In this document: positions 1 to 64,000 of the stretch, one piece after another
Numbering within the stretch: position 1 is the stretch's first letter
Layout of the letters: the number at the start of each line of letters is the position of its first letter
Origin: Lytechinus pictus
Taxonomy: Eukaryota
Assembly: GCF_037042905.1 (NCBI RefSeq)
Contig: NC_087254.1
Location: 33,046,001 to 33,110,000, forward strand
DNA length: 64,000 bases
Direction of reading: 5' to 3'
Notes under the pieces: model-generated
What the model saw: the letters and a program-made list of their open reading frames with translations, nothing else
Database searches by the model: none
What the model was told of the DNA's origin: nothing
Program-made: the position numbers and the translations under genes

Positions 1-1560
1 TAAATAGGGTTTTACATCTCACCTGATATAGAAAAAGCACGCAACTAAGAAAATAAAGTAACAAAATTGCAAAGATTATTAGATAATTTGAGAAAAAGAA
101 AGCTTGCTATTTTGGGAAGAGTAATCACTGTCAAAGCTCTAGGTTTAAGTCAGGTAGTTCACATTTTCATGGTTGATAAAATTATTTATGAGAAAATGTT
201 AAAAAGACTAAATTCTTTAGATACATACTTTTATTTGGCAAACAAAGATGGAAAAGGTGAAAAGAACTATAATGACCAAGAAACTGGACAATGGAGGGGC
301 CGACATGATATACTGTATATATCCAAAATTGAGCTTTCGACTAAGATGGCTGGGGCGCACTCTTGCGTCAAGTAAAGGAATTTGATGTAAATTTAGTTTA
401 TATTGGTTTAATATTTTAGGTGGTTTGAAACCACTCCATAATTCAGACTGATGCTTCGAATGTAAAACATATATTCAAGCACCAACTTCCAGACTTTTAC
501 ATTGGTATATTACAGGCCTGGTTAAAGATAAGGAATAATGCTTGTTTAAAATAACACCATAAAGTACATGGAGTACCATGCGAAATTTTGTTGCACAATA
601 AAAATGTAACCTTTCGCAACATCACCCTATTTTTTAAAGGATGGTATAGATCTGGGATAGTATTTTTGAAAGATATTCTCAGGAATGAAAATTTCTTCCC
701 TTCTTAAATCGCAGAGGAGTAAGCAAAGATTGATATTTGACTAGACTCTACTACGCCAGGCTATCCCTAAAATTTGGATAAATAATAATGCAACAGCCTG
801 AATCGCAATAATAAATCTTCATTAGAAATTCCCAAAATAAATGTAGGAGCCAAAAATCAAATTAAATATATTCATGATATTTCAAGTAAACAATTCTATA
901 GACTCTTATCTTATGATGCATTGGGAACAGATAATTGGGTCACCACTTGACTGGACAAAACAACTTGCATTACTGTAAAGAAAATTCTTCCCTTCTTAAA
1001 TCGCAGAGGAGTAAGCAAAGATTGATATTTGACTAGACTCTACTACGCCAGGCTATCCCTAAAATTTGGATAAATAATAATGCAACAGCCTGAATCGCAA
1101 TAATAAATCTTCATTAGAAATTCCCAAAATAAATGTAGGAGCCAAAAATCAAATTAAATATATTCATGATATTTCAAGTAAACAATTCTATAGACTCTTA
1201 TCTTATGATGCATTGGGAACAGATAATTGGGTCACCACTTGACTGGACAAAACAACTTGCATTACTGTAAAGAAAATAGACTGAAAGAATTCAATTTTAA
1301 GATCATATATAATTTATTGTCAGTAAGAAAGAATTTGTTTGAATTGAATGCTATAGCAGATGGAAGATGCCTGCATTGTTGCGTGGACGAAGATAATGTA
1401 CATGCGTTCGTTGAGTGTAATCTAAATAAGAGATTTTTCCCTATATTTGACATTAACAATAGCTAAGTTTGAATACAATGTTGACCTCAACTGAAATGCT
1501 TTACTTAAAGTTCACAAAAGTATAGATATATACTTATAAGAAATAAAACAGGAAAAGATT
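1..1560 (+). mobile_element. Degenerate 3' part of an L1/Tx1-type non-LTR retrotransposon ORF2 (post-RT region and zf-RVT-like zinc finger)
   Basis: ORF 67-375 (RKLAILGRVITVKALGLSQVVH) resembles the Tx1/L1 post-RT motif. ORF 1227-1466 (LKEFNFKIIYNLL...RCLHCCVDEDNVHAFVEC) resembles zf-RVT. Many stops and frameshifts. Confidence 0.8.
693..1276 (+). repeat. Apparently exact 292-bp tandem duplication inside the LINE relic
   Basis: 693-984 matches 985-1276 by eye; GAAAAT microhomology at the junctions. Confidence 0.92.
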
Positions 1561-1844
1561 ATCGATAATTTAATTTGAAATATTTATTTGAAAAAGAAAT
1601 ACGAAATATGTAATCTGATTTTGAACGTTGAAATGCCCTTACATGGTTTAAAAAACATCTCGCATCGTATTTGCTGTGCGTTTACTCGTCGAATGCTGTG
1701 AACAAAATACGTTTCTCTTAAAGTGTGAATGCAAAAAAAAATGAATACGTTTTTTATGCTATTCAGAAACATGAAGGTTCATTGTACACAAAGCTGGAAA
1801 GACGGGGCTAATAATTAAGACAATTAAGGCCAAGAACTGACTTC

Positions 1845-2150
1845 CACGAGGCAAAAGGCAAAGGCCATGACTGTCCAAGGCAAATGACCAAAATTCAAGG
1901 CCAATGACTTGTGACCTGGGGGTGGGGGGGTCAATGTCAAGATCAAGGATTGACTAGCCAAGGAAAGGTCGATCCCCAAGGTAAGGACTTGTGACCCGGC
2001 GGGGAAACGTGTGACCTCTGGGCGCAAGGCCAATTATAGCCAAGGACTGAAAGTGCCCAAGGCAAAGGACCCCAAGGTCAATCAAGGACTTGTGACCTCC
2101 TGGCGGTCAAGGCCAAGACCAATCAAGGACTAAGTCAGAGGACAAGACCA
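1845..2150. repeat. Degenerate CAAGGC/CAAGGAC short-unit repeat array
   Basis: Recurrent caaggcc, caaggac and gacttgtgacc units. Confidence 0.65.
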
Positions 2151-4337
2151 TTACTATTTTATATGTAGAATGGGTGAAGGAAAAGCTATGGCTTACATCT
2201 GTCATGAATTATTATTTTCAGTAGCGAGTATTGTGTTATGACTCTCTGAAACTCTTATGTAATAAGTGGAGCCAATTCTGAAAAGAAAAAAAACAATTTA
2301 GATCCTGTGAACTATGATAAATGTGAAGTACACTTACACAGAAAGAATATAATTTGTTTCATTGGTATAAGTCAAGACATTTATCAAAGTTGTTATAAAT
2401 ATCTACATTATGGTCGAACTCTTGATTTGTTGGCGATGCTATGGTGTCTAGTTCATGTGGCTCTGTCGGTCTGTAGTTCTCTTCCTCCTCGATAGCTCAA
2501 GAGGGGTGAGTTAATGTTATGATCAAAGACACTTTATACAAAAAATGTATTGAATTTTGATAATTGATCTGTATATTTTCTTGTTTATTGAATTTATGAA
2601 GTTCGGAACTTGTACATCATTTTTCTTACGTTGTTGGATAATGCGCAGAATTATAATGAACGATAATTATGAATATTATATGATTGGCCAAAACTTGCGA
2701 CGTCAAGAAAATGTTATTGATTATTATGATGAAAATATATGAAAATGTTTGAACGATATGACTGATTCAATGTATCCTATCAGTTTATTTGATAAATAAT
2801 CCTATTTGTTTTGGAAAGTACATTTTTATGAAAAACAATCAATGTGAGTAATTCCATCAGAAGTGGTCGTTATTTTTATATTATTTTATGAAGTAGGCAT
2901 CACTAGTACTCTATATAAAATAGTGTATGTTATGTGGACAAGATGTAAAAAGAATGAATATATATAAAAGAGTTACGTAAAATAATTTGATTCGTTATTG
3001 TTTTGTTTATATTATGAAATAAAGGTTCCTTTTTATTGTCTGGAATAAAAAGAAAAGAAACAAATTACTTGGTTGACCATCTGAAAAATCTACATGAGGT
3101 TTTGAATTGTTTAAGAATATACCATATCTCATTATTATTGGTGCTGATGCTGTCAAACATTGATGTACATGTACTCATCTGTTTGCTGCAGGCTACAAGA
3201 TGTAAATAATATTCGGTTTATCGATAGATGCGATCTCTAGAACTTATGCATTGCCATTACCAAATCGACTGCACGGCAATCGCATAGAGGTGTGTGTGTG
3301 GGAGGGGGGGGGCGCTTGGGGGTCATGGCCCGAAAAAAAAATTTACCTTAAAAAAATGGTGAAAAGGAAAAACAAAAGGAAAGGAAAAGAGGGTGAAATA
3401 TATATTTTTCTGGATACTATACGCCAAGTATGGCCCCTCAAATAAAAAATGTAGCCAAAATATTGCTGAATCAAGAAAGTAACTGCTGAAGAGAATGGAG
3501 AAGGATGGGTAAAATAGAGATATAGAATAAATCGATATCAAGGAGTGAGAAATGATACCACAAACTGTTAACAAAGTCAGAAAAGAAAGTTGTTTTTAGG
3601 CTGAAGCGGTTTATGCAAAGATTTTCGCCCCGGGCTAATATTGACAGCGAAACAACTTGTACAAAGGTACATCGAATCTATTGGATCAATCATTGAAAAG
3701 AATCGATATCTCCACAAATCAATAGCATCATTGAAATAAAACATACAGTTACATCCCATTTTCATATTGAATGACAAACGATTCGACGTCCCTTGTAATT
3801 TCAAAACTAGAAGAGAGCCGAGTGGGCGCATGCCTTGAGTTTTCAAGGTGCTGCTTTTTCATGTTTTCTTTTTCCATATTTTAGCCATTTCTTCGCCTCC
3901 GACACATTACGATAATCGTTATTACCCCCAATTATAGTATCGCACGTCGAACAGCAAAATACAAATGATATTCACATGGTTGCGATTTCAATGGTTTATA
4001 GACAGTAGCTGCATGGTTTTATCACTTTCCGAAGTGGTTTTCTACATAAAAGATGGGCATATATAAGACGACAGTTGCTAAGGAACGTCACCTTTTTTTC
4101 TTTCTTTTTAAATCTTTCTTCTGAATACAATGATGGTGCGCCAGCAAGGGGACTGACTGACCTCTCGGGGACTGACCCTATGAATTTAAATAGCGAAGAA
4201 AAACTGGGTCAGATTATCATATACGTACGATAATATTACGGTATCCATGTCTATAGGCCGAAAAGGAAGAAGCTATATTGTGCAGTTACAAATCAAATCA
4301 ACCCATTCAAATCAATACCACATACAGAATCTTCGAT

Positions 4338-4472
4338 CTGGGTTCCGTTACACAAAGGTTAGCGATTAATCGTAAGCTTGATTTTCACAATGTTATGGTA
4401 CATTGTAGTCAATGCAATCAATCGCAAAAAATGTTCTACGATTGATTGCTAAGCTTTGTGTTACGGCCCCTG
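4338..4472. mobile_element. Short palindromic MITE
   Basis: ccgttacacaaaggttagcgattaatcg at the left end is an imperfect inverted repeat of cgattgattgctaagctttgtgttacgg at the right end. Confidence 0.7.
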
Positions 4473-4551
4473 ATGATATCCCTGCTTGACACAGAGCGGT
4501 CAAGATTATTTGATATAGGTAGTACGCAACCGAGTAATACGTTTTACCTTA

Positions 4552-4800
4552 CACTGTAAAAATATTAGGTAAAATTTTACCACCACGAGGGTAATTATGT
4601 GTCCAACCGATTTGGGGCAGTATTTTACCAAATGCGGGAAGAATATTGTCCAGTAAGGTAAAAAAAAATAAGCAGCAATTAATTTAGAATGGGCAAAATC
4701 ATCACACTGGATAAATAAAAATGCCCAAAAGAAATGCCCAATGTTGGTTGGACACATAATTACCCTCATGGAGCACTTTTATCCAATATATTTTAGAGTG
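4552..4800. mobile_element. MITE with CACT...AGTG termini and TA flanks
   Basis: ta|cactgtaaaaatatt ... aatatattttagagtg|ta; internal inverted repeat gagggtaattatgtgtccaacc / ggttggacacataattaccctc. Confidence 0.8.
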
Positions 4801-5167
4801 TACAGTTCAACATTTTTTATACTTTTATACTTTCTTTTTATCTTTTACTTCTCCTTTTTTCTATATTTCTTCTTTTTCACTATTTGAAATACGTCATACA
4901 TTTCTAGGAATACAACCCTCTGGAATTATGTTTTTGGTCTGTTTGCTTTTTCATCAAGTCTTTATGGAAAAAACTTTAGTATATAGCTCGTTTAATATCT
5001 CATTTATAAAAATCACAGGCCTATTATTTTCAGTCAGGAGTGTCGATTCAAATTCTGACGAATGACGTGTCTACATTAATAATCCCAATCCCCTCATACT
5101 CGCTAAAGGGAGACAGAAAGGGAGAGGGGCAGATAGAAAATGTATCCCTTCCTCATCCTCTCCTCTT

Positions 5168-5425
5168 CTCTAAATGCAAAGGAGCTAATCTCAGAGTGAG
5201 ATGAGGGACCAGTCCTGATGGAGATTTCGGTCGTTCAAGAGTGAATTTGCACCTCTTTTGGAGTGAAAGTGTAAAACTGATGCAAGTTTTCACTCCAAAA
5301 AGGTGAAAACCCACTCTTGAATGACCGAAATCTCACTCCATCAGGACTTGTCCCTCATCTCACTTTGAGAGGAGTGTGATTATAGAGACCATATTATAGG
5401 GTTAGCTCCTTTGCATTTTTTAGAG
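5168..5425. mobile_element. Long palindromic MITE
   Basis: Arms of roughly 100 bp: aaatgcaaaggagctaa...gagtgagatgagggaccagtcctgatggag versus ctccatcaggacttgtccctcatctcact...ttagctcctttgcattt. Confidence 0.8.
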
Positions 5426-5487
5426 TAACCCTTTCTGTCTCCACCTTTTTCGACAAACGTCTTGCACCATAATTCCATCTCCTCTTC

Positions 5488-5888
5488 GGTTTATTTCCGA
5501 TTCGTCTAATGTCAATTCATCCAATTGCCAACTAGTCTACGTTCATTTGGTTTAACATCAGTTCGTCTACTATCCACATGGTCTAATTGCCAATTCGTCC
5601 ACTCACCATATCATCTAATATCCAGTTGGTCCAATAGCCATTTAGTCCATATACCACTTGTTCTAATTGGACTAAGTGTTAATTGTGCAAAATGAATGAA
5701 AAAAATGGATATTAGACCAACTGGTTATGATACGAAATTGTTGTAGACGAAATGGTGATTAGACGAAGTGATGATTGGATCTAATGATTTTTAGACGAAA
5801 TGTTGATGGACGGAATGGCAGTAGACTAAATAAAAGTAGACTATATGATGATTGGACGAGTTGGCAGTAGACCAACTGGCAATTTACC
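5488..5888. mobile_element. Foldback-like element built from about 20-bp subrepeats in opposite orientations
   Basis: Left half has ttcgtctaat/gtccaat units, right half has agacgaa/agaccaa units. Termini ggtttatttcc / ggcaatttacc; TCTTC on both flanks (possible 5-bp TSD). Confidence 0.7.
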
Positions 5889-8800
5889 TCTTCTTCCACC
5901 TTCATTATCCCCTCTTCTCACTGACTCTTTCAACATTGCCAATTTTCTCTGTATACCCCCTCCCCCATTTCCCCCACCACTATTTTCAACTCCTCTCCCC
6001 CTCTCCCTCTTTCTATACCTCTCTCTCTCTCCCGACGCTCTGCGTCTCTTTTAACTTCTTTGTTCAAACATTGACAAACAATAAAAAAAAATCGAGTGAA
6101 TTATAATTTAAGGTGTTATTTTATATAAATTCATATATAGACTTCAACAAATTCACAATAAAGTGTATGTACATGTATAACATGTCCGTTAACCATCAAG
6201 ATCATAACCAAATTACCAGCATATCAAAAGGAAACTCCATCTTCACATGAAGTTAATATCAATATCAGAGAAAATTTGGAGAAAATCAGTGAGAAATGAT
6301 AAACTACATGTAAATCTTACATGTATCCTTTTTTTACGTTTTATTCCAACCCAAAAATTGCCACTGGAAGACTAAAGAATATTTTGTTTTGTTTACTTAT
6401 GAAATACATAGAGGTAAACAACGTATACGTGTATAGACAAATGACGTTATAAAATGCAAGCTTTTAAAACAATATCATTCGTTCGGTTTTCATAATTATA
6501 GCCCTTTTTAAACAAAGAAACATTTAGTTTGAGTGTAGACTTCCCCTTTTAAACGTACGGGTATACATTTTGGTCATGGAGCTATAACGGAACTTGAGCT
6601 CCATGGTCATGACGGTTGTATAGTGATGTTGTCTACATTCAACACTCAGCATGAAGGAGTGCATTTTGTGGTGGGGGTTCACTAACTTTTCAGCACAACT
6701 GTAGGCCTACGTATGCATTATGAGTATGATGATGGTTCAAAGATCGAAAGAAAAGGTTTGAGATTCGGACATCATTCTTCATATTTGCACAAGAATAATA
6801 ATAGTGCTTAAATGTATGTTTTACGCTTCGTGGTAATTGTTTTAATGCAATTGCCCTTTGGTCGGGTCGAATTGATATGGCCTAAACATCAACTCAAACA
6901 CGGAATTCAAACTAATTAATTGATTCATTGATAGAGAGTACATGCTTTATATTTATGCATTACACAGGGATTTAATGTTTACTATACACGGTAACATTGA
7001 TGACCTATGGACGCACTACATATCTTCCTCTTTTGAACATCATTTTATGACGGAAAGCAGGGGCCGCGGAACGGTTTCCAAAGTGGGGGGGGGGGGCATC
7101 ATATGGTCATTTTTACTTTTTTGTATGGGGGAGACATGGTAAAAATAATCTGTTGAGATTTAGCCTTTACTATTAACGTTCTGTTCAAAGCAGAAAATAC
7201 CCATTTTGAATTCTTTTAGATTGACCCAAATTAATGATATAATTTTCTATTATGTACGTTTGGACGATACATGCAAACGATATACATAAACTATAGAACG
7301 TTTATCATATTCCAATGAGCCACATGATAATGGTATAAAATAAATCCTGAGCAAATGCATTCATTTGATACATAAAAACCGTAGAACCAGGTTTGCGTGA
7401 CGACACCACATAAAGTTACCGTCGGCAATTTCATACACAGCTTCATTAAAAAAATGATCACTATATCTGGATTTAAGTGTAGAAGTACAGGTTTCATTCA
7501 TATGTTTTTGAAGTGTCTAAGTTGACAGCTATTTTAATCATGTTAATATGAGTATTTTTCATTAAGTTCTAGATGATGATTGTATCTACCTCAGATCAAT
7601 AACAGATTTCAACAGATTACAATCTGTGTTAAAAACATGCCTTTTTAAAAAGCACATGTATTAGCCCTATACAAAATTCAAACAATTATTCCACACGCAA
7701 AAATACTATTTATGACGATTATTATCATTTATCATGATGCGAATGTAGAAGTATCAAGCTAAATATAACAAGGGCAAAGTATGGAATTATGACACCACTC
7801 CTTGATGGGTTTTATTACATTTTACGAGTCTGTATCACATGCAATGCCTTCACTTAAAAGAAAGCCAGCAAGATTTACAGTAAAAACATTATAGTCACTG
7901 TTAATGTTGACTATCAATATTTAAGAATGCGCAAGTTTACTTATATTTGATTGTCTGACAATATCATAATAATTAATTTTGAAGGAACAATTAAGTAATC
8001 ATGCAGCTGATAATCAAGAGGATTCTCTAGGATTAGCAAGTGCAATGATAAAGGTTAAACTATCCAATTACAAATTTCGTCCATTATCTATGTAACGCTA
8101 TTTGACTTGCATAACATAGCGCGCGAAAGCCGGATATCTCCTTGATTAAAGAAATACAGTATATAGGTGTAGCTCTTTACAAGAAATATATTTTAAATAA
8201 ATAAAATGATGATTTTTCTTATGCCCTTACTCAGAATTGAAGTCAGTGGTTCGGGGTGTCTTTTGCATCCCGCAAACCATATTTTCCCCCTTTTCGAAAA
8301 ATTGTAATACTGATTTTGTTATGGGGTGAATAAATAAAATAATTTCAGGATAACACTCTTTACTATTTCTTATACTTTATATTCGATAAGCAATTACAAA
8401 TTTCTGTTACAATGTATAGTCTGTATACTTACATGTACTATATTCATACTCAAAAATTTTACACGTAAAAACCTGAGAATAGTAAGGACGGATTGAAAAA
8501 AAAAATACTTTCAAAGGCAAGATCATCTTTACAAACACATTTAACTAATTGCATAGGCAAAACATCACTTCCTGAATATAATACATGTAAATTCATATCG
8601 TTAGAATATACTTTAGAAAGCGAAATTATTAATCCAATAGTTTAGGGTAGAGTGATAGACCATCACCAACAAAGCAGAAAATAAACAAAAATATAGGATA
8701 ATTTCGGAACAAATATTGTAGATTCCATAATTTGCTTTATGTATATTTGCAGTTCGGATGTCATGTCACAAACCTACATCAATAAATAAACATTGATTTA

Positions 8801-9002
8801 ATATCAGATTATCACTTTTAAATTGTAACACAAGCGCACGGTCGACTTATTTCAATATGAAATGATGTAATATGGGTACAACATAATGGTAACAAAACTA
8901 ACAATGGTAATAACTGCGATGATGTGTCAAGAATAACAAATCGTAATGATCATGATGGTGGTGGTGATTAACTTAATTGATTATTTTCTAATATGATGTT
9001 CA

Positions 9003-10292
9003 TCATTTCATTAGACCTTGTCTTAGAGTGTTGCCAGGCCAGGTACTTGTTGTCTGATGGCGAGGTGATGTGAATTTGGGATTGCTGGAGACCACACCTT
9101 CAAAAGTTGGTTCCCAAATTTGAAGAGGAATTGCAGCAACGTGTTTCTTTTGTTTAGTCCATTTGTCTTTCGATCTCCTCGGCGAATCTGGTGACGACTG
9201 CGAATTATTACCGCTTTTCTTTGTAACCTGATCTTCCTTGCCCTGTCGCCCCCCTCCTCGGATTCCTTCACTATAAGGAGATTGATTAACATGATTCGGA
9301 GCTTCGTAGGAGTCCTTACTCTCGTTTTCTCGTTGTGATGGCACCACGAGGACATTGAAAGATGGAGATTTCTTCTGGGTGGGGGAGAGAATACCTTTAG
9401 TTGGCGACGGCGACGGTGTGTGCGCAGTTCCGACGTCGGGTTCGTAAACACGTTCCCGTAAAAGATTGGTTGTCTTTGAATGTGGTTCGTTGGGAGGGTG
9501 TTTTAACGAGGTGGGTGGTAAAGGAGGGAACCGTGTTTCTGAACCGTTCGACACCTTACTGGTGGTCAGGGGTTTTGGAACAGATTTACCCCCTCTCCGG
9601 GATGTGCTTGAAGGCAGTGATAGAGCTCTCTCAAGTCTACTCTTAGGAAGAGAATCGCAGAGGGAGCTTAAAGTCATTCCTGATAAATCAATCGCTGACG
9701 ATCCACTTTTGCTTCGTTCACGATTCTTTCCATTCGATTTCGATCTCCATTTCTCGATGTAAAGATCCGTCTTTGATCGATGCAACCAAGTCGGCGTCGA
9801 ACCCTCACTCATCGTCTCTCTCGGGTCGGTGAGAGGTAATCGTCGAAGAGCACTCTTGCTCCTCGTCAACCCATGGAACGTCCGTTGTCGGATCACCATG
9901 TATTTGTCGAGTCTCTCATTGATGGATCGCTTAAAGATGTCAGAATCCGAGCTCGACACCGCATTTGAAGCGTTCGGTTTTATCTGCACTCTTGCAACGT
10001 CGACGGCGCAGTGACGCGGTGACCAATCCGAGATCGAGAAGCCGTATGGGTCCCCGGCGTCGTAGACGGTGGATGCTGGCATCACTGTCGGCATGGGGGT
10101 GATGATCTGCTGATCGGGACTCGCCCCCAGAGTCCCTTGATTACCGCTACCAGCCGGTGGAGGGGCATGGTGGTACATGGTCCTGTAGGAAGAGATCGGG
10201 GGTGCCGTGTTGATCGTCTCGACATCATTGGTGTCGGCTGGAGTACCACTGAAATTACTCCATCTAGTTTCCGCCATCGGTCCTCGCGTCAT
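9003..10292 (-). CDS. Gene A: uncharacterised 429-aa disordered Ser/Pro/Arg-rich protein, single coding exon
   Basis: Uninterrupted 1.29-kb ORF, GC- and CpG-rich against an AT-rich background, ATG start. IPLQIWEP motif near the C-terminus. Confidence 0.8.
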   Translation of the reverse strand: MTRGPMAETRWSNFSGTPADTNDVETINTAPPISSYRTMYHHAPPPAGSGNQGTLGASPDQQIITPMPTVMPASTVYDAGDPYGFSISDWSPRHCAVDVARVQIKPNASNAVSSSDSDIFKRSINERLDKYMVIRQRTFHGLTRSKSALRRLPLTDPRETMSEGSTPTWLHRSKTDLYIEKWRSKSNGKNRERSKSGSSAIDLSGMTLSSLCDSLPKSRLERALSLPSSTSRRGGKSVPKPLTTSKVSNGSETRFPPLPPTSLKHPPNEPHSKTTNLLRERVYEPDVGTAHTPSPSPTKGILSPTQKKSPSFNVLVVPSQRENESKDSYEAPNHVNQSPYSEGIRGGGRQGKEDQVTKKSGNNSQSSPDSPRRSKDKWTKQKKHVAAIPLQIWEPTFEGVVSSNPKFTSPRHQTTSTWPGNTLRQGLMK

Positions 10293-12086
10293 AATACAAG
10301 CTTGAAGTTAATCTTCCATTCTGTGCTCCGATTAAATTCATTAATTTTTAATATTCATTCACCAAAAGAGATGTCAAATACATTAGGATCCTCTGCAGTA
10401 ATCGTGTTTAACTTGTGACAGAAAGCGAGAAAATCCGACTGAAGATACAAGCCTTCAGTTTGCCAATAAATTAAATTCAAAGTTTTGGCTGAAAAGCATG
10501 AGCGTTATCACACATCTGAAGATACGTGATTCAATTCTTTAAATGAAGATTAAATAGAAATCTTTATCCCTGGCTTTGCCAAAAAACAAATGATTTCGCG
10601 AATCCATGGTGCAACTTTTCATATGATCGTTAAAATCAACTGCTGTATATTCGTGCATGTTTACTCCTGTATGTGTAAATACTTTGGTATTTCCAACTCC
10701 AAGAGTGGGTAAAAGTCTAAAGTCTGTAAACTTTTTAAAAATAGTCTGTCTCTTCTGTTGAGAATCCAGTCAATCGAATACGAAGGATTCATTCGTTATT
10801 TCAAGTATACTTTCCGATGGTCTCGAATTGCCTCAGGATTACAATGAATGTTATTCAGTAAACAAGCGCGAGATATCAGATGCAATGCCGGCTGTTGGTT
10901 GACTTTACTACTATCAAACGGAGAAACGCACATACAACGTGTGTGCCCTTCGCACTGTCGATCAGCACTCACAATGAGATAGCGTATCGTAGCCGTAGCA
11001 ACGCTACGATAGGGGCGAACGGCTGAGAGTTGTTTAGGTCGCTTTTGTTTTCGTTCGTCCCGTGCGGGAATCAGCGTTTCTTTCATGAACTTTGCTCGCT
11101 ATTACCCCCCTCGCCCTCAGTAACAGGGGGTAAATCTCGTGACCCCTTTTTCGTGATGTCACTGCGAGCTCTTCCAGCATTTGCCAAACATCAACTCATG
11201 TTGGGTATGTGAGGCTTACGATGTTGTCTATCTCCGAGGACGTGTTTCCCATCAATACCGAACTTTGTTTGGTATGGTTTAGAGCGAGGCCTGATCACCG
11301 CAGGAACCTGCTGGGTCAGTTTATCCACATTAGTTTATGAAACCGAGGCGAGACCAGTCCGATCGAATAAATGGAGAAGTCCCCCTCGTCTTTGATTGGA
11401 AGACAATCCCATCCATACAATGACAATGGGGATGCTACCCCTCTCTGCATTCTTTTGTTCCGCTAGGCAGACCCTCTTTTTATGGACTCTCCAAAAGAGT
11501 CTTTGAAAGGGATGATTAGCACCGGAGGGGGTTAGTTGAATGCACTCCGGAGGACCATTGAGGTATTGAGTTGTTCCTATTGATCCGTAGCATTTCACAA
11601 AACAGTCCGAGTATCTCTGCTCAAAAAGACCCCAAAACCTGCCAAGGGCACTCGGTTACCTGGGCTGGGATAGGAGGAATGTTTTCATGAACAGGGCCAT
11701 GAAAACAACAAGAAGAACAGAGAGAGAGGGGGAGAGAGAGGGAGCTAGGGGGTGTCTTTGGAAGACAGGGGAGGGACACGGAAAGCTGTTGAGTATAAGA
11801 TCAAATTAATAGTTATGTTGACAATTGATGCAGTGATATACAAAATAAAATCCGTGGCAAATCTATTCTATTAAAGAAAATAGATATTGGAGAAGTGTAT
11901 TTTGGGGGAGGGGTGGTAGAGAAATTAGATTTCATATCCCCTACAGTATCTACTTTCTAATATTCGGAATAAAGAGAAGTGAAAAAAAAAGCAATAGAGG
12001 GGAAGGGATAAGGAATGGCAAGAAATGTAAGCATACAAAGACAAATAGGCTAACAAATAAACATATAGATATGTGGGTTTATGCCA

Positions 12087-12268
12087 NNNNNNNNNNNNNN
12101 NNNNNNNNNNNNNNNNNNNNNNNNNNNNNNNNNNNNNNNNNNNNNNNNNNNNNNNNNNNNNNNNNNNNNNNNNNNNNNNNNNNNNNNNNNNNNNNNNNNN
12201 NNNNNNNNNNNNNNNNNNNNNNNNNNNNNNNNNNNNNNNNNNNNNNNNNNNNNNNNNNNNNNNNNNNN
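12087..12268. other. Assembly gap
   Basis: Run of N. Confidence 1.
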
Positions 12269-12439
12269 GATATATACATTAATTAATAAATAGATAAATA
12301 AATAGCTAGGTTTTGAGAGGCAAAATCAATAAAACATGTATTGATTTACAGCGACATATCATATATAATTAAGAAAGCGATACATCCAAGGATCTAACGT
12401 TACAGCTAAACGAATTTACTCCAGATGAGACAAAATAGA

Positions 12440-13760
12440 ATAAGAACTACATGTGTGTTAAGTGTTTGCCAGTCGTTTATCTATTCATTCATTTTCATCA
12501 AACATGCGCTTTTATACACTCAATTAAAGCAGGTTGCCTCTTTATAAGCCGTTCCTATTACTAGCGTTTGCGTAATTGCCAAAGAACAGAATAAATTATC
12601 TGTGTGAAAAGAAGAAATAAATCGCTTCTTGCAAATTTTCGTCTGCCAAAAGAAAGAAGGAAATCAATTTGACTCTGTTTGTAACAATTGTAGAAGGCAA
12701 AAAGGGTCCTTCGTGAAGTTGTAAAGTGATACAGATTGATTTTATTAATACTGGAAGTCTTTGCTTGAGGTGATCTTTTAGACCAAGATCGTTGTAAAAA
12801 AAAATCATTATCATCTTTTTTTTTTTTCAAATGAAATAAATCCCTGAGGATCTAACTTAAAAGACGGACAACTTTCTATTACAACTTCATGAAATGATAA
12901 ATAACACGAAGCGTCAATATATTTGAATATATTTGAATATTTTGCCAATATGTGCTCTTTTCACAGGATCTCATGCTTCTAATCTATAAGTATAATGCTG
13001 TTATACTTTTCAAACTTTTCGATCAGATTTATATCTTGAAAATTACTTTTCCATCGAATATTTCATTGTTATTCTTCCGTTGCCTATGTAAGCAATACTA
13101 TCATTCTGCGTCTGCTTCGGTTTCGTATATCTCGTTGTAGAGAATTAGACCGAATATGCGCGAATTCTGTTCAAATCTTGAATCATATACCAAAAATCAT
13201 TAACATTTATACCATCATGACTCTCCTTCATAACATGTGGCCATTGATAGGGAGTTTAACTACTTTTATCCTGAATTCCTTTCAATATTTTTACGCTCTT
13301 ATTGTTGTCCTCTTAAAATTGTATGCTGTGTTATTATGCCAGTTTACAATGATTACATATTCATTTATATTCATTGTATATCTATATTATTCATTTTCTA
13401 TTCCTTGCTCCTTGTGAAAACCTTTTTCAATAACGTGATAGCAGCCTAATTCATTCAATTCATTCATTCAAAAAATATCTAGTGTAAATTCTTGCCAAAC
13501 TATTTGATTTTATGATCTTTTCTTATTCATGTTATTAGTAACAACATATATCATGTCATTTTTGTTATTTTGTTTGATTTACCGTATATGTTATGCTTCT
13601 TTCATATGTGTTTACTTTTTACTTTGTATTGTATATGGACCCCATGGAAGAACAGTATAGTCATGTCGACAAAACTGAAAATGGGCTATCCATCCGTTTT
13701 GCATTTTGCATTTTTGTTTTTTTATACGGAAAATAAATACTATACTATACTATACTATAA
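12440..13760 (+). mobile_element. Highly degenerate CR1/L2-group LINE remnant with 3' tail
   Basis: Weak RT-region fragments (AVPITSVCVIAK; LFKLFDQIYILKI). 3' end has ggaccccatggaagaacagta (also at 34776), then aataaa and (tacta)n. Confidence 0.45.
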
Positions 13761-13826
13761 CTAGCCCTAACTGTCAGTGCTATGCTTTTCAGCATTTGGC
13801 AGCTTTGGGCTCTATGTTTGATGCGA

Positions 13827-13989
13827 TGTTTAATGACTTTCAAGCGAATCGCTATTTCATAGGAGGGATGAAATAGCGACAGATACTGTCAAGCAGACAA
13901 GCACAGAGTATGGTAAATGTCATTAAACATGTGAAATAATGATATCCACATGAGTATCATTATGATTCGCTTGAAAGTCATCAAACATC
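13827..13989. mobile_element. Short inverted-repeat element
   Basis: cgatgtttaatgactttcaagcgaatc versus gattcgcttgaaagtcatcaaacatcg. Confidence 0.6.
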
Positions 13990-14650
13990 GAAGCTTAGAA
14001 TTGTTCTTTTTTAAAAATCGTGATATTTTGTGATGCTGTTGCTGAAATCCAGCGGAATGTGAGTTTTGGTGGTCAGATTGCGAGTGAATGTATCTTCTAT
14101 TATCCCGATAACTTTGAATGAAAAAAAGTCATCAAAAGAACCTTCAACTGGACCAAATGACGACAGTCCCAATGATATTCGACTATTGTTGGTGTACCAA
14201 TCCGACAAGACATGCAAAATAACGCTCATTTTCTGCATGACTTTTCAAGGGAAGAAGATTACTTACTCCCTTTTTATTATATTGCGCTCACCGAAAGTTT
14301 GCAAACATCGGTCAGGGTTTTTCATTGGTTGCTTCGATGGACCGCTGGAACTCGCGTTATTCTGGTTTATTGGGGTAAATCGGGGGAGGGGGGAGGGGGT
14401 AGCCTGCTCAAACACCCCAAAAACTTTTCAAGAAGTCATATCGTTATTACCACGTAATGAATGATACCATGGTCAATCCATATGACTACATCTTTAAATG
14501 AAATTTCTCAATTTCCCATTTCAAAACTTGGAATCTATCCAGTACCTTTATAATTTGTCCCATACTCGTGACATTATCACAAAAATTGTGTTTTTTAAAT
14601 AATGAGACGATTTTTACGGTTTATTGTTTATTTGTGTAACTCCGCTGACT

Positions 14651-14792
14651 TGGGTACCGGTAGGAAGTAATTCCTTAAAAAGCTGTGTGCGTTATGAACG
14701 CCTAGCTTAGCCGGGTAATATAGGAGCGCCTTGAGCACCTAACAAGGTGGATATGTGCGCAATATAAATACCTTATATTACTATTATTATTA
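14651..14792 (+). mobile_element. 5'-truncated copy of the SINE at 22563-22832
   Basis: Near-identical reverse complement of about 22563-22699, ending in an (ATT)n tail. Confidence 0.88.
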
Positions 14793-15851
14793 CAAAAGTC
14801 ATTACTTGAACATTTGTTATAACAGCAAATGACATGCTTCAAGTACACTTACGTTTATGGGGTGGGGGAATACCCGTTAAATTCATATCCTAGCACTTTT
14901 GAAGAGAAGGGAGAAGGTCATATATCCAAGCTGTATCCCATGGTTCAAGGAAAATGAATTATGACTCGATGAATTGATGGGAAATTTTGATACGAGGAAT
15001 CGATATTACCTTTAAAAAAATAATGCAAAATAAAGATTATTCTAAAACATGAAAAATGTTTAATGATCATGAAACTGAAAACATACACATTACGTCAAAT
15101 GATCTCTTAATCATCTCAACAAGTTTTTTTTTTTTTTTTTTTTTAGTATAGTATAGCCATGATAGACAGGTAATGAAACTGAGAATGAAGTAAACATTAT
15201 TATCAATGACGTATATACTGTACAATTTGAAACAGTTCTACAGACAGAATGATATCCACTTCGCAATGTTTGCTACCTTTCCTCCCTAATGTTTGTTTGG
15301 CAAATTGACCCGACGAGGTACTCTAACTTAAGACCATGAAATGAACAATTGATGATAAAACTAAAGACGTTTTAGCTTGCACCTACCGATGAAAGGGATG
15401 TGTATCACTCCAAAGTGGCGGGGGAATGTTTCTTTTTGTAACGATTTAATCAAACATCAAATATTGTACGTTTGGTGGAAAGAGGTTGATGAGTTTCTTT
15501 TGACAAGTTTTGTTTGTCTTTGGTTGTGTTTGGTGACGGTGATTGGGTGTAATGGACACAGACTGGCGTCAAGGTGTACTGGCACTTGGAAAGTGAGTCC
15601 GCATTAAACAACATTGAAATTATTTCATTCCTGCAATTATCAGAACAATCGTTTGTTGAACATAGTTTTCTTGAAACCAATGCGTTGTTGCAGTAAAACG
15701 ATATTGTAATAAGAGACGAATTCTTTGTTACGAGAAAAACGAATCTCATCAATTGTAAAGGAAATTTGAACTTGCTCTATTAACGGAGGGAGAACCTCGA
15801 CTGGTTTAATTTGAGTCTTTAAAACATTTGTACGGGTAATCATCCCCCAAA

Positions 15852-18164
15852 ATGATGGGGCAGAATCGAAAACGATTAACAAATAGACCTCGTTACAATC
15901 CACGGATAGAATCTCCGGATTTTATATTGACCAACTCAGTATCGAACTCCTCTTTCGAATCGACTTCGACTTTGTTTAAAGATCAAAGCAGCGGTGGAGA
16001 ATATCCGACAAAGAAACATCGAGGAAGAAATGAAGCCCTACCGACATCGCGGAAAATCAGGAGTAGGACTAGCGATCCAGCTTCGCGTCAAAAAGACGCA
16101 ATCGAGACGTACATTCGCCGTTATGTGACGTCGGCACCGGAGAACGCCAAGAGGCAGAATCCCGAAGATGATGACACACCGACTGGAACACGGGTTCGTT
16201 TGACTGACAATGTGAGGGTTGTCTTCGACGAAGACCGATATCGAAAATCACTTTCAACATGCACGTCACGCTTGGAATCGTCTATCACAATACGCAATTT
16301 TTCGTCGATCCATCATATCGCGGACCATAAAAGGAATGTCTGCGACGAAATGTTCCGCAACCGGTTTACTAAGACAGGAACGAGAAAAGACGATCAGAAA
16401 TTTGACGCAAAGCGGGTATTGAGTGACGAACTTGGATTTGACAACAGTGATGATAACTACGATGGGAAAATTATTTTGATATCAAAAGCTCTTGGGGACG
16501 GATCAAACGAACTGGAGACTGACAATTATATTCGAACAAGCGAGTGTTTGCATGGTATGACACATCAAGACAAGCGTGTTGATAATTTGTTGGATGAGAT
16601 GAAGAAATCGGACTCTGTAATTGCTAAAAAGGGCAAAAGAAATGCTTCGAAATTTCAGAGAGAATCGTTTAGGATTGAGGGATTGCGTGTTGGGGACTAT
16701 GGGCAATATCACGACGAGTTTGCGAGGGATTTTTCAGACTTCCCTCAACCATGTCAACCACAGCCAATTGAAGAAACCACAGATATGAATTGCATCTCAA
16801 CGATCGATACAGGTTTATCAAACAGTGTGCCAATCAGAAGTGAATCAATTTACATTCAGAATGGTCAACGTAACAAATCTGACGGCTCTCCGAAAGAATC
16901 CGATCTAAATAAGATTTCGTCGTTCAATTCGCCGTTCAAAATTATCGGGACCAATGTAGAATCAAATATGATTACGGAAAGCATTGGACTTGCTTCTAAA
17001 ATGGAAGGAAGTGAGTTTGAAAATATATCAGAGCCCTCCATGAGAATTACGTTGAAGATTCCATCAGCCGAGGACCCTGGTGTCACCGGAAATCGATTTA
17101 GTGGTCATCCCGTGGTTCAAGAAGTTAGTGCCGTGTCACCTGTTGTCGGTGACAGTAGTCTTACAAAGGTCGATCCATGTTTTACTTGTCCGATGTGCGT
17201 CGCCGAGAGAGAGAAGGAAAAAAAACAAATGAGTATTAAGGACGGGTCCTTCATGTTACCAGATTCATTACAAGCCGCTGGTTTGCGTGGTGACGAAGTG
17301 ATGGATTTCAGATCTTCGGGAATCTTTGAGAGCAAGCCATTTCTCCCACCCTCAATCCCAGACGGGGTTGAACTGAAGCGTGTAGATGCGTATGACATCA
17401 CAAGTTTGAGCGGAAACTCAAGGCGCAAACCCGATGACGAAGACAACAAAGAACCTAAAGCAGACTTCAGACTCTCCCTGAAGGATGTTCGGATGGAAAA
17501 ATCGTCACCCACTTTGCCACCACCTGCGAAAACTGATGGAAATTCGTTTCATGTGCAAGGTAATGAACTGCAACCGCAGGACAGATTCTCTTTTGTCTCC
17601 GAATCCCCAATCGCAGGTTTCCCGATGGCACTCGGAAAGCAGTATCCCATTCCAAAATTTCGCCCGAGTCCCATCTACTCCAGTAAGTGGGTTGTGGAAA
17701 ACTCGAGTCCGTCGCGCAGTTCGACCTCTCAGCCATCCTGGAACGGAAACATCACAGGAAAGACAGTAGGTGCTTCCGGTACTCACCAAGATTCGGTCGA
17801 AAATGAAATCATGACTATGAGGATTCCTTTCCTGATTTGGAGAAACAAACAGAAAAAAGAAGGAATATCGAGCATCAAGGACAACTGCAAGGGCAACACC
17901 ATAACCCTGAATCATCGACCGGGAAGCAGCCGGGCAACCAAAGTATCTGGAACAGGCAACCCGAAGAAGCTGACTTTGGCAGAGCAAGCACTGCTGACGC
18001 AGAGAATGGAGAGTGATCGCAAGACCGCGTTCCCTTGCCCTCCGAACAGTCCTGCACCTGAACAGCTAGTCGAACTCGTCAACGATCACTATGAAGAAAG
18101 TGAAGATACTCTATCGCAGTCTCACTTACAAGATTCGAAATTGACAACTGATATTCAAGCTTAG
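15852..18164 (+). CDS. Gene B: uncharacterised 770-aa mostly disordered protein, single coding exon
   Basis: 2.3-kb open frame with ATG in an AAAATG context. Motifs RVVF, CFTCPMC, IPFLIWR and FPCPPNSP. Confidence 0.85.
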   Translation: MMGQNRKRLTNRPRYNPRIESPDFILTNSVSNSSFESTSTLFKDQSSGGEYPTKKHRGRNEALPTSRKIRSRTSDPASRQKDAIETYIRRYVTSAPENAKRQNPEDDDTPTGTRVRLTDNVRVVFDEDRYRKSLSTCTSRLESSITIRNFSSIHHIADHKRNVCDEMFRNRFTKTGTRKDDQKFDAKRVLSDELGFDNSDDNYDGKIILISKALGDGSNELETDNYIRTSECLHGMTHQDKRVDNLLDEMKKSDSVIAKKGKRNASKFQRESFRIEGLRVGDYGQYHDEFARDFSDFPQPCQPQPIEETTDMNCISTIDTGLSNSVPIRSESIYIQNGQRNKSDGSPKESDLNKISSFNSPFKIIGTNVESNMITESIGLASKMEGSEFENISEPSMRITLKIPSAEDPGVTGNRFSGHPVVQEVSAVSPVVGDSSLTKVDPCFTCPMCVAEREKEKKQMSIKDGSFMLPDSLQAAGLRGDEVMDFRSSGIFESKPFLPPSIPDGVELKRVDAYDITSLSGNSRRKPDDEDNKEPKADFRLSLKDVRMEKSSPTLPPPAKTDGNSFHVQGNELQPQDRFSFVSESPIAGFPMALGKQYPIPKFRPSPIYSSKWVVENSSPSRSSTSQPSWNGNITGKTVGASGTHQDSVENEIMTMRIPFLIWRNKQKKEGISSIKDNCKGNTITLNHRPGSSRATKVSGTGNPKKLTLAEQALLTQRMESDRKTAFPCPPNSPAPEQLVELVNDHYEESEDTLSQSHLQDSKLTTDIQA

Positions 18165-18423
18165 CGAATTTCACATTAATAAGGAATATGTTCATGATGT
18201 TGTGTTAAATTGTTATTGTATGAATATCTAATTAGTATTCCTATATAAAATTTTGTCAATTGATGTTTCAACATATTGGACGCTCAGCGTTCTGTGATTG
18301 TGCCATAAATGCATTATTTGCATTTATTAATTTTGTTTAATGATCAGTGAGACTTTAGTGAGATTACAGGGATGATGACGAAAAATTTAATTTTGCAGAA
18401 TGAATATAAACATAGTGGTGATT

Positions 18424-18613
18424 TTGTTGTTTTACCTCATTGCTAAGAAAGCGTGAATGCTTGTAAGCTAACAACCAGAGGACCGACGGCTTAAAGTGCT
18501 CTACGATGGACCTGGTAATTAGGATAAATGACCATAGGGCACCAAGTGGGATTCGAACCCGGATCACCAAAATCCAAACCCCCGCTCTACCGACTGAGCT
18601 ATTTAAGCCTCCT
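18424..18613 (-). mobile_element. tRNA-derived SINE
   Basis: Minus-strand A box TAGCTCAGTCGG and B box GGTTCGAATCC, followed by non-tRNA body; no intact cloverleaf. Confidence 0.7.
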
Positions 18614-18971
18614 AATGACATGATGTTGGTGGTACATTGTTCCATTGATTATTAAAACACCGAGTTGTGTGTTTAGCTATTCAAAAACAATTTTTGATAG
18701 CAATGACTGCGAAATGTCACGAACAGTTTTGCCTTCATAGCGAGTCAAATCCGTATTTCTTGTATTTCATGAACTGTATTAGGATAGGTATAGGGGCTAA
18801 GTGGCCTAAAGCTGATGTTGTAGGCCTATACTGTTAAAAATAAGATTTTCCAGTAAAAGAATAGTCAAGTATAGAACAATTCTGGGAAATGATTTAGCTG
18901 ACAATTTTCTGCCATTAATCATAAGAGAGAAAAGTGGAATGACTGTGTCCGTACAGGAAACATCGTGCGTT

Positions 18972-19134
18972 CTGGGGAGCGTTTCATGAAAGGATTTGTC
19001 GGACGTTTTATCCGACAAGTCCCATTTTATCCGACAGTTACCATAGTAACAGTACCTCTCGGCCAATCAACATCAGAGAAAGATGTCAGATCTGACAACT
19101 TGTCGGATGAAAATGTTGATGAAACACTCCCCAG
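18972..19134. mobile_element. MITE (related inverted copy at 62399-62557)
   Basis: Termini ctggggagcgtttcatgaa / ttgatgaaacactccccag; internal ttgtcgga/tccgacaa hairpins. Confidence 0.78.
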
Positions 19135-20585
19135 ATCCCACATACCAAATTTTGTAATTTCATCTAGAGTTTTCTTATTTTGAAATGACCGATCCGGTTT
19201 TCTAACTGTGAAACTTGTAGATGTATGACACGAAGTAGCCTTTTTTCAACCGATACTTTCAGAAAGTTGACTGTAAATGTAAATTTTTCATTATTTGATA
19301 TGAATTCAGATAGTTCTCTCTGGGTTTTGTTTATAAGAAATTTATCACTTACAGACATTCTGTTTAAAAACAAAATGAAAATATAAGCCTATCATGACTG
19401 TGTTAAGAGGTGTGCAGTAAAATTGTAGCAGTTCTCAAGACTTTGCTGTAGGCATTTCTGATTTTAACGATGAATTCATGATGGGTACAATTAAGACAAG
19501 GATTTAAAATGTACCTGTATTAAATGAGACGGTAGTTTTCATTGTTTTACAAATATATTTTCATTTATTTATTATTCTTTCAATAGTCTTGATAGTATCA
19601 ATCTATACGAGATAAGATTTAAATTGTTAGAAACATATCCCTTTTCGTCTGAAGTCTGTTATAATCAAGGTGATTAAATAGTTATGATAATGAATTGCAA
19701 ATTCTTTGACCATTTGTTTTGTTTTGTTGCATGCATTTCAATGACACATTTACAGACTGCGTATATTCATTATTATTGATATTGTACAAATATTTGACAG
19801 CACAATTTCCATGATCAATAAACCTTATCAGCTTGCAAGGTACAAAATGATTATTGTCATCATCCAATTGAATATTGACCTTATCATAATGAGATACATG
19901 AATTAATCATGAATTTAGATGAGTATCTCACATTAATAATTAAAAAATTGATATTAAGACCAAAAAATGGAAATGGGTACCTCCTCCTGAAAATAATATG
20001 AATTGCCTTGGTAGATTGATATTAAACAAACTGTAAAACGCTACTCATTTCATTTTAAATCGGATTGAAATCTGATAAAATTGTGGATTTTAAATATATA
20101 TCATTGACGTATTTTATATATCATCGATAGTATATGCTTTGAGTGCGATGGTGATTTCTTCTCCCCACTTGTTCCTATATTCTATTTTTTGTGTAAGGTC
20201 ATTATCGTTGAACATGAGATTTACTTGGGTGTGAAAAAATGGAACAATTCATATCTCAACAATTTTTTAAGAAGAAGAGGAAAGAAAAAGGGGGTTTGAT
20301 CGGCTCACTCAGTGCATCCCATGGTGACATGCATTGATTGCATGTTTCACCGAGATAATTGTGAAACTAGAGTATTGTTGAAATCCGATTTCGATGAAGT
20401 GTTGTTGAATTTTCCTTTTTTACTTTTTTTATTTGTATTCTACTCTTATGATTTTAGCCGGAACCCCCTTTATTTATATTTCATGTTGATATTCATCATC
20501 AAACAGCATTATTTCCTAACATATTCTACGCTGATATCGAGGCATAATTATGATACATTGATTCTTATGGTCGACTTGCTCAATA

Positions 20586-20840
20586 TTGACGAAGATGACG
20601 TCGATCGACAGTGATGATGATGTCGGTGATGGTGGTGATGGCAGTGGTGATACAAATTATTACCATTGTGAAGTAATATTGATTATAATGATAAGAGTGA
20701 TGATGATGATGGTAGCACGGAGCTATATGGTAGTGTTGCTGATGTCCGTAATGAAGAAGATGATGATTGTGATAATGATGTTGATCATGACGACGATGAT
20801 GTTGATAATGATTCTGATGACGAAAATGGTAATGGTGAAT
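20586..20840. repeat. Degenerate (GAT)n microsatellite
   Basis: Runs of gat/ggt triplets. Confidence 0.85.
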
Positions 20841-22090
20841 ACATCAATAGTTTTACCAGAAGTCAAAGTTCAGACCTAAAAAAATCATATTGGAGGAAAG
20901 TTAGGTTATCAGGAATTCCCGTGTAAAAGTTCTCAATTTTCAAATGGATAAAAAAAAAAGATGTCGGCAATAGCGAAAACCAAGGATCTGTGCTTGCAGA
21001 CTAGCACGTACCCACCCCTTCCTCTCTCCTCTTTCCCCTCTCATCTCCTTACTTCGTGATCTGCTCACCTTTCTCCCGTCCTTCTTCTTTAGTTTTTTTT
21101 CTCTTTTATCCATTCACCCTCTCACATTCGTCACCTCTCTTTATGAATCATCTAAACACTGAAGTAAAAAAAATGATTTCATTTCTTCTTTATCTCTATT
21201 ATCCGTCTCTCACATTCTTCACCTCGCTTCATCAATATTTTCAAAACGGAAGGAAATCAAAACTAATTTTATTTCTTCTGATTTAAATCAAGTCATTCTT
21301 TCTCGAGGTGTCCTTCTTATTTTCTTATCCGACAGGTGGTAAGAGGGTGGTAAATATCGATTCTTCGCTGAGTAGGAAGTGCAAACAGGCGTTGAAACTT
21401 CTTTGATTTTGTGACGGAGGTGTTAGACCGGTCTCTTTTAGATTATGAATGGGGACGGGAAAATCGATTTTGGTTGTCCATGGTGACGAGAGAGACGGAG
21501 AGACGAAATCTGTCACCTCAGCTTGGATCACAAGAGGGAGACATTTTTTTTAATTCAGGAAATGTATCTTTTACACAAAAAAACACCTTTACTTTTACAA
21601 TGTCTGTTTTTATTTGTCGAACGATATGATTTTTTTCTCTGCTTTCACATTGTTATAGAAGAGAAATTGGGCAGTTAACTTCATTTGTAATAATTCTAAA
21701 AATTTGTAATCTCATTGATATTGATATATTTCTTTGTTTCGGATACATGTACAAAATCTTGATTTCTATGAATTGTGATAGTAAACTTACTGATTTGAAA
21801 GAGGAAGAAAATAAAGTTTTATTCAAAACGAAAAAAAAGTACCTTACTCTGGCGGAATGTAAAAATAATCTTAATAAGAAGAACAAACATTAATTAAAAA
21901 AAAAACCACCAAGAAACCCAAAACGAAACAAATAAAAAAAAACTAAAATATAGAGAAGATACGAACATAAAAACTCTATTCAAATCGGACAAATATTCGT
22001 TTTAGTTAAAGTGCTGCTTTTGAAGTTCCTAATTTTCTTACTGAATATTAATTTTCTTATTGTAGTTTTGTTGGTGTTTTGGTTTTTTGT

Positions 22091-22238
22091 NNNNNNNNNN
22101 NNNNNNNNNNNNNNNNNNNNNNNNNNNNNNNNNNNNNNNNNNNNNNNNNNNNNNNNNNNNNNNNNNNNNNNNNNNNNNNNNNNNNNNNNNNNNNNNNNNN
22201 NNNNNNNNNNNNNNNNNNNNNNNNNNNNNNNNNNNNNN
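22091..22238. other. Assembly gap
   Basis: Run of N. Confidence 1.
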
Positions 22239-22562
22239 TCTTTCTCTTTGAATTTGCCAAATTTGAATTGTAACTATTAAAGAGAGATGCAATGACCACT
22301 CTTTTATGCAAGATTTGAATGTTCGAAATGTTTAACTAGATAATACTCGAATACAAATTCACATAATTGACCATTTACAAAAGCTTTATATCGACTGTAG
22401 CCTGCGTGAAGGCGATCGGGGGCGTACGTGGCCCTTCGAATTGTGTACAACAGCCTTTAGGAGAGATTCATGTCTCCAAGGCCTTCATAAATATACCAAT
22501 AATCTCACGAAATAGGTTGCTGACGTACTATCAAATTTACTTTACATGTTTGTTTCATTCGG

Positions 22563-22832
22563 AATAATAATATAGGGTATTTATATTGCGCACATATCCA
22601 CCTTGTTAGGTGCTCAAGGCGCTCCTATATTACCCGGCTCAGCTAGGCGTTCATAGCGCACACAGCTTTTTAAGGAATTACTTCCTACCGGTACCCATTT
22701 ACCTCACCTGGGTTGAGTGCAGCACATTGTGGATCAGTTTCTTGCCGAAGGAAATTACGCCATGGCTGGGATTCGAACCCACGACCCTCTGTTTCAAAGT
22801 CCGAAGACTAATCCACTGGGCCACAACGCTCC
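22563..22832 (-). mobile_element. Full-length tRNA-derived SINE with CORE-like centre and (ATT)n tail
   Basis: Head GGAGCGTTGTGGCCCAGTGG (A box) and GGTTCGAATCCC (B box); centre CTTCGGCAAG...GTAAATGGGTACC; second copy at 14651. Confidence 0.88.
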
Positions 22833-24451
22833 ACGAATGAATGATATCCAAGAAAAGTCAAGAAAGTAAAAACTCAACAATAAATATACATAGGCCTATG
22901 TCACGAGGAAACAAAGAAACAATGGTTAAACAAATGGATCAGAGGATTTCGATAGAACTGTGTCATAATTGGCTATCTATATTTATATAGTTCATACATC
23001 ATCGGTCTAACGGTGCATGAAGATAAAAGTTTTCCATGGTCTAAGAGGGAGACAAATAAATCATGTGTATACTGGCAGTTCACGATATTTAGAAATCTTC
23101 CTCAATTCGATATTGTAAGCATTCTTCGTGTTGGGCCGTCTTGGTGGACAGTCAAAATCAATACGGTATTATTTTGTGACCGCGATCTTGGTTTAATTCA
23201 GTATTATGGCGATTAATCAATTTGATGTAATAAATAGAATGAATGGATAGGATTGACAGGTGACCATTGATATAATGACCTCAAGGTGACCACTATCTGC
23301 AAACAGATCGATTTTATTTTGTGTGGTGACACTTGAACCAACTGACTGGTCTAGTAATGAAGGCCTATTCAAAATGTTGTGCACGACTATCTTCATGACC
23401 TGAAAACTTTGAGGTGGGCTGCCAGACATAGCTGCAATTGCGATCTCCGTGGAACCGAGGATTGTATTTTAAAGAACCAAAGAATATTGTATTGTAAGGG
23501 AAAAAAGACTTCATGACTAATTTATTGAGACAAAGCATTTTTTTTTTCTGGTAAGAATTATGTTGAGCAAACGAGTTACGTATGATTTATTAAAAGGAAA
23601 GACTCGTATTTTATGCAATTGGAAATTATTAGGCAGATGAAAATATCACAAAATAAAATTAAGCTTACTGTACATACGACACTCCTCTTCCAAGTTTATA
23701 CCTCAAATGCAATAAATGGGGGGGGGGGATAGAGGTGAACTCACTGGGGGGGGGGGGTAACAAAAGTACCGGTAATAGAGTAATAGAGCAATACCAATGT
23801 CAAAGCTAGCTCGAAATATTATAAGAACTTGAGGAAAGAAGGAAATAAAACAACTTATTCTCATTGGCTGTTCAAAGTAGGCCTCCAATGTTCTCTCATC
23901 GAAACTTTTCAGTCATCGCTATTCTGGTTTACTGCCATCAGCGGTGAAATATATTTAGGCAACTGGATGCAAACTTTTCAGTTATATGAAAGGACCCAAT
24001 ATACACTGCAAAAACTTCAACAATTTGAAGAAATTTGTTTGGTTTCTTTGTATTTATTTTTCCCAGATTTTTTTTTTGAAAAGATACTTTAGGCTAATTT
24101 GTTTGAATTAGTGTTCGCTTTCTGTATTTGATGCGGGTTCCCCTTTTCGCTTAACGTGGGATAATTCATTTCTTTGTATATTTCTTTTACAGTTATCTCA
24201 GTTTTACACGATTTCAACTTCTCAATTATGTTTGCATAACCTTTACCTGAGGTAAATTAGTAACCATGGTAACTGATTCTCATTGGCTGCAGGTAAACAA
24301 TAAGAATATTAACAACAAGAAAAATAAAAACATAACCATGGTCTTACGTTCAACTTCACATTAAGCTTTATTTTCTGCTACTGATTGAGTGAGAGTCACA
24401 TTTAATTATTTGTATTTCCTTTTACTATTAGGCAATTTATTTGTGCAAAAT

Positions 24452-24750
24452 TTTGCTGATGAGAAGTTGCAACCACGCATGATGATGAGTTCATTTACAC
24501 TTGGAGCTCATTTTACTTCAATATGAGTTTGTTGATGAGAAGTGGGTCATACACGACGACGAGCCTGAAATATTTTGAGCTTATTTATCTTCAAGATGAT
24601 TTTTTTGCTGATGTGAAGTGCACCGTGCATGATGATAAGCTCATTTACACTTCAAGCTTATTTAACTTTAAGATGATTCTGCTGATGGAGTGCGCCGTGA
24701 AGGATGACGAGTCTTCTTTACCTGTTAACACTTCAATATAATTTTGCTGC
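24452..24750. repeat. Degenerate tandem repeat, about 70-80 bp x4
   Basis: Recurring gctgatg(a/t)gaagt...catgatga(t/c)gag...tttacactt...cttcaa(t/g)at. Confidence 0.7.
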
Positions 24751-26042
24751 GTTGCTGCGTAATCCACAATGCTTTCGTCTTCTGTCAATGAATAGTAACA
24801 AACGGAAAGAAACAAAATAGTTCATGAAAACATACAATTTTATGTGTTAATGATTTAAATCATTCAAAGGCTCGAAAATAATCAAGCCAATGCACGGTGC
24901 TCAACAATATTGTCAGTTGCGAGTAGGATCATCGAAATGGCAGGATTGGGTGCGTCATAATTATGGAAAGAGAACAAAACCCCACACTCTCATGTCTTTC
25001 GATAGAATGAAAGTATTTGAGAGACATTTTTCATTGACGATAAAATGCAAGGAGAGTTAACAACAATAAGTTTTCTGAACATTTTAAAACTTTATTATTT
25101 ATAATCGAGAGTCCTTGGTATAAATCACTATTTAACATATAATGTTGCAATTTTGTTTATAATCAATTTGCTATTTCCTGGTAGGTCGGACGGAGAGTCA
25201 TGATACATGAAAAGTTCCTTGCAACGTCTTGCCAGTAAAGCGATATTTTAATTATCATGCCAATATAATATACTCTTCTATTTCTAAATTTGTACTTGAA
25301 AATGTACCAGTGGATAATGATCACCGCATTTCTTTCTCTTCGTATTCGTCTTCGTACTAGACCTCCTTCTCGCCCTTTCCTCACTGTTACGTCATAAATG
25401 AACTGATAGGAGACTATTCATTTGTTGTCGTTGGCGGTGCTCTATAGATACTTTAACAAGATGAAACAAAAAAATAAGTTATCTTCTCATATTACATATG
25501 AGGAAAGAAGATTTCATCTCAGAAATTATTATCATATGGATTTACTTTCAGATATTTATTTCGATATGCTCTTTTCGTTCTAACCTCGTGTTTGGTTGCG
25601 CTCAATCGTTGATGTCTGTTTGATTAGCTACATATTTATTCAGGATATATGTATTTTATTCCATATTTCGACCAACATGATGGGATATGATGTATTACTC
25701 CTCCAACACTCAATATATCATGCTAGAAGAGCTGTTCGCTGATCGGGCTACCAAATTGTTGCGGGTGTAAGCAAAGTAGAAACGATGGGCTCATCGTCGT
25801 TACCTAATATCAGTGATAATGAAGATGTAAAAAATAATGATTAATCTTATTATGTAGGACAATGTTGACAATATAATGTTATTATAGTCCCTTCATTTCC
25901 CCTTTCCCTCTTTTATTTTCGTTTTCTCTTTCTTCAGTTTATCCTTCTTGTTTTGTTCTCGTGTTGTTCTTCTTGATTGTCTGTTTTTCTCCCTTTTCCT
26001 CTTCTGTTTCTAACTTTACTTTTAAGAAAGTAATAAACAAAC

Positions 26043-26608
26043 CTTGGTGAGTATGATATCCTGTTTTCCCCGAAGACGACCAGGACTCTCTCTGTTTTAT
26101 GGTCCATTTCATTCTTATGCTCGATGTCCAAATCATCCTTGGTCCCCATGGTGTCGTGGATCTGGATGTCCATCTGGTAGATGCTAGATCAATTTGCTAT
26201 TGAAGGCCGATATTCACAGAGACGGCCAGAATTTTCGAGAGAATAATCGTAGCTCCCATTTCCACCCTTGTCTTCTTTCGTCCCTTTTCTTCTCCATATC
26301 TCCCTTCATCACTCTCAAGAGAGAAGAGAGGGGGGAGATCCGGGGAGATCTCTGTTAATGTTAATTTTCATTCCCCATCATAATCATCTGGATGAGGTGG
26401 GCTTGGATGACGTCACTTTCTCATCCCCACCCCTATTTCTCCAACCAATCAATTCCCTCATTCAGCTCTTCCTCCTCCTTCGCCCCTCCTCCTCCTCCTC
26501 CTCCTCATTCTCTTCAATCAATGCATCCCGGAAGAACTGGAACCCGGTTTCGTAGATGTTTTGGAGATGTATAGGGCCAGATGTCAATGGCAAATTCAAG
26601 ATGTCGGT
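26043..26608 (-). pseudogene. Degenerate exon duplicate of gene F
   Basis: Acceptor ttatag|ACCGACATCTTG. Encodes NIYETGFQFFRDALIEENEEEEE and ERVLVVFGE, homologous to exon 5, but frameshifted. Same CCAAG|GTTTG donor. Confidence 0.7.
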
Positions 26609-26739
26609 CTATAACGTCAAAGGTAAGATAAAGAGATGGTTACAACAGCAATTGGACAAACTTAATATCACCTTTTTTTTATTTGAATCGATCTAATTTC
26701 AATGATTAACGACAGGCAATATCCACTACATCAGTAAGT

Positions 26740-26900
26740 AATGATAATGGTAGCAAAATAATAATAACAGTAATAATAATAACAACAACAACAATAATAA
26801 TAATAATAAGATAATGATAATAATAATGATAACAATATTATCAATAATAATAATAATGATGGTAATGATGGAAATATAGCAATAATGATAATAATTTAAG
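26740..26900. repeat. (AAT)n microsatellite
   Basis: Runs of aat/aac/gat. Confidence 0.9.
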
Positions 26901-27011
26901 TTTATAACTACTACTACTACTCATGCTTCATCTATACCTGTACTTTCTTCTTCTTTTTTCATCTTTAAGAAAAATCTTATCCACCTCTACTTATAACAAT
27001 CATCAACAAAC

Positions 27012-27564
27012 CTTAGGGAGTATGCTTTCATGTTCCATGAGGATGTCAGATCCCTTTTTTCTTGGACATCCATTTCGACCTTATGTTCCATGGTCAAATA
27101 ATCTTTATTCCCCATCAGAAGATGTGGTTGAACTGGGTGTCGATCTGATAGATGCCATAGCGGTAATTGGTTGTAGGCAAAGATTTTTCTCGAAGACGGC
27201 CTGGATCATCTCCCTTCGTCCTTGTCTCTTCCTCTTCCCTCGTTAATATGAACAAACTTCGAGGATGACGATCTCCCCCTTTCCTACTACACTAGGGAAG
27301 ACAGGATTGAGTCTTTCTGCATTTTCATCCCTATTTCCCATCCTGATCGCGTTGATGGCATATGCTGGCGATATAACTCTTACAAGAATGCCGAGGGGAT
27401 GACTTCATCTCATCGTCACCCCTCCACACTTTTTGTCCTCTTCTTCTTCATCATCCTCATCTTCCTCCTCCTACTACTCCTCATCATCTCAATGTCGCCT
27501 ATAGGTTGAGATGTTTGCCGGGATGTTTGCCTATAGAGGTCAAAGGCAAAGTCAAGATGTCGAT
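27012..27564 (-). pseudogene. Degenerate exon duplicate of gene F
   Basis: Acceptor tttatag|ATCGACATCTTG nearly identical to the one at 26608; poly-Glu remnant; AAG|GTTTG donor; no continuous frame. Confidence 0.65.
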
Positions 27565-27953
27565 CTATAAAATGGATGTAATCGCGTCGGTTTTTAGAGA
27601 ATTAATTTGCATTTACTTCGACTTCTACTACCTCTCCTTCAGGTACTAACTTTGTTTTTTTTTCTATCTGTTTCATCGTTTTGTTCCTGCAGTCTTTGTC
27701 CTTCTTCTTCTTCTAATTTTCTTCTTCTTTTTTTTCTTCTTCTTTTCCTCATTCTCCTTCTTCTTCTTCTTTTTCTTTTTCTCTTCTCCTCCCCCTCCTC
27801 CTTATTCTTCTTCTTCTACTTTTCCTTAAATAACAACAACCGTCATAACAAATCTCTCCCTTTCTCTCCTTCTTATGACTCCCTCTACAATATGAACAAA
27901 CCTGGGTCATATCCTCTGTCTCAAGAGAGTGTTGTGTCTCTGTTCGTCCACCC

Positions 27954-28219
27954 CTATTCCTCACCACGACCCCCTGGACGAGCTGGATGTTGGTTGGTCG
28001 GGTAAATGACAGTGAATGCTGAACGGATCAAGTCCCACACGATACAGGCAACAAAGACGGCATAGATTGTACCAACAAAAACACCGCCGCCCTCTTCTTC
28101 CTCCTTCTCCTCCTCGTCTTCCTTCACCTCACCTAGCTGGACTTCAGTGTGGAAGATGCTATGGAAAGCATGGCGGATGAATGCCCAGAGGTTGTTTAGA
28201 GCAGAGCCAGGATGTGGGC
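27954..28219 (-). CDS. Gene F exon 6 (last coding exon)
   Basis: Acceptor atatcag|GC, phase 1. Reads GPHPGSALNNLWAFIRHAFHSIFHTEVQLGEVKEDEEEKEEEEGGGVFVGTIYAVFVACIVWDLIRSAF...EE*; homologous to the exon 5 module. Confidence 0.68.
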
Positions 28220-28485
28220 CTGATATTATAAATCAAAGATATGGTATGAAATCAGCTCTATAGATAAAAAAAATAATTTCTAATTCAATTCGACCCATAT
28301 AATTTATGACCAGAAAAAAACTTATTCATTCCTTTCAATGTATATAGCAATGTGATACAATTTCTTCTTCTTCTTCAGATTCAGAGATTAATTAATTAAT
28401 TCATTCATTTATTCTTCTTCTTCTTCTTCTTCTCCCCCTTCTCTTCCTCCTCCTCCTTCGGATAAAATACTAAATCATGTCAAAC

Positions 28486-29442
28486 CTTGGTGAGTATAAT
28501 CTCCTGTTTCCCCGAAGACGACCAGGGCTCTCTCTTCTTCGACGTACCTGTTTCCCATCATGTTGTGGATGAACTGAATGCCAGTCTGGCAGATGTTACA
28601 GATCGATGCATGGATGAAATCCCAGATAACAAACATTACAAAGACGGCGAAGATCTTTCCATCGAATACATCAACCCTCTCATTCCTTTCCTCTTCCATT
28701 TGCTCTTCTTCCCTCTCCGCCTCTTCCTCCTCCTCCATCTCATCATCCTCGTCTCCGTCGTCGTCCCCAAAGATGATATATTGGACGACCTGGAGCCCGA
28801 TGTTGAAGATGCTCACAAAAGGGTGGAAGATGATTCCAAAAGGTATGAGGATGCAAATCAAGATGACAAAGATCACTGTCAAGACTTGCGTGAAGAAATC
28901 ATCCTCGTCTTCTTTCTCTGCCTCTTCCCTCTCCTGTCCTTCCTTCTTCTCCTCCTCCTTGTCTTCTTCCTCATCATCTCCCTCTACCTCCTCCCACTCC
29001 TCTTCCTCCTCCTCTTCTTCTTCCTTGTTCTCCTCCTCCTCTTCCTCCATATCATCATCCTCCTGGTCCTCGTCATCGTCCCCGAAGATGATATACTGGA
29101 CGACCTGGAGCCCGGTGTTGAAGATGCTCACAAAAGGGTGGAAGATGATCCCGATAGGTTGGAGGATGCACATCCAGATGGCAAAGATCACTGTCAGGAC
29201 TTGCGTGAAGAAATCCTCCTCCAATTCCTCATCCTCAATGATGGTACCCAGGACGAGTTGGAGTCCGGTTTGATAGAGGCTCCCGAAAGCTTTGAAGATG
29301 TACATCCAGATAAGGAAGATCATTGCAAAGATCTGACTGAAGAAATTGTCAGATTCACGATCCTGTGACGTAGCGTAATCGTCATTGATGACGTCATCTC
29401 CCTCTGAGCCGCATGATGGGTAGCTGCTGTAGGAGGCCTCGT
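28486..29442 (-). CDS. Gene F exon 5: repeated hydrophobic segment plus poly-Glu modules
   Basis: Extends ORF 28475-29323 to acceptor ctaaaaag|AC in phase 1; 957 nt; donor CAAG|GTTTGA; internal duplication with 315-bp period. Confidence 0.8.
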
Positions 29443-30524
29443 CTTTTTAGAAGAAATTGCAAAAAAAGGAAAGAAAATGATTTGTAAAATGAAAGAAATT
29501 AAAAAAAAACTAATTTTCCATTGGTTAGTCAATACATGTTATACTCTTAATAAATAAATAATATAAATGGATGTTGATTTGATGATATTGAAAGGATATT
29601 TCCTCTTCGAAACTCGCCTTAACATGTATCAAAACGCAACAACTGCCAGAAAACGAGATGAAAGAAAAGAAGGATTTAAGGCAAATCCATTAATAACCAT
29701 GCAGATAGTTTTGCCCAAAGCTTCTGACAAGCACAGGAACCATAATTATTGATAAGAAAATCAAAATCGTACAACATAATAAAACTAAAAGAGGAAGTAG
29801 CACGAATATAATCAACTTTTACTTGTGGTTTTTCTGTTAGTTTACGTTCAACATGTTCTTCGAACTACATCAGAAAAAGGAAACCTTTACATATTTCAAA
29901 GTTTAAACAAATCTCATTTTCTTAAACCAATTATAATGAAATTATAAATATATCTATAAATTTGAAAAAGAGCGAAAATGTGAGTTAATAACGAAATTCC
30001 ATTTTCTGACGAAATTTGTAATAATTGATTATGCAAAAAAATATTGCTCCATTAAGATTTTCAAATCTTTGCAAGAAAGCAAAGATGAATAGAATCTATT
30101 GGGTAAGAAGTTAAATTTTTTTGATTTTCAAATTATAGAAAACCCACGGCTAATCATAGAATAAAGTTTAAGACATAAGAAAGTGACCTTTTGGAACATT
30201 GTGAATGCATAAATTGAGTAAGACGTCTGTGAAATTCAGCCGGGGATAATGATTTCATTTTTCTGAGTTTATTTAAAATTTTGACATTTCCAAGTAGAAA
30301 TTTTGTCATTCTCATATTGCATTATGATCTCTTCTTGTTATTCAACAGCAATGACCCATACAACTGGATTTTGTGAACCCTTCACCAAGACTATCTTCGA
30401 GCTTTAAAATCTTGTAATATCTGTTATTCTTTACTTACGTGTATCTGTTCTGAATTATTCTGCATTGTTCTGTATTATTTTGTATAATAAAATCCATATT
30501 TTCCCCCAATTTTTTATATCTTAC

Positions 30525-30707
30525 CCATTTCATCAGTGATCGTATCGTCGATGACGTGGATGTGATCGTACTCCATGACCATCAATGACGTCTGGTCAAT
30601 CGATGAGCTGGTCTTATCGTCATCATGGCATGTCTCTACGACATCATCGTCGATCTCGTCCTTGGTCTCTTCCTGGGCCTGATCAACCGTGTACAGGTCT
30701 TGGGCGA
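30525..30707 (-). CDS. Gene F exon 4 (acidic)
   Basis: ttttcttcccataag|TC ... GG|gtaaga; 183 nt, phase 1-1; IAQDLYTVDQAQEETKDEIDDDVVETCHDDDK... Confidence 0.8.
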
Positions 30708-31444
30708 CTTATGGGAAGAAAAAAAAGAAAATAAAATCACGCAATTGACTTTCAGGAACATCAGCAAAATCTGGTCTTCATTTGGCCCCTAAATATCAAA
30801 CACCAGGCATGCTATAACCTTGACAAATGCCATACAATTCATGACAAATTATTTAGCAGAATTCATATTGGAAAATGATATTTGGTGAAAATGGATGGAA
30901 GTAAATGTTGATTTGAATTAATGAATAGGCCTATTTGCATCATTTTTAAAATCAAAATCTAAGCGGCAGTGACGTATTTGTGTATTACGTTGACAAAATA
31001 CTGTCCTTATGTAACTAGATTTCTAATAAACAAACGTGTGTCTCAACGATAATCAATAAATAAAAATTCAATTAAATTCATTAATTTTAGACTAGAGATA
31101 GAGATAAGTGTATCCTAGATGTATAGACATGAATCACAAGATCTGTTGTTATTCAGCATCATTATTCAAATTAGTTTTTACGAGGTTACAGAAATTCCTA
31201 TGACAAATTATCTAAGAATAATTCATAATATCTTATTATCTACACCTCTCTCTCTCTCTCTCTCTGTCTGTTTCTCTTCCTATCGCTCTTTCTCATCTTC
31301 CTCCATTTCTCTCCAATCCCCCCCCCCAATTCTTCATTCAATTTTTTTTATTATAGTTTCCATTCTATTTTGGGGTCGAATATTTCTTAGTTTGTCACCA
31401 TTTAACCATGTTTTCAATAAACTTGTACTCCATAGGCTACTTAC

Positions 31445-31600
31445 TTGCGCTCTTTGTATACACAAGGCTGGTGGCCGAGATCTTGTCGGCATCATTGTTG
31501 GATTCGACATCAGCCTCACTGCCGTGGTCGTTCTCAAACCCGCAGTCGGTGTCAGATGCCACTGAGTCGTCATCGCTCTCCTCGTCGTTGATAGATCGAT
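31445..31600 (-). CDS. Gene F exon 3 (acidic)
   Basis: cataacag|AT ... GCAA|gtaagt; 156 nt, phase 1-1; HRSINDEESDDDSVASDTDCGFENDHGSEADVES... Confidence 0.8.
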
Positions 31601-32000
31601 CTGTTATGAGTGACGTCAGCGAAATAAAAATGATTTATTTCAGAAAGATTTTATTTTCTCTTCTTTGGTGCTGAAAATTATCACCATCTACCACAATAAG
31701 TTCTTAACCTTTGTGACTAAATGGTGAAGAAGAACGTGACTGTGTTAAAAATATGCACAAAAAACAGTACTCAAATAGTTAATTTCCAATATTTCTCGTA
31801 AACTGGATGAGCATGGCATACAATGGAGTGATGTTACTTATTTAAATCTAAAATGAAATGGTTACCCCGAAACCCTCCACAGCGGACTTTACAATAGACA
31901 ATCTACATTATTTATGTAACAAATATTTGCTAATAGAATAAGTAGATTAACATGTTTAATGGTAAGCCATATAGAGGCGACTATATACGCAATAACTTAC

Positions 32001-32295
32001 GGTATGCCAGGAAGGCTTGGGCGGAAACGCTTACGTCCCTTGGATAGGACGTAGATGGTAACTGGTCTTTAACCTTGCTGCTCACTGCTGGTGGCATCAA
32101 GAACTGATGACAATCCTGACCAAGTACAGCAGGTGCAGACCAAGAATCATGAAGTGATCTCGGCTCGAGACTGGCGGCTGATCTGACCAAATTAACCAAT
32201 GACTGGCAGGAGTAGTTGCTGACAAGAGTGACGTCGTCGTTGTCGTCATCAATGCTGATGTCATCTGTCACTTCATGAATGGCCGATGGTTTTGG
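32001..32295 (-). CDS. Gene F exon 2
   Basis: tacatag|CCA ... TACC|gtaagt; 295 nt, phase 0-1; in frame with ORF 31981-32271. Confidence 0.8.
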
Positions 32296-32619
32296 CTATG
32301 TAATATTTGGAATTTTTAAGAATGATTCAATTTATCATGTCTATAAGATCACTTGTACGCCTATATTGCAGAGTTAAAATAACAACTTTATTTGCAATAA
32401 AAGAACCATTAAGTTAAAACCAAGTGTAGGGGATTATTTTTTATCATGTTTGTCTAGAAAATTAGTTCTCTGTTAAAATTTGATACTGCATGAGAAGCTA
32501 GAGTAAGCTTAATGACAAGCTAACTTAGTTTAAACGTATTATCTTGTCTATCATTTTTTCATTAATTTCAAGCAAATTTTATAATCGTAAAACATGAAAC
32601 GTAGGCCTATCTCACTAAC

Positions 32620-33590
32620 AAACAATGCGGGCGCGACGTGTGAGCTGAATCCTTCGGTATATTGATTTGACAATTTTTATTAGAAGTATACCTTCAATGT
32701 AAGTATTTTATATTGCGACGAACTGCTGAGAATGCTAGCTGTTTGAGTTATATACTGACCTGGCACTGAGAAAACACTCATTAAACAAATAGTGCAAGCG
32801 CGAAACACGAGCAAAACTTATCTCTAAAATACTGACAGGAAAATGGAAAATTCTAAGTAGGCCTACTATCGTTTGAACTCATGTAATGCGTGCGCGAAGT
32901 GCGAGCTTGTTGGTTTTGGGTAGGCTTGTATACGGAACATTTTAAGTATGTTTTGTAATCGTGAACAGGAAACGTGTCTCATTTTCAAAAAAAAATTATG
33001 CAAGCGCGAAGCGCGGTCGGAAACGTTTTGGTGCATTGGCTTCAAAAGGATAATTTTGTAACGCAAGCGCGACGCGAGCTGAAATTAAAGTCGATGTAAT
33101 GAACTGAAAACGATAATTTAAATCTAGATTTGTACTCGTGAATGTGTTATGTCTCCCACTGAAGGAATGGGAATAAGACCTAATCGGATGAGATTTTTTA
33201 AGGGCTATTTGTGCAAATTAATGAACAGGGTACTTATTTTCAGTAACATATTTGTTATATGCAAATATGAAAACAGGATATTTAAGCTTTAAAAAAATTA
33301 TGAACATGATGCGTGTAAAGCCCCTTTCACAATTGCTAGTGCGATCGTTTGAGATCATTTGGTCACAATATATGTTCCACAGAATCCCTACGGTAGTAAG
33401 CAGTCGCACCACCAATTGTGAAAGGGGCTTAACAAAACAAACTAATGAAAGAGCAAGTGCGAACTAAATCATTTTGGTTGTATACTGACTTGAAAACGAA
33501 ACATTTTACATTGTTTAAAGCATTATAATCCTTAGAAATAAGGTCTAATTTAACGGACAATGCGAGCACGAAGGGCGAGCGAAATTTGCA
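32620..33590 (+). repeat. Dispersed GCGAGCGCGAAGCGCGAGC-like motif array, probably an old transposon interior
   Basis: About 7 degenerate copies near 32625, 32792, 32886, 32998, 33061, 33451 and 33559, separated by AT-rich sequence. Confidence 0.65.
33319..33429. mobile_element. PIF/Harbinger-type MITE with TAA target-site duplication
   Basis: taa|agcccctttcacaattg ... caattgtgaaaggggct|taa; perfect 17-bp TIR. Confidence 0.85.
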
Positions 33591-34327
33591 TTTTTATATA
33601 GAGAACTAAAAGATTTGCAATTCGACAATCCTCCCCTCCTCTCAGTTTCTTCATTTTAATTCCTCTTTTTATTTTTTTTTCCCGGCCTTCTTTCCCTTTT
33701 CCTCACTTATTTTTTATTTTTCTCCTCTCCCCGCCCCTTTCCTACCATTTTTTTCTGAGCTGCGGTCGCTTCAGGCACCTTGGTCAGACTGTGTCTTTCC
33801 ATTTCCCATTATCATTCCAGTGTTAGGAGGCGATGTTTTTTGGGCTCGAAGAAATTTTTTTGAAAAAAAAACACAATCTATTTTCTCACTCATTCTGCCA
33901 TTTATTATCATATCTTTCTCTTTATTTACTTTCCCTTCTCCATTTCCTTGCTTATATTATTTAAACCAGTGGGAGGGATGGGCTAGCAGCTTGGGGCCGA
34001 GGTGGTCTTGTTTCCGACTCCTTTCTCTCCCCCCCCCTCTCTCCCTCTCTCTCTTCGGTTTCTTGCAGGTCTACTTCGGCAAGGCTCTTTCTCCTTTATT
34101 TCATTTTCTTTTCCTCCCCCGTTTATATCCTATTTACCTTTTTTTCCCTTCATTCTTTCTCTATCTCTCCCTCTCTTATCTCTTTGCTGGGGGGGGGGGG
34201 GGGGTGACAGACCCCCTCGGTCCTCATGGATATGTACCTGTAATTATCCCTCCCCCACCAGAAAATATGATTAGGGTTCAAAATATATAGGTCCTCAACA
34301 TTCAGGCATCAAGAAATTCCACTGCCT

Positions 34328-34638
34328 NNNNNNNNNNNNNNNNNNNNNNNNNNNNNNNNNNNNNNNNNNNNNNNNNNNNNNNNNNNNNNNNNNNNNNNNN
34401 NNNNNNNNNNNNNNNNNNNNNNNNNNNNNNNNNNNNNNNNNNNNNNNNNNNNNNNNNNNNNNNNNNNNNNNNNNNNNNNNNNNNNNNNNNNNNNNNNNNN
34501 NNNNNNNNNNNNNNNNNNNNNNNNNNNNNNNNNNNNNNNNNNNNNNNNNNNNNNNNNNNNNNNNNNNNNNNNNNNNNNNNNNNNNNNNNNNNNNNNNNNN
34601 NNNNNNNNNNNNNNNNNNNNNNNNNNNNNNNNNNNNNN
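34328..34638. other. Assembly gap
   Basis: Run of N. Confidence 1.
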
Positions 34639-35296
34639 CATCAATGACTACTACTTATTCAAACATGTAAAAATAACAACAGTATCATCATCATCATCAA
34701 CAATTTTTCTATTTCCCCCTTATGCTCTAAGAGATTTTTGTAACAATTTTCTTAATAACTTGTGTTTTAATCATTGGACCCCATGGAAGAACAGTACTGT
34801 CTATGGGCAGAGCTGAACTGGGTGTCCTTCCGATTTCACTATTTATCATGTCTATCTCATATTTTTTTTTGTATATATCTGTTCTAATTTGTTATTCTTT
34901 TATACTTTGCTTTTATATGTTCATTTGTACATTCATGTTTATTTTTTATTGTGAATTTCGGAAAATAAATAAATACAAATACAAAATTTACGATACTTGA
35001 GATATGATTCATATACTGCAACCTCAAAGCGCTCTTCACTGACATTATGAAAAGCTCTGATAACACATTCTAAAGATTAATTCAGCTTTCCAATTTCGAT
35101 ACTACCGGTACAGATCTAGATTTTAGTTTTATTAGCTACCTGCAAAATTAATGAGAAACAGAGAGAACTTAGGAAAAAAATGATTTCTCGTATCTGATCT
35201 TAATATAAGTTATATTTTTCAAGTGATGAGACAATGATCAAATTTAATATCAGAAACTATTAAGAGGTAACATGTATATTGAAATAAATCCCTCAC

Positions 35297-35437
35297 CTTC
35301 TTATTCTTCGAGAATAATTTCTTGATTCCTGCCAAGCAGCAGACATTGCTACCCTCTGCCTGCTCAGAAGAATAATCAAAACTTTCTTCTTCAGATGGTA
35401 AAGATCGGGCTCTAACTTTGAATTTGATAAAGCCCAT
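35297..35437 (-). CDS. Gene F exon 1 (first coding exon)
   Basis: ATAATGG start; MGFIKFKVRARSLPSEEESFDYSSEQAEGSNVCCLAGIKKLFSKNKK|gtgagg; phase 0 matches exon 2. Confidence 0.75.
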
Positions 35438-35539
35438 TATGAAAAGAAAATTTCGAAAGAGAATTTGCGAAAATTGCTCCCGAATTGCATAAGCGCAAGC
35501 TAAGATAAGAATAAAAGTTAAGAACTCAATCTGTGTATG

Positions 35540-35625
35540 AGCAGCGCGGCGGTGGTTACCGCAGTAGAACGCATGCGCAATGCCTACTATTCGCCCTACG
35601 TCAACAATGGTAAAAGCGCGCAGCA
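35540..35625 (-). promoter_or_regulatory. Putative gene F promoter with an NRF1/P3A2-like site
   Basis: CGCATGCGCA at 35570-35579 in a local CpG-rich patch about 140 bp upstream of the ATG. Confidence 0.5.
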
Positions 35626-37074
35626 ATGAGATTGTGATTTTTAGTGAAATTCGTCATAGAAACAAAATTGCAAACTTTACAATCACTATGGTGTTGCTGC
35701 TGCCTAACCCCCTCCCGGTCCCGGATGAATAGATATCACAAACACAACTTAATAATAAATAAATTTAACATGTACCTAGAAAAAAGGGTAATGGATATGC
35801 AGACAAATTATACTCAACAGCCTGATAGTGAGAGGTGAGAGTAGTACTTGATATATAATTTATTCATAAATTTTCATTCGTTATTTTACACTACATTGAT
35901 GGCCATTACTTTAACTGAATATGCAACTAAAATAACTTATACTTCATATGACTTTTTAATTATTCAACTCTCTCTTAGAAACCATTTCTTTGTATACTCC
36001 TTACAATGTCCCGCCAAGTTAAAAAAAATAACGTTATCGGTTTATAGTATGGGAGGTAAATCAAGCTTGGAACTCGACACTGGGTAGTTTAAAATACAAT
36101 TAAGTGTGATATTTACATAATAATAATAATTGGAATAGACAAAGCCCATGAAAAGTTTTAAAATAATCGTAGCCACTCGAATAAGCGAAATGACATTGTG
36201 AAATTAAGTGATTGGCATTTCTCGATCACGTCGTGATTCAAACTCCTATATTATTCCTAAAAGATTGAGATATATTCTTGAAATATTCTTGAAAATGAGG
36301 TTAATAAAACAAATAAGTCATACTTGATAAAAGGACAAAAAAAATGCTCTGTTAATATTAAACAAGGAATCCACAATAAGTTTCGAAAATGCTATCATTG
36401 AGGGGTGTTGTCGAATTAAATTCTGCTATCAACTAAAAATGACGTATTAACATAATAATTTGAAAACGATACTCAGAAACTATCTTTTAAAATGCATTTG
36501 AAAATAATGTAACATGAATTTAAATGTAACAATATTGGTCCAACCGTGAACTTTATAGCACCACGGTTAAATAGAAAGTACTAATATGTTATGAGCGTCT
36601 CCGCGATGTGACTTTTATTTTCAATTATTTTCTAGCTATATCAAGAAATTGTCCAATTGGGTAAAATACGAGTCGCTAAATGATATGAAATTCACTTTTC
36701 TCGTCCAAGGTCATAATCCAGTCAAATATACATGTACATTTCATTTATGTCAATCATACACCGTGTACACGAGATATCAGTTGTCAATTATTTATGATTA
36801 TTTGCAGATTTTGATTAAATTAAAAATTTACCATAAGTATGCGTAAACGATGGATTGGAATTGCGAAATCGCAGTTACAGAAGAACAGTGCAAATTATGA
36901 GTTTACAGCAACATCATAATTCGTTATTACACGAGTTGTTATGATTTCATAGTTTTCAGTTTATATGGTTTTGAATTATTCTGGTTCACTTGATCAATCA
37001 AATTAAAAGGGACAAAAGTGTTCATATCAGGTGAAAAAGGAAACACATCCAAATCGATGCATTCTTAACAGTAT

Positions 37075-38268
37075 TCATTGTGCAATGTCTGCGTGACTGG
37101 TGACATCATCCGGCGTATTTGGTGGGCAAAAATGGCCGACGTCAGACGGCTTAAAGTCGTTACACAGTGGGCAATCCCTTTTGTGGCCATGCAATGTTCG
37201 AGTCGAGATTCCTTTGACCGATTCGTAGCCAGATGTATTCGTATTCGACCCACTGGACACCCGTTCTATAGGTAACGACAACGACGCCGTGGATGACGAC
37301 CCATGAAGCTTTTCTAAACGCGCTTGCGTCGCGTCATCGATGATATCGTAAAGACCGTCACTGCGTAAGATGTATTTCGAGCTTGGTTGTGTCGTTGATG
37401 AGGTGATGTTAACAAGATGAGCACAATGAGTTGTTGGAAGGAATTGATCAAAATCAATTGGCGATGGAAGACGACTCTCTGGAGAGGACCCGGTGATGTT
37501 GGTCCCGTTATTGTTCTTCCCTAGTCGCTGAGATAATTGCTGTTTTCGCTTAGAAGCAAGTTTATGAAGAATCACTCTTTCGCGAGGAGATACATTACTC
37601 GGAGTTTTCAAGGGTGCAGAAGGCGAGGGTACGAGAGGCAAGAGTCGCTGTTTCGAAGATTCGACAACCGACATCAACGAGTCCGTCTTGACTTCCGAAG
37701 TCGATGATGAGTGCGGTGTCGAATATTTAAGACAACCGATCGGCCATCGGATTGCGCGAGCCATCCGGGTATTCTCTCTCGCTCTACTATGACTAAATGG
37801 AACGCTCCCAACTTGAAGAGATCCAATGAATGCCGACGTTGGACATTGGTAAAGTGAGCTACTACTCGACTTTACGCTGTGCGCGTCGCATTCCTCTTCC
37901 CTTTGTTCTTGCGTGTGAAACCCGTCACGCAACGGTAGTGTTGGCGCGTTTGTGAGGGACTTGTCATCTTCTCCCTTATTTTTCGACTTCCTTCTTTTCC
38001 CTGGCTTCCAGCATCTCATTCCAGTGCCTTTCAATCGCTTCCAAGAGTCTCTATCCCGTGCCTCGACGGTCAATCCGCACTCTTCGACTCGAATTCTGGG
38101 CAAGAAAGGGGTGTTGTTGTGCGACAACTTCGGCTTAGACGATGACGATGTCCCTTCGCCCCCAACTTCTAAAAGGGACAGTTTGGTGTCCAAATTGCAA
38201 CCACCATAAGCCGATCTCAGTTCCGATTTCATCGCCATTATTCGAAATAATGCATCCAAAGTGACCAT
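37075..38268 (-). CDS. Gene C: uncharacterised 397-aa disordered protein with a C-terminal HxxDCPLC...CPPNTP module
   Basis: 1.19-kb GC/CpG-rich ORF with ATG start; C-terminal motif shared with gene E. Confidence 0.82.
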   Translation of the reverse strand: MVTLDALFRIMAMKSELRSAYGGCNLDTKLSLLEVGGEGTSSSSKPKLSHNNTPFLPRIRVEECGLTVEARDRDSWKRLKGTGMRCWKPGKRRKSKNKGEDDKSLTNAPTLPLRDGFHTQEQREEECDAHSVKSSSSSLYQCPTSAFIGSLQVGSVPFSHSRARENTRMARAIRWPIGCLKYSTPHSSSTSEVKTDSLMSVVESSKQRLLPLVPSPSAPLKTPSNVSPRERVILHKLASKRKQQLSQRLGKNNNGTNITGSSPESRLPSPIDFDQFLPTTHCAHLVNITSSTTQPSSKYILRSDGLYDIIDDATQARLEKLHGSSSTASLSLPIERVSSGSNTNTSGYESVKGISTRTLHGHKRDCPLCNDFKPSDVGHFCPPNTPDDVTSHADIAQ

Positions 38269-39189
38269 ATGTCTGATTGATTAAATCTTTCTCTTCATAG
38301 TAAAGCAGTAATATCCATGGATAGAAATTGAGTCGATCAGTCGTAAAACTGACGTTTTAACGAACGCCGCCACGAACGCCAAAACGCCCAAGCGTTCGTT
38401 CCAGGTTCTGCCGTCTCCAAGTGACTGGCGATCAGTTTAACTCAACATGCTCAATAAATCTCGTATTGATCCTCTTATTTGCATTATTTGGAAATCAAGT
38501 TATCTTAAGGGAAAATATATCAGCTAAGACGGGTTGATATCCGTTAAGTATCGTCCAAAGTATCTTTTGATTAGATGGTATATGCAATTAGATAACTGTA
38601 AATGTGATGATAATAACCATGTAAACATAAAAAAAATATTGATCAAATTTATTTTTAATTGTTCACGATTGAGATTATCACATCAAGGTGTCGGATTCGA
38701 GTGTTTTGATCGCTAAAATCATATCATATCATAATTAAAGACATTATCAATCCAAAGCCACTTAGACTCTGATCCATCCACTGTCGATGCGTTGCATGAT
38801 TATCAACGAATAGTCATTTTTATTAAAGGTTGACGCTGTATGACAAACATTTGTCTTTCAAAGAGATATCACGACGACGAGAAGCTAGATCTCTCAGTTT
38901 GTCACGAAGTAACGAAAGTCTGGCAAACAAATCTGCTTCACCTGAGCAAATATCGTCATGATGTCACGCAATTGTCTGTATGTATGTGCCATGATGTTGC
39001 CAGAATACAGGCTGATAATGATTTCCCCCAGGACTGCTGGTGTCTTCGCATTATCACGAACGTTCAGCTTGCATGCGCTCTCTTTTCCGGTAAAGTCGCT
39101 TTCATCATATTCATTCCATTTCCTGGAGTCGAAAAATTGAAAGAGAAATTCATTATCATTTCATGAGTAGTTGTACATTATATGATATA

Positions 39190-39420
39190 CACAGCAAAAA
39201 CTCTGGTGTTGATTTAACACCAGCCCGGAATCTATATATGTCCACACCAGAGAAGTGTTAAACAACACCAGTTTCGTTTTGGTCTAACACCAGATAAACA
39301 CCAATAAGTATTAAAACAGCATCGGGTTGATTCCAAACTGGCGTTGTTTCAATACTTCTCTGGTGTGGACATATATAGATTCCGGGCTGGTGTTAAATCA
39401 ACACCGGAGTTTTTGCAGTG
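39190..39420. mobile_element. Near-perfect palindromic MITE with TA flanks
   Basis: ta|cacagcaaaaactctggtgttgatttaacaccagcccggaatctatatatgtccacaccagagaag... is mirrored at the right end ...tttttgcagtg|ta. Confidence 0.9.
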
Positions 39421-40487
39421 TACGGATTGATACACGTGATAAACTCCATATGGAATGCTTATCGACTGCATAGCAAGTCTCATCCAATTCAAATGACTAT
39501 ACATAAAAAGATTTAATGACGCATAATGTTTCCATTACAGGTCACCAATCTCGTTAATTCTGAATATATACGATATTTTGACTGAAAAATGAGACTCCTC
39601 TTCCTATAAATGCAAGTAACTTTGATATGAAAAGTTTGGGTTTGTTAAAAATAAGCTGAATTTCCGTCGTTGGTATATTGGTGTTTTATTCCCTCTTATT
39701 TCAGTTTCCACTCCACGAGAAATTGTATATCTATATTAACATGACCTATTGACACAGTAGCATGCACTGAATTGTCAATAATGGCCAATGAGTTAAAATT
39801 TAATGCTTAAACATATTTTGCCTTATTTTTTTTATTCCCCTTTAAGGCGACACCTGCACCTGAGGCCCACCCGCACCCCTTGATTCATAGAATATACATC
39901 TACATTATGAATGATTAAATATATTAAATGCATTATTAAGAACTGAATATTCAATCAGAATTACTTGACTATATATAAATTCTAAATCTTCAACAACTTG
40001 GAAATATCATGACTATGTTTGAACTTCAAGACGCAATGACATTCACATTAATACTATATGCCTTCATGATTCATATCTAATTATATATCTGAAAGGACTG
40101 TACTCAGCATTCTTACTTCCTATTTTTTTTGTTTCAAAAGAAAATCAATGTACCAAAATCAATGCCCCATAATCTATACGGCAATCAGTTATATTCATGA
40201 TCGCGATCATACAATCATCGGTATATTATCGATCTTTTTTTCTAAACACCTGCAACACGCAGCAGACGACAATTCTCACGCGATTATGACGATAGCAACT
40301 GAAAATCCTCCTATTTTTGGCGCCAAAGGGCTCATAAATTAGCATTTACGTGTTAATGTGTCAGACGGTTGGTAATACAATCATATCATTAGCTCATAAA
40401 TTAACTCTTAGTCGCTGGAATTAAATACAATGTAAGGGTGAATGTATAACATCAGGTGGACTTATTTTCAGATTTAATTAGATTTAA

Positions 40488-41065
40488 AGGACAAGTCCAC
40501 CCCCAAAAATAGACTTGAATAAAAAGAGAAAAATCCAACAAGCATAACACTGAAAATTTAATCGAAATCGTTAAAGCGTTTCTTAATTCCACAAAACAGT
40601 TGTATGCACATCCTAGTCGGTATGCAAATGCATGAGGGAACTGATGACATCATCAACTCACTATTTCTTTTGTTTTTCATTACATGAAATATGAAATATT
40701 TCAATTTTCTCCTCCTTGCGAAACGAAGTTTTATTTCACCTTGAAAATGTGGTATTACCATTGTTTTAATAATTATTTTGTGGTTCAGCCAAGTTGGTCA
40801 TTCTTGTCAAATCTGTAAAAATGGAAATATTATTAATTTCAAACAATAAAAAACAAAAGAAATAATGAGCGAGGGACATCATCGTTTCTCTCATTTGCAT
40901 ACCACTGAGTTGTGCATACAACTGTTTTGTGGAAAATAAGAGAAACTTTAATAAGTCATTACTTTCTTATTTTACATCTGATTTTGATGAAATTTTCAGT
41001 GTTATATGCTTGTTTGATTTTCTCTGTTGATTCAAACCAGCATTTTTTTTTAGTGGACTTGACCT
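40488..41065. mobile_element. Non-autonomous Kolobok-like DNA transposon
   Basis: ttaa|aggacaagtccac ... gtggacttgacct|ttaa: TTAA TSD and AG termini, with internal inverted repeats. Confidence 0.82.
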
Positions 41066-43249
41066 TTAACAGTTTAAAGTAAAAAAAATGATATAAGATT
41101 GGAAAAAGACAACACATACCGTAAACTGCAAAATCAGAATTTAATGATACTATAAATACTTTTGAATTTAATAAGTCGAATCATAATGGTAGTTCCCAAA
41201 ATTTTGTTAATTTCAATCTAGTATAAAGTTTGGAAAGCTGGCTATTGTCTCATGAAATTAAAGGATTGTTAAATATATTGATGTATATGTGTGTTTGACA
41301 TAAAATTTACCTCTTTCGTTATTCACGACAGTTGGACTTCATGGTGACAACACCTGAATTATTAATTCGATAAATCGATATACATTATTTAGTCCCAACA
41401 ATTGGTGTGTGGTGATATCATTTAATCACTGAATTATTGATTGAATTAGGATTGAATTAGGATATGCTGCATATCATTTGTACGATTATTTGTATTATGG
41501 ATAATTATTCGTCTTTTATGAACAGTGTTTTGTTGATATTGATATTGTAATATTTTGCAATGTACCATTACTTTGATTTTGAACTGAATGATTTAATAAA
41601 TATTATTACAAAACAAAACAAATATTATTGTTCACATTCGTGAAACATTTGTTCGTATTTAGAATGGGGAGTAAATGTCTGGAAAGATTTGGTCCTGGGG
41701 TATAGGTGGAAGGGGGAAGTTGCCCCCCCCCCCCCTCTCGAAATTTTGAAGACATTTTTTCTTACTGAAAACTTTCACAAACATCACGAAAAGTGTCAAT
41801 TTTACTTTAGGAATGCCAAAGCGTTCCCATGACAAACTCGGTCGTTTCGATCGTTGCCTCGCTTTTGAGTTTCTTCGAAAAATTTGTAGTGTTTTGCCCC
41901 CCCCCCTCCCCGGAAAAAAAAAATCTGCTTCACACTCTGAAAAGGGAATACTTTCTTGCACTCTCCTACATTTCCGACTTTCGTCTGTTTGATGAGTTGC
42001 AATTCGAATTAGACTTGAATCTATAAAATTTACACACTAAAGTATATAACAAACAAATTTATGATTGTTGGGTAAACTGCCAAGTACAACGCACTTTAAT
42101 AGATAAATTTTCACACAATTGTCACAGCATTTCAAGTTATTTTAGCAAAATATATATATTGTATGTATTTTTCTATACTCAATGGTGACCAAACCATTTT
42201 TGAGAATGTAGTAGGCCTAGTCCAGCATCTCCCCTCATCAATGTTCTCATAAGAAGACAATAATCTACGATAATTCTCAGTGTCACCAGTAAATAAACAA
42301 AAACCTTACCATTTTTAAGCAGGTTAAGTAATTAAGGCCTGTGTAAATGACAGTTTATGTTTCCCGAAGTTCGAAGATTGCAGCTCTTGAGTTGTCGACT
42401 TACTGCCATCAACTATTTAAGTTCCACGTTTGTAAAGCTTTAAGTGTTACAATTTCATGACAAAGTCGCTGGGATCCCAAGGCAAGACTCGCTGAAATTC
42501 ACAATCATCTGAATATCGATATGTAATAATCATTCTATGTATTAATAGAATCCAATCCACAACATTTTAAGTCTGTTAGATCATAATCCTGTAATTGCAG
42601 TTACCGTTGTACGCGTTGTTAATGCAGTCATTACTAACTACATAAACACCAATCATATTTGATGAACTCAAATCCTTGACACCCGTTGAAATCGATTCAA
42701 TTCAAGGTGTCGCAAAACCATAATATATGCAAATGGGGAAAGGTTACTTGGAGTTGAAAATGAACAGTTCTTCCGATGTAATTGATTTTGTTGCCCAGTT
42801 CGAGTTAGTTAGTTAATGTTGAAGGGAAGATAAAAATGTTTCTATTATCCAGCGACCTTACAACTTCTTAACTCTCGCTCTTGCTCTGCAAACACCATCC
42901 TTTGTTGAGATGGAGAAAGATAATGAGAGAGTCGGAGGTGTGTTGGTACAACGATCGAATGGATGTTATTTGCTCATATGCCTTAGTTTTATTCCAGGTG
43001 TGTGTGGAGAGGAGATTGCGCACTTCGGTGTGGGTCATAGTGCGGCGTACGAGGAATATAAGAGGAATATATTTCATCTAGGAGATGTCCGATTGTTGAT
43101 TTCGACGACGGTGTGCATTTAGGGGAGGAGGGGTGAGAGGAGGAATGAGGAGGAGGGTGAGAGGTGAAGGAATGAGGAGGAAGAGAGGGGGTCATGGGTG
43201 TCTTGATGATAGAGCGACGATTATTTAGATTTAGGGGTTGAAGATCAGG

Positions 43250-43750
43250 TTGACGATAATGATGATGATAACGATGACAATGGTGGTGGTGATAATGACG
43301 ATGCTGTCGAAAATGATGGTGATGATGATGATCATCATCGTGACTATATTGATGGTAGTGATGATGAGGATGGTGACGATGATGGCATTGATGAGGAAGA
43401 ATAGGATTTTGGTGGTCATGGTGTCCAATAATTATATGTTTTGCAAAAATAAACATGATTACTACAATCATAATTATTGACTATTGCGACTGTGTTTGCC
43501 ATGATGATTGTAAGTCTGTATAGTAACCATGAATGATTGAAGAAAATAATGCCTAAGGTAATGACACAAGAAGAATAAAAAAAATTATGATAAAGAAAGG
43601 GAATAACTAGGCCTACCAATGATTGCGAAGGTGGGGGTCATGGTTACAATAATGTCGATGGTTATGCTGGTGATAGTGATGGTGGTAGTGATAATGAAGA
43701 TGATGATAATGGTAACGAATTGGGATTGTGATGATAATCACAATCATCAT
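43250..43750. repeat. (GAT)n-type low-complexity tracts
   Basis: Source of the spurious His- and Met-rich ORFs here. Confidence 0.85.
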
Positions 43751-44654
43751 AATATTTCTATGATTTTAGGCAACTATTTCCCCAGCCTTTTAAATTTCTC
43801 CATCTTCATCTCGCCATCAATTGTGTATCATCATACGTTGCAAAAAAAAAACCTAGTCTATCTAAAACATGATATCGATTTCATCCAAGTCATGGAATAA
43901 AACCACAATTGTATGCACGCTTGCTTGTTAAGATGGTGACCCACACACACTGCGACCTACAATATGTACATAACATTGTATCCCTTACAATAGATCGATT
44001 AACTGGCAAACAATACAAGAACAAAGAGATCTTGATCAAACAGATCCTGTGCCGTCAAGTACACTACTTCTCTTTCATCCAAACTAACACACCCGATAGC
44101 TCCAGTCACCGATACGGGCGGGCGAGCGTCCCGTCGTCATGGAAACCAAGAACCCGACCCGATCGGCCATTGTCGTTTTGATATAAAGTATACGAAGTTT
44201 GTGTTGTGTTCTTTCTTCTCGCGTTGCAGACTCATATTTCTTTGTCGATCCTGGCTGGGGTCTCGGTTTTGATTAATTTTTGAATAATTTGTTCCCGACC
44301 AACCATCACCATCGTTTAATTAATGAGGTAAAAGACAAAGAAAAGTAACTGAACGTGACATTTATCGAGAAAGGGAGTGCAAGCAGCGTCTGGTGGTGGC
44401 GCCGGAGTTAGGGGAGGGTAGTGATTTTGCTTTATTTTGCTGTTGCTCTAAGTTTTTCCAAGAGCTATCCACAGACTTCTCTTCTATTTTGTGCGCCCCA
44501 TGGAATATCCATGTAGCCCCTGCCATTTTTTAGTATCCACCTGAGAAAGTCGAATGTGGGTGAAATTTCAGGACCGTAAGATTAGCGTTTGATTATTCCA
44601 GAAAAAAAATAATTATCTCGTTAAAACCAAATAAAAGAAGAACATCTTCACATT

Positions 44655-44945
44655 CGTCATTATCATCACCATAACCACCACCACTACCATCATCATCTTC
44701 ATCTTCATCACCATCATCATCATCAACAACATCATCATCATCATTCTATCATCATCGTCACAATAATCGCCATGATTAACGCAATAACCACTGCCACTTT
44801 CATTATTAATTATCATTATATCATCATCATCGTTTATCATCCTCCTCCTCCTCATTATCATCATTGTCATCAGTTTTATCATCATCGTCGTCGTCATTAC
44901 TATCATCATCATCTTCATCATCATTATTCTCATCGTCGTCATTAT
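44655..44945. repeat. (CAT)n microsatellite
   Basis: Runs of cat/cac/cgt. Confidence 0.9.
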
Positions 44946-46732
44946 CAAGTTTCAAAGAGTTTATTGGACAGGTCTTTTTCTCAAAAAATGAAAATATCAT
45001 TTTTGTTTCATTTTTCGTCTTCAAATAAATTAAGACCGATTACAGACCAGAAACAAGCAAATAATTGAAGATAATTGATGCATGATGGCCAAGAATGTTT
45101 TTTTTTAATGGAATGGACTGAAAAAATTGTGCATAATTTTCTCCTGTAACTTTTTCTCACTCGCTCGCTCGTCTCCCCTCGATTTCTCCCCCTCCCCAGC
45201 CCCCTCTCTCTTTTCATCCTGGCCTTCCCCATGCGACTTCGTTTTATGCCTATCCTAATATCCCCTCTTTTCTCCTTGATCTCTTTTACTCTCTCAATAA
45301 TTCTACTCCATTTCGTATAGACATTGCAAGAATGCAAATAAATAGCCAAATCCCTTCCCCATTCCTCCCTGAAAGTCCGTATTATCGTGTTTTTTTGGAT
45401 AGGGGGTGGGATTGGAAATTCTCTGACAAGTTTGTTGATATCAGCCCTATTCCCCCTCCCCCCAAAAAAGTTGTGGTTGTCAAACTGGAATCAAATGCCA
45501 ACAAAAGGTGACAACTAAAAATAACCACAATATCCTTCACAAAAAAAAAGAAAATAATATCTAGTTTTAAAAAGAGGTTGGGGTGGGGCGGGCGACCCCT
45601 TAATTGTACAGGCATATTATAAGCATCCATAATTACCTTTTGTCATTTCACTTCTGTTTTAGACTTGCACGTGTTAGCGAACATTTATGATGCATGCGTA
45701 TGTCACATAGATAGATTTACAATAATCAAATAAAAAATATAAATTGCAACGTTATTTTATTTTTCACGGTTTGCAAAACTGCATATTTTCTTATTCCAAT
45801 GTGAGACAGACGAGCAATAAGTCACTCCAAAAGAATCGTGGAAAACGCTCAAAATAAATGCTTGTGAGTGTGTTAATGAATTAATGAATGATGAATTAAT
45901 TGAAATATAAAATCGCACACCACTTAGGTAACCGAAAACAATTATTGTGCATATTTACAATTCAATTATGAGAGAAACGGGTATACAGAGGGAGATGAAT
46001 ATTAGGAGGATAACAAGGGAGAGAGTGGGTGAAGAAAGGAAGAGGGAGAAAGAGAGAGAGAGGGGAGGGGGAGGGGAGGGAGGAGAGAGAGATAGAGAAA
46101 GAAAGATAGGGTGAGGGGTGGGGAGGGAAAACGAGGGGCGAAGCTGATGATATGAAAATATATACATCGAAATACTGAATAAATATCGTTCGTTCACAAA
46201 GCATGCCGGTTAATGGATTAGACAAAAAAATATTGAGGATGAATGTTGAATGGCACGGGACTTATAATCATGATAATGGATTAGTTATTTGTTGGTATTG
46301 CTCGTGCTTATAATATTCCATTCTTAATTATGAGACGTCAATGAATGTTTGTTTTATTGAGGGAAAAACTCATATTGTCTCCAAACAAGTATATCTCTAG
46401 AGCATTCTTTTATTTTCTCTTTTGAAAATGGGCAGTTTTCCATCCACGATGCACGACAGATTCAACAATATAGAAAATGTATAATTAATGTCTTCATGAC
46501 GATCGACAACCAAGAAGTCTATGTCGAAAATTGGTAAATCAAAACAGCAGTTTCCATTTTTGTCAGCTCCAAAGCTTAGGACGAAACTGCTGTTCCGGTT
46601 CACCAATCCAATTATCGACAAAGACCTCTCAGCCATTCATGATCATTAATTTGAAAAGACGACCAGTCAAATACTTAGACATGACATATATTGTTTCTTT
46701 ATGAGAATCGTTTTATCAATCTATCCCCATTT

Positions 46733-46902
46733 AAGTGTGTGTGTGTATTTGAGTTTTGTCAGACGTGTATCAATCAGATTAGATTATTTACGTCTGGGAC
46801 CGATCTTAAACGTCACCATCCAAAATACGTGACCAGGGCTCGAACCTCGAACCCCTGCATCAATTTGTAACTTCCCCACAGCTTGGATTACAGGCGCACG
46901 CC
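46733..46902 (-). mobile_element. Probable short SINE remnant
   Basis: Minus-strand GGTTCGAG B-box-like motifs, TTAAGATCGGTCC similar to the body of the 18424 SINE, and an (AC)n tail. Confidence 0.45.
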
Positions 46903-47131
46903 AGTAATTGATTGAATATTTATACAGTCTGATGACATAGAAAATTTGGCTTTAATTCATCAATAAATTTATAAATATGATGAAAACTACATTTGTTTAC
47001 CTATCTAATGCAAACGGGTGAAAAGCGTATTAAGTGGTAATATATATTAAAAAAAAAACTTTGGTGTGCTCTTCCAGCTCTAACCTTGAATAATGAATGT
47101 TCTGAGATTCAAAACTTCATAAAGCCAGTTT

Positions 47132-48309
47132 TTAGCATGAAACACCTGCTACGCAAGCCGCACAACCCGATGGACCTTCCGCAGATCTTTGGCTGTAGCT
47201 CAAAATAGGGGGTAATCGAATCGATCGCATATCGATACTAATATTGAGTCGTCTGCCCCGACTCCACACGTAGGATGAGGGACATCCGCTTGTAACATTG
47301 TCTTCAACAGTTTTAGGGATTTCAGGACATTTTTTACCATGTTTCAAGCATTTCGCTGGAGACGTCGAGTCTGCGTATATGCATCCCATTGATCGTCGGC
47401 GCAGCGAAACTGATTTACTGCGGAGAATGTCTTTCAAGGCTGGGCGCCACGAAAATATCGGAATCTCGGAACTCGTCTTCGGCCGTTCGTCAACATTCGG
47501 GTAGTGTTCGATCGTGTCCTGTGCTTTCGCAACTGCTTCGATTTGCTTGTTGAGATAGTCTCCACTTCCGGAAATGACCGAGTCGTTATCATCTTCGACA
47601 GCCTTCGTGCTGAGAGAGGAGGTGACCTCGTATCGTATCCTCGGACCAGTGATCGAGCGAGATGATACGACTGGCAAGCTATCTGAGTCAATCTTTAGTG
47701 TTGGAGGAGAGTAAACTTGGGCTCTTGCGCTTTTGGACCTCGGGATGGGTCTCTCACTGTTCTTATCCTTGTGGGCTTGAGCTGGCACAACATCTTTGCT
47801 ATAGCTTCTTCTATTATGTTGAGTATTAGAGCTCGGTCTCTTGACTGGGGAGGTAACACCGAGTGACTTTGATACTACCATTAACATAGACTCGTCACTT
47901 TTTAAATGTGTATCATCAAGTTCTTGATCGGGTAGTTCTTGTGTCGCTTTCTTATCGCGGCAATTAGGGCATTCGCAAATATCTTCAGACGGGATACTGC
48001 ATTCAGAAAGGACGAACTCATCTTTCTGCATCAAATCCATATTAATCTTTATTGGTACTCCTGTGACCTTTAACCCATCGTGGTACTGTGAACCAATCCG
48101 AACAACCGTCACGCCGGCGCACTTGCTGGTTTGTAACTTCTTCGATGCTTGGACGATAGAGGGCGATATACCACCACGGAGCGATTCGTGCTCGTAATTA
48201 TTATGTGTCTTGAGTTTCCTGACTTCCTGGTAGACGTCAGACTCGGTCATGCGATCAGGGTCTTCGTCTTCTATCCTCCGGTAGTCGATTTCCAGTTCAT
48301 CATCGGTAA
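47132..48309 (-). CDS. Gene D exon 2; spliced product about 500 aa, disordered, with CECPNC, IPIFSWRP, RLPPI and a Cys-rich C-terminus
   Basis: Acceptor ttttttttcag|TT at 48309, phase 1, runs in frame into ORF 47132-48250 (FTDDELEIDYRRIEDEDPDRMTES...). Confidence 0.82.
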
Positions 48310-48526
48310 CTGAAAAAAAAAACGATAATAAAAGTGCAGATCAATACTCAAAGTGGCCATGAGAATAGGTTTGTGGAGAAAAGGCAGAGAAGATGTCACG
48401 TATTTTGATATGGGGTGAGGGAAAAGATGACCCCAAAGTTAGTTTAAATAAAGCATTGTTCTCTTTCTAATTTCCATACATTTTGTTCTTCTATTTTCAT
48501 TCCGTAGTTGCTTTCTTCCTTTAGAG

Positions 48527-48881
48527 CACTAGCGTACCTAAGGGGCGGCAGGGGGCAGACTGCCCCCCCCTGACGAGTCACAACTGATACAGGGGAAGTG
48601 CCCCCCTTTTGAGAAACCAAATTGATAATTTGTAATGTAAAAATGCAATAAAAACAGACGTGAAGACCTTTTTTTTTTGCTTGTCAATTTTTTTTCTGGT
48701 AAGGAATCCTTTTTTTTGGTTGAAGACCTTTTTTTTTTGCTTGTCATATATTTTTGTTGTAAGAAATCCTTTTTTGTGGTTGAAGACCTTTTTTTTTTTT
48801 TTTTGCTTGTCAAATTTTTTCGCGGACGAAATATCCTCCAAAAAATTTGCCCCCTTCTGGAATATCCTAGGTACGCCAGTG
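48527..48881. mobile_element. hAT-type non-autonomous element in the gene D intron
   Basis: 8-bp TSD CTTTAGAG at 48519-48526 and 48882-48889; TIR cactagcgtaccta / taggtacgccagtg; internal 60-bp repeat about x3. Confidence 0.9.
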
Positions 48882-50435
48882 CTTTAGAGCAATAATATTT
48901 CTATCTTAGATAAATGTTTGGTATAAAAAAATCGTAAAATAGCCTTAAAAAACGAACATCGGAGTAAAATCGCATGAATGAACAGAACAACATTATGGAA
49001 CCGTAAGACAATGGACGCTAAACGACAATCTGTGATTGGCTGTCGAGGCGTCTTATTTATGTATCCAGAAATCATCGCACCATGGCTTGTTTTACACAGT
49101 GGCGTAATGAGCCAAAACTTTTAAGGGGGCCAAACTCTGGGACAAAATTACGAAAAAGGCGTGAGTGAGCACACTGTTGACCTTTTTTTATATCAAAAGC
49201 TAATTTTGTGATAGATTTTGGCAATGGATTTAGAAATATTCTTCCTTCTTTTTCCTTACTCACATCGTTGCATAAACATGTATCCGAAATTCATGACGAA
49301 GGAATGGAAGATATAAAGAGATGCCGTGGGTCTTAGCTGTTTTCTATCGACAGTCTATTCATTCTAATTGTTTATTAGTTTATTATATTGTTTGCACTTT
49401 ATGGGTCTTCATTACAAGTGACAGTCAAAATGAATATATGTTTTACTCAACTATGGCTAAATCATTTATTATAAACCTTTGTAAACAAACCATTTGGCTC
49501 AATACCATCATGCTTAATTGATACAGGCCTCAATCTGTCAAGTTTTAAATCTATGAATCCAACAATATTATGAGGTTACACAATTAATGAACTTAAATGT
49601 ATTTCGTTTTTTGTTTGTTTAATTATTCATATACTTTGATACAACATTAGTATTCATTTTATTAGCGTTAAGAGCCAAACATTTTGAGGGGCCAGACATG
49701 GTGTATGGGGCAAAATCTATCAAAGTTTCGAGTGAGCAAAAATGTTACTATTTCTTATACCGAAACCGAATTTTTCGATAGATTTTGACAGAATATCAAA
49801 GAAGAGATATCCCACCTCACAATTTTTTCATTTTCTTTCTTATCCTCATATTTTTCTTGGTTGTGAAATGTTAGCCCCCAAGCCCCCCACCCCCTCCATC
49901 TGTACGCCAATTATTTTTTTTTTTATCGATTCTAGCATGTTCAGGAGAAAGAGATATTGATTTTACATGACTTGTTATTCTAGAAATGAATCTGATGAAA
50001 AATGAGGGAGGTAGATCGACTAATAATGTCTTCCACTTAATAAACCGCTTCTGCATTAATAAAATATTCTACTTTATTACTAGGAAGCAGGGCGACGCCA
50101 AAGCTAACATTTTGTTTTCATTATTGAATAATAGTGGAAATATAGAGTTACACAACAAAAAACCCTTTCTTATTGATTTGTCTTTTTTCTTCCCATTTCC
50201 ATATTTTTCATCTTTCTCTTAACCTTTTGTATTCACTACTCGAAAATATCATGGGGGGGGGGGTCGCCCATCGCTCTTCTGTAGCACTGTCCCTTACAGG
50301 AATAAATGCATTGCATGGTCTTGCACAATCTGTGGAGGACTGATTTTACAAAAACTATGCATGTTTTCGTAATAAGAGAATATTTAAAGAAACGGGTACT
50401 TAATAATTTTAGTAATTATCAGGGCATATACTTAC

Positions 50436-50760
50436 AGACATTGCTCTTACAGTCGGCACTTCTCACACGGGCCTTCATGTGAGAAACACGAAGTGAAGCT
50501 GCCGCAGAAGCTGCACGATAATTTCCCGCCAATGGTCTCATCCCTCCGTTCACCGCGGTCGTTCTTCTAACCGCCGTCCGGCTTCGTGGGATGACCGCGT
50601 CGCGATCATGTCTTCGAAGCGACGCTTGAATGTGACTGCTACTGTAAGGGCGTATAAGGTGTTTCTTGGTAGTGAGTAGCATGAAAGGTTGGTCTGAGTC
50701 ATCAGCATGCGTATGACCTGGGGACGATGTTCCTTGGATACCCCAATCAATGGATGGCAT
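50436..50760 (-). CDS. Gene D coding exon 1
   Basis: First in-frame ATG (CAAGATG) gives MPSIDWGIQG...ADCKSNV; donor T|gtaagt, phase 1; 325+1178 nt = 501 codons. Confidence 0.75.
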
Positions 50761-52425
50761 CTTGGAGGAGTTGTCAAGGTGTGCCGAAATGGGTCGGATT
50801 CTTCCGAGATTTGCCTCTCTTTTGTTGACAAGAAGCGGGATGAGACGATTCAATCTGCCGTGAAGGAGTTCATCATTTCAATCACAAAGAAGCATCCGCA
50901 TCAATTAAGGAGAAATGATGTTGAAGATTTAATCAGGAGAAATATAGGCAGGGCGAGTTCAATCTTCATTCCTTAACAAAGTATTTGCCCAATTATATAT
51001 GGAATCATTCGATGACGTAGGGATGATTCTTGACACAAACCTTTGCTATTTATATAAACGATGAAGTTGAATGTCACAACCTATTTCATTTATGATAGTT
51101 CCCTGATTCTCAGCACAGAATCAGTCTAAACTTTTCCCGGTGCTACCGAAGAATCTGAATAGAAATACTCATTCTTGACGAGCAGAGGATTTCTTAAAAG
51201 AATTATGTTAAAATGCTGAACGATATCTACTAAAACAATCGTAGGAGTTAAGACCAATTCAATAATATTTGGAATCCACCAACCTAACATATTTCGAAAC
51301 AGTCGTTCGTAAAGATTTAGCTCATTTAACAAAATGGTGGAAAGAGTCTGGTGAACTCTAAAACCTTTCTTCCATATCGAATGACGTCGAAGATGAAAAT
51401 GACTTGTCACCTTTCCTTTCACCTTCTCCATAGCCATTCTTTCAATAACAAAAACATTTCGGCCAATCCTGTTGTTCCCTTTGCTACAAAATCCAGGATT
51501 CGAAGAAAGGAACACCTCGATTCTCATTTAAATACAAAGTAGTTGTCAAGTTTGGATTATCTCATAAGATTTCACACTTTTATTGTTCTGGTCAATGACT
51601 GACAAGGGACGTACAACAGGTTTTGGTTAAACCGAGGTCCTGAAAACAATAGCCCGAATCTTGATGGATCTAATTGTCAGAGTCCTGGAACAAAGCGAAC
51701 AAGGTCATGATTAAATTGGTTCTTATTCATTTTATAGGACGTTTGACAGATGAAAGAATCGTTCTTGTTCCAAGGAATAAATCGATGAATGATTTTTGAG
51801 GCGGACGACATATCGCAAAGTTAATTAAATTCAAGTATGGACTCCCAAAGTCGGCGCGCATATGAAAACCTAAAGACAACAGAACTTGTCATCTGTGTTG
51901 TCAACTAATATCACGGATTTTACAACTTAAATTCAAGCATAAAATCATGTAATGGATTTGAAATGGACTATGAGAGCTTCACATTATGGTGAAGAAATTT
52001 TAATGGAATGTGACGAGAAAAACAACTTATTTTGAATGAAGGTTACAATGTCTGCACCAGGTTTGAGAGTTTGAATAAAAGGATATAAGAGTGACGTCAT
52101 TTTTAATCAATTACAAAGAAGCGATACACCGTAAAACCTGATTTAGACATTCTAGGGGCTTTGACGAAGAAGAGAGAACAAAATCAATTTGGTTTCGAAA
52201 TACGGTTTAGTTTTGAATGAAGGTCAATTTCATAAAACTTGCTGGTCCACGATCAAGTTCTCCCCCTTTTCACTTTCATTCTGAGAAATCTCTTTATTAC
52301 TCGTTTTCTAATTCTAATTACTCTAATTCTTTTTCTCTTTTTACTCTTTCTCTTTGTCTTTTTCTCTCTTTAAGTCTTTCATATTTTTTTTCTCATTTTG
52401 TTGTTGTTCTTTCTTCTCCTTTCAT

Positions 52426-52560
52426 NNNNNNNNNNNNNNNNNNNNNNNNNNNNNNNNNNNNNNNNNNNNNNNNNNNNNNNNNNNNNNNNNNNNNNNNNNN
52501 NNNNNNNNNNNNNNNNNNNNNNNNNNNNNNNNNNNNNNNNNNNNNNNNNNNNNNNNNNNN
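52426..52560. other. Assembly gap
   Basis: Run of N. Confidence 1.
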
Positions 52561-53716
52561 TTCTTTATTTTCTATATCTTTCTCCATTCCTTTCTATATT
52601 CCTTCATTTCCTTTGATATTTTAAACATGTTCTAAGCATGTGATCATTAATTGCTGATTCTTTACACAATCACAGAATCCTCCAAGAGTCCCGTTTCAAA
52701 AACAAATTTATCATCGAAGAGCTTCGAAATTCCCACAGGGTGTTCAAACATTATCCCTTCCCAAAGTGATTTCTAATACATCATTCGCATCTATGAAGCC
52801 GACTCCAGACCTTTCAAAGCTATTTACGTTATCTGAACGGTGGCATATCATTGGTCGACTTGGAGACGGTTTCACAGATGTTATACTGCATTGAGGCAAC
52901 TCCATTCGTTTGCTTCTTGAATTCATACCCAATCCAAAGTCTAGATTTCTATTTCATTATATTTGACTTATGCCGTTCGAACGTATCATGTATAATCTTT
53001 ACAAATATAAAAAAAAAAGTTTTATTCTAGGATAGAATTCAAACACGGAGAGTTGAATTTAATAATATTTGTATCAACACGTCTTTAAATCCATCAAAAC
53101 ATACAGACTATGCAATTGTGATAGATAATGACTTTTGATGAAAAAACAACTTTTGTGTCAGCCCAATTATCCAAATAAAATACATTTTCAGAGACGCACT
53201 TTATTAGAATGACTATTGAACTGAAAATGTATGTGTCTAAAAGAATATTTAAACGAATAGAATTTATTCATTTAAAATGAATCTTGATTTGTTTCACTAG
53301 AAATTCTATTAACTTACCCCTCGGATAAGGCACACTGTTGAACATTGAATATATTGTTTTAGGATGAGAAATAAAGCTAAATAAAACAATCAAGGAATCA
53401 ACATTCATAAGTGATAAAATAGTTTCTTTATTACTGCACTTGATAAAATTAACACAATATATATATTATAGGCAATCATGGTCAATTTTTATTTGTTGCG
53501 AAGTGTACAGAAGAAAAATACATGTATATATATCAATCTATACCAATATGCACTTTGACTTCAAATATTAGCCCTACTTTTTATAACCCTGATTTATTGT
53601 TAAAAAAAAACATCCGCAATTATGATACAGTGCATAAGAATGAAAATTCTCCATGACAAAATTTTCAACAATGATAATACTTCAAAGCTGAAATTTTGCT
53701 GGATAAGTCGACCGGA

Positions 53717-53858
53717 GCCCCGTTTCATGAAGATTTGTTATATTAACAAATGCACAATTTATATTAGAAATTTACTATTAGCCAATCAAATTGAATGATT
53801 TCAGTAGCTTTAAACTTTTATTGCAAATTTGTTACAATAACAAGTTTATGAAACGCCC
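53717..53858. mobile_element. Short MITE
   Basis: cgtttcatgaagatttgttat / ataacaagtttatgaaacg termini, similar to the 18972 family. Confidence 0.6.
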
Positions 53859-54914
53859 CGCTACATGTGACGCAAATCTAGTCCACAACATGGGCCCAAT
53901 TATGCGACCAAGGTTCCTCATGTTTAATAATTATTTCTTTCCTTATTTTCCCTTCCTTTCCGACACTTTTCTTTCTCCTTTTGTCCCATTTTCACTAGAC
54001 TTGACAAATCATATATAGGGGGGGGGGGGGGTGGAGGGCGCCCCACATTCCAGGCCAATTCCACACTTAAACAAATTAATATGAAATAAGGATAGAATTA
54101 TCAATCAATCTTCGGTAGTTTCGTCGAATTCGGATGTGAACTTTGCAGGTAAAGGAGTAATTTGTGTTTTACTAAATTTTATCATAATTTTCGTGATAAA
54201 ATGATTATCACTTGTGGTGTTAGTGACGTCGCATTTTTTTTCCTTTAGGAAAATGAAATCCGAAATATAAACTTTTTTAAACATGATTTGACTCCGTATG
54301 GAATGATTATTGCGATTTTGTTTTGATATAAGGGAAAGAATCTTCCTCCTCACATACTTTTCATTATATTTTAGAAAGATAAATAGTTTTTATATACCAC
54401 ATACCATGAAATACAAATCATGAAATTAGTTTTGTTTTTTGTTCAAAGCATTAATTTTTGCTATCATATGAATCTAACAGAAAATACACTTTAAAATTAT
54501 ATTCATAATCAGCCCCAAAATCCTTAAGTCTTGAGTCACGTATTCCTATTCTCAAAAAGTCACTCAGAACAAACACAGGCTATATTTATATGAACTGTTT
54601 TTCCCTGCTTGTACATTGATTGCATTCCTCTTTTGATATACTTGCTAGTCATGAATTTAGTACATGGCTTTAAAAATTATGCATCAAGTTGATGTGCAGA
54701 GTCGATTTTAATTCAAGATTATAGTCGTACATGTCAATGGGATCGATATAAATCGGAAGCTATTATGCAGATATTATTTCTGCTAAATAATTGATCAATA
54801 AAATATCAAATTATAAATCATTTACACAAATTTGAATAACATAAACAAATTTAAATAATGGAAAAATATAATAACTTCTGATAGAGTCAAGGATTACTAC
54901 TATGTGTTAGAGTG

Positions 54915-56561
54915 TTAGAAGTCTGAATAAAACCGTTCAACCGGATAAAATCCGTAATCCTTTTTCATAAACGATGTGGGGCTGTTAGGAGGGCAGATAC
55001 CGCCTCCCGGTGTACTTTTGAAGAAATTACAGAGCGGGCAATCGAGACTATGCGACGGTACGATCACGGGGGCGAGTTGAGATGGACTACCGTACACGAA
55101 GACAGTATTAGACGTCATGAACCGGTTTTCCGGCCAGATGACGTGGGGGTGAGCGGGTTGCAACTTTTTCATGACGGACTCGGCGATGTCGTCACCATGT
55201 GTATGGTCTTTATTGGAAAGATTTCCGTTCATGTCTTTCAGCATGGCGCTGCTGTGTTTCATTGTCTTGCGTCTGTTTTTGGCAGCGCTGACGCATCTGT
55301 CTCCCTCATCGTTGCTTAAAGCTCCTTCGGAGAGTTCGGGCGTGGCGATTTCACTTCGCATCGGCATCTTTCTCTCGTCAGTTTCGGAACTCGTCGGCCG
55401 CGTCGTGCAAGCGATCGTGTCCGAGTTATAACCACATTCGTTTCCCTCCCAACGAACTCGATGTTCTTTTGAGTTGCAGCTGTCACTGTCTTTGTCACCG
55501 CTATAATTGTCATCATCTTCGAGTCGTGCGAGGATGACATCTTCCAAGGTTGCAGTACTTAAATCAACATCGACGTCGATCGGTTTATTTTCGACACGTG
55601 GTAATCGAAAAAACGCTGACCTAGTTGGTCGCTCCGTTTCTTCAATTTCCTTCGTTGGTTTTCTTTCATTTGCTGGTGGCAGCTTATCCTGATTTCTTAC
55701 TTTCTTTCTTTTTGCATTGTCATCACTGTCGTTTGACGACACCGACGATGTCGCTACCTTGACACTGGCCTTACCTCTTATCATTCCCTCGCTATCACCC
55801 CAACTGACTGAGTCTACTTTCGATGTCGAACATCGCTGTCTCCGCTCACTTTTCGTCGCTGGTTTGTTCGATTTCGCCCGATCAGCAACTGGTGCCGACA
55901 ATGACTTCCTATGTTTCTGCAAGTTTTTCACCATATCTACCCTGCTGTAGCTTTTCCCTCTAACTCCTTGAATCCCATCCATTGCATCTTGCTGTTTGGC
56001 CGACTCCTCTTCGTTCCCCGAATCTTTCCGACTGCCCGACGGAGATGACCGAGACGATTTCGTCGATGACGTATCACTCTGCTTCGGTTCGGTAATTTTC
56101 GGCAGCTGTAGATCCTCCTGATTCCCCGCTGGTGCGGTCGAATGCTTGGGTGGGTTAACTATTCCAGCATCCTTCCACATCTCTTCCATCACTTCATTCG
56201 CCGTTTTCGTCAGCATCTCCAGTTGCTTGTCACTCACCCTCCCTAGAGGCCGAAAATCGACCCTCCGCTCAAGCGACGATAAACGCCTGCAATGTTGATA
56301 CTGATCGGACCGCGTTTGGCTGACATTCCGACTCTGCTGCCGCGACTGTCTCTCCGATGCGTTCGAATGTTTTTGATTGACGGCACTGCGACGTTTAATC
56401 GACGTCGACGCTCGCCACTCCTTCTTATATCTGATACTGGTGACCGTTCTTTCGACTGCTGAGAGGGCGATTCGAGCAGGGGGGTGTGAGAACGGGGTGG
56501 TAGCGAGCAAGGTCGCTGGCATCACCTCCATCATTGAGTCTAATCTATAATCTTGCTTCAT
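54915..56561 (-). CDS. Gene E: uncharacterised 548-aa disordered protein with a C-terminal HxxDCPLC...CPPNSP module
   Basis: The listed ORF starts at TTG; the first ATG is 56561 (MKQDYRL). In-frame stop at 56598-56600; 5'UTR acceptor tttttcgcag| at 56650. Confidence 0.85.
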   Translation of the reverse strand: MKQDYRLDSMMEVMPATLLATTPFSHPPARIALSAVERTVTSIRYKKEWRASTSIKRRSAVNQKHSNASERQSRQQSRNVSQTRSDQYQHCRRLSSLERRVDFRPLGRVSDKQLEMLTKTANEVMEEMWKDAGIVNPPKHSTAPAGNQEDLQLPKITEPKQSDTSSTKSSRSSPSGSRKDSGNEEESAKQQDAMDGIQGVRGKSYSRVDMVKNLQKHRKSLSAPVADRAKSNKPATKSERRQRCSTSKVDSVSWGDSEGMIRGKASVKVATSSVSSNDSDDNAKRKKVRNQDKLPPANERKPTKEIEETERPTRSAFFRLPRVENKPIDVDVDLSTATLEDVILARLEDDDNYSGDKDSDSCNSKEHRVRWEGNECGYNSDTIACTTRPTSSETDERKMPMRSEIATPELSEGALSNDEGDRCVSAAKNRRKTMKHSSAMLKDMNGNLSNKDHTHGDDIAESVMKKLQPAHPHVIWPENRFMTSNTVFVYGSPSQLAPVIVPSHSLDCPLCNFFKSTPGGGICPPNSPTSFMKKDYGFYPVERFYSDF

Positions 56562-57967
56562 CCAAAGTTTGCTTTCAGTCAAGTCTGAAGACGGTTTTCA
56601 TTCTGAGTTGATGAGATCTTCCTCCCTAGGGTCAATTCATTTACATCCATCTGCGAAAAAGTGAAAAGAGGAATTTTGTATTTAATACGAATCAAAATCA
56701 GAATAAATCAACAAAAAAACCAAATCACCCAAACTTAGGAGCTCGAGTAACTCGAATTTGGTTCATAAATCTTCAAGTCATTGCGATTTTTTAAAAGATA
56801 CTATTGCAGGCTGTTAAAATGGTGTAATCTGATTTATCAACATAAAATTTGTCATAAAATTTGAGCATTTATTTTTATCCGTAATAATAAGTCAATGGCT
56901 TTCACAATGAAATACTATGCATTGCTATAACGTGTATTATTTAGTCTACGTCATAAATTATGTGAAAGAATTCCAAACTAATATTCACAGGAGATAAAAA
57001 TCCGGAAAAATGAAAAACAATCAATAGCAAAATTGTATGAATTATGGTACCAATTATCGATATCAAGAGAAGTCTGTTCATTTATCATTAGTTTCAACGT
57101 CAATGTATGAATGACTTTGAATATAATGTTTCCCCGTAACCCCACCAACAGTGGTTCAATCAATAATGAACGAAATATTTTGAACTCATTGTCTACTGAA
57201 ATCAATATCTGTTAAGATATCAAAATCATACTAACAGTAATCCATTTTTAAATGCAATTATAATGCGTAAATTCCCGTGCATACAAATATAGCCTGATTC
57301 AGATTTTGTCAGCAAACAATTTCTATCACCTCGTATCAATTTGTATCAACAGGTATACTACATGCATGATTGGCACTGAAAGTTTGTATTGATGTATTTA
57401 TTTATTCCTCCATTCTGAATGAAATCTCTCCTAGGGCGTGGATATAATGACCAACAATATTTACCCCCTTGGAGTGACGAACGATATACTTTGGACAAAA
57501 GATTGTTAGGATTAGTTTCAAATTGGCTTGTAAATGAGAAACCGTTGTACGTCGAATAAAAAAAAGCAAAATAAAAAAGTGTATTTTTTCTTGTGTGATC
57601 ATGGAGTGTCAATGTTTAACTGAATTTTACGTTCGAAGTTACCCATGCACTAACATGAACATCGCTCTAGACTCGGACCAAAATAATAAATTTCTAAAGA
57701 TGTCATTCTTTTATAGCTATTCCTGGTATTCGTGTCATCATTATCATAAATATTGTGTTAGATATTTTTCAGGTTAAACAGAACAGTACAGGCATTGTCA
57801 GTAACTTGCTTTCAGTGCTCATCAGCTTTATGATGATCCATAATTTTATGTAGGAACAGTTTTGCCATTTTTTTTATTTGATTCATTGTTAAGGAAAATA
57901 TTGTTTAAGGAGATTAAGAACCCCTTTCGGTGTCATATTCGGTGTCATTCAGTGTCAGTATTGCAAA

Positions 57968-58172
57968 TATCGTCATCATCGTCACCACCACCATCATCAT
58001 CGTCGTCGTCGTCAGTGTTATCATCATTATTACTACCATAATAATTGTAATAATGTTAACTTGATCATCATCATTGTTATCATTAACTTTAACTATATTA
58101 CAATTATCACCTTCATTGCTATCATCATTACTTGACTATTGTAATTTTCATTATCGTCACTATCGTTATCAT
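57968..58172. repeat. (CAT/TAT)n low-complexity tract
   Basis: Triplet runs. Confidence 0.8.
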
Positions 58173-58284
58173 GCTAATTAAACTGTGGAAACTATTATAT
58201 TCTTAATTGGATATCAAAACGCTTAGGTTATTCAGTGGTCCTTTACCGAATCAGAGAATGATTTTCTTTTGCTTTAGACACTAT

Positions 58285-59245
58285 AACAAGTGGAATGCCT
58301 CTGGCCGTCTCACCTGCATCACGCGATTCAATATAGCAGCAGTGCTGATTTTGAAAACTACTATAACTCGCACAAGATGTTCAGTGATACTTGGTTACTC
58401 TTATTTCCACGTTTTATGAACTAGACCAATACACTTATAGAGATATAATGGCAATTCAACAAATACCCCCAACGTGGCCAAAGTTCTTTGACCTTACATG
58501 ACCTTTGACCTTGATCATGTGACCTGAAACTCGCACAGGATGTTCAGTGATACTTGATTACTATTATGTCCAAGTTTTATGAACTAGACCAACACACTTT
58601 CAAATTTATGGCTGTAATTCAACAAATACCCCAATTTGGCCAAAGTTCATTGACCCTAAATGACCTTTGACCTTGATCATGTGACCTGAAACTTGCACAG
58701 GATGTTCAGTAATACTTGATTACTATTATGTCCAAGTTTCATGAATCAGATCCATAAACTTTCAAAGTTATGATGGTAATTCAATAGATACCCCCAATTC
58801 GGCCAAAGTTCATTGACCCTAAATGACCTTTGACCTTGGTCATGTGATGTGAAACTCATGCAGGATGTTCAGTGATACTTGATTAACCTTATGTATAAGT
58901 TTCATGAACTAGGTCCATATATTTTCTAAGTTATGATGACATTTCAAAAACTTAACCTTCGGTTAAGATTTTGATGTTGATTCCCCCAACATGGTCTAAG
59001 TTCATTGACCCTAAATGACCTTTGACCTTGGTCATGTGACATGAAACTCAGGCAGGATGTTCAGTAATACTTGATTAACCTTATGGCCAAGTTTCATGAA
59101 CTAGGTCAATATACTTTCTAAGTTATGCTGTCATTTCAAAAACTTAACCTCAGGTTAAGATTTGGTGTTGACGCCGCCGCCGCCGCCGTCGCCGTCGGAA
59201 AAGCGGCGCCTATAGTCTCACTCTGCTTTGCAGGTGAGACAAAAA
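58285..59245 (-). mobile_element. Helentron-associated non-autonomous element (HINE; DINE-1/Tsp-like), full length
   Basis: Sub-terminal inverted repeat gtctcacctgca (58307) / tgcaggtgagac (59229), extra short IR gtctcac, (GCC)n microsatellite, four internal tandem repeats of about 162-192 bp, T-rich termini. Confidence 0.85.
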
Positions 59246-59404
59246 TGGCGTAAAAGATAACAAATTCCCAATCTAAAAAATTTGAGATTTCAATAACAAA
59301 CTACAAAAGTACAATAAATGCTGCACTTTATTCAAAATCCATGTCATTTTCACCAAAATTTGCAGAGTTGTAGAGGAAGGTATACCTAAGAGGTACAAAC
59401 ATTA

Positions 59405-60258
59405 AACTAGACCAATACACTTATAGAGATATGATGGCAATTCAACAAATACCCCCAACGTGGCCAAAGTTCTTTGACCTTACATGACCTTTGACCTTGA
59501 TCATGTGACCTGAAACTCGCACAGGATGTTCAGTGATACTTGATCACTATTATGTCCAAGTTTTATGAACTAGACCAACACACTTTCAAATTTATGGCTG
59601 TAATTCAACAAATACCCCAATTTGGCCAAAGTTCATTGACCCTAAATGACCTTTGACCTTGATCATGTGACCTGAAACTTGCACAGGATGTTCAGTAATA
59701 CTTGATTACTATTATGTCCAAGTTTCATGAATCAGATCCATAAACTTTCAAAGTTATGATGGTAATTCAACAGATACCCCCAATTCGGCCAAAGTTCATT
59801 GACCCTAAATGACCTTTGACCTTGGTCATGTGACGTGAAACTCATGCAGGATGTTCAGTGATACTTGATTAACCTTATGTATAAGTTTCATGAACTAGGT
59901 CCATATATTTTCTAAGTTATGATGACATTTCAAAAACTTAACCTTAGGTTAAGATTTTGATGTTGATTCCCCCAACATGGTCTAAGTTCATTGACCCTAA
60001 ATGACCTTTGACCTTGGTCATGTGACATGAAACTCAGGCAGGATGTTCAGTAATACTTGATTAACCTTATGGCCAAGTTTCATGAACTAGGTCCATATAC
60101 TTTCTAAGTTATGCTGTCATTTCAAAAACTTAACCTCAGGTTAAGATTTGGTGTTGACGCCGCCGCCGCCGTCGCCGTCGCCGCCGCCGCCGCCGTCGCC
60201 GCCGCCGTCGGAAAAGCGGCGCCTATAGTCTCACTCTGCTATGCAGGTGAGACAAAAA
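59405..60258 (-). mobile_element. Second near-identical HINE copy lacking the 3' terminus
   Basis: Matches 58419-59245 with few substitutions and a longer (GCC/GTC)n tract. Confidence 0.85.
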
Positions 60259-62398
60259 CGAACCTTAACAAAAATATATATAAATATATATTGCATGCAT
60301 TTCTAACAAAACAAGCGTTTTCTGGTATAATCTTTCACTTTTTCTGAAGTTGAGTTATAACTTTTGAGTTATCACAATTAAACACAGATTTTCAATTTAC
60401 TTACCTATTCAAGTATTGAACATGGAGGATATCCTTGCTATGTTTTCAAAAGAGACCGTCATCTCCATCACATTATTGTCGGAAGTAAGACAATGATCAT
60501 GTCTCTCTCACTTGTAACAGTCGAAACAATGATGTAGCTGCAGAGATACAGCTCGCATTCCTGCACTGACCTCTCCAAACGTTAACTCCTGCAGAATACA
60601 CAGTCTTCGAATTACACCTGAAACTTAGACTTGTCATCAGCTACCTTTAACTGAGATCACGAGGTCATGTCAATGAGATCAACAAATTAAGAAAATATAA
60701 CCCTAAACAGATCAAAATAAAGATTCGAGAAGATCATATCGCTGTATATGATTCGAATTGAGGGAAGCATATACACGCGAGTATATAAATCGTCCCGTTA
60801 CCAAAGCAAGTTTTACAGCACCGCGATGTTGATGAATAAAGCGAATCGTGTTCTGAGCGAACAGGATGAAAGGAAATCAAAATGTAAATCGATTTAACTC
60901 GAAGTCTCGTGTACTACAAAACCATTTGGAATATAATTCCTTTGTCATAGAGAATTCAGAAATCAATATTAGGACCTTTCAATACAATGGTGCTTCATGT
61001 TTTTCGGGGGAGATAGAGCGAGTAATCCCTAAAGTCTATCAATGCATCGCTACCCCCTAATTTAACTACTCTTTTGCTAATAATGTAATAATTACACAAA
61101 TTTATTGATTTCTATGATGTAAATGTACAAGGTATAGCAATCACAGTGGAAAGCGAACCCGATTGTTATATAATCAAAACTGCCAACATTTCTTTTATAA
61201 TCATATAGACGTATGCTATGACTTAATTATGTTTTCCCCTCGAAGTTATTGATTTAATAAAAGGTTATAAGTTTATGTCAGAGCCGATTCAAGTCTATCA
61301 CTTCCGAAATGATTTTGTGTCACTCATCGTCAGAAAACATCAGGCGGGCTGCTTAATGAATAAATAAAATGATAATAACTAAATAAATGTAAACATCATA
61401 AATCAGAGTTTTGAAAACGTGATTCCGATATATATTAATATGTTATGATTATTATTATTGTCACATGTGTATAAGCATGAAAAGAAAATATAATGTCTTG
61501 TCTTATCAAGATGTTTACAGGGAACTTATTTGCATAAGGGTGACACTGAATACATCCGTTGGTCCTGGCCGACAGGTGTTTATACCACCAGATGAAACAA
61601 CAAGGCTAGGTTTACCAACAAGGAGTGCTTGTTGAAAACGGCGACAAACGTTTCTATTTACCTTTAACTTGAAAAACCCATCCTTGTCAAGCGAATATCG
61701 ACAATCTAACCACTTGAAGAAAAAAAATCGACCGTGTTCCTCAAGCACCTCGCCCAAAGAAAGTCGGTACCAATTAGAGTTCACTCTGTAGAACAAAGGC
61801 TTTAAAACAAAGGGTCCGTGAATGAGATCAGTGTCCGAAAAGGCCAAAGATCTATTCAGATCAATGACCCTTATTGACATCACTGAGAACTTCATGGATG
61901 AACTCTCGTTTTCAATTTCGAAAATTATAATGCGTGCAATAGATGTCGACTGGTGTCGTTCACCCAGTTATTGAGTCAACTCAGGTCATTTTCGATATTG
62001 ATAGAATGGAAAACTATAGTTCTTTTCATCTTGGCTTACGATGGTAGCGGATAGCATTTTACATCATATCCGCAACGCGGCGTTATCTCTGTTGGGTTGG
62101 TGACAGACTGAAGTCGCGTCCAAAATTGGACGTCAATCGTTCTCCGCTAAAAATGTAAGCTCGCCTCAGTGTAAAAATATCTGCAATTATACCAAATTCT
62201 AAAACTCAAACGCAACTGGGCTTTGACGGAGACTTTCAACCAATCGGAAGCACGCCTGATTTTGCGAGTCTCGATTAAAAATAAACTCTTTTTGCAACTG
62301 GCTCCAGATGACTAGAATTTGTTCCCTTATCAATTTTACACATCGGTAAAACAATTGCTGATTATCTTTTGGTTGACCTATATTGACATTTTGACGCT

Positions 62399-62557
62399 CT
62401 AGGGCGTTTTATCAACGTTTGTTGATGAAACGCTCAGATCCGGCAACTTCCCTTGATTATGATTGACTGAGAAGCACCGTTACTATGGTAAATGTCGGAT
62501 AAAACATGACTTGTCGGATAAAACTTCCGACAAGTCCTTTCATGAAACGCTGCCTAG
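62399..62557. mobile_element. MITE, inverted relative of 18972-19134
   Basis: Shares gttactatggtaa...gtcggataaaa...gacttgtcggataaaac.tccgacaa.tcctttcatgaaacgct. Confidence 0.75.
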
Positions 62558-63794
62558 ATCTTCTTCAATCACACACTGGGGTGCTTGAATGAAAACCCGG
62601 GTTCAATTTTCGCAAGGATCGAGGACGTGTCACTTGCTCGATCAGTTTCTAGTGTCTGAAATAATAAGAGGAAAATATACTTCAGATAATGCGCTTATAG
62701 ATTGTTAGTCATAAAGGGGCATAATAAAAATTCATGACTATGATACATTGTAATTGATATCTCCCCACTCCCAATATCCTGTAATTTTAAAGGCTATTTT
62801 TCATCACTTTATTGGCAAATCTGCACATTCACGGAAATTATTCAATATGCCGAGGGCACTTCTCTTAAATGAGAAAATGCAGGGCAATAAAGTTCGAAAA
62901 AAAAAACTTTGAACAAAACTAAACATTTTTGGACACTTTCTAATTCGTAGTTATGTCGATCAAGTTCATTGGCACATTTTTAAAATGTATACAGCGATTA
63001 TTTTAAGCATGAAGGCAGGCCTATACCTTCATATTTAAAACAAAGCTGATGAAAATACCCCAAGTATGTGAGGCTCTGCTAGGTACAAAAAAAGGGCAAT
63101 GCACTTTGCAATTCTTCCTTCGGAGGAGGGAGGGGGTATCCAAAGGTTTCATCTTTGCTTTGTCCGTTTGTGATGAGGTCGTATATATATCCTTGTTAGG
63201 CAACAGTCAAAACGTTAATAGAGACCGACTGGTTCTGAGAAAGGCATAACAGTTTGAAACACATCTACGCATGGGCATGCGCATGATCAGATGAGTGCCT
63301 CTTTTCAGCGTTTGTAGCAGAGTTGTAAAACTTTTGAAGGGGCTTCTACTTGAACATGAATGGAGCCAGATCTGCATGCACGATGCAGTCACACCCCTAG
63401 AGTAAAAACAAGTTTTTTCTTATGTTTTTACACATCTCGCTTTACTTATATGAATGACAAAGGGTCAAATCTGTCTACATAATTATGAACTGTTCTTGAA
63501 AAAGCATTTTGTCGAAATTTGTTTTACTTTGTGCTTTCATCTATCGTAGCATTTGAATAACTTTGTTCGTTGTTTTTTTCTTCAGATTTTGAATTTTATT
63601 ATTGTAGTTAGTTTTTACCAAGAATTTATTTGTTTATCGCTGTTTTTTGTAATATGATCAATAGAATCGGGTAAAAAGCAATACAACTGCTGATTTTGTT
63701 TTAATCATGGTATTGATTAACATACTATTTATAGGTCCTACATTCTTATATCAAAGATTTTATTAGGAATAATGGACCTTTTACATTTGGTTAA

Positions 63795-63905
63795 CATAAT
63801 AATAATGATATAATAATAGTAATAAACAACAATAACAGTAATAATGATATCAATATTACTACTACTACTAAGTACTAATACTAATAATAACAATAATAAT
63901 AATTA
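63795..63905. repeat. (AAT)n microsatellite
   Basis: Triplet runs. Confidence 0.9.
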
Positions 63906-64000
63906 GTTCTTGTATTAGGCATATCATGTACCATTTAAAATGAGCGTGACAAAGAGAAATTCAAATGAGGAGAATATGGGAAGAGAAAATGATAGATAAA

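Follow-up and report, generated by a model that had tools for sequence, protein, structure and literature searches.

Five echinoderm-restricted genes with short conserved motifs in the sea urchin Lytechinus pictus: a paralogue pair, an ancient neighbour and two separate lineages

Positions 9003 to 56561 of the window, the 64,000-nucleotide stretch of Lytechinus pictus DNA analysed here, form a gene-poor neighbourhood of five intron-poor, echinoderm-restricted genes, designated A to E. The five genes are not one family. They fall into three groups: C and E are paralogues, B is their ancient neighbour, and A and D each form a lineage of their own. The joint reading that is somewhat favoured over its competitors holds that these three groups encode disordered chains with conserved islands, which would serve as docking adaptors, with a partner shared by B, C, and E.

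All five open reading frames lie where the preliminary description had placed them, and all were confirmed and are free of gaps. They encode 429 (A), 770 (B), 397 (C), 500 (D), and 548 (E) amino acids, with one very large coding exon in every case. A, C, D, and E are on the minus strand and B is on the plus strand. The two-exon model of D, 500 amino acids in total, is identical to XP_063961948.1. Each of the four assembly gaps is separated from the closest coding sequence by 1.6 to 3.9 kb, and no reading frame of A to E runs through one. The gene models and gaps are as follows.

9003 to 10292, minus strand: gene A, single coding exon, exact match to XP_054762992.1 (LOC129269509)
12087 to 12268: assembly gap in the interval separating A from B, at a distance of 1.8 kb from A and 3.6 kb from B
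15852 to 18164, plus strand: gene B, open reading frame of 770 amino acids, divergent from A, uncalled in the L. pictus annotation
22091 to 22238: assembly gap, 3.9 kb downstream of B
34328 to 34638: assembly gap, 2.4 kb downstream of C
37075 to 38268, minus strand: gene C, single coding exon, 397 amino acids, exact match to the annotated protein
47132 to 48309, minus strand: gene D exon 2, 391 codons and stop, unique GT-AG model
50436 to 50760, minus strand: gene D exon 1, starting MPSIDWGIQG
52426 to 52560: assembly gap in the interval separating E from D, located 1.7 kb upstream of the first D exon and outside the D intron
54915 to 56561, minus strand: gene E, single coding exon, 548 amino acids, exact match to the annotated protein

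Gene B is also uncalled in the annotation of Diadema setosum and had no match in a search of 5.8 billion proteins. Its absence from these sources could mean that it is a chance open reading frame, a pseudogene, or a transposon remnant in L. pictus, but this is very improbable: a frame of 770 codons stays open in sequence of about 40 % G+C and lies within a local G+C peak (0.456 versus approximately 0.34 around it), without Pfam transposon domains. D. setosum retains an intact syntenic frame of 740 amino acids (33 % identity, E 5e-79) with a conserved start (MMG.NR.RLTNRPRYNPRIESPDF). Annotated proteins match B in position and orientation in the sea star Acanthaster (XP_022091374.1, 712 amino acids) and the sea cucumber Holothuria (HOLleu_18925, 630 amino acids), so that B is intact and syntenic in four species. 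When scored with an HMM of the B sequences from the two echinoids, the sea-star protein outscored 1000 shuffles and the holothurian protein was equalled by 788 of 910 scored shuffles; the holothurian assignment is made by position and motif order only.

The preliminary description had proposed an old tandem family whose members share short motifs and align nowhere globally. Every motif instance quoted in it is present and the absence of global alignment was borne out, C and E being the sole significant pair in an all-against-all BLASTP of the five proteins (25 amino acids, 60 % identity, E 7e-7). An unbiased scan covered all patterns of 3 to 7 residues common to at least three proteins and compared them with 100 shuffled sets, the background being shuffles of the five proteins themselves. 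Only CPPN.P scored above all 100 sets (10.8; shuffled maximum 9.3). CP.C reached 7.4, just below the 95 % level of 7.9, and IP...W scored 4.8, under the median shuffle maximum of 5.7. When the motifs from the preliminary description were tested singly against shuffles, a post hoc comparison, LP[PKR][IV] was seen 4 times versus 0.24 expected and RSKS 5 times versus 0.25. Φx[IV]xG (7 versus 3.0 expected, p 0.03-0.11) and RPx[ST] (5 versus 2.8, not significant) are at chance level. The suggested enrichment thus holds for CPPN.P, narrowly misses for CP.C, and fails for IP...W, Φx[IV]xG, and RPx[ST].

CPPN[ST]P occurs in the three adjacent genes B, C, and E, always at most 40 residues from the C-terminus, and is expected practically zero times by shuffling (0/5000). 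It is kept in 16 of 16 orthologues of B, C, and E over up to three classes, once in the variant form CPPPPNSP (holothurian B). Among conservation-weighted profile segments, those with CPPN.P scored 35.6 to 38.0, the maximum of the reversed-profile null being 19.2. Given a shuffle expectation close to zero and retention in all orthologues, chance is an unlikely explanation for the shared motif; convergence could still account for it. In a full-text literature search, the string turned up in no paper. Conservation of the other motifs across orthologues, also predicted, varies with the gene. LP[PKR][IV] is retained in C (8/8), D (6/6), and E (4/4). IPxxxW is kept in A (7/10) and B (3/4) but not in D (1/6), and CPxC is found in 3/4 B, 4/8 C, and 4/4 E orthologues but in only 1/6 of D. 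RSK[ST] is present in 10/10 A and 1/6 D orthologues. CPPN[ST]P itself is counted in 3/4 B (PPNSP in 4/4), 8/8 C, and 4/4 E orthologues. The conserved sites in A, B, C, and E map to the following positions.

9114 to 9131, minus strand: A residues 388-393, IPLQIW (alignment of 10 echinoderm sequences)
17178 to 17198, plus strand: B residues 443-449, CFTCPMC (orthologue alignment)
17823 to 17840, plus strand: B residues 658-663, IPFLIW, then RNxQ (orthologue alignment)
18036 to 18053, plus strand: B residues 729-734, CPPNSP, near the C-terminus (orthologue alignment and profile segments)
37093 to 37230, minus strand: C residues 347-392, C-terminal module H..DCPLC-x12-CPPNTP, homologous to the E module
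54960 to 55091, minus strand: E residues 491-534, C-terminal module HS.DCPLC-x11-CPPNSP, homologous to the C module

In C and E, the motif belongs to a C-terminal module with the consensus H-x2-3-D-C-P-[LM]-C-x11-12-C-P-P-N-[ST]-P, over which the two profiles align with an hhalign probability of 96.7 % (E 4.3e-10, 44 columns). Outside it there are weak collinear matches with similar spacing (LP[RK]I, RLxPxV, and E.VIL..L); once the module is taken out, the top local match is insignificant alone (E 0.32). Judged from their sequences, C and E are true paralogues. The prediction that BLAST would not group such proteins proved apt, as whole-protein BLAST barely links the pair and hhalign does so. 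The C family is present in echinoids, one sea star, and one brittle star, and its invariant islands are LP[RK]IR[VI]E.CGLTV, E.V....LA.KR (a predicted helix), and G..CPPN[ST]P. For E, only echinoids yielded orthologues (96, 76, and 52 % identity), and the C-terminal module is invariant in four echinoid orthologues; E appears to have arisen from the older gene C by duplication in the echinoid lineage.

The tie between B and this pair is much shorter. It comprises 6-15 aligned columns with an hhalign probability of 5-7 % (E 0.005-0.008), and no similarity was detected beyond the six-residue end motif and the Cys cluster. With so few columns, convergence is inseparable from ancestry. It is conceivable, if rather unlikely, that the genes are lineage-restricted and, except for the C/E duplication, unrelated, that CPPNSP in B arose by convergence or chance, and that the neighbourhood is held together by regulation or inertia, with no shared functions. 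Disordered regions are known to acquire short motifs by convergence, and the few columns shared by B with C and E fit such an origin, as does the distance between the Cys cluster and CPPNSP, approximately 280 residues in B versus 12-13 in C and E. Against it stands an identical six-residue motif in three adjacent genes, with its 0/5000 shuffle count and its retention in all orthologues.

Genes A and D are further removed. When the profiles of A and D were each compared with those of all other families, the E values were 0.1-0.64 and the probabilities below 1 %. The A family is pan-echinoderm, with homologues in echinoids, holothurians, and crinoids, and its sea-star copy adjoins B. Its conserved islands are NERLDKYMVIRQRTFHG, LPLTDPRE, HRSKTDLYIE, RLPPL, IPLxxWEPSFD, and a QQPSPLK end. 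Across the 10 echinoderm sequences, the P, L, and W of the IPLQIW site do not vary, nor does the E-P that follows; the IPFLIW site of B reads IPFLIW, IPLIIW, or ISLKIY among orthologues. Descent of all five genes from one ancestor by tandem duplication, followed by divergence down to short motifs, would account for their clustering, the common strand of four of them, the very large exon of each, and the relatedness demonstrated for C and E. Marginal matches between A and B (IPLQIW/IPFLIW, 21.2), A and D (RFPPL/RLPPI, 22.5), C and D (PRIRVE/PRIRYE, 21.6), and B and E (CPMC/CPLC, 22.1) lie at about the null ceiling of 19.2, and LP[PKR][IV] is conserved across the C, D, and E families. These matches are, however, not collinear: RFPPL precedes IPLQIW in A, and in D IPIFSW precedes RLPPI. 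The CPNC, IPIFSW, and RSKS sequences of D are specific to Lytechinus and missing even in Strongylocentrotus, and IP...W does not reach the median shuffle maximum. Together with the profile comparisons of A and D, this makes a single ancestor improbable. What remains of the proposed old tandem family is an old cluster, the paralogy of C and E, and the CPPNSP end of B; a family of five members was not upheld, A and D giving no profile-profile signal.

The age of the cluster is apparent from gene order. Acanthaster has C-B-A in the same order and orientation as L. pictus, with B and C convergent and A and B divergent, and the divergent A/B pair is also found in the sea cucumber. The position and orientation of B next to A and C are kept in D. 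setosum, Holothuria, and Acanthaster. As the sea star shares this order, this part of the cluster is ancient, and the core C-B-A arrangement is older than the split between sea urchins and sea stars. Microsynteny had been suggested as a check, and these comparisons bear out the age of the cluster. The label "fast-evolving" was an overstatement, since dN/dS values of 0.13-0.24 for D and E point to purifying selection. The term "orphan" is apt in that none of A to E matched a known RNA family or came near the curated threshold for a Pfam domain or a solved structure in the PDB; it does not fit A, B, and C in so far as these occur in several echinoderm classes. No homologue of the cluster genes was found outside the echinoderms.

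The proteins had also been described as disordered. AlphaFold2 was run on C and E, for which this agrees with mean pLDDT values of 44.7 and 37.8 and with 311/397 and 481/548 residues, respectively, below 50, values obtained from shallow alignments (4-8 sequences), which by themselves depress pLDDT; for A, B, and D, the description is by composition only. The expected picture of motif islands within otherwise poorly conserved, low-confidence sequence was supported. No hydrophobic segment or N-terminal stretch was seen by simple hydropathy, used here in place of SignalP (maximum Kyte-Doolittle 19-residue mean at most 1.06). Lacking a signal peptide or membrane segment in this test, the cluster proteins likely have an intracellular role.

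The C-terminal module could be a small structural zinc knuckle with His/Cys ligands instead of a linear docking motif. E (4/4) and the C proteins of the sea star, the brittle star, and Lytechinus have an H-x3-C-x2-C-x11-12-C ligand pattern, and the C-x2-C-x2-C cluster of B is invariant in four species of three classes. In 4/8 C orthologues, CPLC lacks its second Cys and there is another His nearby (CPLAH; GHFC), a substitution compatible with a metal site. The module has, on the other hand, a pLDDT of approximately 50 and no secondary structure, so that a folded knuckle is unsupported by the prediction. Its ligand set varies to some extent (CP.C in half of the C orthologues), its most conserved residues, P-P-N-[ST]-P, are not ligands, and no Pfam zinc finger matched. 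A zinc knuckle is rather unlikely.

The cluster can be compared with several known systems. The vertebrate secretory calcium-binding phosphoprotein (SCPP) cluster consists of disordered proteins linked by gene structure and short motifs, their sequences not being alignable. Like it, the sea-urchin cluster consists of genes lying side by side, with Ser-rich products of low complexity, paralogy difficult or impossible to detect by BLAST, and conservation in short islands. Unlike SCPPs, the sea-urchin proteins have no signal peptide or secretory character, are encoded by one large coding exon in place of many small phase-0 exons, belong to an echinoderm-restricted cluster, and show demonstrable paralogy for C and E alone. 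ELM-type short linear motifs are docking sites in disordered adaptors and include proline-directed [ST]P phospho-sites. CPPN[ST]P resembles these as an invariant six-residue Ser/Thr-Pro motif in a disordered tail, outlasting its flanks in otherwise dissimilar proteins, but was not recognised as any catalogued motif. The calcineurin docking motif PxIxIT has the pattern P[^P]I[^P][IV][^P], which LP[RK]IR[VI]E of gene C fits in 8/8 orthologues. This is a lead only, as the island of C runs on as E.CGLTV, and LPKITE of E and LPPIL of D do not fit. As in other microsyntenic groups of orphan genes, the cluster is confined to a single phylum, with order and orientation kept across classes; its genes are nevertheless old and under purifying selection and are not young de novo genes.

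In the joint reading, each protein would be a disordered adaptor that docks through its conserved islands. CPPN[ST]P, which lies near the C-terminus and has an invariant Ser/Thr-Pro, would act as a docking site regulated by proline-directed phosphorylation, and the small Cys/His cluster beside it may bind metal. As the site is common to B, C, and E, the three proteins would engage the same partner. An extension of this proposal is speculative and, on present evidence, unlikely: CPPN[ST]P and the Cys/His cluster may together form an undescribed, echinoderm-specific docking or metal-switch module through which B, C, and E bind one partner, C-B-A being a co-regulated pathway held since before the echinozoan-asterozoan split.

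The significance of these findings is moderate, because the genes are not yet linked to any biological process. They illustrate the reach and the limits of motif-level reading for detecting paralogy among disordered proteins. If the joint reading is true, A, B, and C/E would be previously undescribed echinoderm-restricted families, without a Pfam model, a structure, or a paper. A conserved, unannotated gene of 770 codons is added to the gene sets of L. pictus and Diadema, and CPPN[ST]P is a concrete, testable candidate for a linear motif, in a sea urchin amenable to genetic work.

Five long ORFs, A to E, with mostly disordered products, are conspicuous in the window against a background of ~34% G+C:

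9003-10292, minus strand: A, 429 aa; exact match to Lytechinus pictus XP_054762992.1, placing the window on a sea-urchin chromosome
15852-18164, plus strand: B, 770-aa ORF; no gene call in the L. pictus annotation
37075-38268, minus strand: C, 397 aa; equals the annotated protein exactly
50436-50760 joined to 47132-48309, minus strand: D, 500 aa; product is XP_063961948.1
54915-56561, minus strand: E, 548 aa; equals the annotated protein exactly

As A, C and E are identical to annotated proteins, they are single-coding-exon genes. The sole GT-AG solution for D yields the annotated 500 aa, and the same solution is present in L. variegatus. In A, B, C and E the start codon is preceded by in-frame stops. 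The distance from the four N runs to the closest coding sequence is 1.6-3.9 kb; the D intron is free of them and no reading frame of A-E crosses any of the four, so that the gaps alter intergenic distances only. The lack of a gene call for B in L. pictus and Diadema setosum is probably an annotation gap; the sea-star and sea-cucumber counterparts are annotated.

Three other features of the window were observed:

687-1277 and 58365-60157: tandem repeats flanking the cluster (a 292-bp unit present twice, 99% identity; interleaved 163-bp and 192-bp units, 85-93%, ~1.8 kb)
28475-29368, both strands: ~0.9 kb open in several frames; uncalled
42989-43471, minus strand: ORF of 160 aa, low-complexity and rich in His, located between D and C; uncalled

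In the minus-strand reading of 28475-29368 a hydrophobic unit, FFTQVLTVIF...GIIFHPFVSIFN.GLQVVQYIIFGDDD, occurs twice, with poly-Glu/Asp in between. Pfam gave matches below threshold only (ZIP, E 2e-5), and the segment may represent either an unannotated exon or a purine-rich repeat.

In the preliminary description, A-E were proposed to form one old, fast-evolving tandem family sharing short motifs. Every motif instance quoted there is present in the sequences, and the five indeed lack global similarity: all-against-all BLASTP was significant for C-E only (25 residues, 60% identity, E 7e-7). Because the motifs had been chosen by eye, an unbiased scan was run over all 3-7-residue patterns common to at least three of the five proteins, with 100 shuffled sets as the null. 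CPPN.P, common to B, C and E, scored 10.8, above all 100 shuffled sets (maximum 9.3), CP.C came slightly below the 95% level (7.4 vs 7.9), and IP...W (4.8) stayed under the median shuffle maximum of 5.7. When the patterns of the preliminary description were tested singly, LP[PKR][IV] (4 observed, 0.24 expected) and RSKS (5 observed, 0.25 expected) exceeded expectation; no excess was obtained for Φx[IV]xG or RPx[ST]. The proposed enrichment thus stands for CPPN.P, just misses the 95% level for CP.C and fails for IP...W, Φx[IV]xG and RPx[ST]. Conservation among orthologues was as follows:

Motif conservation in orthologues of A-E (orthologues with the motif/orthologues compared)
CPPN[ST]P: A 0/10; B 3/4 (PPNSP 4/4); C 8/8; D 0/6; E 4/4
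CP.C: A 0/10; B 3/4 (C..C..C 4/4); C 4/8; D 1/6; E 4/4
IP...W: A 7/10 (PL..W invariant); B 3/4; C 0/8; D 1/6; E 0/4
LP[PKR][IV]: A 2/10; B 0/4; C 8/8; D 6/6; E 4/4
RSK[ST]: A 10/10; B 0/4; C 0/8; D 1/6; E 0/4

CPPN[ST]P is retained in B, C and E; CPNC, IPIFSW and RSKS of D, each present in one of six orthologues, are Lytechinus-specific coincidences. The conserved islands of D, short stretches in an otherwise poorly conserved protein, are instead LKVTG, IFSWRPALKDILRS, RLPPI and the C.AC.AGVS..C end. The Diadema antillarum copy of D was left out of the alignments because it is split over three frames.

Relatedness was assessed by profile-profile comparison (hhalign) of the family alignments, supplemented with a truncated-profile test and with conservation-weighted ungapped profile-segment scores against a reversed-profile null. 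C and E matched with 96.7% probability (E 4.3e-10) over the 44 columns of a common C-terminal module that includes CP[LM]C and CPPN[ST]P, and are a paralogue pair. Outside the module, LP[RK]I, RLxPxV and E.VIL..L matches are collinear and similarly spaced in the two proteins; as the best remaining match after removal of the module had an E of 0.32, full-length paralogy is no more than plausible. The conserved KDAGIVNPPK of E (residues 130-139; 56145-56174, minus strand) resembles DVGHFCPPN of the module, with a segment score of 18.2, at about the null ceiling of 19.2, and may be a degenerate internal copy. For B-E and B-C the match was limited to the 11-15 columns surrounding CPPNSP (E 0.005-0.008, probability 5-7%), and the motif of B could on such a short match have arisen by convergence. 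CPPN[ST]P segments scored 35.6-38.0, and DCPLC 27.8, against the same ceiling. At about that ceiling were IPLQIW/IPFLIW (21.2), RFPPL/RLPPI (22.5), PRIRVE/PRIRYE (21.6) and CPMC/CPLC (22.1). The view that all five genes are paralogues, an unlikely rival reading, finds its support in the module of C and E and in the CPPN[ST]P common to B, C and E; it does not extend to A and D, which are two further, unrelated lineages. The A-B match was confined to eight columns of IPLxIW (E 0.2), and profile-profile comparison gave no signal for A with E or for D with any other family.

E orthologues were found in echinoids only (L. variegatus 96%, S. purpuratus 76%, Diadema 52% identity), and A homologues in echinoids, holothurians, crinoids and one sea star. 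A mixed C+D profile, searched against 1.84 billion representatives, returned C orthologues from Diadema, the brittle star Amphiura and the sea star Acanthaster, and D orthologues from echinoids only; its sole other match, a repeat-rich 698-aa protein, was weak (E 2.5e-4) and without sign of the motif, so that this search did not extend the set of CPPN[ST]P proteins. B gave zero matches as query in the large protein search, and its relatives were located by synteny, walking out from the A and C loci. In Diadema setosum the relative is an intact ORF of 740 codons pointing away from A (33% identity, E 5e-79); in Acanthaster a 712-aa protein is annotated between genes C and A, and in Holothuria a 630-aa one, likewise divergent to A. 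With an HMM from the two echinoid B sequences the sea-star protein outscored 1000 shuffles and the holothurian one was not above shuffles; the latter assignment is based on position and on collinear C..C..C, I...I[WY]RN.Q and PPNSP. Pfam gave no match for the five proteins or any orthologue set, PDB profile searches and Rfam gave none for A-E, and a full-text literature search with the motif strings and six LOC identifiers returned no paper. L. pictus A shares a 90%-identity cluster with 32-54-aa 'acetolactate synthase' fragments, a clustering artefact, and no support was found for the former name of the S. purpuratus E orthologue, 'TFIID subunit 11-like'.

In the orientation of C, the order in the window is E(+) D(+) C(+) B(-) A(+). 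In Acanthaster, C(+), B(-) and A(+) fit into 11 kb, A, B and C lie inside ~20 kb in D. setosum, and E is followed by D in S. purpuratus and D. antillarum. As the C-B-A core is also present in Acanthaster, it is older than the sea urchin-sea star split of some half a billion years ago.

Several neighbouring loci differ. Downstream of E in D. antillarum (L001:18307-19356), an uncalled D counterpart is recognisable over all three forward frames, reflecting either a pseudogene or assembly frameshifts; in D. setosum (L009), the 10 kb upstream of C gave no D match at E <= 0.01. At the expected place of C in S. purpuratus, downstream of D, a 588-aa single-exon gene is called (L010:16515-18281, minus strand) that has no Pfam match and no similarity to A-E; by eye it carries a Cys/His knuckle like that of retroelement gag and may be an insertion. 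Both asterozoans have a gene-sized ORF ahead of C and co-oriented with it, where echinoids have D and E: Acanthaster L008:2642-3985 (plus strand, unannotated) and Amphiura L011:738-1805 (plus strand, XP_072043420.1). They match each other over 38 residues around YTA.NTRIEFA (E 1e-4), are not significantly related to B, D or E, and were rejected as D or E orthologues for lack of signal. No B was seen within 10 kb in Amphiura; downstream of C, in B's place elsewhere, an 869-codon ORF (L011:14119-16725, minus strand) resembles, by eye, a Toll-like receptor with leucine-rich repeats and a TIR part. In the crinoid Anneissia japonica (L012), A is flanked by N runs of ~2.1 and 2.8 kb that mask any B-like neighbour.

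By composition the proteins fall on the disordered side of the charge-hydropathy boundary or close to it. In AlphaFold2 models C had a mean pLDDT of 44.7 and E one of 37.8, with shallow alignments as a caveat; pLDDT reached 70-87 in short helices only, such as residues 228-249 of C, the conserved E.V....LA.KR island. A search for hydrophobic stretches that could serve as signal peptide or membrane helix was negative, and a secreted or membrane protein was rejected on that ground. The epithet 'fast-evolving' goes too far for D and E: dN/dS of 0.15-0.24 and 0.13-0.17, respectively, shows that they are constrained. A PP1 RVxF site in E was rejected, as RVPW of Diadema violates the rule. The invariant RSKT of A belongs to putative 14-3-3-type RSK[ST] sites, a lead only, and LP[RK]IR[VI]E of C, present in 8/8 orthologues, fits a calcineurin-like PxIxIT pattern, likewise a lead only.

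In conclusion, the preliminary observation was partly confirmed and its interpretation partly supported: the A-E neighbourhood is old and echinoderm-restricted, and the paralogues C and E and their neighbour B have in common a C-terminal CPPN[ST]P that is conserved and stands out statistically. The proteins may be disordered adaptors with the islands as docking sites. CPPN[ST]P would then be a proline-directed, phospho-regulated site adjoining a possible Cys/His metal cluster, through which B, C and E would bind one and the same partner; a rival reading takes the module itself as a zinc knuckle, and two others are convergence of the motif of B and paralogy of all five genes. A-E represent new, uncharacterised lineage-restricted families of a general kind that is already known.

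Follow-up and report, generated by a model that had tools for sequence, protein, structure and literature searches.

A 64,000-nucleotide stretch of the Lytechinus pictus genome (contig NC_087254.1, positions 33,046,001 to 33,110,000; hereafter the window) carries on its minus strand a genuine, spliced, conserved protein-coding gene. It arose as a recent duplicate in the Lytechinus lineage, within a family that appears unnamed and undescribed; in available sequences, members have so far turned up in sea urchins only (L. pictus, L. variegatus, and S. purpuratus). The best explanation for the data as a whole, which we consider evenly balanced between right and wrong, is that the very hydrophobic units of this Lytechinus-specific duplicate would form a cytosolic-side membrane anchor that replaces a lipid anchor.

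A conserved, spliced gene under purifying selection

A preliminary description, made from the letters alone, had proposed a hidden six-exon gene with GT–AG introns, 1998 nt of coding sequence, and a product of ~665 aa. Rebuilding the chain from the window reproduced this model exactly (141+295+156+183+957+266 nt, encoding 665 aa and a stop), with GT..AG borders at every intron (Table 1); the exon-5 donor, GTTTGA, is weak. The assembly gap falls within intron 1, at a distance of 659 nt from the first exon and 2033 nt from the second; no reading frame therefore spans it. In L. variegatus, the protein model runs straight from the homologue of exon 1 into that of exon 2 with zero added residues.

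Table 1. Features of the gene in window coordinates
Feature	Position	Strand	Description
Promoter/5' leader element	35570..35579	-	TGCGCATGCG; conserved, ~135 nt upstream of the ATG
Exon 1	35297..35437	-	141 nt, 47 aa; begins MGFIKFK; Cys-Cys and basic patch CCLAGIKKLFSKNKK
Assembly gap (N run)	34328..34638		Within intron 1; noncoding
Exon 2	32001..32295	-	295 nt; conserved family domain: SWSAPAVLGQD and PSTSYPRDVSVSAQAFLAY
Exon 3	31445..31600	-	156 nt; Ser/Asp-rich, acidic
Exon 4	30525..30707	-	183 nt; acidic
Exon 5	28486..29442	-	957 nt; U1–U4 with poly-Glu/Asp tracts between them
U1	29225..29344	-	FFSQ..., 36 hydrophobic residues, then acidic; identical in L. variegatus
U2	29081..29212	-	Long 44-aa FFTQ unit; zero charged residues, two prolines
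U3	28766..28897	-	Second 44-aa FFTQ unit; DNA 90% identical to U2
U4	28556..28660	-	Ancestral family unit (hydrophobic stretch-W-DFIH...QTGIQFIH), then conserved linker EERALVVFGETGD
Exon 6	27954..28219	-	266 nt including TAG stop; U5, short acidic tract, U6, C-terminus
U5	28128..28202	-	Amphipathic; in exon 6
U6	27996..28085	-	Hydrophobic; in exon 6

The gene was hidden only in part: its L. variegatus orthologue is already present in NCBI, although split in two and misnamed there, as XP_041473780.1 ('protein Ycf2-like', 607 aa) and XP_041474630.1 (uncharacterized LOC121423341, 240 aa). The two loci share the same upstream neighbour gene (398 aa in L. variegatus versus 397 aa in L. pictus), identical exon structure and splice sites, an N-terminal half that is ~92% identical, the same hydrophobic units, and the same C-terminus; the exon 5/6 join (..THQ-G-PHPGS..) also occurs in XP_041474630.1. 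The L. variegatus annotation places two adjacent genes 13 bp apart, despite a single exon 5 that is open over 520 codons (323 in L. pictus). The true product would be one 864-aa protein, and the annotation should be corrected to one gene instead of two.

The comparison of the two species shows that the gene is subject to purifying selection. All ten splice sites are kept in L. variegatus and the ORF is intact over its 864 aa, with a dN/dS of 0.30 overall and 0.22 in exons 1–4. Exons are 93.5–97.3% identical (96.5% for exon 1) as opposed to 83–89% for the introns, which are also rich in indels. Indels between the orthologous coding sequences are exclusively in-frame; the hydrophobic units are near-invariant between the two species, and the acidic linkers differ in length.

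Junction reads in RNA-seq data, which had been suggested as a check, were found: two reads from run X4 join position 30525 in exon 4 exactly to the start of exon 5. They derive from an allele carrying 9 extra nucleotides in frame, an insertion also present in L. variegatus. A few reads from the same run cover exon 3, and 7 of 10 transcript variant sites in the exon 5 evidence fall in third codon positions. Expression is nearly nil, with a handful of fragments in one of the three runs examined, and no reads cross the exon 1/2 or exon 5/6 junction in these runs.

At this locus a long open frame carries little weight by itself, because the opposite strand carries mirror ORFs of 293 and 231 aa that are caused by low complexity. 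These mirror ORFs, together with the very low expression, the unstable repeat number between species, and the weak exon-5 donor, would fit a decaying or non-functional locus in which the frame stays open through GAA/GAG-type low complexity and the exon chain is fortuitous. That reading is largely refuted, and we regard it as very improbable: an intact orthologous ORF, conserved splice sites, and the observed dN/dS are not due to chance, and the near-invariant hydrophobic units, the strictly in-frame indels, and the spliced read pair argue against it as well.

A sea-urchin family with short diagnostic motifs

Exhaustive HMMER searches and two word-indexed searches returned echinoid proteins only. 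At least seven loci of the family are present in the L. pictus genome. Both the exon-2 domain and the C-terminal unit were found at the paralogous loci C10, C18, C9, C21 (two loci), and C11, and the C-terminal unit only at C16 and C5; matches between the exon-2 domain and its paralogues have E values of 1e-12 to 1e-45. A typical member begins with a Src-like dual-acylation motif (MGCVKSR or MGSAKSR) and a Cys-Cys/basic patch, continues with a conserved SWSAPA / PSTSYPRDV domain and a long, acidic, probably disordered middle, and ends in one to three amphipathic helix-turn-helix units (W..IR..QTGLQF). The family is thereby defined by clear short motifs: an SH4-like N-terminus, the CC patch, SWSAPA, and the QTGLQF unit.

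The window gene carries most of these features. Exon 1 is homologous to the paralogue N-termini (MG[SC].KS[RK]...CC..GIRK.FSK), and the cysteines at residues 33–34 lie in the family motif CC.[AT]GI[RK]K.FSK, in which Cys-Cys is followed by a basic amphipathic stretch. Exon 2 contains SWSAPA[VI]L and PSTSYP[RK]DV.VS[AS]Q.[FCL]L.Y. The unit motif, W-x-[FY]-I-[RH]...Q-x-G-[LIV]-Q-[FIV], is present, with acidic residues and an ERAVVV.GETGD linker after it, and U4 aligns column by column with all family members, the I, I, G, and Q positions being nearly invariant. The gene also shares with the family a promoter block and an intron position in the ..TPQ-G-HP.. linker, the latter also found in the C10 paralogue. 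The promoter element TGCGCATGCG, which we take to be an NRF-1/P3A2-type palindrome, shows no change across the window gene, its orthologue in L. variegatus, and two paralogues (C10 and one on chromosome 21), and a further conserved block is found closer to the ATG.

One departure concerns the N-terminus. MGFIKF fails the N-myristoylation pattern M-G-{EDRKHPFYW}-x-x-[STAGCN]-{P} (an approximate form of PROSITE PS00008) at two positions in L. pictus and L. variegatus alike, with the Cys-Cys patch kept; six paralogue N-termini pass the same pattern.

In the tree, the window gene and its orthologue are sister to the C10 paralogue pair with 100/99 support, and a clade containing the S. purpuratus protein and two further sequences falls outside this group. 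The C10 paralogue, ~141 kb away on the same chromosome, is represented by the L. pictus 'bromo and FHA domain-containing protein DDB_G0267958-like' (P0018) and L. variegatus LOC121422677 (P0003). Common to it and the window gene are the intron positions, the CC/basic patch, an exon-2 domain with 80% identity, and a unit with a hydrophobic stretch ahead of it. Unlike the window gene, it retains the MGSAKSR myristoylation motif and has one moderately hydrophobic and one amphipathic unit, with no amplification of FFTQ units. The protein is not a lone oddity, but belongs to a multigene family in which the units of other members are amphipathic and not of transmembrane grade. Because the family is unstudied and known so far only from sea urchins, the function of the gene can only be inferred.

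No known family, fold, or paper matches the gene; searches of Pfam, PDB, and the ESM Atlas gave no significant curated match, in line with the preliminary description, which had recognised no family. Neither of the two findings that this description had named as refuting the gene, a lack of spliced transcripts or a clear match to a known family, was obtained. The NCBI product names would suggest a divergent member of a known family, such as Ycf2 or a bromo/FHA protein, and weak Pfam matches to the ZIP zinc transporters (PF02535; 23.8 bits with exon 5 and 34.4 bits with P0001, the model from L. variegatus) would suggest another. We give such kinship a negligible chance, since Pfam identifies no AAA, bromo, or FHA domain. 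Both ZIP scores are below the curated cut-off of 35.1 bits, the level sought over the conserved TM4–TM5 core; exon 5 covers only profile positions 109–200, and in P0001, where the best stretch spans positions 115–192, no single stretch passes. For Ycf2, neither P0001 nor the window exons have an AAA-type ATPase/Ycf2 match in Pfam. The 'Ycf2-like' and 'bromo and FHA domain-containing' names are composition artefacts of acidic low complexity.

Hydrophobic units and a putative change of membrane anchor

The window protein is extremely acidic (13.5% Glu and 10.5% Asp; 160 acidic versus 40 basic residues), and its 665 residues include no signal-peptide-like hydrophobic stretch at the N-terminus, as had been proposed. 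Composition and unit mapping agree with the proposed architecture of an acidic N-terminal half followed by long hydrophobic segments parted by acidic tracts. The roughly six hydrophobic or amphipathic segments noted earlier correspond to six helical units (U1–U6), and the 44-aa segment then quoted is U2 (Table 1).

Five of these units (U1–U4 and U6) have transmembrane-grade hydrophobicity, with a best 18-residue Eisenberg <H> of 0.76–1.02 and Kyte-Doolittle values above the 1.4 cut-off. By an approximate Hessa sum, only four 19-mers pass a permissive cut-off of 1.5 kcal/mol; U4 fails, and U3 is the most hydrophobic unit (-4.1 kcal/mol). The values on all of these scales are approximate. U2 and U3 contain 0–1 charged residues per 44, and the most hydrophobic 19-mers by the Hessa sum straddle the central Pro/Gly instead of flanking it. 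Among the paralogues, <H> is 0.27–0.37, with a high moment (0.37–0.45), in the units of P0022/P0023 and in the later ones of P0017/P0018. Intermediate values occur in the first, Trp-preceded units of P0018 (0.86), P0019 (0.84), and P0017 (0.66).

The protein is likely to be embedded in a membrane. In the window gene, the hydrophobic stretch before the Trp of the unit has become transmembrane-grade; the unit has gained ~7 residues (LQPIGII) and been amplified in tandem, giving two long FFTQ copies in L. pictus and four in L. variegatus, and the myristoylation consensus has been lost with the Cys-Cys patch retained. The most likely mechanism would have these units insert the protein into a cellular membrane at its cytosolic face, as hairpins or kinked helices, and so take over the anchoring that lipid modification provides in paralogues. 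With a net charge of ~-120, the poly-Glu/Asp tracts would stay cytosolic as a dense polyanionic layer, which could conceivably buffer cations (Ca2+) with low affinity or serve as an electrostatic scaffold. The cytosolic side is suggested because a signal peptide is absent, the homologous paralogue units are too polar to span a bilayer, and the paralogues have N-termini like those of acylated cytosolic proteins. Two points count against membrane anchoring: such anchors seldom have strongly acidic flanks, and no positive-inside signal is present.

Structure prediction had been suggested as a check. AlphaFold2 drew each unit as one straight helix with low confidence (mean pLDDT 48 and 52), with no hairpin and no packed bundle (pTM 0.22–0.25). 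A single continuous helix per unit, and 19-mers that straddle the central Pro/Gly, would suit a polytopic protein in which each of U1, U2, U3, U4, and U6 makes a single bilayer crossing as a long kinked helix, a plausible 5-span layout that places the acidic tracts in cytosol and lumen by turns; a poly-acidic loop in the lumen could then act as a calsequestrin-like Ca2+ store element. We consider this arrangement unlikely, if far from negligible: the models are of low confidence, 44-aa units with two prolines far exceed one span, the distant paralogue units (P0022/P0023, later P0017/P0018) are amphipathic and unable to span, and the loops lack a positive-inside signal.

Alternatively, the helices may not enter a membrane at all, but pack against one another, within or between molecules, into a bundle, an oligomer, or an assembly associated with lipid droplets or condensates, kept soluble by the acidic tracts. 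The paralogue units, amphipathic modules with a helix-turn-helix shape, are of the kind that binds other proteins or surfaces, and extreme acidity could solubilise hydrophobic cores. This alternative is distinctly improbable, given the near absence of charge in U2 and U3, an <H> of up to 1.02 that is typical of bilayer-embedded segments, and the lack of a packed bundle in the AlphaFold2 models.

Returning to the cytosolic-side anchor, a more specific and doubtful version holds that a peripheral, lipid-anchored acidic protein turned into an integral (monotopic hairpin) membrane protein within Lytechinus, its amphipathic helix becoming progressively greasier and amplified in tandem as the myristoyl anchor was lost. 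If true, this would amount to the recent emergence, still traceable, of a new class of repeated membrane-hairpin anchor, with a polyanionic brush of ~-120 charges on the membrane surface. An anchor swap would be a rare, datable case of amphipathic helices turning into membrane-embedded segments, with all intermediate grades surviving as paralogues in one genome; if no swap took place, the gene is of the ordinary lineage-specific kind. Since L. pictus is a sea urchin tractable in the laboratory, localisation and knockout are feasible.

Comparison with known membrane-associated proteins

The likeness to reticulon, caveolin, and oleosin hairpins drawn in the preliminary description stands as an analogy of architecture, comprising over-long hydrophobic segments, a central Pro/Gly, hydrophilic flanks on either side, and the missing signal peptide; neither sequence nor structure supports membership or kinship. 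Reticulon (RHD), caveolin, and oleosin are absent among the Pfam matches listed up to E = 1 for the window exons and P0001/P0002, a listing that for exon 5 includes all but four matches, each with E above 0.23. In contrast to these proteins, the window protein has poly-acidic flanks and tandem units derived from an amphipathic family module.

MARCKS, GAP-43, BASP1, and proteins with the SH4 N-termini of the Src family are acylated acidic proteins of the membrane surface. The sea-urchin family has no sequence homology to these proteins, and the window gene further differs from them in failing the myristoylation pattern and in having transmembrane-grade segments that they lack. What the family shares with this group is the pairing of MGxxxS/MGC and/or a basic-adjacent Cys-Cys with a long acidic, probably disordered body.

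Exon structure, conservation and transcription

Rebuilt from the window sequence, whose base composition is that of AT-rich animal DNA, the minus-strand gene has six exons with exactly the lengths given in the preliminary description. Every intron is bounded by GT and AG, with a weak donor at exon 5 (GTTTGA), and the joined open reading frame encodes 665 residues, confirming the splice joins and the size of the product that had been proposed. An assembly gap lies inside intron 1, far from exons 1 and 2, so no reading frame has to cross it. The acidic composition (24% Asp plus Glu; 160 acidic versus 40 basic residues) and the quoted 44-residue segment were found in the rebuilt product, and no signal-peptide-like N terminus was present in it. 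The original observation is thus confirmed, and its interpretation is partly supported.

Coordinates of the features discussed (window positions unless a locus is named)
Feature	Location	Strand	Remark
Exon 1	35437-35297	-	rebuilt from window sequence
Exon 2	32295-32001	-	rebuilt from window sequence
Exon 3	31600-31445	-	rebuilt from window sequence
Exon 4	30707-30525	-	rebuilt from window sequence
Exon 5	29442-28486	-	rebuilt from window sequence
Exon 6	28219-27954	-	rebuilt from window sequence
Assembly gap	34328-34638		inside intron 1
Insertion site of 9-nt allele	29434-29442		start of exon 5
Mirror ORF, 293 aa	28487-29368	+	opposite exon 5; rejected
Mirror ORF, 231 aa	28578-29273	+	opposite exon 5; rejected
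RNA-seq pile	27436-27467		rejected as 3' exon
TGCGCATGCG palindrome, window gene	35570-35579	-
TGCGCATGCG palindrome, L. variegatus orthologue	L013 ~9865-9875
TGCGCATGCG palindrome, two paralogues	L018 and L016		upstream of ATGs
Upstream neighbour, L. pictus	37075-38268	-	397 aa
Upstream neighbour, L. variegatus	L013 7216-8412		398 aa
L. variegatus orthologue (models P0001 and P0002)	L013 10001-17659		CM031024.1, reversed
C10 paralogue (L018)	G000 C10:32901814-32905463		~141 kb from window gene; closest paralogue

The long frame of exon 5 is weak evidence when taken alone, because low complexity also yields frames of 293 and 231 residues on the opposite strand; as genes these mirror frames were rejected as by-products of a GAA/GAG-rich, repeat-rich coding strand. 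Strong evidence comes instead from sequence comparison. When exon 5 served as the query of an exhaustive HMMER search, two L. variegatus proteins were matched, P0001 (XP_041473780.1, "protein Ycf2-like", 607 residues), which matches the model over exons 1-5 and has the same direct join of exons 1 and 2, and P0002 (XP_041474630.1, uncharacterized, 240 residues), which matches the exon 5/6 join and the C terminus. The two models share a strand and are separated by 13 bp, and exon 5 of the orthologue is a single uninterrupted frame of 520 codons, indicating that NCBI split one gene in two. The gene described as hidden therefore has an orthologue already public in its sister species, although mis-split and misnamed there. 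The P0001 model closes with a frame-shifted Gly/Arg tail.

When the L. variegatus gene was rebuilt by homology, all ten splice sites were conserved and an intact reading frame of 864 residues was obtained. Identity between the two species is 93.5-97.3% in exons and 83-89%, with many indels, in introns 2-5. The overall dN/dS ratio is 0.30, with values of 0.22 in exons 1-4, 0.27 in exon 5, and 0.75 in exon 6, which is short; that the locus is decaying is a highly improbable reading, and the window gene is a real gene. A neighbouring gene upstream is syntenic in both species.

Support from RNA is sparse, though positive. Over the gene, three raw RNA-seq runs with the same species label are nearly silent, and only one of them (X4) gave signal, with a handful of fragments over exons 3, 4, and 5; the libraries appear to be unstranded, which makes read direction uninformative. 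Junction reads had been suggested as a check, and two X4 reads do run from position 30525 directly into exon 5. The 18 intervening letters in these reads are the first 18 nucleotides of exon 5 in an allele that gains three codons (Tyr-His-Ala) through an in-frame 9-nt insertion, which is also present in L. variegatus and is absent from the assembled L. pictus haplotype. About 4% of sites differ between the X4 reads and the assembly. Among ten variant sites in the reads and a small contig, seven are at third codon positions, one is at a synonymous first position, and the remaining two are adjacent, changing Leu to Glu within an acidic linker; the L. variegatus base occurs at six of the ten and not at the other four. 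Since a search of the species' own genome found no second locus for the FFTQ unit (the long hydrophobic unit of exon 5), the divergent reads represent another allele rather than a paralogue. A separate pile of reads downstream of the gene, with a depth of ~30-50 in each direction, matches over 32 nucleotides only, with loose ends at either side. It was rejected as a 3' exon, since its reads come from abundant acidic-protein transcripts of other loci and match here through low complexity.

A sea-urchin family and its shared promoter block

The window gene is a member of an undescribed family restricted to sea urchins. Word-indexed searches with the N-terminal half, the family profile, and the family protein P0019, together with the exhaustive exon-5 search, returned sea-urchin proteins only: named ones from L. 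variegatus, L. pictus, and S. purpuratus, and two further sequences without a recorded species. No annotated L. pictus model of the window gene itself appeared in the word-indexed searches, whose database may have excluded records of the window. All the proteins returned are labelled "uncharacterized" or carry composition-driven names. The name of P0018, the L. pictus paralogue on C10 ("bromo and FHA domain-containing protein DDB_G0267958-like"), is such an artefact, as Pfam detects neither domain.

The family architecture was read from paralogous loci and proteins. An N-terminal MGCVKSR or MGSAKSR, which we take to be of the Src-family SH4 type, and a Cys-Cys pair followed by a basic amphipathic stretch accompany a conserved domain containing SWSAPA[VI]L and PSTSYP[RK]DV.VS.Q.FL.Y, an acidic middle region rich in Ser, Asp, and Glu, and, at the C terminus, between one and three copies of a unit (W-x-[FY]-I-[RH]...Q-x-G-[LIV]-Q-[FIV]), after each of which come acidic residues and an ERAVVV.GETGDRTPQGHP linker (alignments A1, A2, and A4). 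In L. pictus, the exon-2 domain and the C-terminal unit occur together at loci on C10, C18, C9, C21 (two loci), and C11; on C16 and C5 only the C-terminal unit was matched.

In a maximum-likelihood tree, built from N-terminal halves only and rooted only at the midpoint, the C10 paralogue pair is the sister group of the window gene plus its L. variegatus orthologue, with support of 100/99, and the clade containing the S. purpuratus protein falls outside this grouping. This placement suggests a duplication in the Lytechinus lineage as the origin of the window gene. The same contig also encodes P0018 without a mismatch, 141 kb away.

An invariant TGCGCATGCG palindrome, a site of the NRF-1/P3A2 type, lies ~135 nt upstream of the ATG within a conserved block common to the window gene, its orthologue, and two paralogues, of which one lies on a different chromosome. 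The same four promoters or 5' leaders also have in common a GGT[AT]ACCA box and, closer to the ATG, a further conserved block. The shared palindrome block supports exon 1 as the true first exon.

Hydrophobic units and probable membrane anchoring

Within this family the window gene is an unusually hydrophobic, repeat-amplified offshoot. In its units U1-U4 (exon 5) and U6 (exon 6), the best 18-residue Eisenberg <H> is 0.76-1.02, and U2 and U3 contain zero to one charged residue per 44; approximate Hessa sums of 19-mers are as low as -4.1 kcal/mol. The units of the distant paralogues P0022 and P0023 and the later units of P0017 and P0018 are amphipathic (<H> 0.27-0.37, moment 0.37-0.45, six to eight charged residues). 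Intermediate values (0.86, 0.84, and 0.66) were obtained for the first units of P0018, P0019, and P0017, in which a hydrophobic stretch precedes the Trp. U1 and U4 are collinear with the family unit, and U2 and U3, 90% identical in DNA, carry an insertion of ~7 residues (LQPIGII). L. variegatus has four of these long FFTQ copies, showing that copy number changes quickly. Between the two species the unit sequences are nearly invariant, and the acidic linkers differ in length and sequence.

Membrane anchoring of the product is likely, and no function can be derived beyond it. The greasy units would embed the protein in the membrane and leave the poly-acidic tracts exposed; the chance that the product is instead a soluble or oligomeric bundle appears small. 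Entry from the cytosolic side, with the units forming kinked helices or hairpins, is a tentative model to which we give nearly even weight. It is favoured because a signal peptide is absent, because paralogue N termini are of the cytosolic acylated type, because the homologous units of more distant paralogues cannot span a bilayer, and because a 44-residue unit containing two prolines exceeds the length of a single pass.

The main rival, which we regard as rather unlikely, is a polytopic protein in which every unit spans the membrane once and the acidic loops lie on its two sides in turn. It is favoured by the most hydrophobic 19-mers, which straddle the central Pro/Gly, and by the straight helices in AlphaFold2 models of exon 5 (alignment A2) and of the L. 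variegatus C-terminal protein (A4). Both models, however, are of low confidence (mean pLDDT 48 and 52; pTM 0.22-0.25) and contain helices only, with no tertiary fold. Structure prediction, which had been proposed as a check, returned helices but no hairpin fold.

Six paralogue N termini fit a PROSITE-type myristoylation pattern; in both species the N terminus of the window gene, MGFIKF, departs from it at two positions. The Cys-Cys patch is kept. On the model of cytosolic-side entry, the hydrophobic units may have taken over the anchoring role of the lost myristate, and such a swap from lipid to hairpin, if true, would give the window gene a cleaner evolutionary story. More speculatively, the acidic tracts could serve in cation buffering or electrostatic scaffolding.

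Comparison with known families

The preliminary description had not recognised the family, and indeed no curated family fits. Searches with every exon and with family members gave only sub-threshold, composition-driven Pfam matches. The ZIP family was rejected at 23.8 and 34.4 bits against a cut-off of 35.1, with the exon-5 match limited to profile positions 109-200. A profile search of the PDB with the family alignment gave no match at E up to 1, the ESM Atlas offered no usable look-alike of exon 5 or P0019, and nothing relevant emerged from literature searches by architecture, by LOC/XP identifier, or by motif.

Reticulon, caveolin, oleosin, AAA/Ycf2, bromo, and FHA were all absent from the Pfam matches listed. 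The proposed resemblance to hairpin proteins of the reticulon, caveolin, and oleosin type holds for architecture only. The wider family, for its part, resembles the acylated acidic membrane-surface proteins MARCKS, GAP-43, and BASP1, again in architecture only.

Follow-up and report, generated by a model that had tools for sequence, protein, structure and literature searches.

Genes C and E, two neighbouring single-exon genes in the 64-kb stretch of Lytechinus pictus DNA analysed here (hereafter referred to as the window), carry a common 25-residue His/Cys module, and the similarity between the two copies is, as judged from the sequences, real and maintained by selection on the protein. On database comparison the module is a member of no described family. 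It is tentatively explained, with a confidence somewhat short of even, as a new small metal-stabilised knuckle that would display a proline-directed S/T-P docking or phospho site.

The module provides a first handle on uncharacterised echinoderm and mollusc proteins that are nameless or misnamed in the databases, and identifies three unrelated-looking neighbour genes as ancient paralogues retained together in two echinoderm classes. Sea urchins and starfish diverged very long ago. The small, readily synthesised peptide allows a direct test of a new metal-binding or phospho-switch motif; furthermore, Lytechinus and other sea urchins are tractable for knock-down and expression studies. Even if it should prove to be only a linear docking motif, the module would still offer a clean case of a short motif outliving the divergence of the disordered protein that carries it.

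The module shared by genes C and E

The window has a G+C content of ~36% and contains four runs of N. Genes C and E (both on the minus strand) present the following features:

37075..38268, minus strand: gene C, single-exon ORF of 397 aa, mainly low-complexity and polar
37111..37185, minus strand: module in gene C, aa 362-386, H-x3-CPLC-x11-CPPNTP (translation; module HMM, E=3.7e-15)
38035..38109, minus strand: C-family N-terminal motif, aa 54-78, PFLPRIRVEECGLTVEARDRDSWKR (alignment A1, window identity 0.85)
54915..56582, minus strand: gene E, single-exon ORF of 555 aa
54978..55052, minus strand: module in gene E, aa 511-535, H-x3-CPLC-x11-CPPNSP (translation; module HMM, E=1.2e-15)
54927..55157, minus strand: E-family extended conserved C-terminal domain, aa 476-552 (alignment A2)

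Translation places both copies of the module where the earlier note had located them; the plus-strand translation of the same coordinates gives unrelated peptides and was rejected as a reading. For gene C, an identical predicted protein of 397 aa is already on record (P0001). The probable ATG of gene E lies at 56559-56561, matching the Lytechinus variegatus model, and gene E is 96% identical to a protein of L. variegatus; the encoded proteins place the window in a camarodont sea urchin near Lytechinus.

When the minus-strand ORFs are translated, the gene C 25-mer (HKRDCPLCNDFKPSDVGHFCPPNTP) and the gene E 25-mer (HSLDCPLCNFFKSTPGGGICPPNSP) are found to be identical at 15 of 25 positions with the same spacing and no gaps, just as the earlier note had described. 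BLASTP of C against E (E=1e-7) aligns the module as the sole segment, and a profile-to-profile comparison of the C family (six proteins) with the E family (eight) covers 35 columns with a probability of 97% and E=8e-11, again within the module only. In the six-frame translation of the window, 0.0012 occurrences of the CPPN[ST]P core are expected and three are observed (0 in 200 shuffled controls), each of the three being situated near the C-terminus of a long ORF. The DNA of the two module copies has 42 of 75 nt in common. Different codons are used for 10 of the 15 residues common to C and E, which argues for selection at the protein level and against recent gene conversion.

The claim that both modules are C-terminal holds in the window (11 and 20 residues separate the copies from the stop) and fails as a family rule: in relatives, tails of 51-119 residues follow the module. 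Similarly, the reported lack of similarity in the flanks stands between C and E and does not stand within the E family, where a conserved C-terminal domain of ~80 residues surrounds the module, which lies in its middle (pattern PHVIWP..YGSPS..VPSH-module-T..K.YGFYPVER). Nearly all of the 46 invariant columns of alignment A2 (E family) fall inside this domain, and column identity in the same alignment reaches 0.76-0.90 there as against about 0.5 elsewhere. In the C family, the module stands alone, without a wider conserved domain around it; the best-conserved part of gene C is the N-terminal motif LPRIRVEECGLTVE, which is absent from E. Both host proteins are polar and of low complexity, with short conserved islands.

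Conservation of the module among relatives

A conservation table was compiled from 23 non-redundant module copies belonging to three protein families, giving the consensus H-x(3-4)-C-P-x-C-x2-[FY]-x5-[GT]-x2-C-P-P-N-[ST]-P. The framework C1-x2-C2-x11-C3-PPN[ST]P is free of indels in 23/23 copies, while the 11 spacer residues themselves vary. Invariant throughout are the Pro after C1 and then C3, P, P, N and the final P; the choice of S or T is the sole variation inside CPPNxP, as would be expected for a phospho-acceptor. The aromatic residue at C2+3 is nearly invariant (P0021 has it at +4), and the residue at C3-3 is Gly in echinoderms and Thr in molluscs.

The putative metal ligands are conserved less strictly. 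Every copy has a His among the five residues that precede C1; it occupies position -4 in 18 of 19 echinoderm copies, and Diadema C and the mollusc-type proteins have it at -5 and/or -1. C1 is replaced by Arg in the Diadema C orthologue (genomic codon cgc), and C2 by Ala in P0004 and by Ser in both sea-cucumber E orthologues (P0013, P0014). The module contributes three of only 9-10 Cys per protein. In alignment A2, the sole invariant Cys are C515 and C530; the sea cucumber P0013 has a different residue at C518. One close relative (P0002) seems to lack the module, but this sequence comes from the extreme end of a 1.3-kb contig assembled from reads and was discarded as unreliable.

The earlier note had proposed that the four residues could form one HCCC zinc site and that non-conserved His or Cys would tell against it. 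The invariant spacing from C1 through C2 to C3 speaks for the site; against it, one ligand is lost in 4 of 23 copies and the position of the His shifts, so that the complete H, C, C, C set is kept in 19/23 and the four ligands are not all conserved throughout orthologues and paralogues. Taken over all four ligands, the spacing gives a mixed picture, fixed among the three Cys and variable between His and C1. The putative HCCC site is partly supported, being neither established nor cleanly refuted, and zinc alone would leave the most conserved residues unexplained.

Gene B and the conserved cluster

A third member of the cluster, gene B, contains parts of the module:

15852..18164, plus strand: gene B, single-exon ORF of 770 aa, third cluster member with module parts
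17178..17198, plus strand: C-x2-C-P-M-C knuckle, aa 443-449, ~285 residues upstream of CPPNSP
18036..18053, plus strand: CPPNSP core, aa 729-734, 36 residues before the stop

Its orthologue in the starfish Asterias rubens (L002:16654-18600, minus strand) has an overall identity of 23% and retains both islands, as CSMCPMC and CPPNTP.PE. The module HMM gives two half-matches on the starfish protein in the right order, which suggests that the two halves have been kept together in gene B despite their separation by ~285 residues.

The arrangement of the genes is as follows:

Window: B(+), C(-), E(-), with spacing of 18.9 kb and 16.6 kb
Asterias rubens, one chromosome-scale record: B(+), C(-), E(+), with spacing of 5.6 kb and 14.6 kb
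Diadema: E, D, C, with relative order and strands as in the window

The synteny of B, C and E in Asterias implies a cluster older than the split between sea urchins and starfish. Paralogy within the cluster, for which the earlier note had taken the module as its strongest evidence, is borne out and extends to gene B through CPPNSP and synteny. The comparisons support the module as a good marker of the paralogy of C and E, and they likewise support B, C and E as probable ancient paralogues whose neighbourhood has been retained in urchins and starfish.

Two other origins of the similarity have to be weighed against common descent. A chance match between non-coding ORFs has the shortness of the match in its favour and nothing else, and its probability is negligible given that ORFs with the same ends are conserved in several echinoderm classes and that the core is expected only 0.0012 times per window. 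Independent gain of the module by non-paralogous C and E genes (through convergence, transfer of a short segment or gene conversion) would explain why the two families cannot be aligned outside the module even by profile against profile. It is nevertheless very improbable: a match of 25-35 residues with identical spacing (E=8e-11) is not convergence, saturation of the synonymous sites speaks against recent conversion, and the urchin-starfish ancestor already had the two families as distinct, linked genes. Moreover, the three carriers are intronless neighbours, and disordered proteins quickly lose alignable signal.

Taxonomic distribution and age

C has orthologues in Diadema, Patiria, Acanthaster, Asterias and the brittle star Amphiura, and E in Lytechinus variegatus, S. 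purpuratus, Diadema, Asterias and Holothuria, such that both genes have module-bearing orthologues among echinoids, asteroids, an ophiuroid and holothurians. An exhaustive HMM search with a profile of the module plus the E domain against 1.84 billion representative proteins (E<=0.001) returned only 15 carriers. All the species-named matches among them are echinoderm except one from the limpet Patella caerulea, the relatives of which include a protein of Lottia gigantea; no vertebrate or arthropod protein of significance was found in this search. The module is, on the evidence of these profile matches, ancient but taxonomically narrow.

The alignment of the mollusc proteins extends over 63 columns with the E family (E=2.6e-11) and is confined to the 27-residue module with the C family; in addition, an N-terminal RPLG motif is common to the mollusc proteins and E. 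Since the mollusc proteins are thus nearer to E, the E type looks like the older form.

Comparison with known families and systems

Pfam gave no family at E<=1 for the whole C and E proteins. With the excised modules, the best scores were 12-16 bits against cut-offs of 20-27, none being above threshold; these sub-threshold matches were to zf-Tbcl_FmdE, zf-BED and Zn ribbons (zinc knuckles). Sequence searches of the PDB with two profiles yielded nothing better than E=0.17, and literature searches with the motif strings, the gene identifiers and DUF4722 retrieved nothing relevant. The module had been described as not recognisable as a named domain, and this description is upheld, as Pfam, PDB and literature offered no match of significance.

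The CPxC zinc knuckles (zf-Tbcl_FmdE PF23475, bL32) resemble the module in having C-P-x-C, an aromatic and a further Cys-Pro about a dozen residues on. However, the second knuckle of the module has a single Cys (C-P-P-N, with Asn at the expected Cys), and the fourth ligand would need to be the upstream His. A20-type zinc fingers have the pattern C-x2-4-C-x11-C-x2-C; they share the C-x2-C-x11-C spacing of the module, with Gly and a hydrophobic residue before the third Cys in both. This assignment was rejected, as position C3+3 is Asn and not Cys in 23/23 copies and there is no zf-A20 match in the 23 members.

The His(Cys)3 4Fe-4S ligand pattern of NDUFS1/NuoG and [FeFe] hydrogenases is H-x3-C-x2-C-x5-C. 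The best local match in the PDB pairs VPSHSLDCPLC of the module with ANHSLDCPIC of NDUFS1 (E=0.17, one knuckle only), in a region that bears this ligand pattern. The first half of the module, H-S-[LV]-D-C-P-x-C, is nearly identical to NHSLDCPIC of NDUFS1, whereas the last Cys stands at x11 and not x5, and the module lies in a disordered tail and not in a ferredoxin-like domain. Membership of NADH-G_4Fe-4S_3 was rejected: echinoderm copies agree with the pattern up to its third ligand and then place the last Cys at x11, and Pfam yields no match.

Heme regulatory motifs (Bach1, HAP1, Rev-erb, IRP2) are defined by the Cys-Pro dipeptide. The module likewise combines two Cys-Pro with a His close by, within a regulatory protein that is disordered; heme regulatory motifs, unlike the module, lack PPN[ST]P and are not set at a constant distance from a partner. 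The C3-Pro pair is invariant and the C1-Pro pair is present in 22/23 copies (the Pro being retained where C1 is lost), though Cys-Pro as a feature is weak and very common and is in itself no sign of heme binding.

Proline-directed kinases (MAPK/CDK) have the consensus P-x-S/T-P, and PN[ST]P fits P-x-[ST]-P in 23/23 module copies and in both B orthologues. In contrast to ordinary proline-directed phosphosites, the site of the module belongs to a six-residue invariant block adjoining a Cys/His knuckle. Two other functional assignments were rejected: N-[ST]-P does not match the N-glycosylation sequon N-x-[ST], and the flanks, inspected by eye, do not fit the docking consensus of PP1, calcineurin, B56 or SIAH.

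Structure and proposed mechanism

AlphaFold2 gave no confident fold for the C-terminal domain of E with either of two alignments, of 13 and 23 sequences (mean pLDDT 47.4 and 49.8, respectively). Over the module itself, the pLDDT was 40-48; the alignments contain few sequences, and the method leaves metals out of its models.

In the preferred reading, the CPxC knuckle, the third Cys and the nearby His would together hold one metal ion, most likely Zn2+. This clasp would form a rigid 15-residue loop against the conserved aromatic, and the loop would offer P-P-N-[S/T]-P as an invariant tip on which a partner could dock. As the S/T-P stands in the optimal P-x-S/T-P context for MAPK/CDK-type kinases, it may also serve as a phosphorylation switch. 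A zinc-type knuckle (His, C1, C2, C3) would tolerate the loss of one ligand, and the disordered remainder of each paralogue would bear its own family-specific motifs. The invariant spacing, the conserved aromatic and the clustering of Cys and His in Cys-poor polar proteins favour such a small metal-held loop over independent linear motifs. The four copies in which a ligand is missing keep everything else, so the function of the module cannot strictly require four-ligand coordination. Taken together, the single ligand losses, the invariant CPPN[ST]P and the lone core in B indicate that the strongest constraint acts on the recognition surface and not on the ligand set. In gene B, where it lies far from any CPxC, CPPN[ST]P may work as an independent linear motif.

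A wider proposal, more speculative than the knuckle itself and regarded as rather doubtful, is that the module represents an unrecognised type of His/Cys3 metal mini-domain (C-x2-C-x11-C-P-P-N-[S/T]-P), at least as old as the echinoderm-mollusc ancestor, through which a proline-directed phospho-switch responds to metal or redox state. The module would thereby define a hidden family of disordered regulatory proteins, in a cluster dating from the urchin-starfish ancestor, without a recognisable vertebrate counterpart.

Alternatively, the module may be metal-free, a pair of neighbouring linear motifs (CPxC-aromatic and CPPN[S/T]P) within a tail that is disordered, the Cys acting as contacts with a partner for which a kinase, a phosphatase, a prolyl isomerase, a WW- or SH3-type domain or an E3 ligase would be candidates; this is a possibility of some weight, albeit on the unlikely side. 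It accords with the invariance of CPPN[ST]P in 23 sequences and both B orthologues while each Cys of the CxxC can be lost, with the lone CPPN[ST]P near the C-terminus of gene B, with the lack of an AlphaFold2 fold and with polar, low-complexity hosts containing short conserved islands. A linker that joins independent linear motifs usually changes in length over time, yet the 21-residue stretch bounded by C1 and the last Pro is free of indels in families that cannot otherwise be aligned and whose separation goes back hundreds of millions of years. The conserved aromatic, the Gly/Thr and the nearby His also resemble a mini-fold, and, to our knowledge, no catalogued linear motif matches CPPN[ST]P.

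A sensor based on another cofactor or on redox chemistry, improbable on balance, would bind heme through the two Cys-Pro with His as second axial ligand, hold an Fe-S cluster by H-x3-C-x2-C plus C3 or form a reversible disulfide at CPxC. The invariant Pro after both C1 and C3 and the local NDUFS1 match at the His(Cys)3 4Fe-4S region point in this direction, as do the likeness of CPYC, CPMC and CPLC to the CxxC of thiol-oxidoreductases and a weak Thioredoxin_4 match from one member (E=0.21). Nevertheless, the NDUFS1 match (E=0.17) covers one knuckle and would put the fourth ligand 11 residues off instead of 5, no Fe-S, thioredoxin or other cofactor family of Pfam reaches threshold, and the invariant PN[ST]P and the fixed 11-residue spacer are explained no better than by zinc.

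Further observations on the locus and its relatives

Genes A and D were considered as further members of the cluster and rejected on present evidence, the profile comparisons being non-significant. The CECPNC of D has no counterpart in the Diadema locus (L007), though the rest of D is conserved there. A P-x-x-I-W likeness among A, B and E was also set aside (hhalign probability <=4%), and nothing in the window corresponds to the starfish ORFs X and Y.

The S. purpuratus orthologue of E is labelled in the database as TFIID subunit 11-like, a label considered to be spurious. DUF4722 (PF15849) was rejected as an assignment for the module: it is matched by P0021 only (1/23), over profile positions 98-155 and at 13.6-14.1 bits against a cut-off of 27, and this match is retained as a lead only.

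Conserved and possible shared motifs in genes A, B, C and E

The N-terminal motif PFLPRIRVEECGLTVEARDRDSWKR (38035-38109, minus strand), which includes an invariant Cys, is better conserved than any other part of the gene C family, across a range of animals that runs from urchin to brittle star. In P0002, the C orthologue on a read-assembly contig from a related urchin (L005), 45 nt are missing between the codons of the first and third Cys of the 25-residue Cys/His module, and the frame ends in an early stop (..KDCCPHPP*, L005 1270-1297) 10 nt from the end of the contig; this loss of the module may be an assembly artefact or may be real. The module region of another relative, P0021 (aa 389-445), weakly matches Pfam DUF4722 (13.6-14.1 bits against a cut-off of 27), a match found in no other module member.

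A further resemblance is seen among genes A, B and E:

9003-10292, minus strand: gene A, with the C-terminus IPLQIWEP...FTSP
55130-55157, minus strand: gene E segment HPHVIWPEN...YGSP
15852-18164, plus strand: gene B, with [IV]P[FL]LIW at aa ~657-665, present in urchin and starfish B

The spacing of the gene A and gene E segments is identical, and on sequence resemblance P-x-x-I-W may constitute a second motif common to A, B and E; profile comparisons gave no significance.

Gene D and the neighbourhoods in other animals

Gene D, in which the module was not found, is conserved in Diadema (tblastn E=4e-12), flanked there by E and C; the CECPNC knuckle has no counterpart at the Diadema locus examined (L007).

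47132-48250, minus strand: gene D (Diadema counterpart, L007 18854-19407)
47960-47971: CECPNC knuckle of gene D

The Asterias rubens cluster holds two extra intronless ORFs of 426 and 363 aa (L002 2253-3533 and L001 15821-16912, respectively), one between C and E and the other beyond E, neither with a detectable counterpart in the window. In the limpet Patella caerulea, the mollusc E-like gene has in its vicinity a gene with the Pfam family TEX33 (testis-expressed 33; L003 1-3444), whose called range ends ~6.6 kb upstream of the E-like gene with one called gene intervening; this annotation may be a hint that the neighbourhood is expressed in the germ line.

Other open reading frames and gaps in the window

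Outside B, C and E, the following ORFs were recorded:

28475-29323, minus strand: 282-aa ORF with hydrophobic hairpin repeats
28487-29368 and 28578-29273, plus strand: ORFs antisense to and overlapping the 282-aa ORF
42989-43471, minus strand: 160-aa ORF of extreme His content

In the 282-aa product, long poly-Asp/Glu linkers separate the repeated hydrophobic hairpin segments, and all Pfam matches were sub-threshold; the top one, ZIP transporter, scored 24 bits where the cut-off is 35. The 160-aa product is very rich in His, with H/Y/R/P runs, and a Pfam search returned no match.

Four N runs were kept unaltered in the analysis:

12087-12268: 182 nt
22091-22238: 148 nt
34328-34638: 311 nt
52426-52560: 135 nt

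All four leave genes B, C and E untouched.
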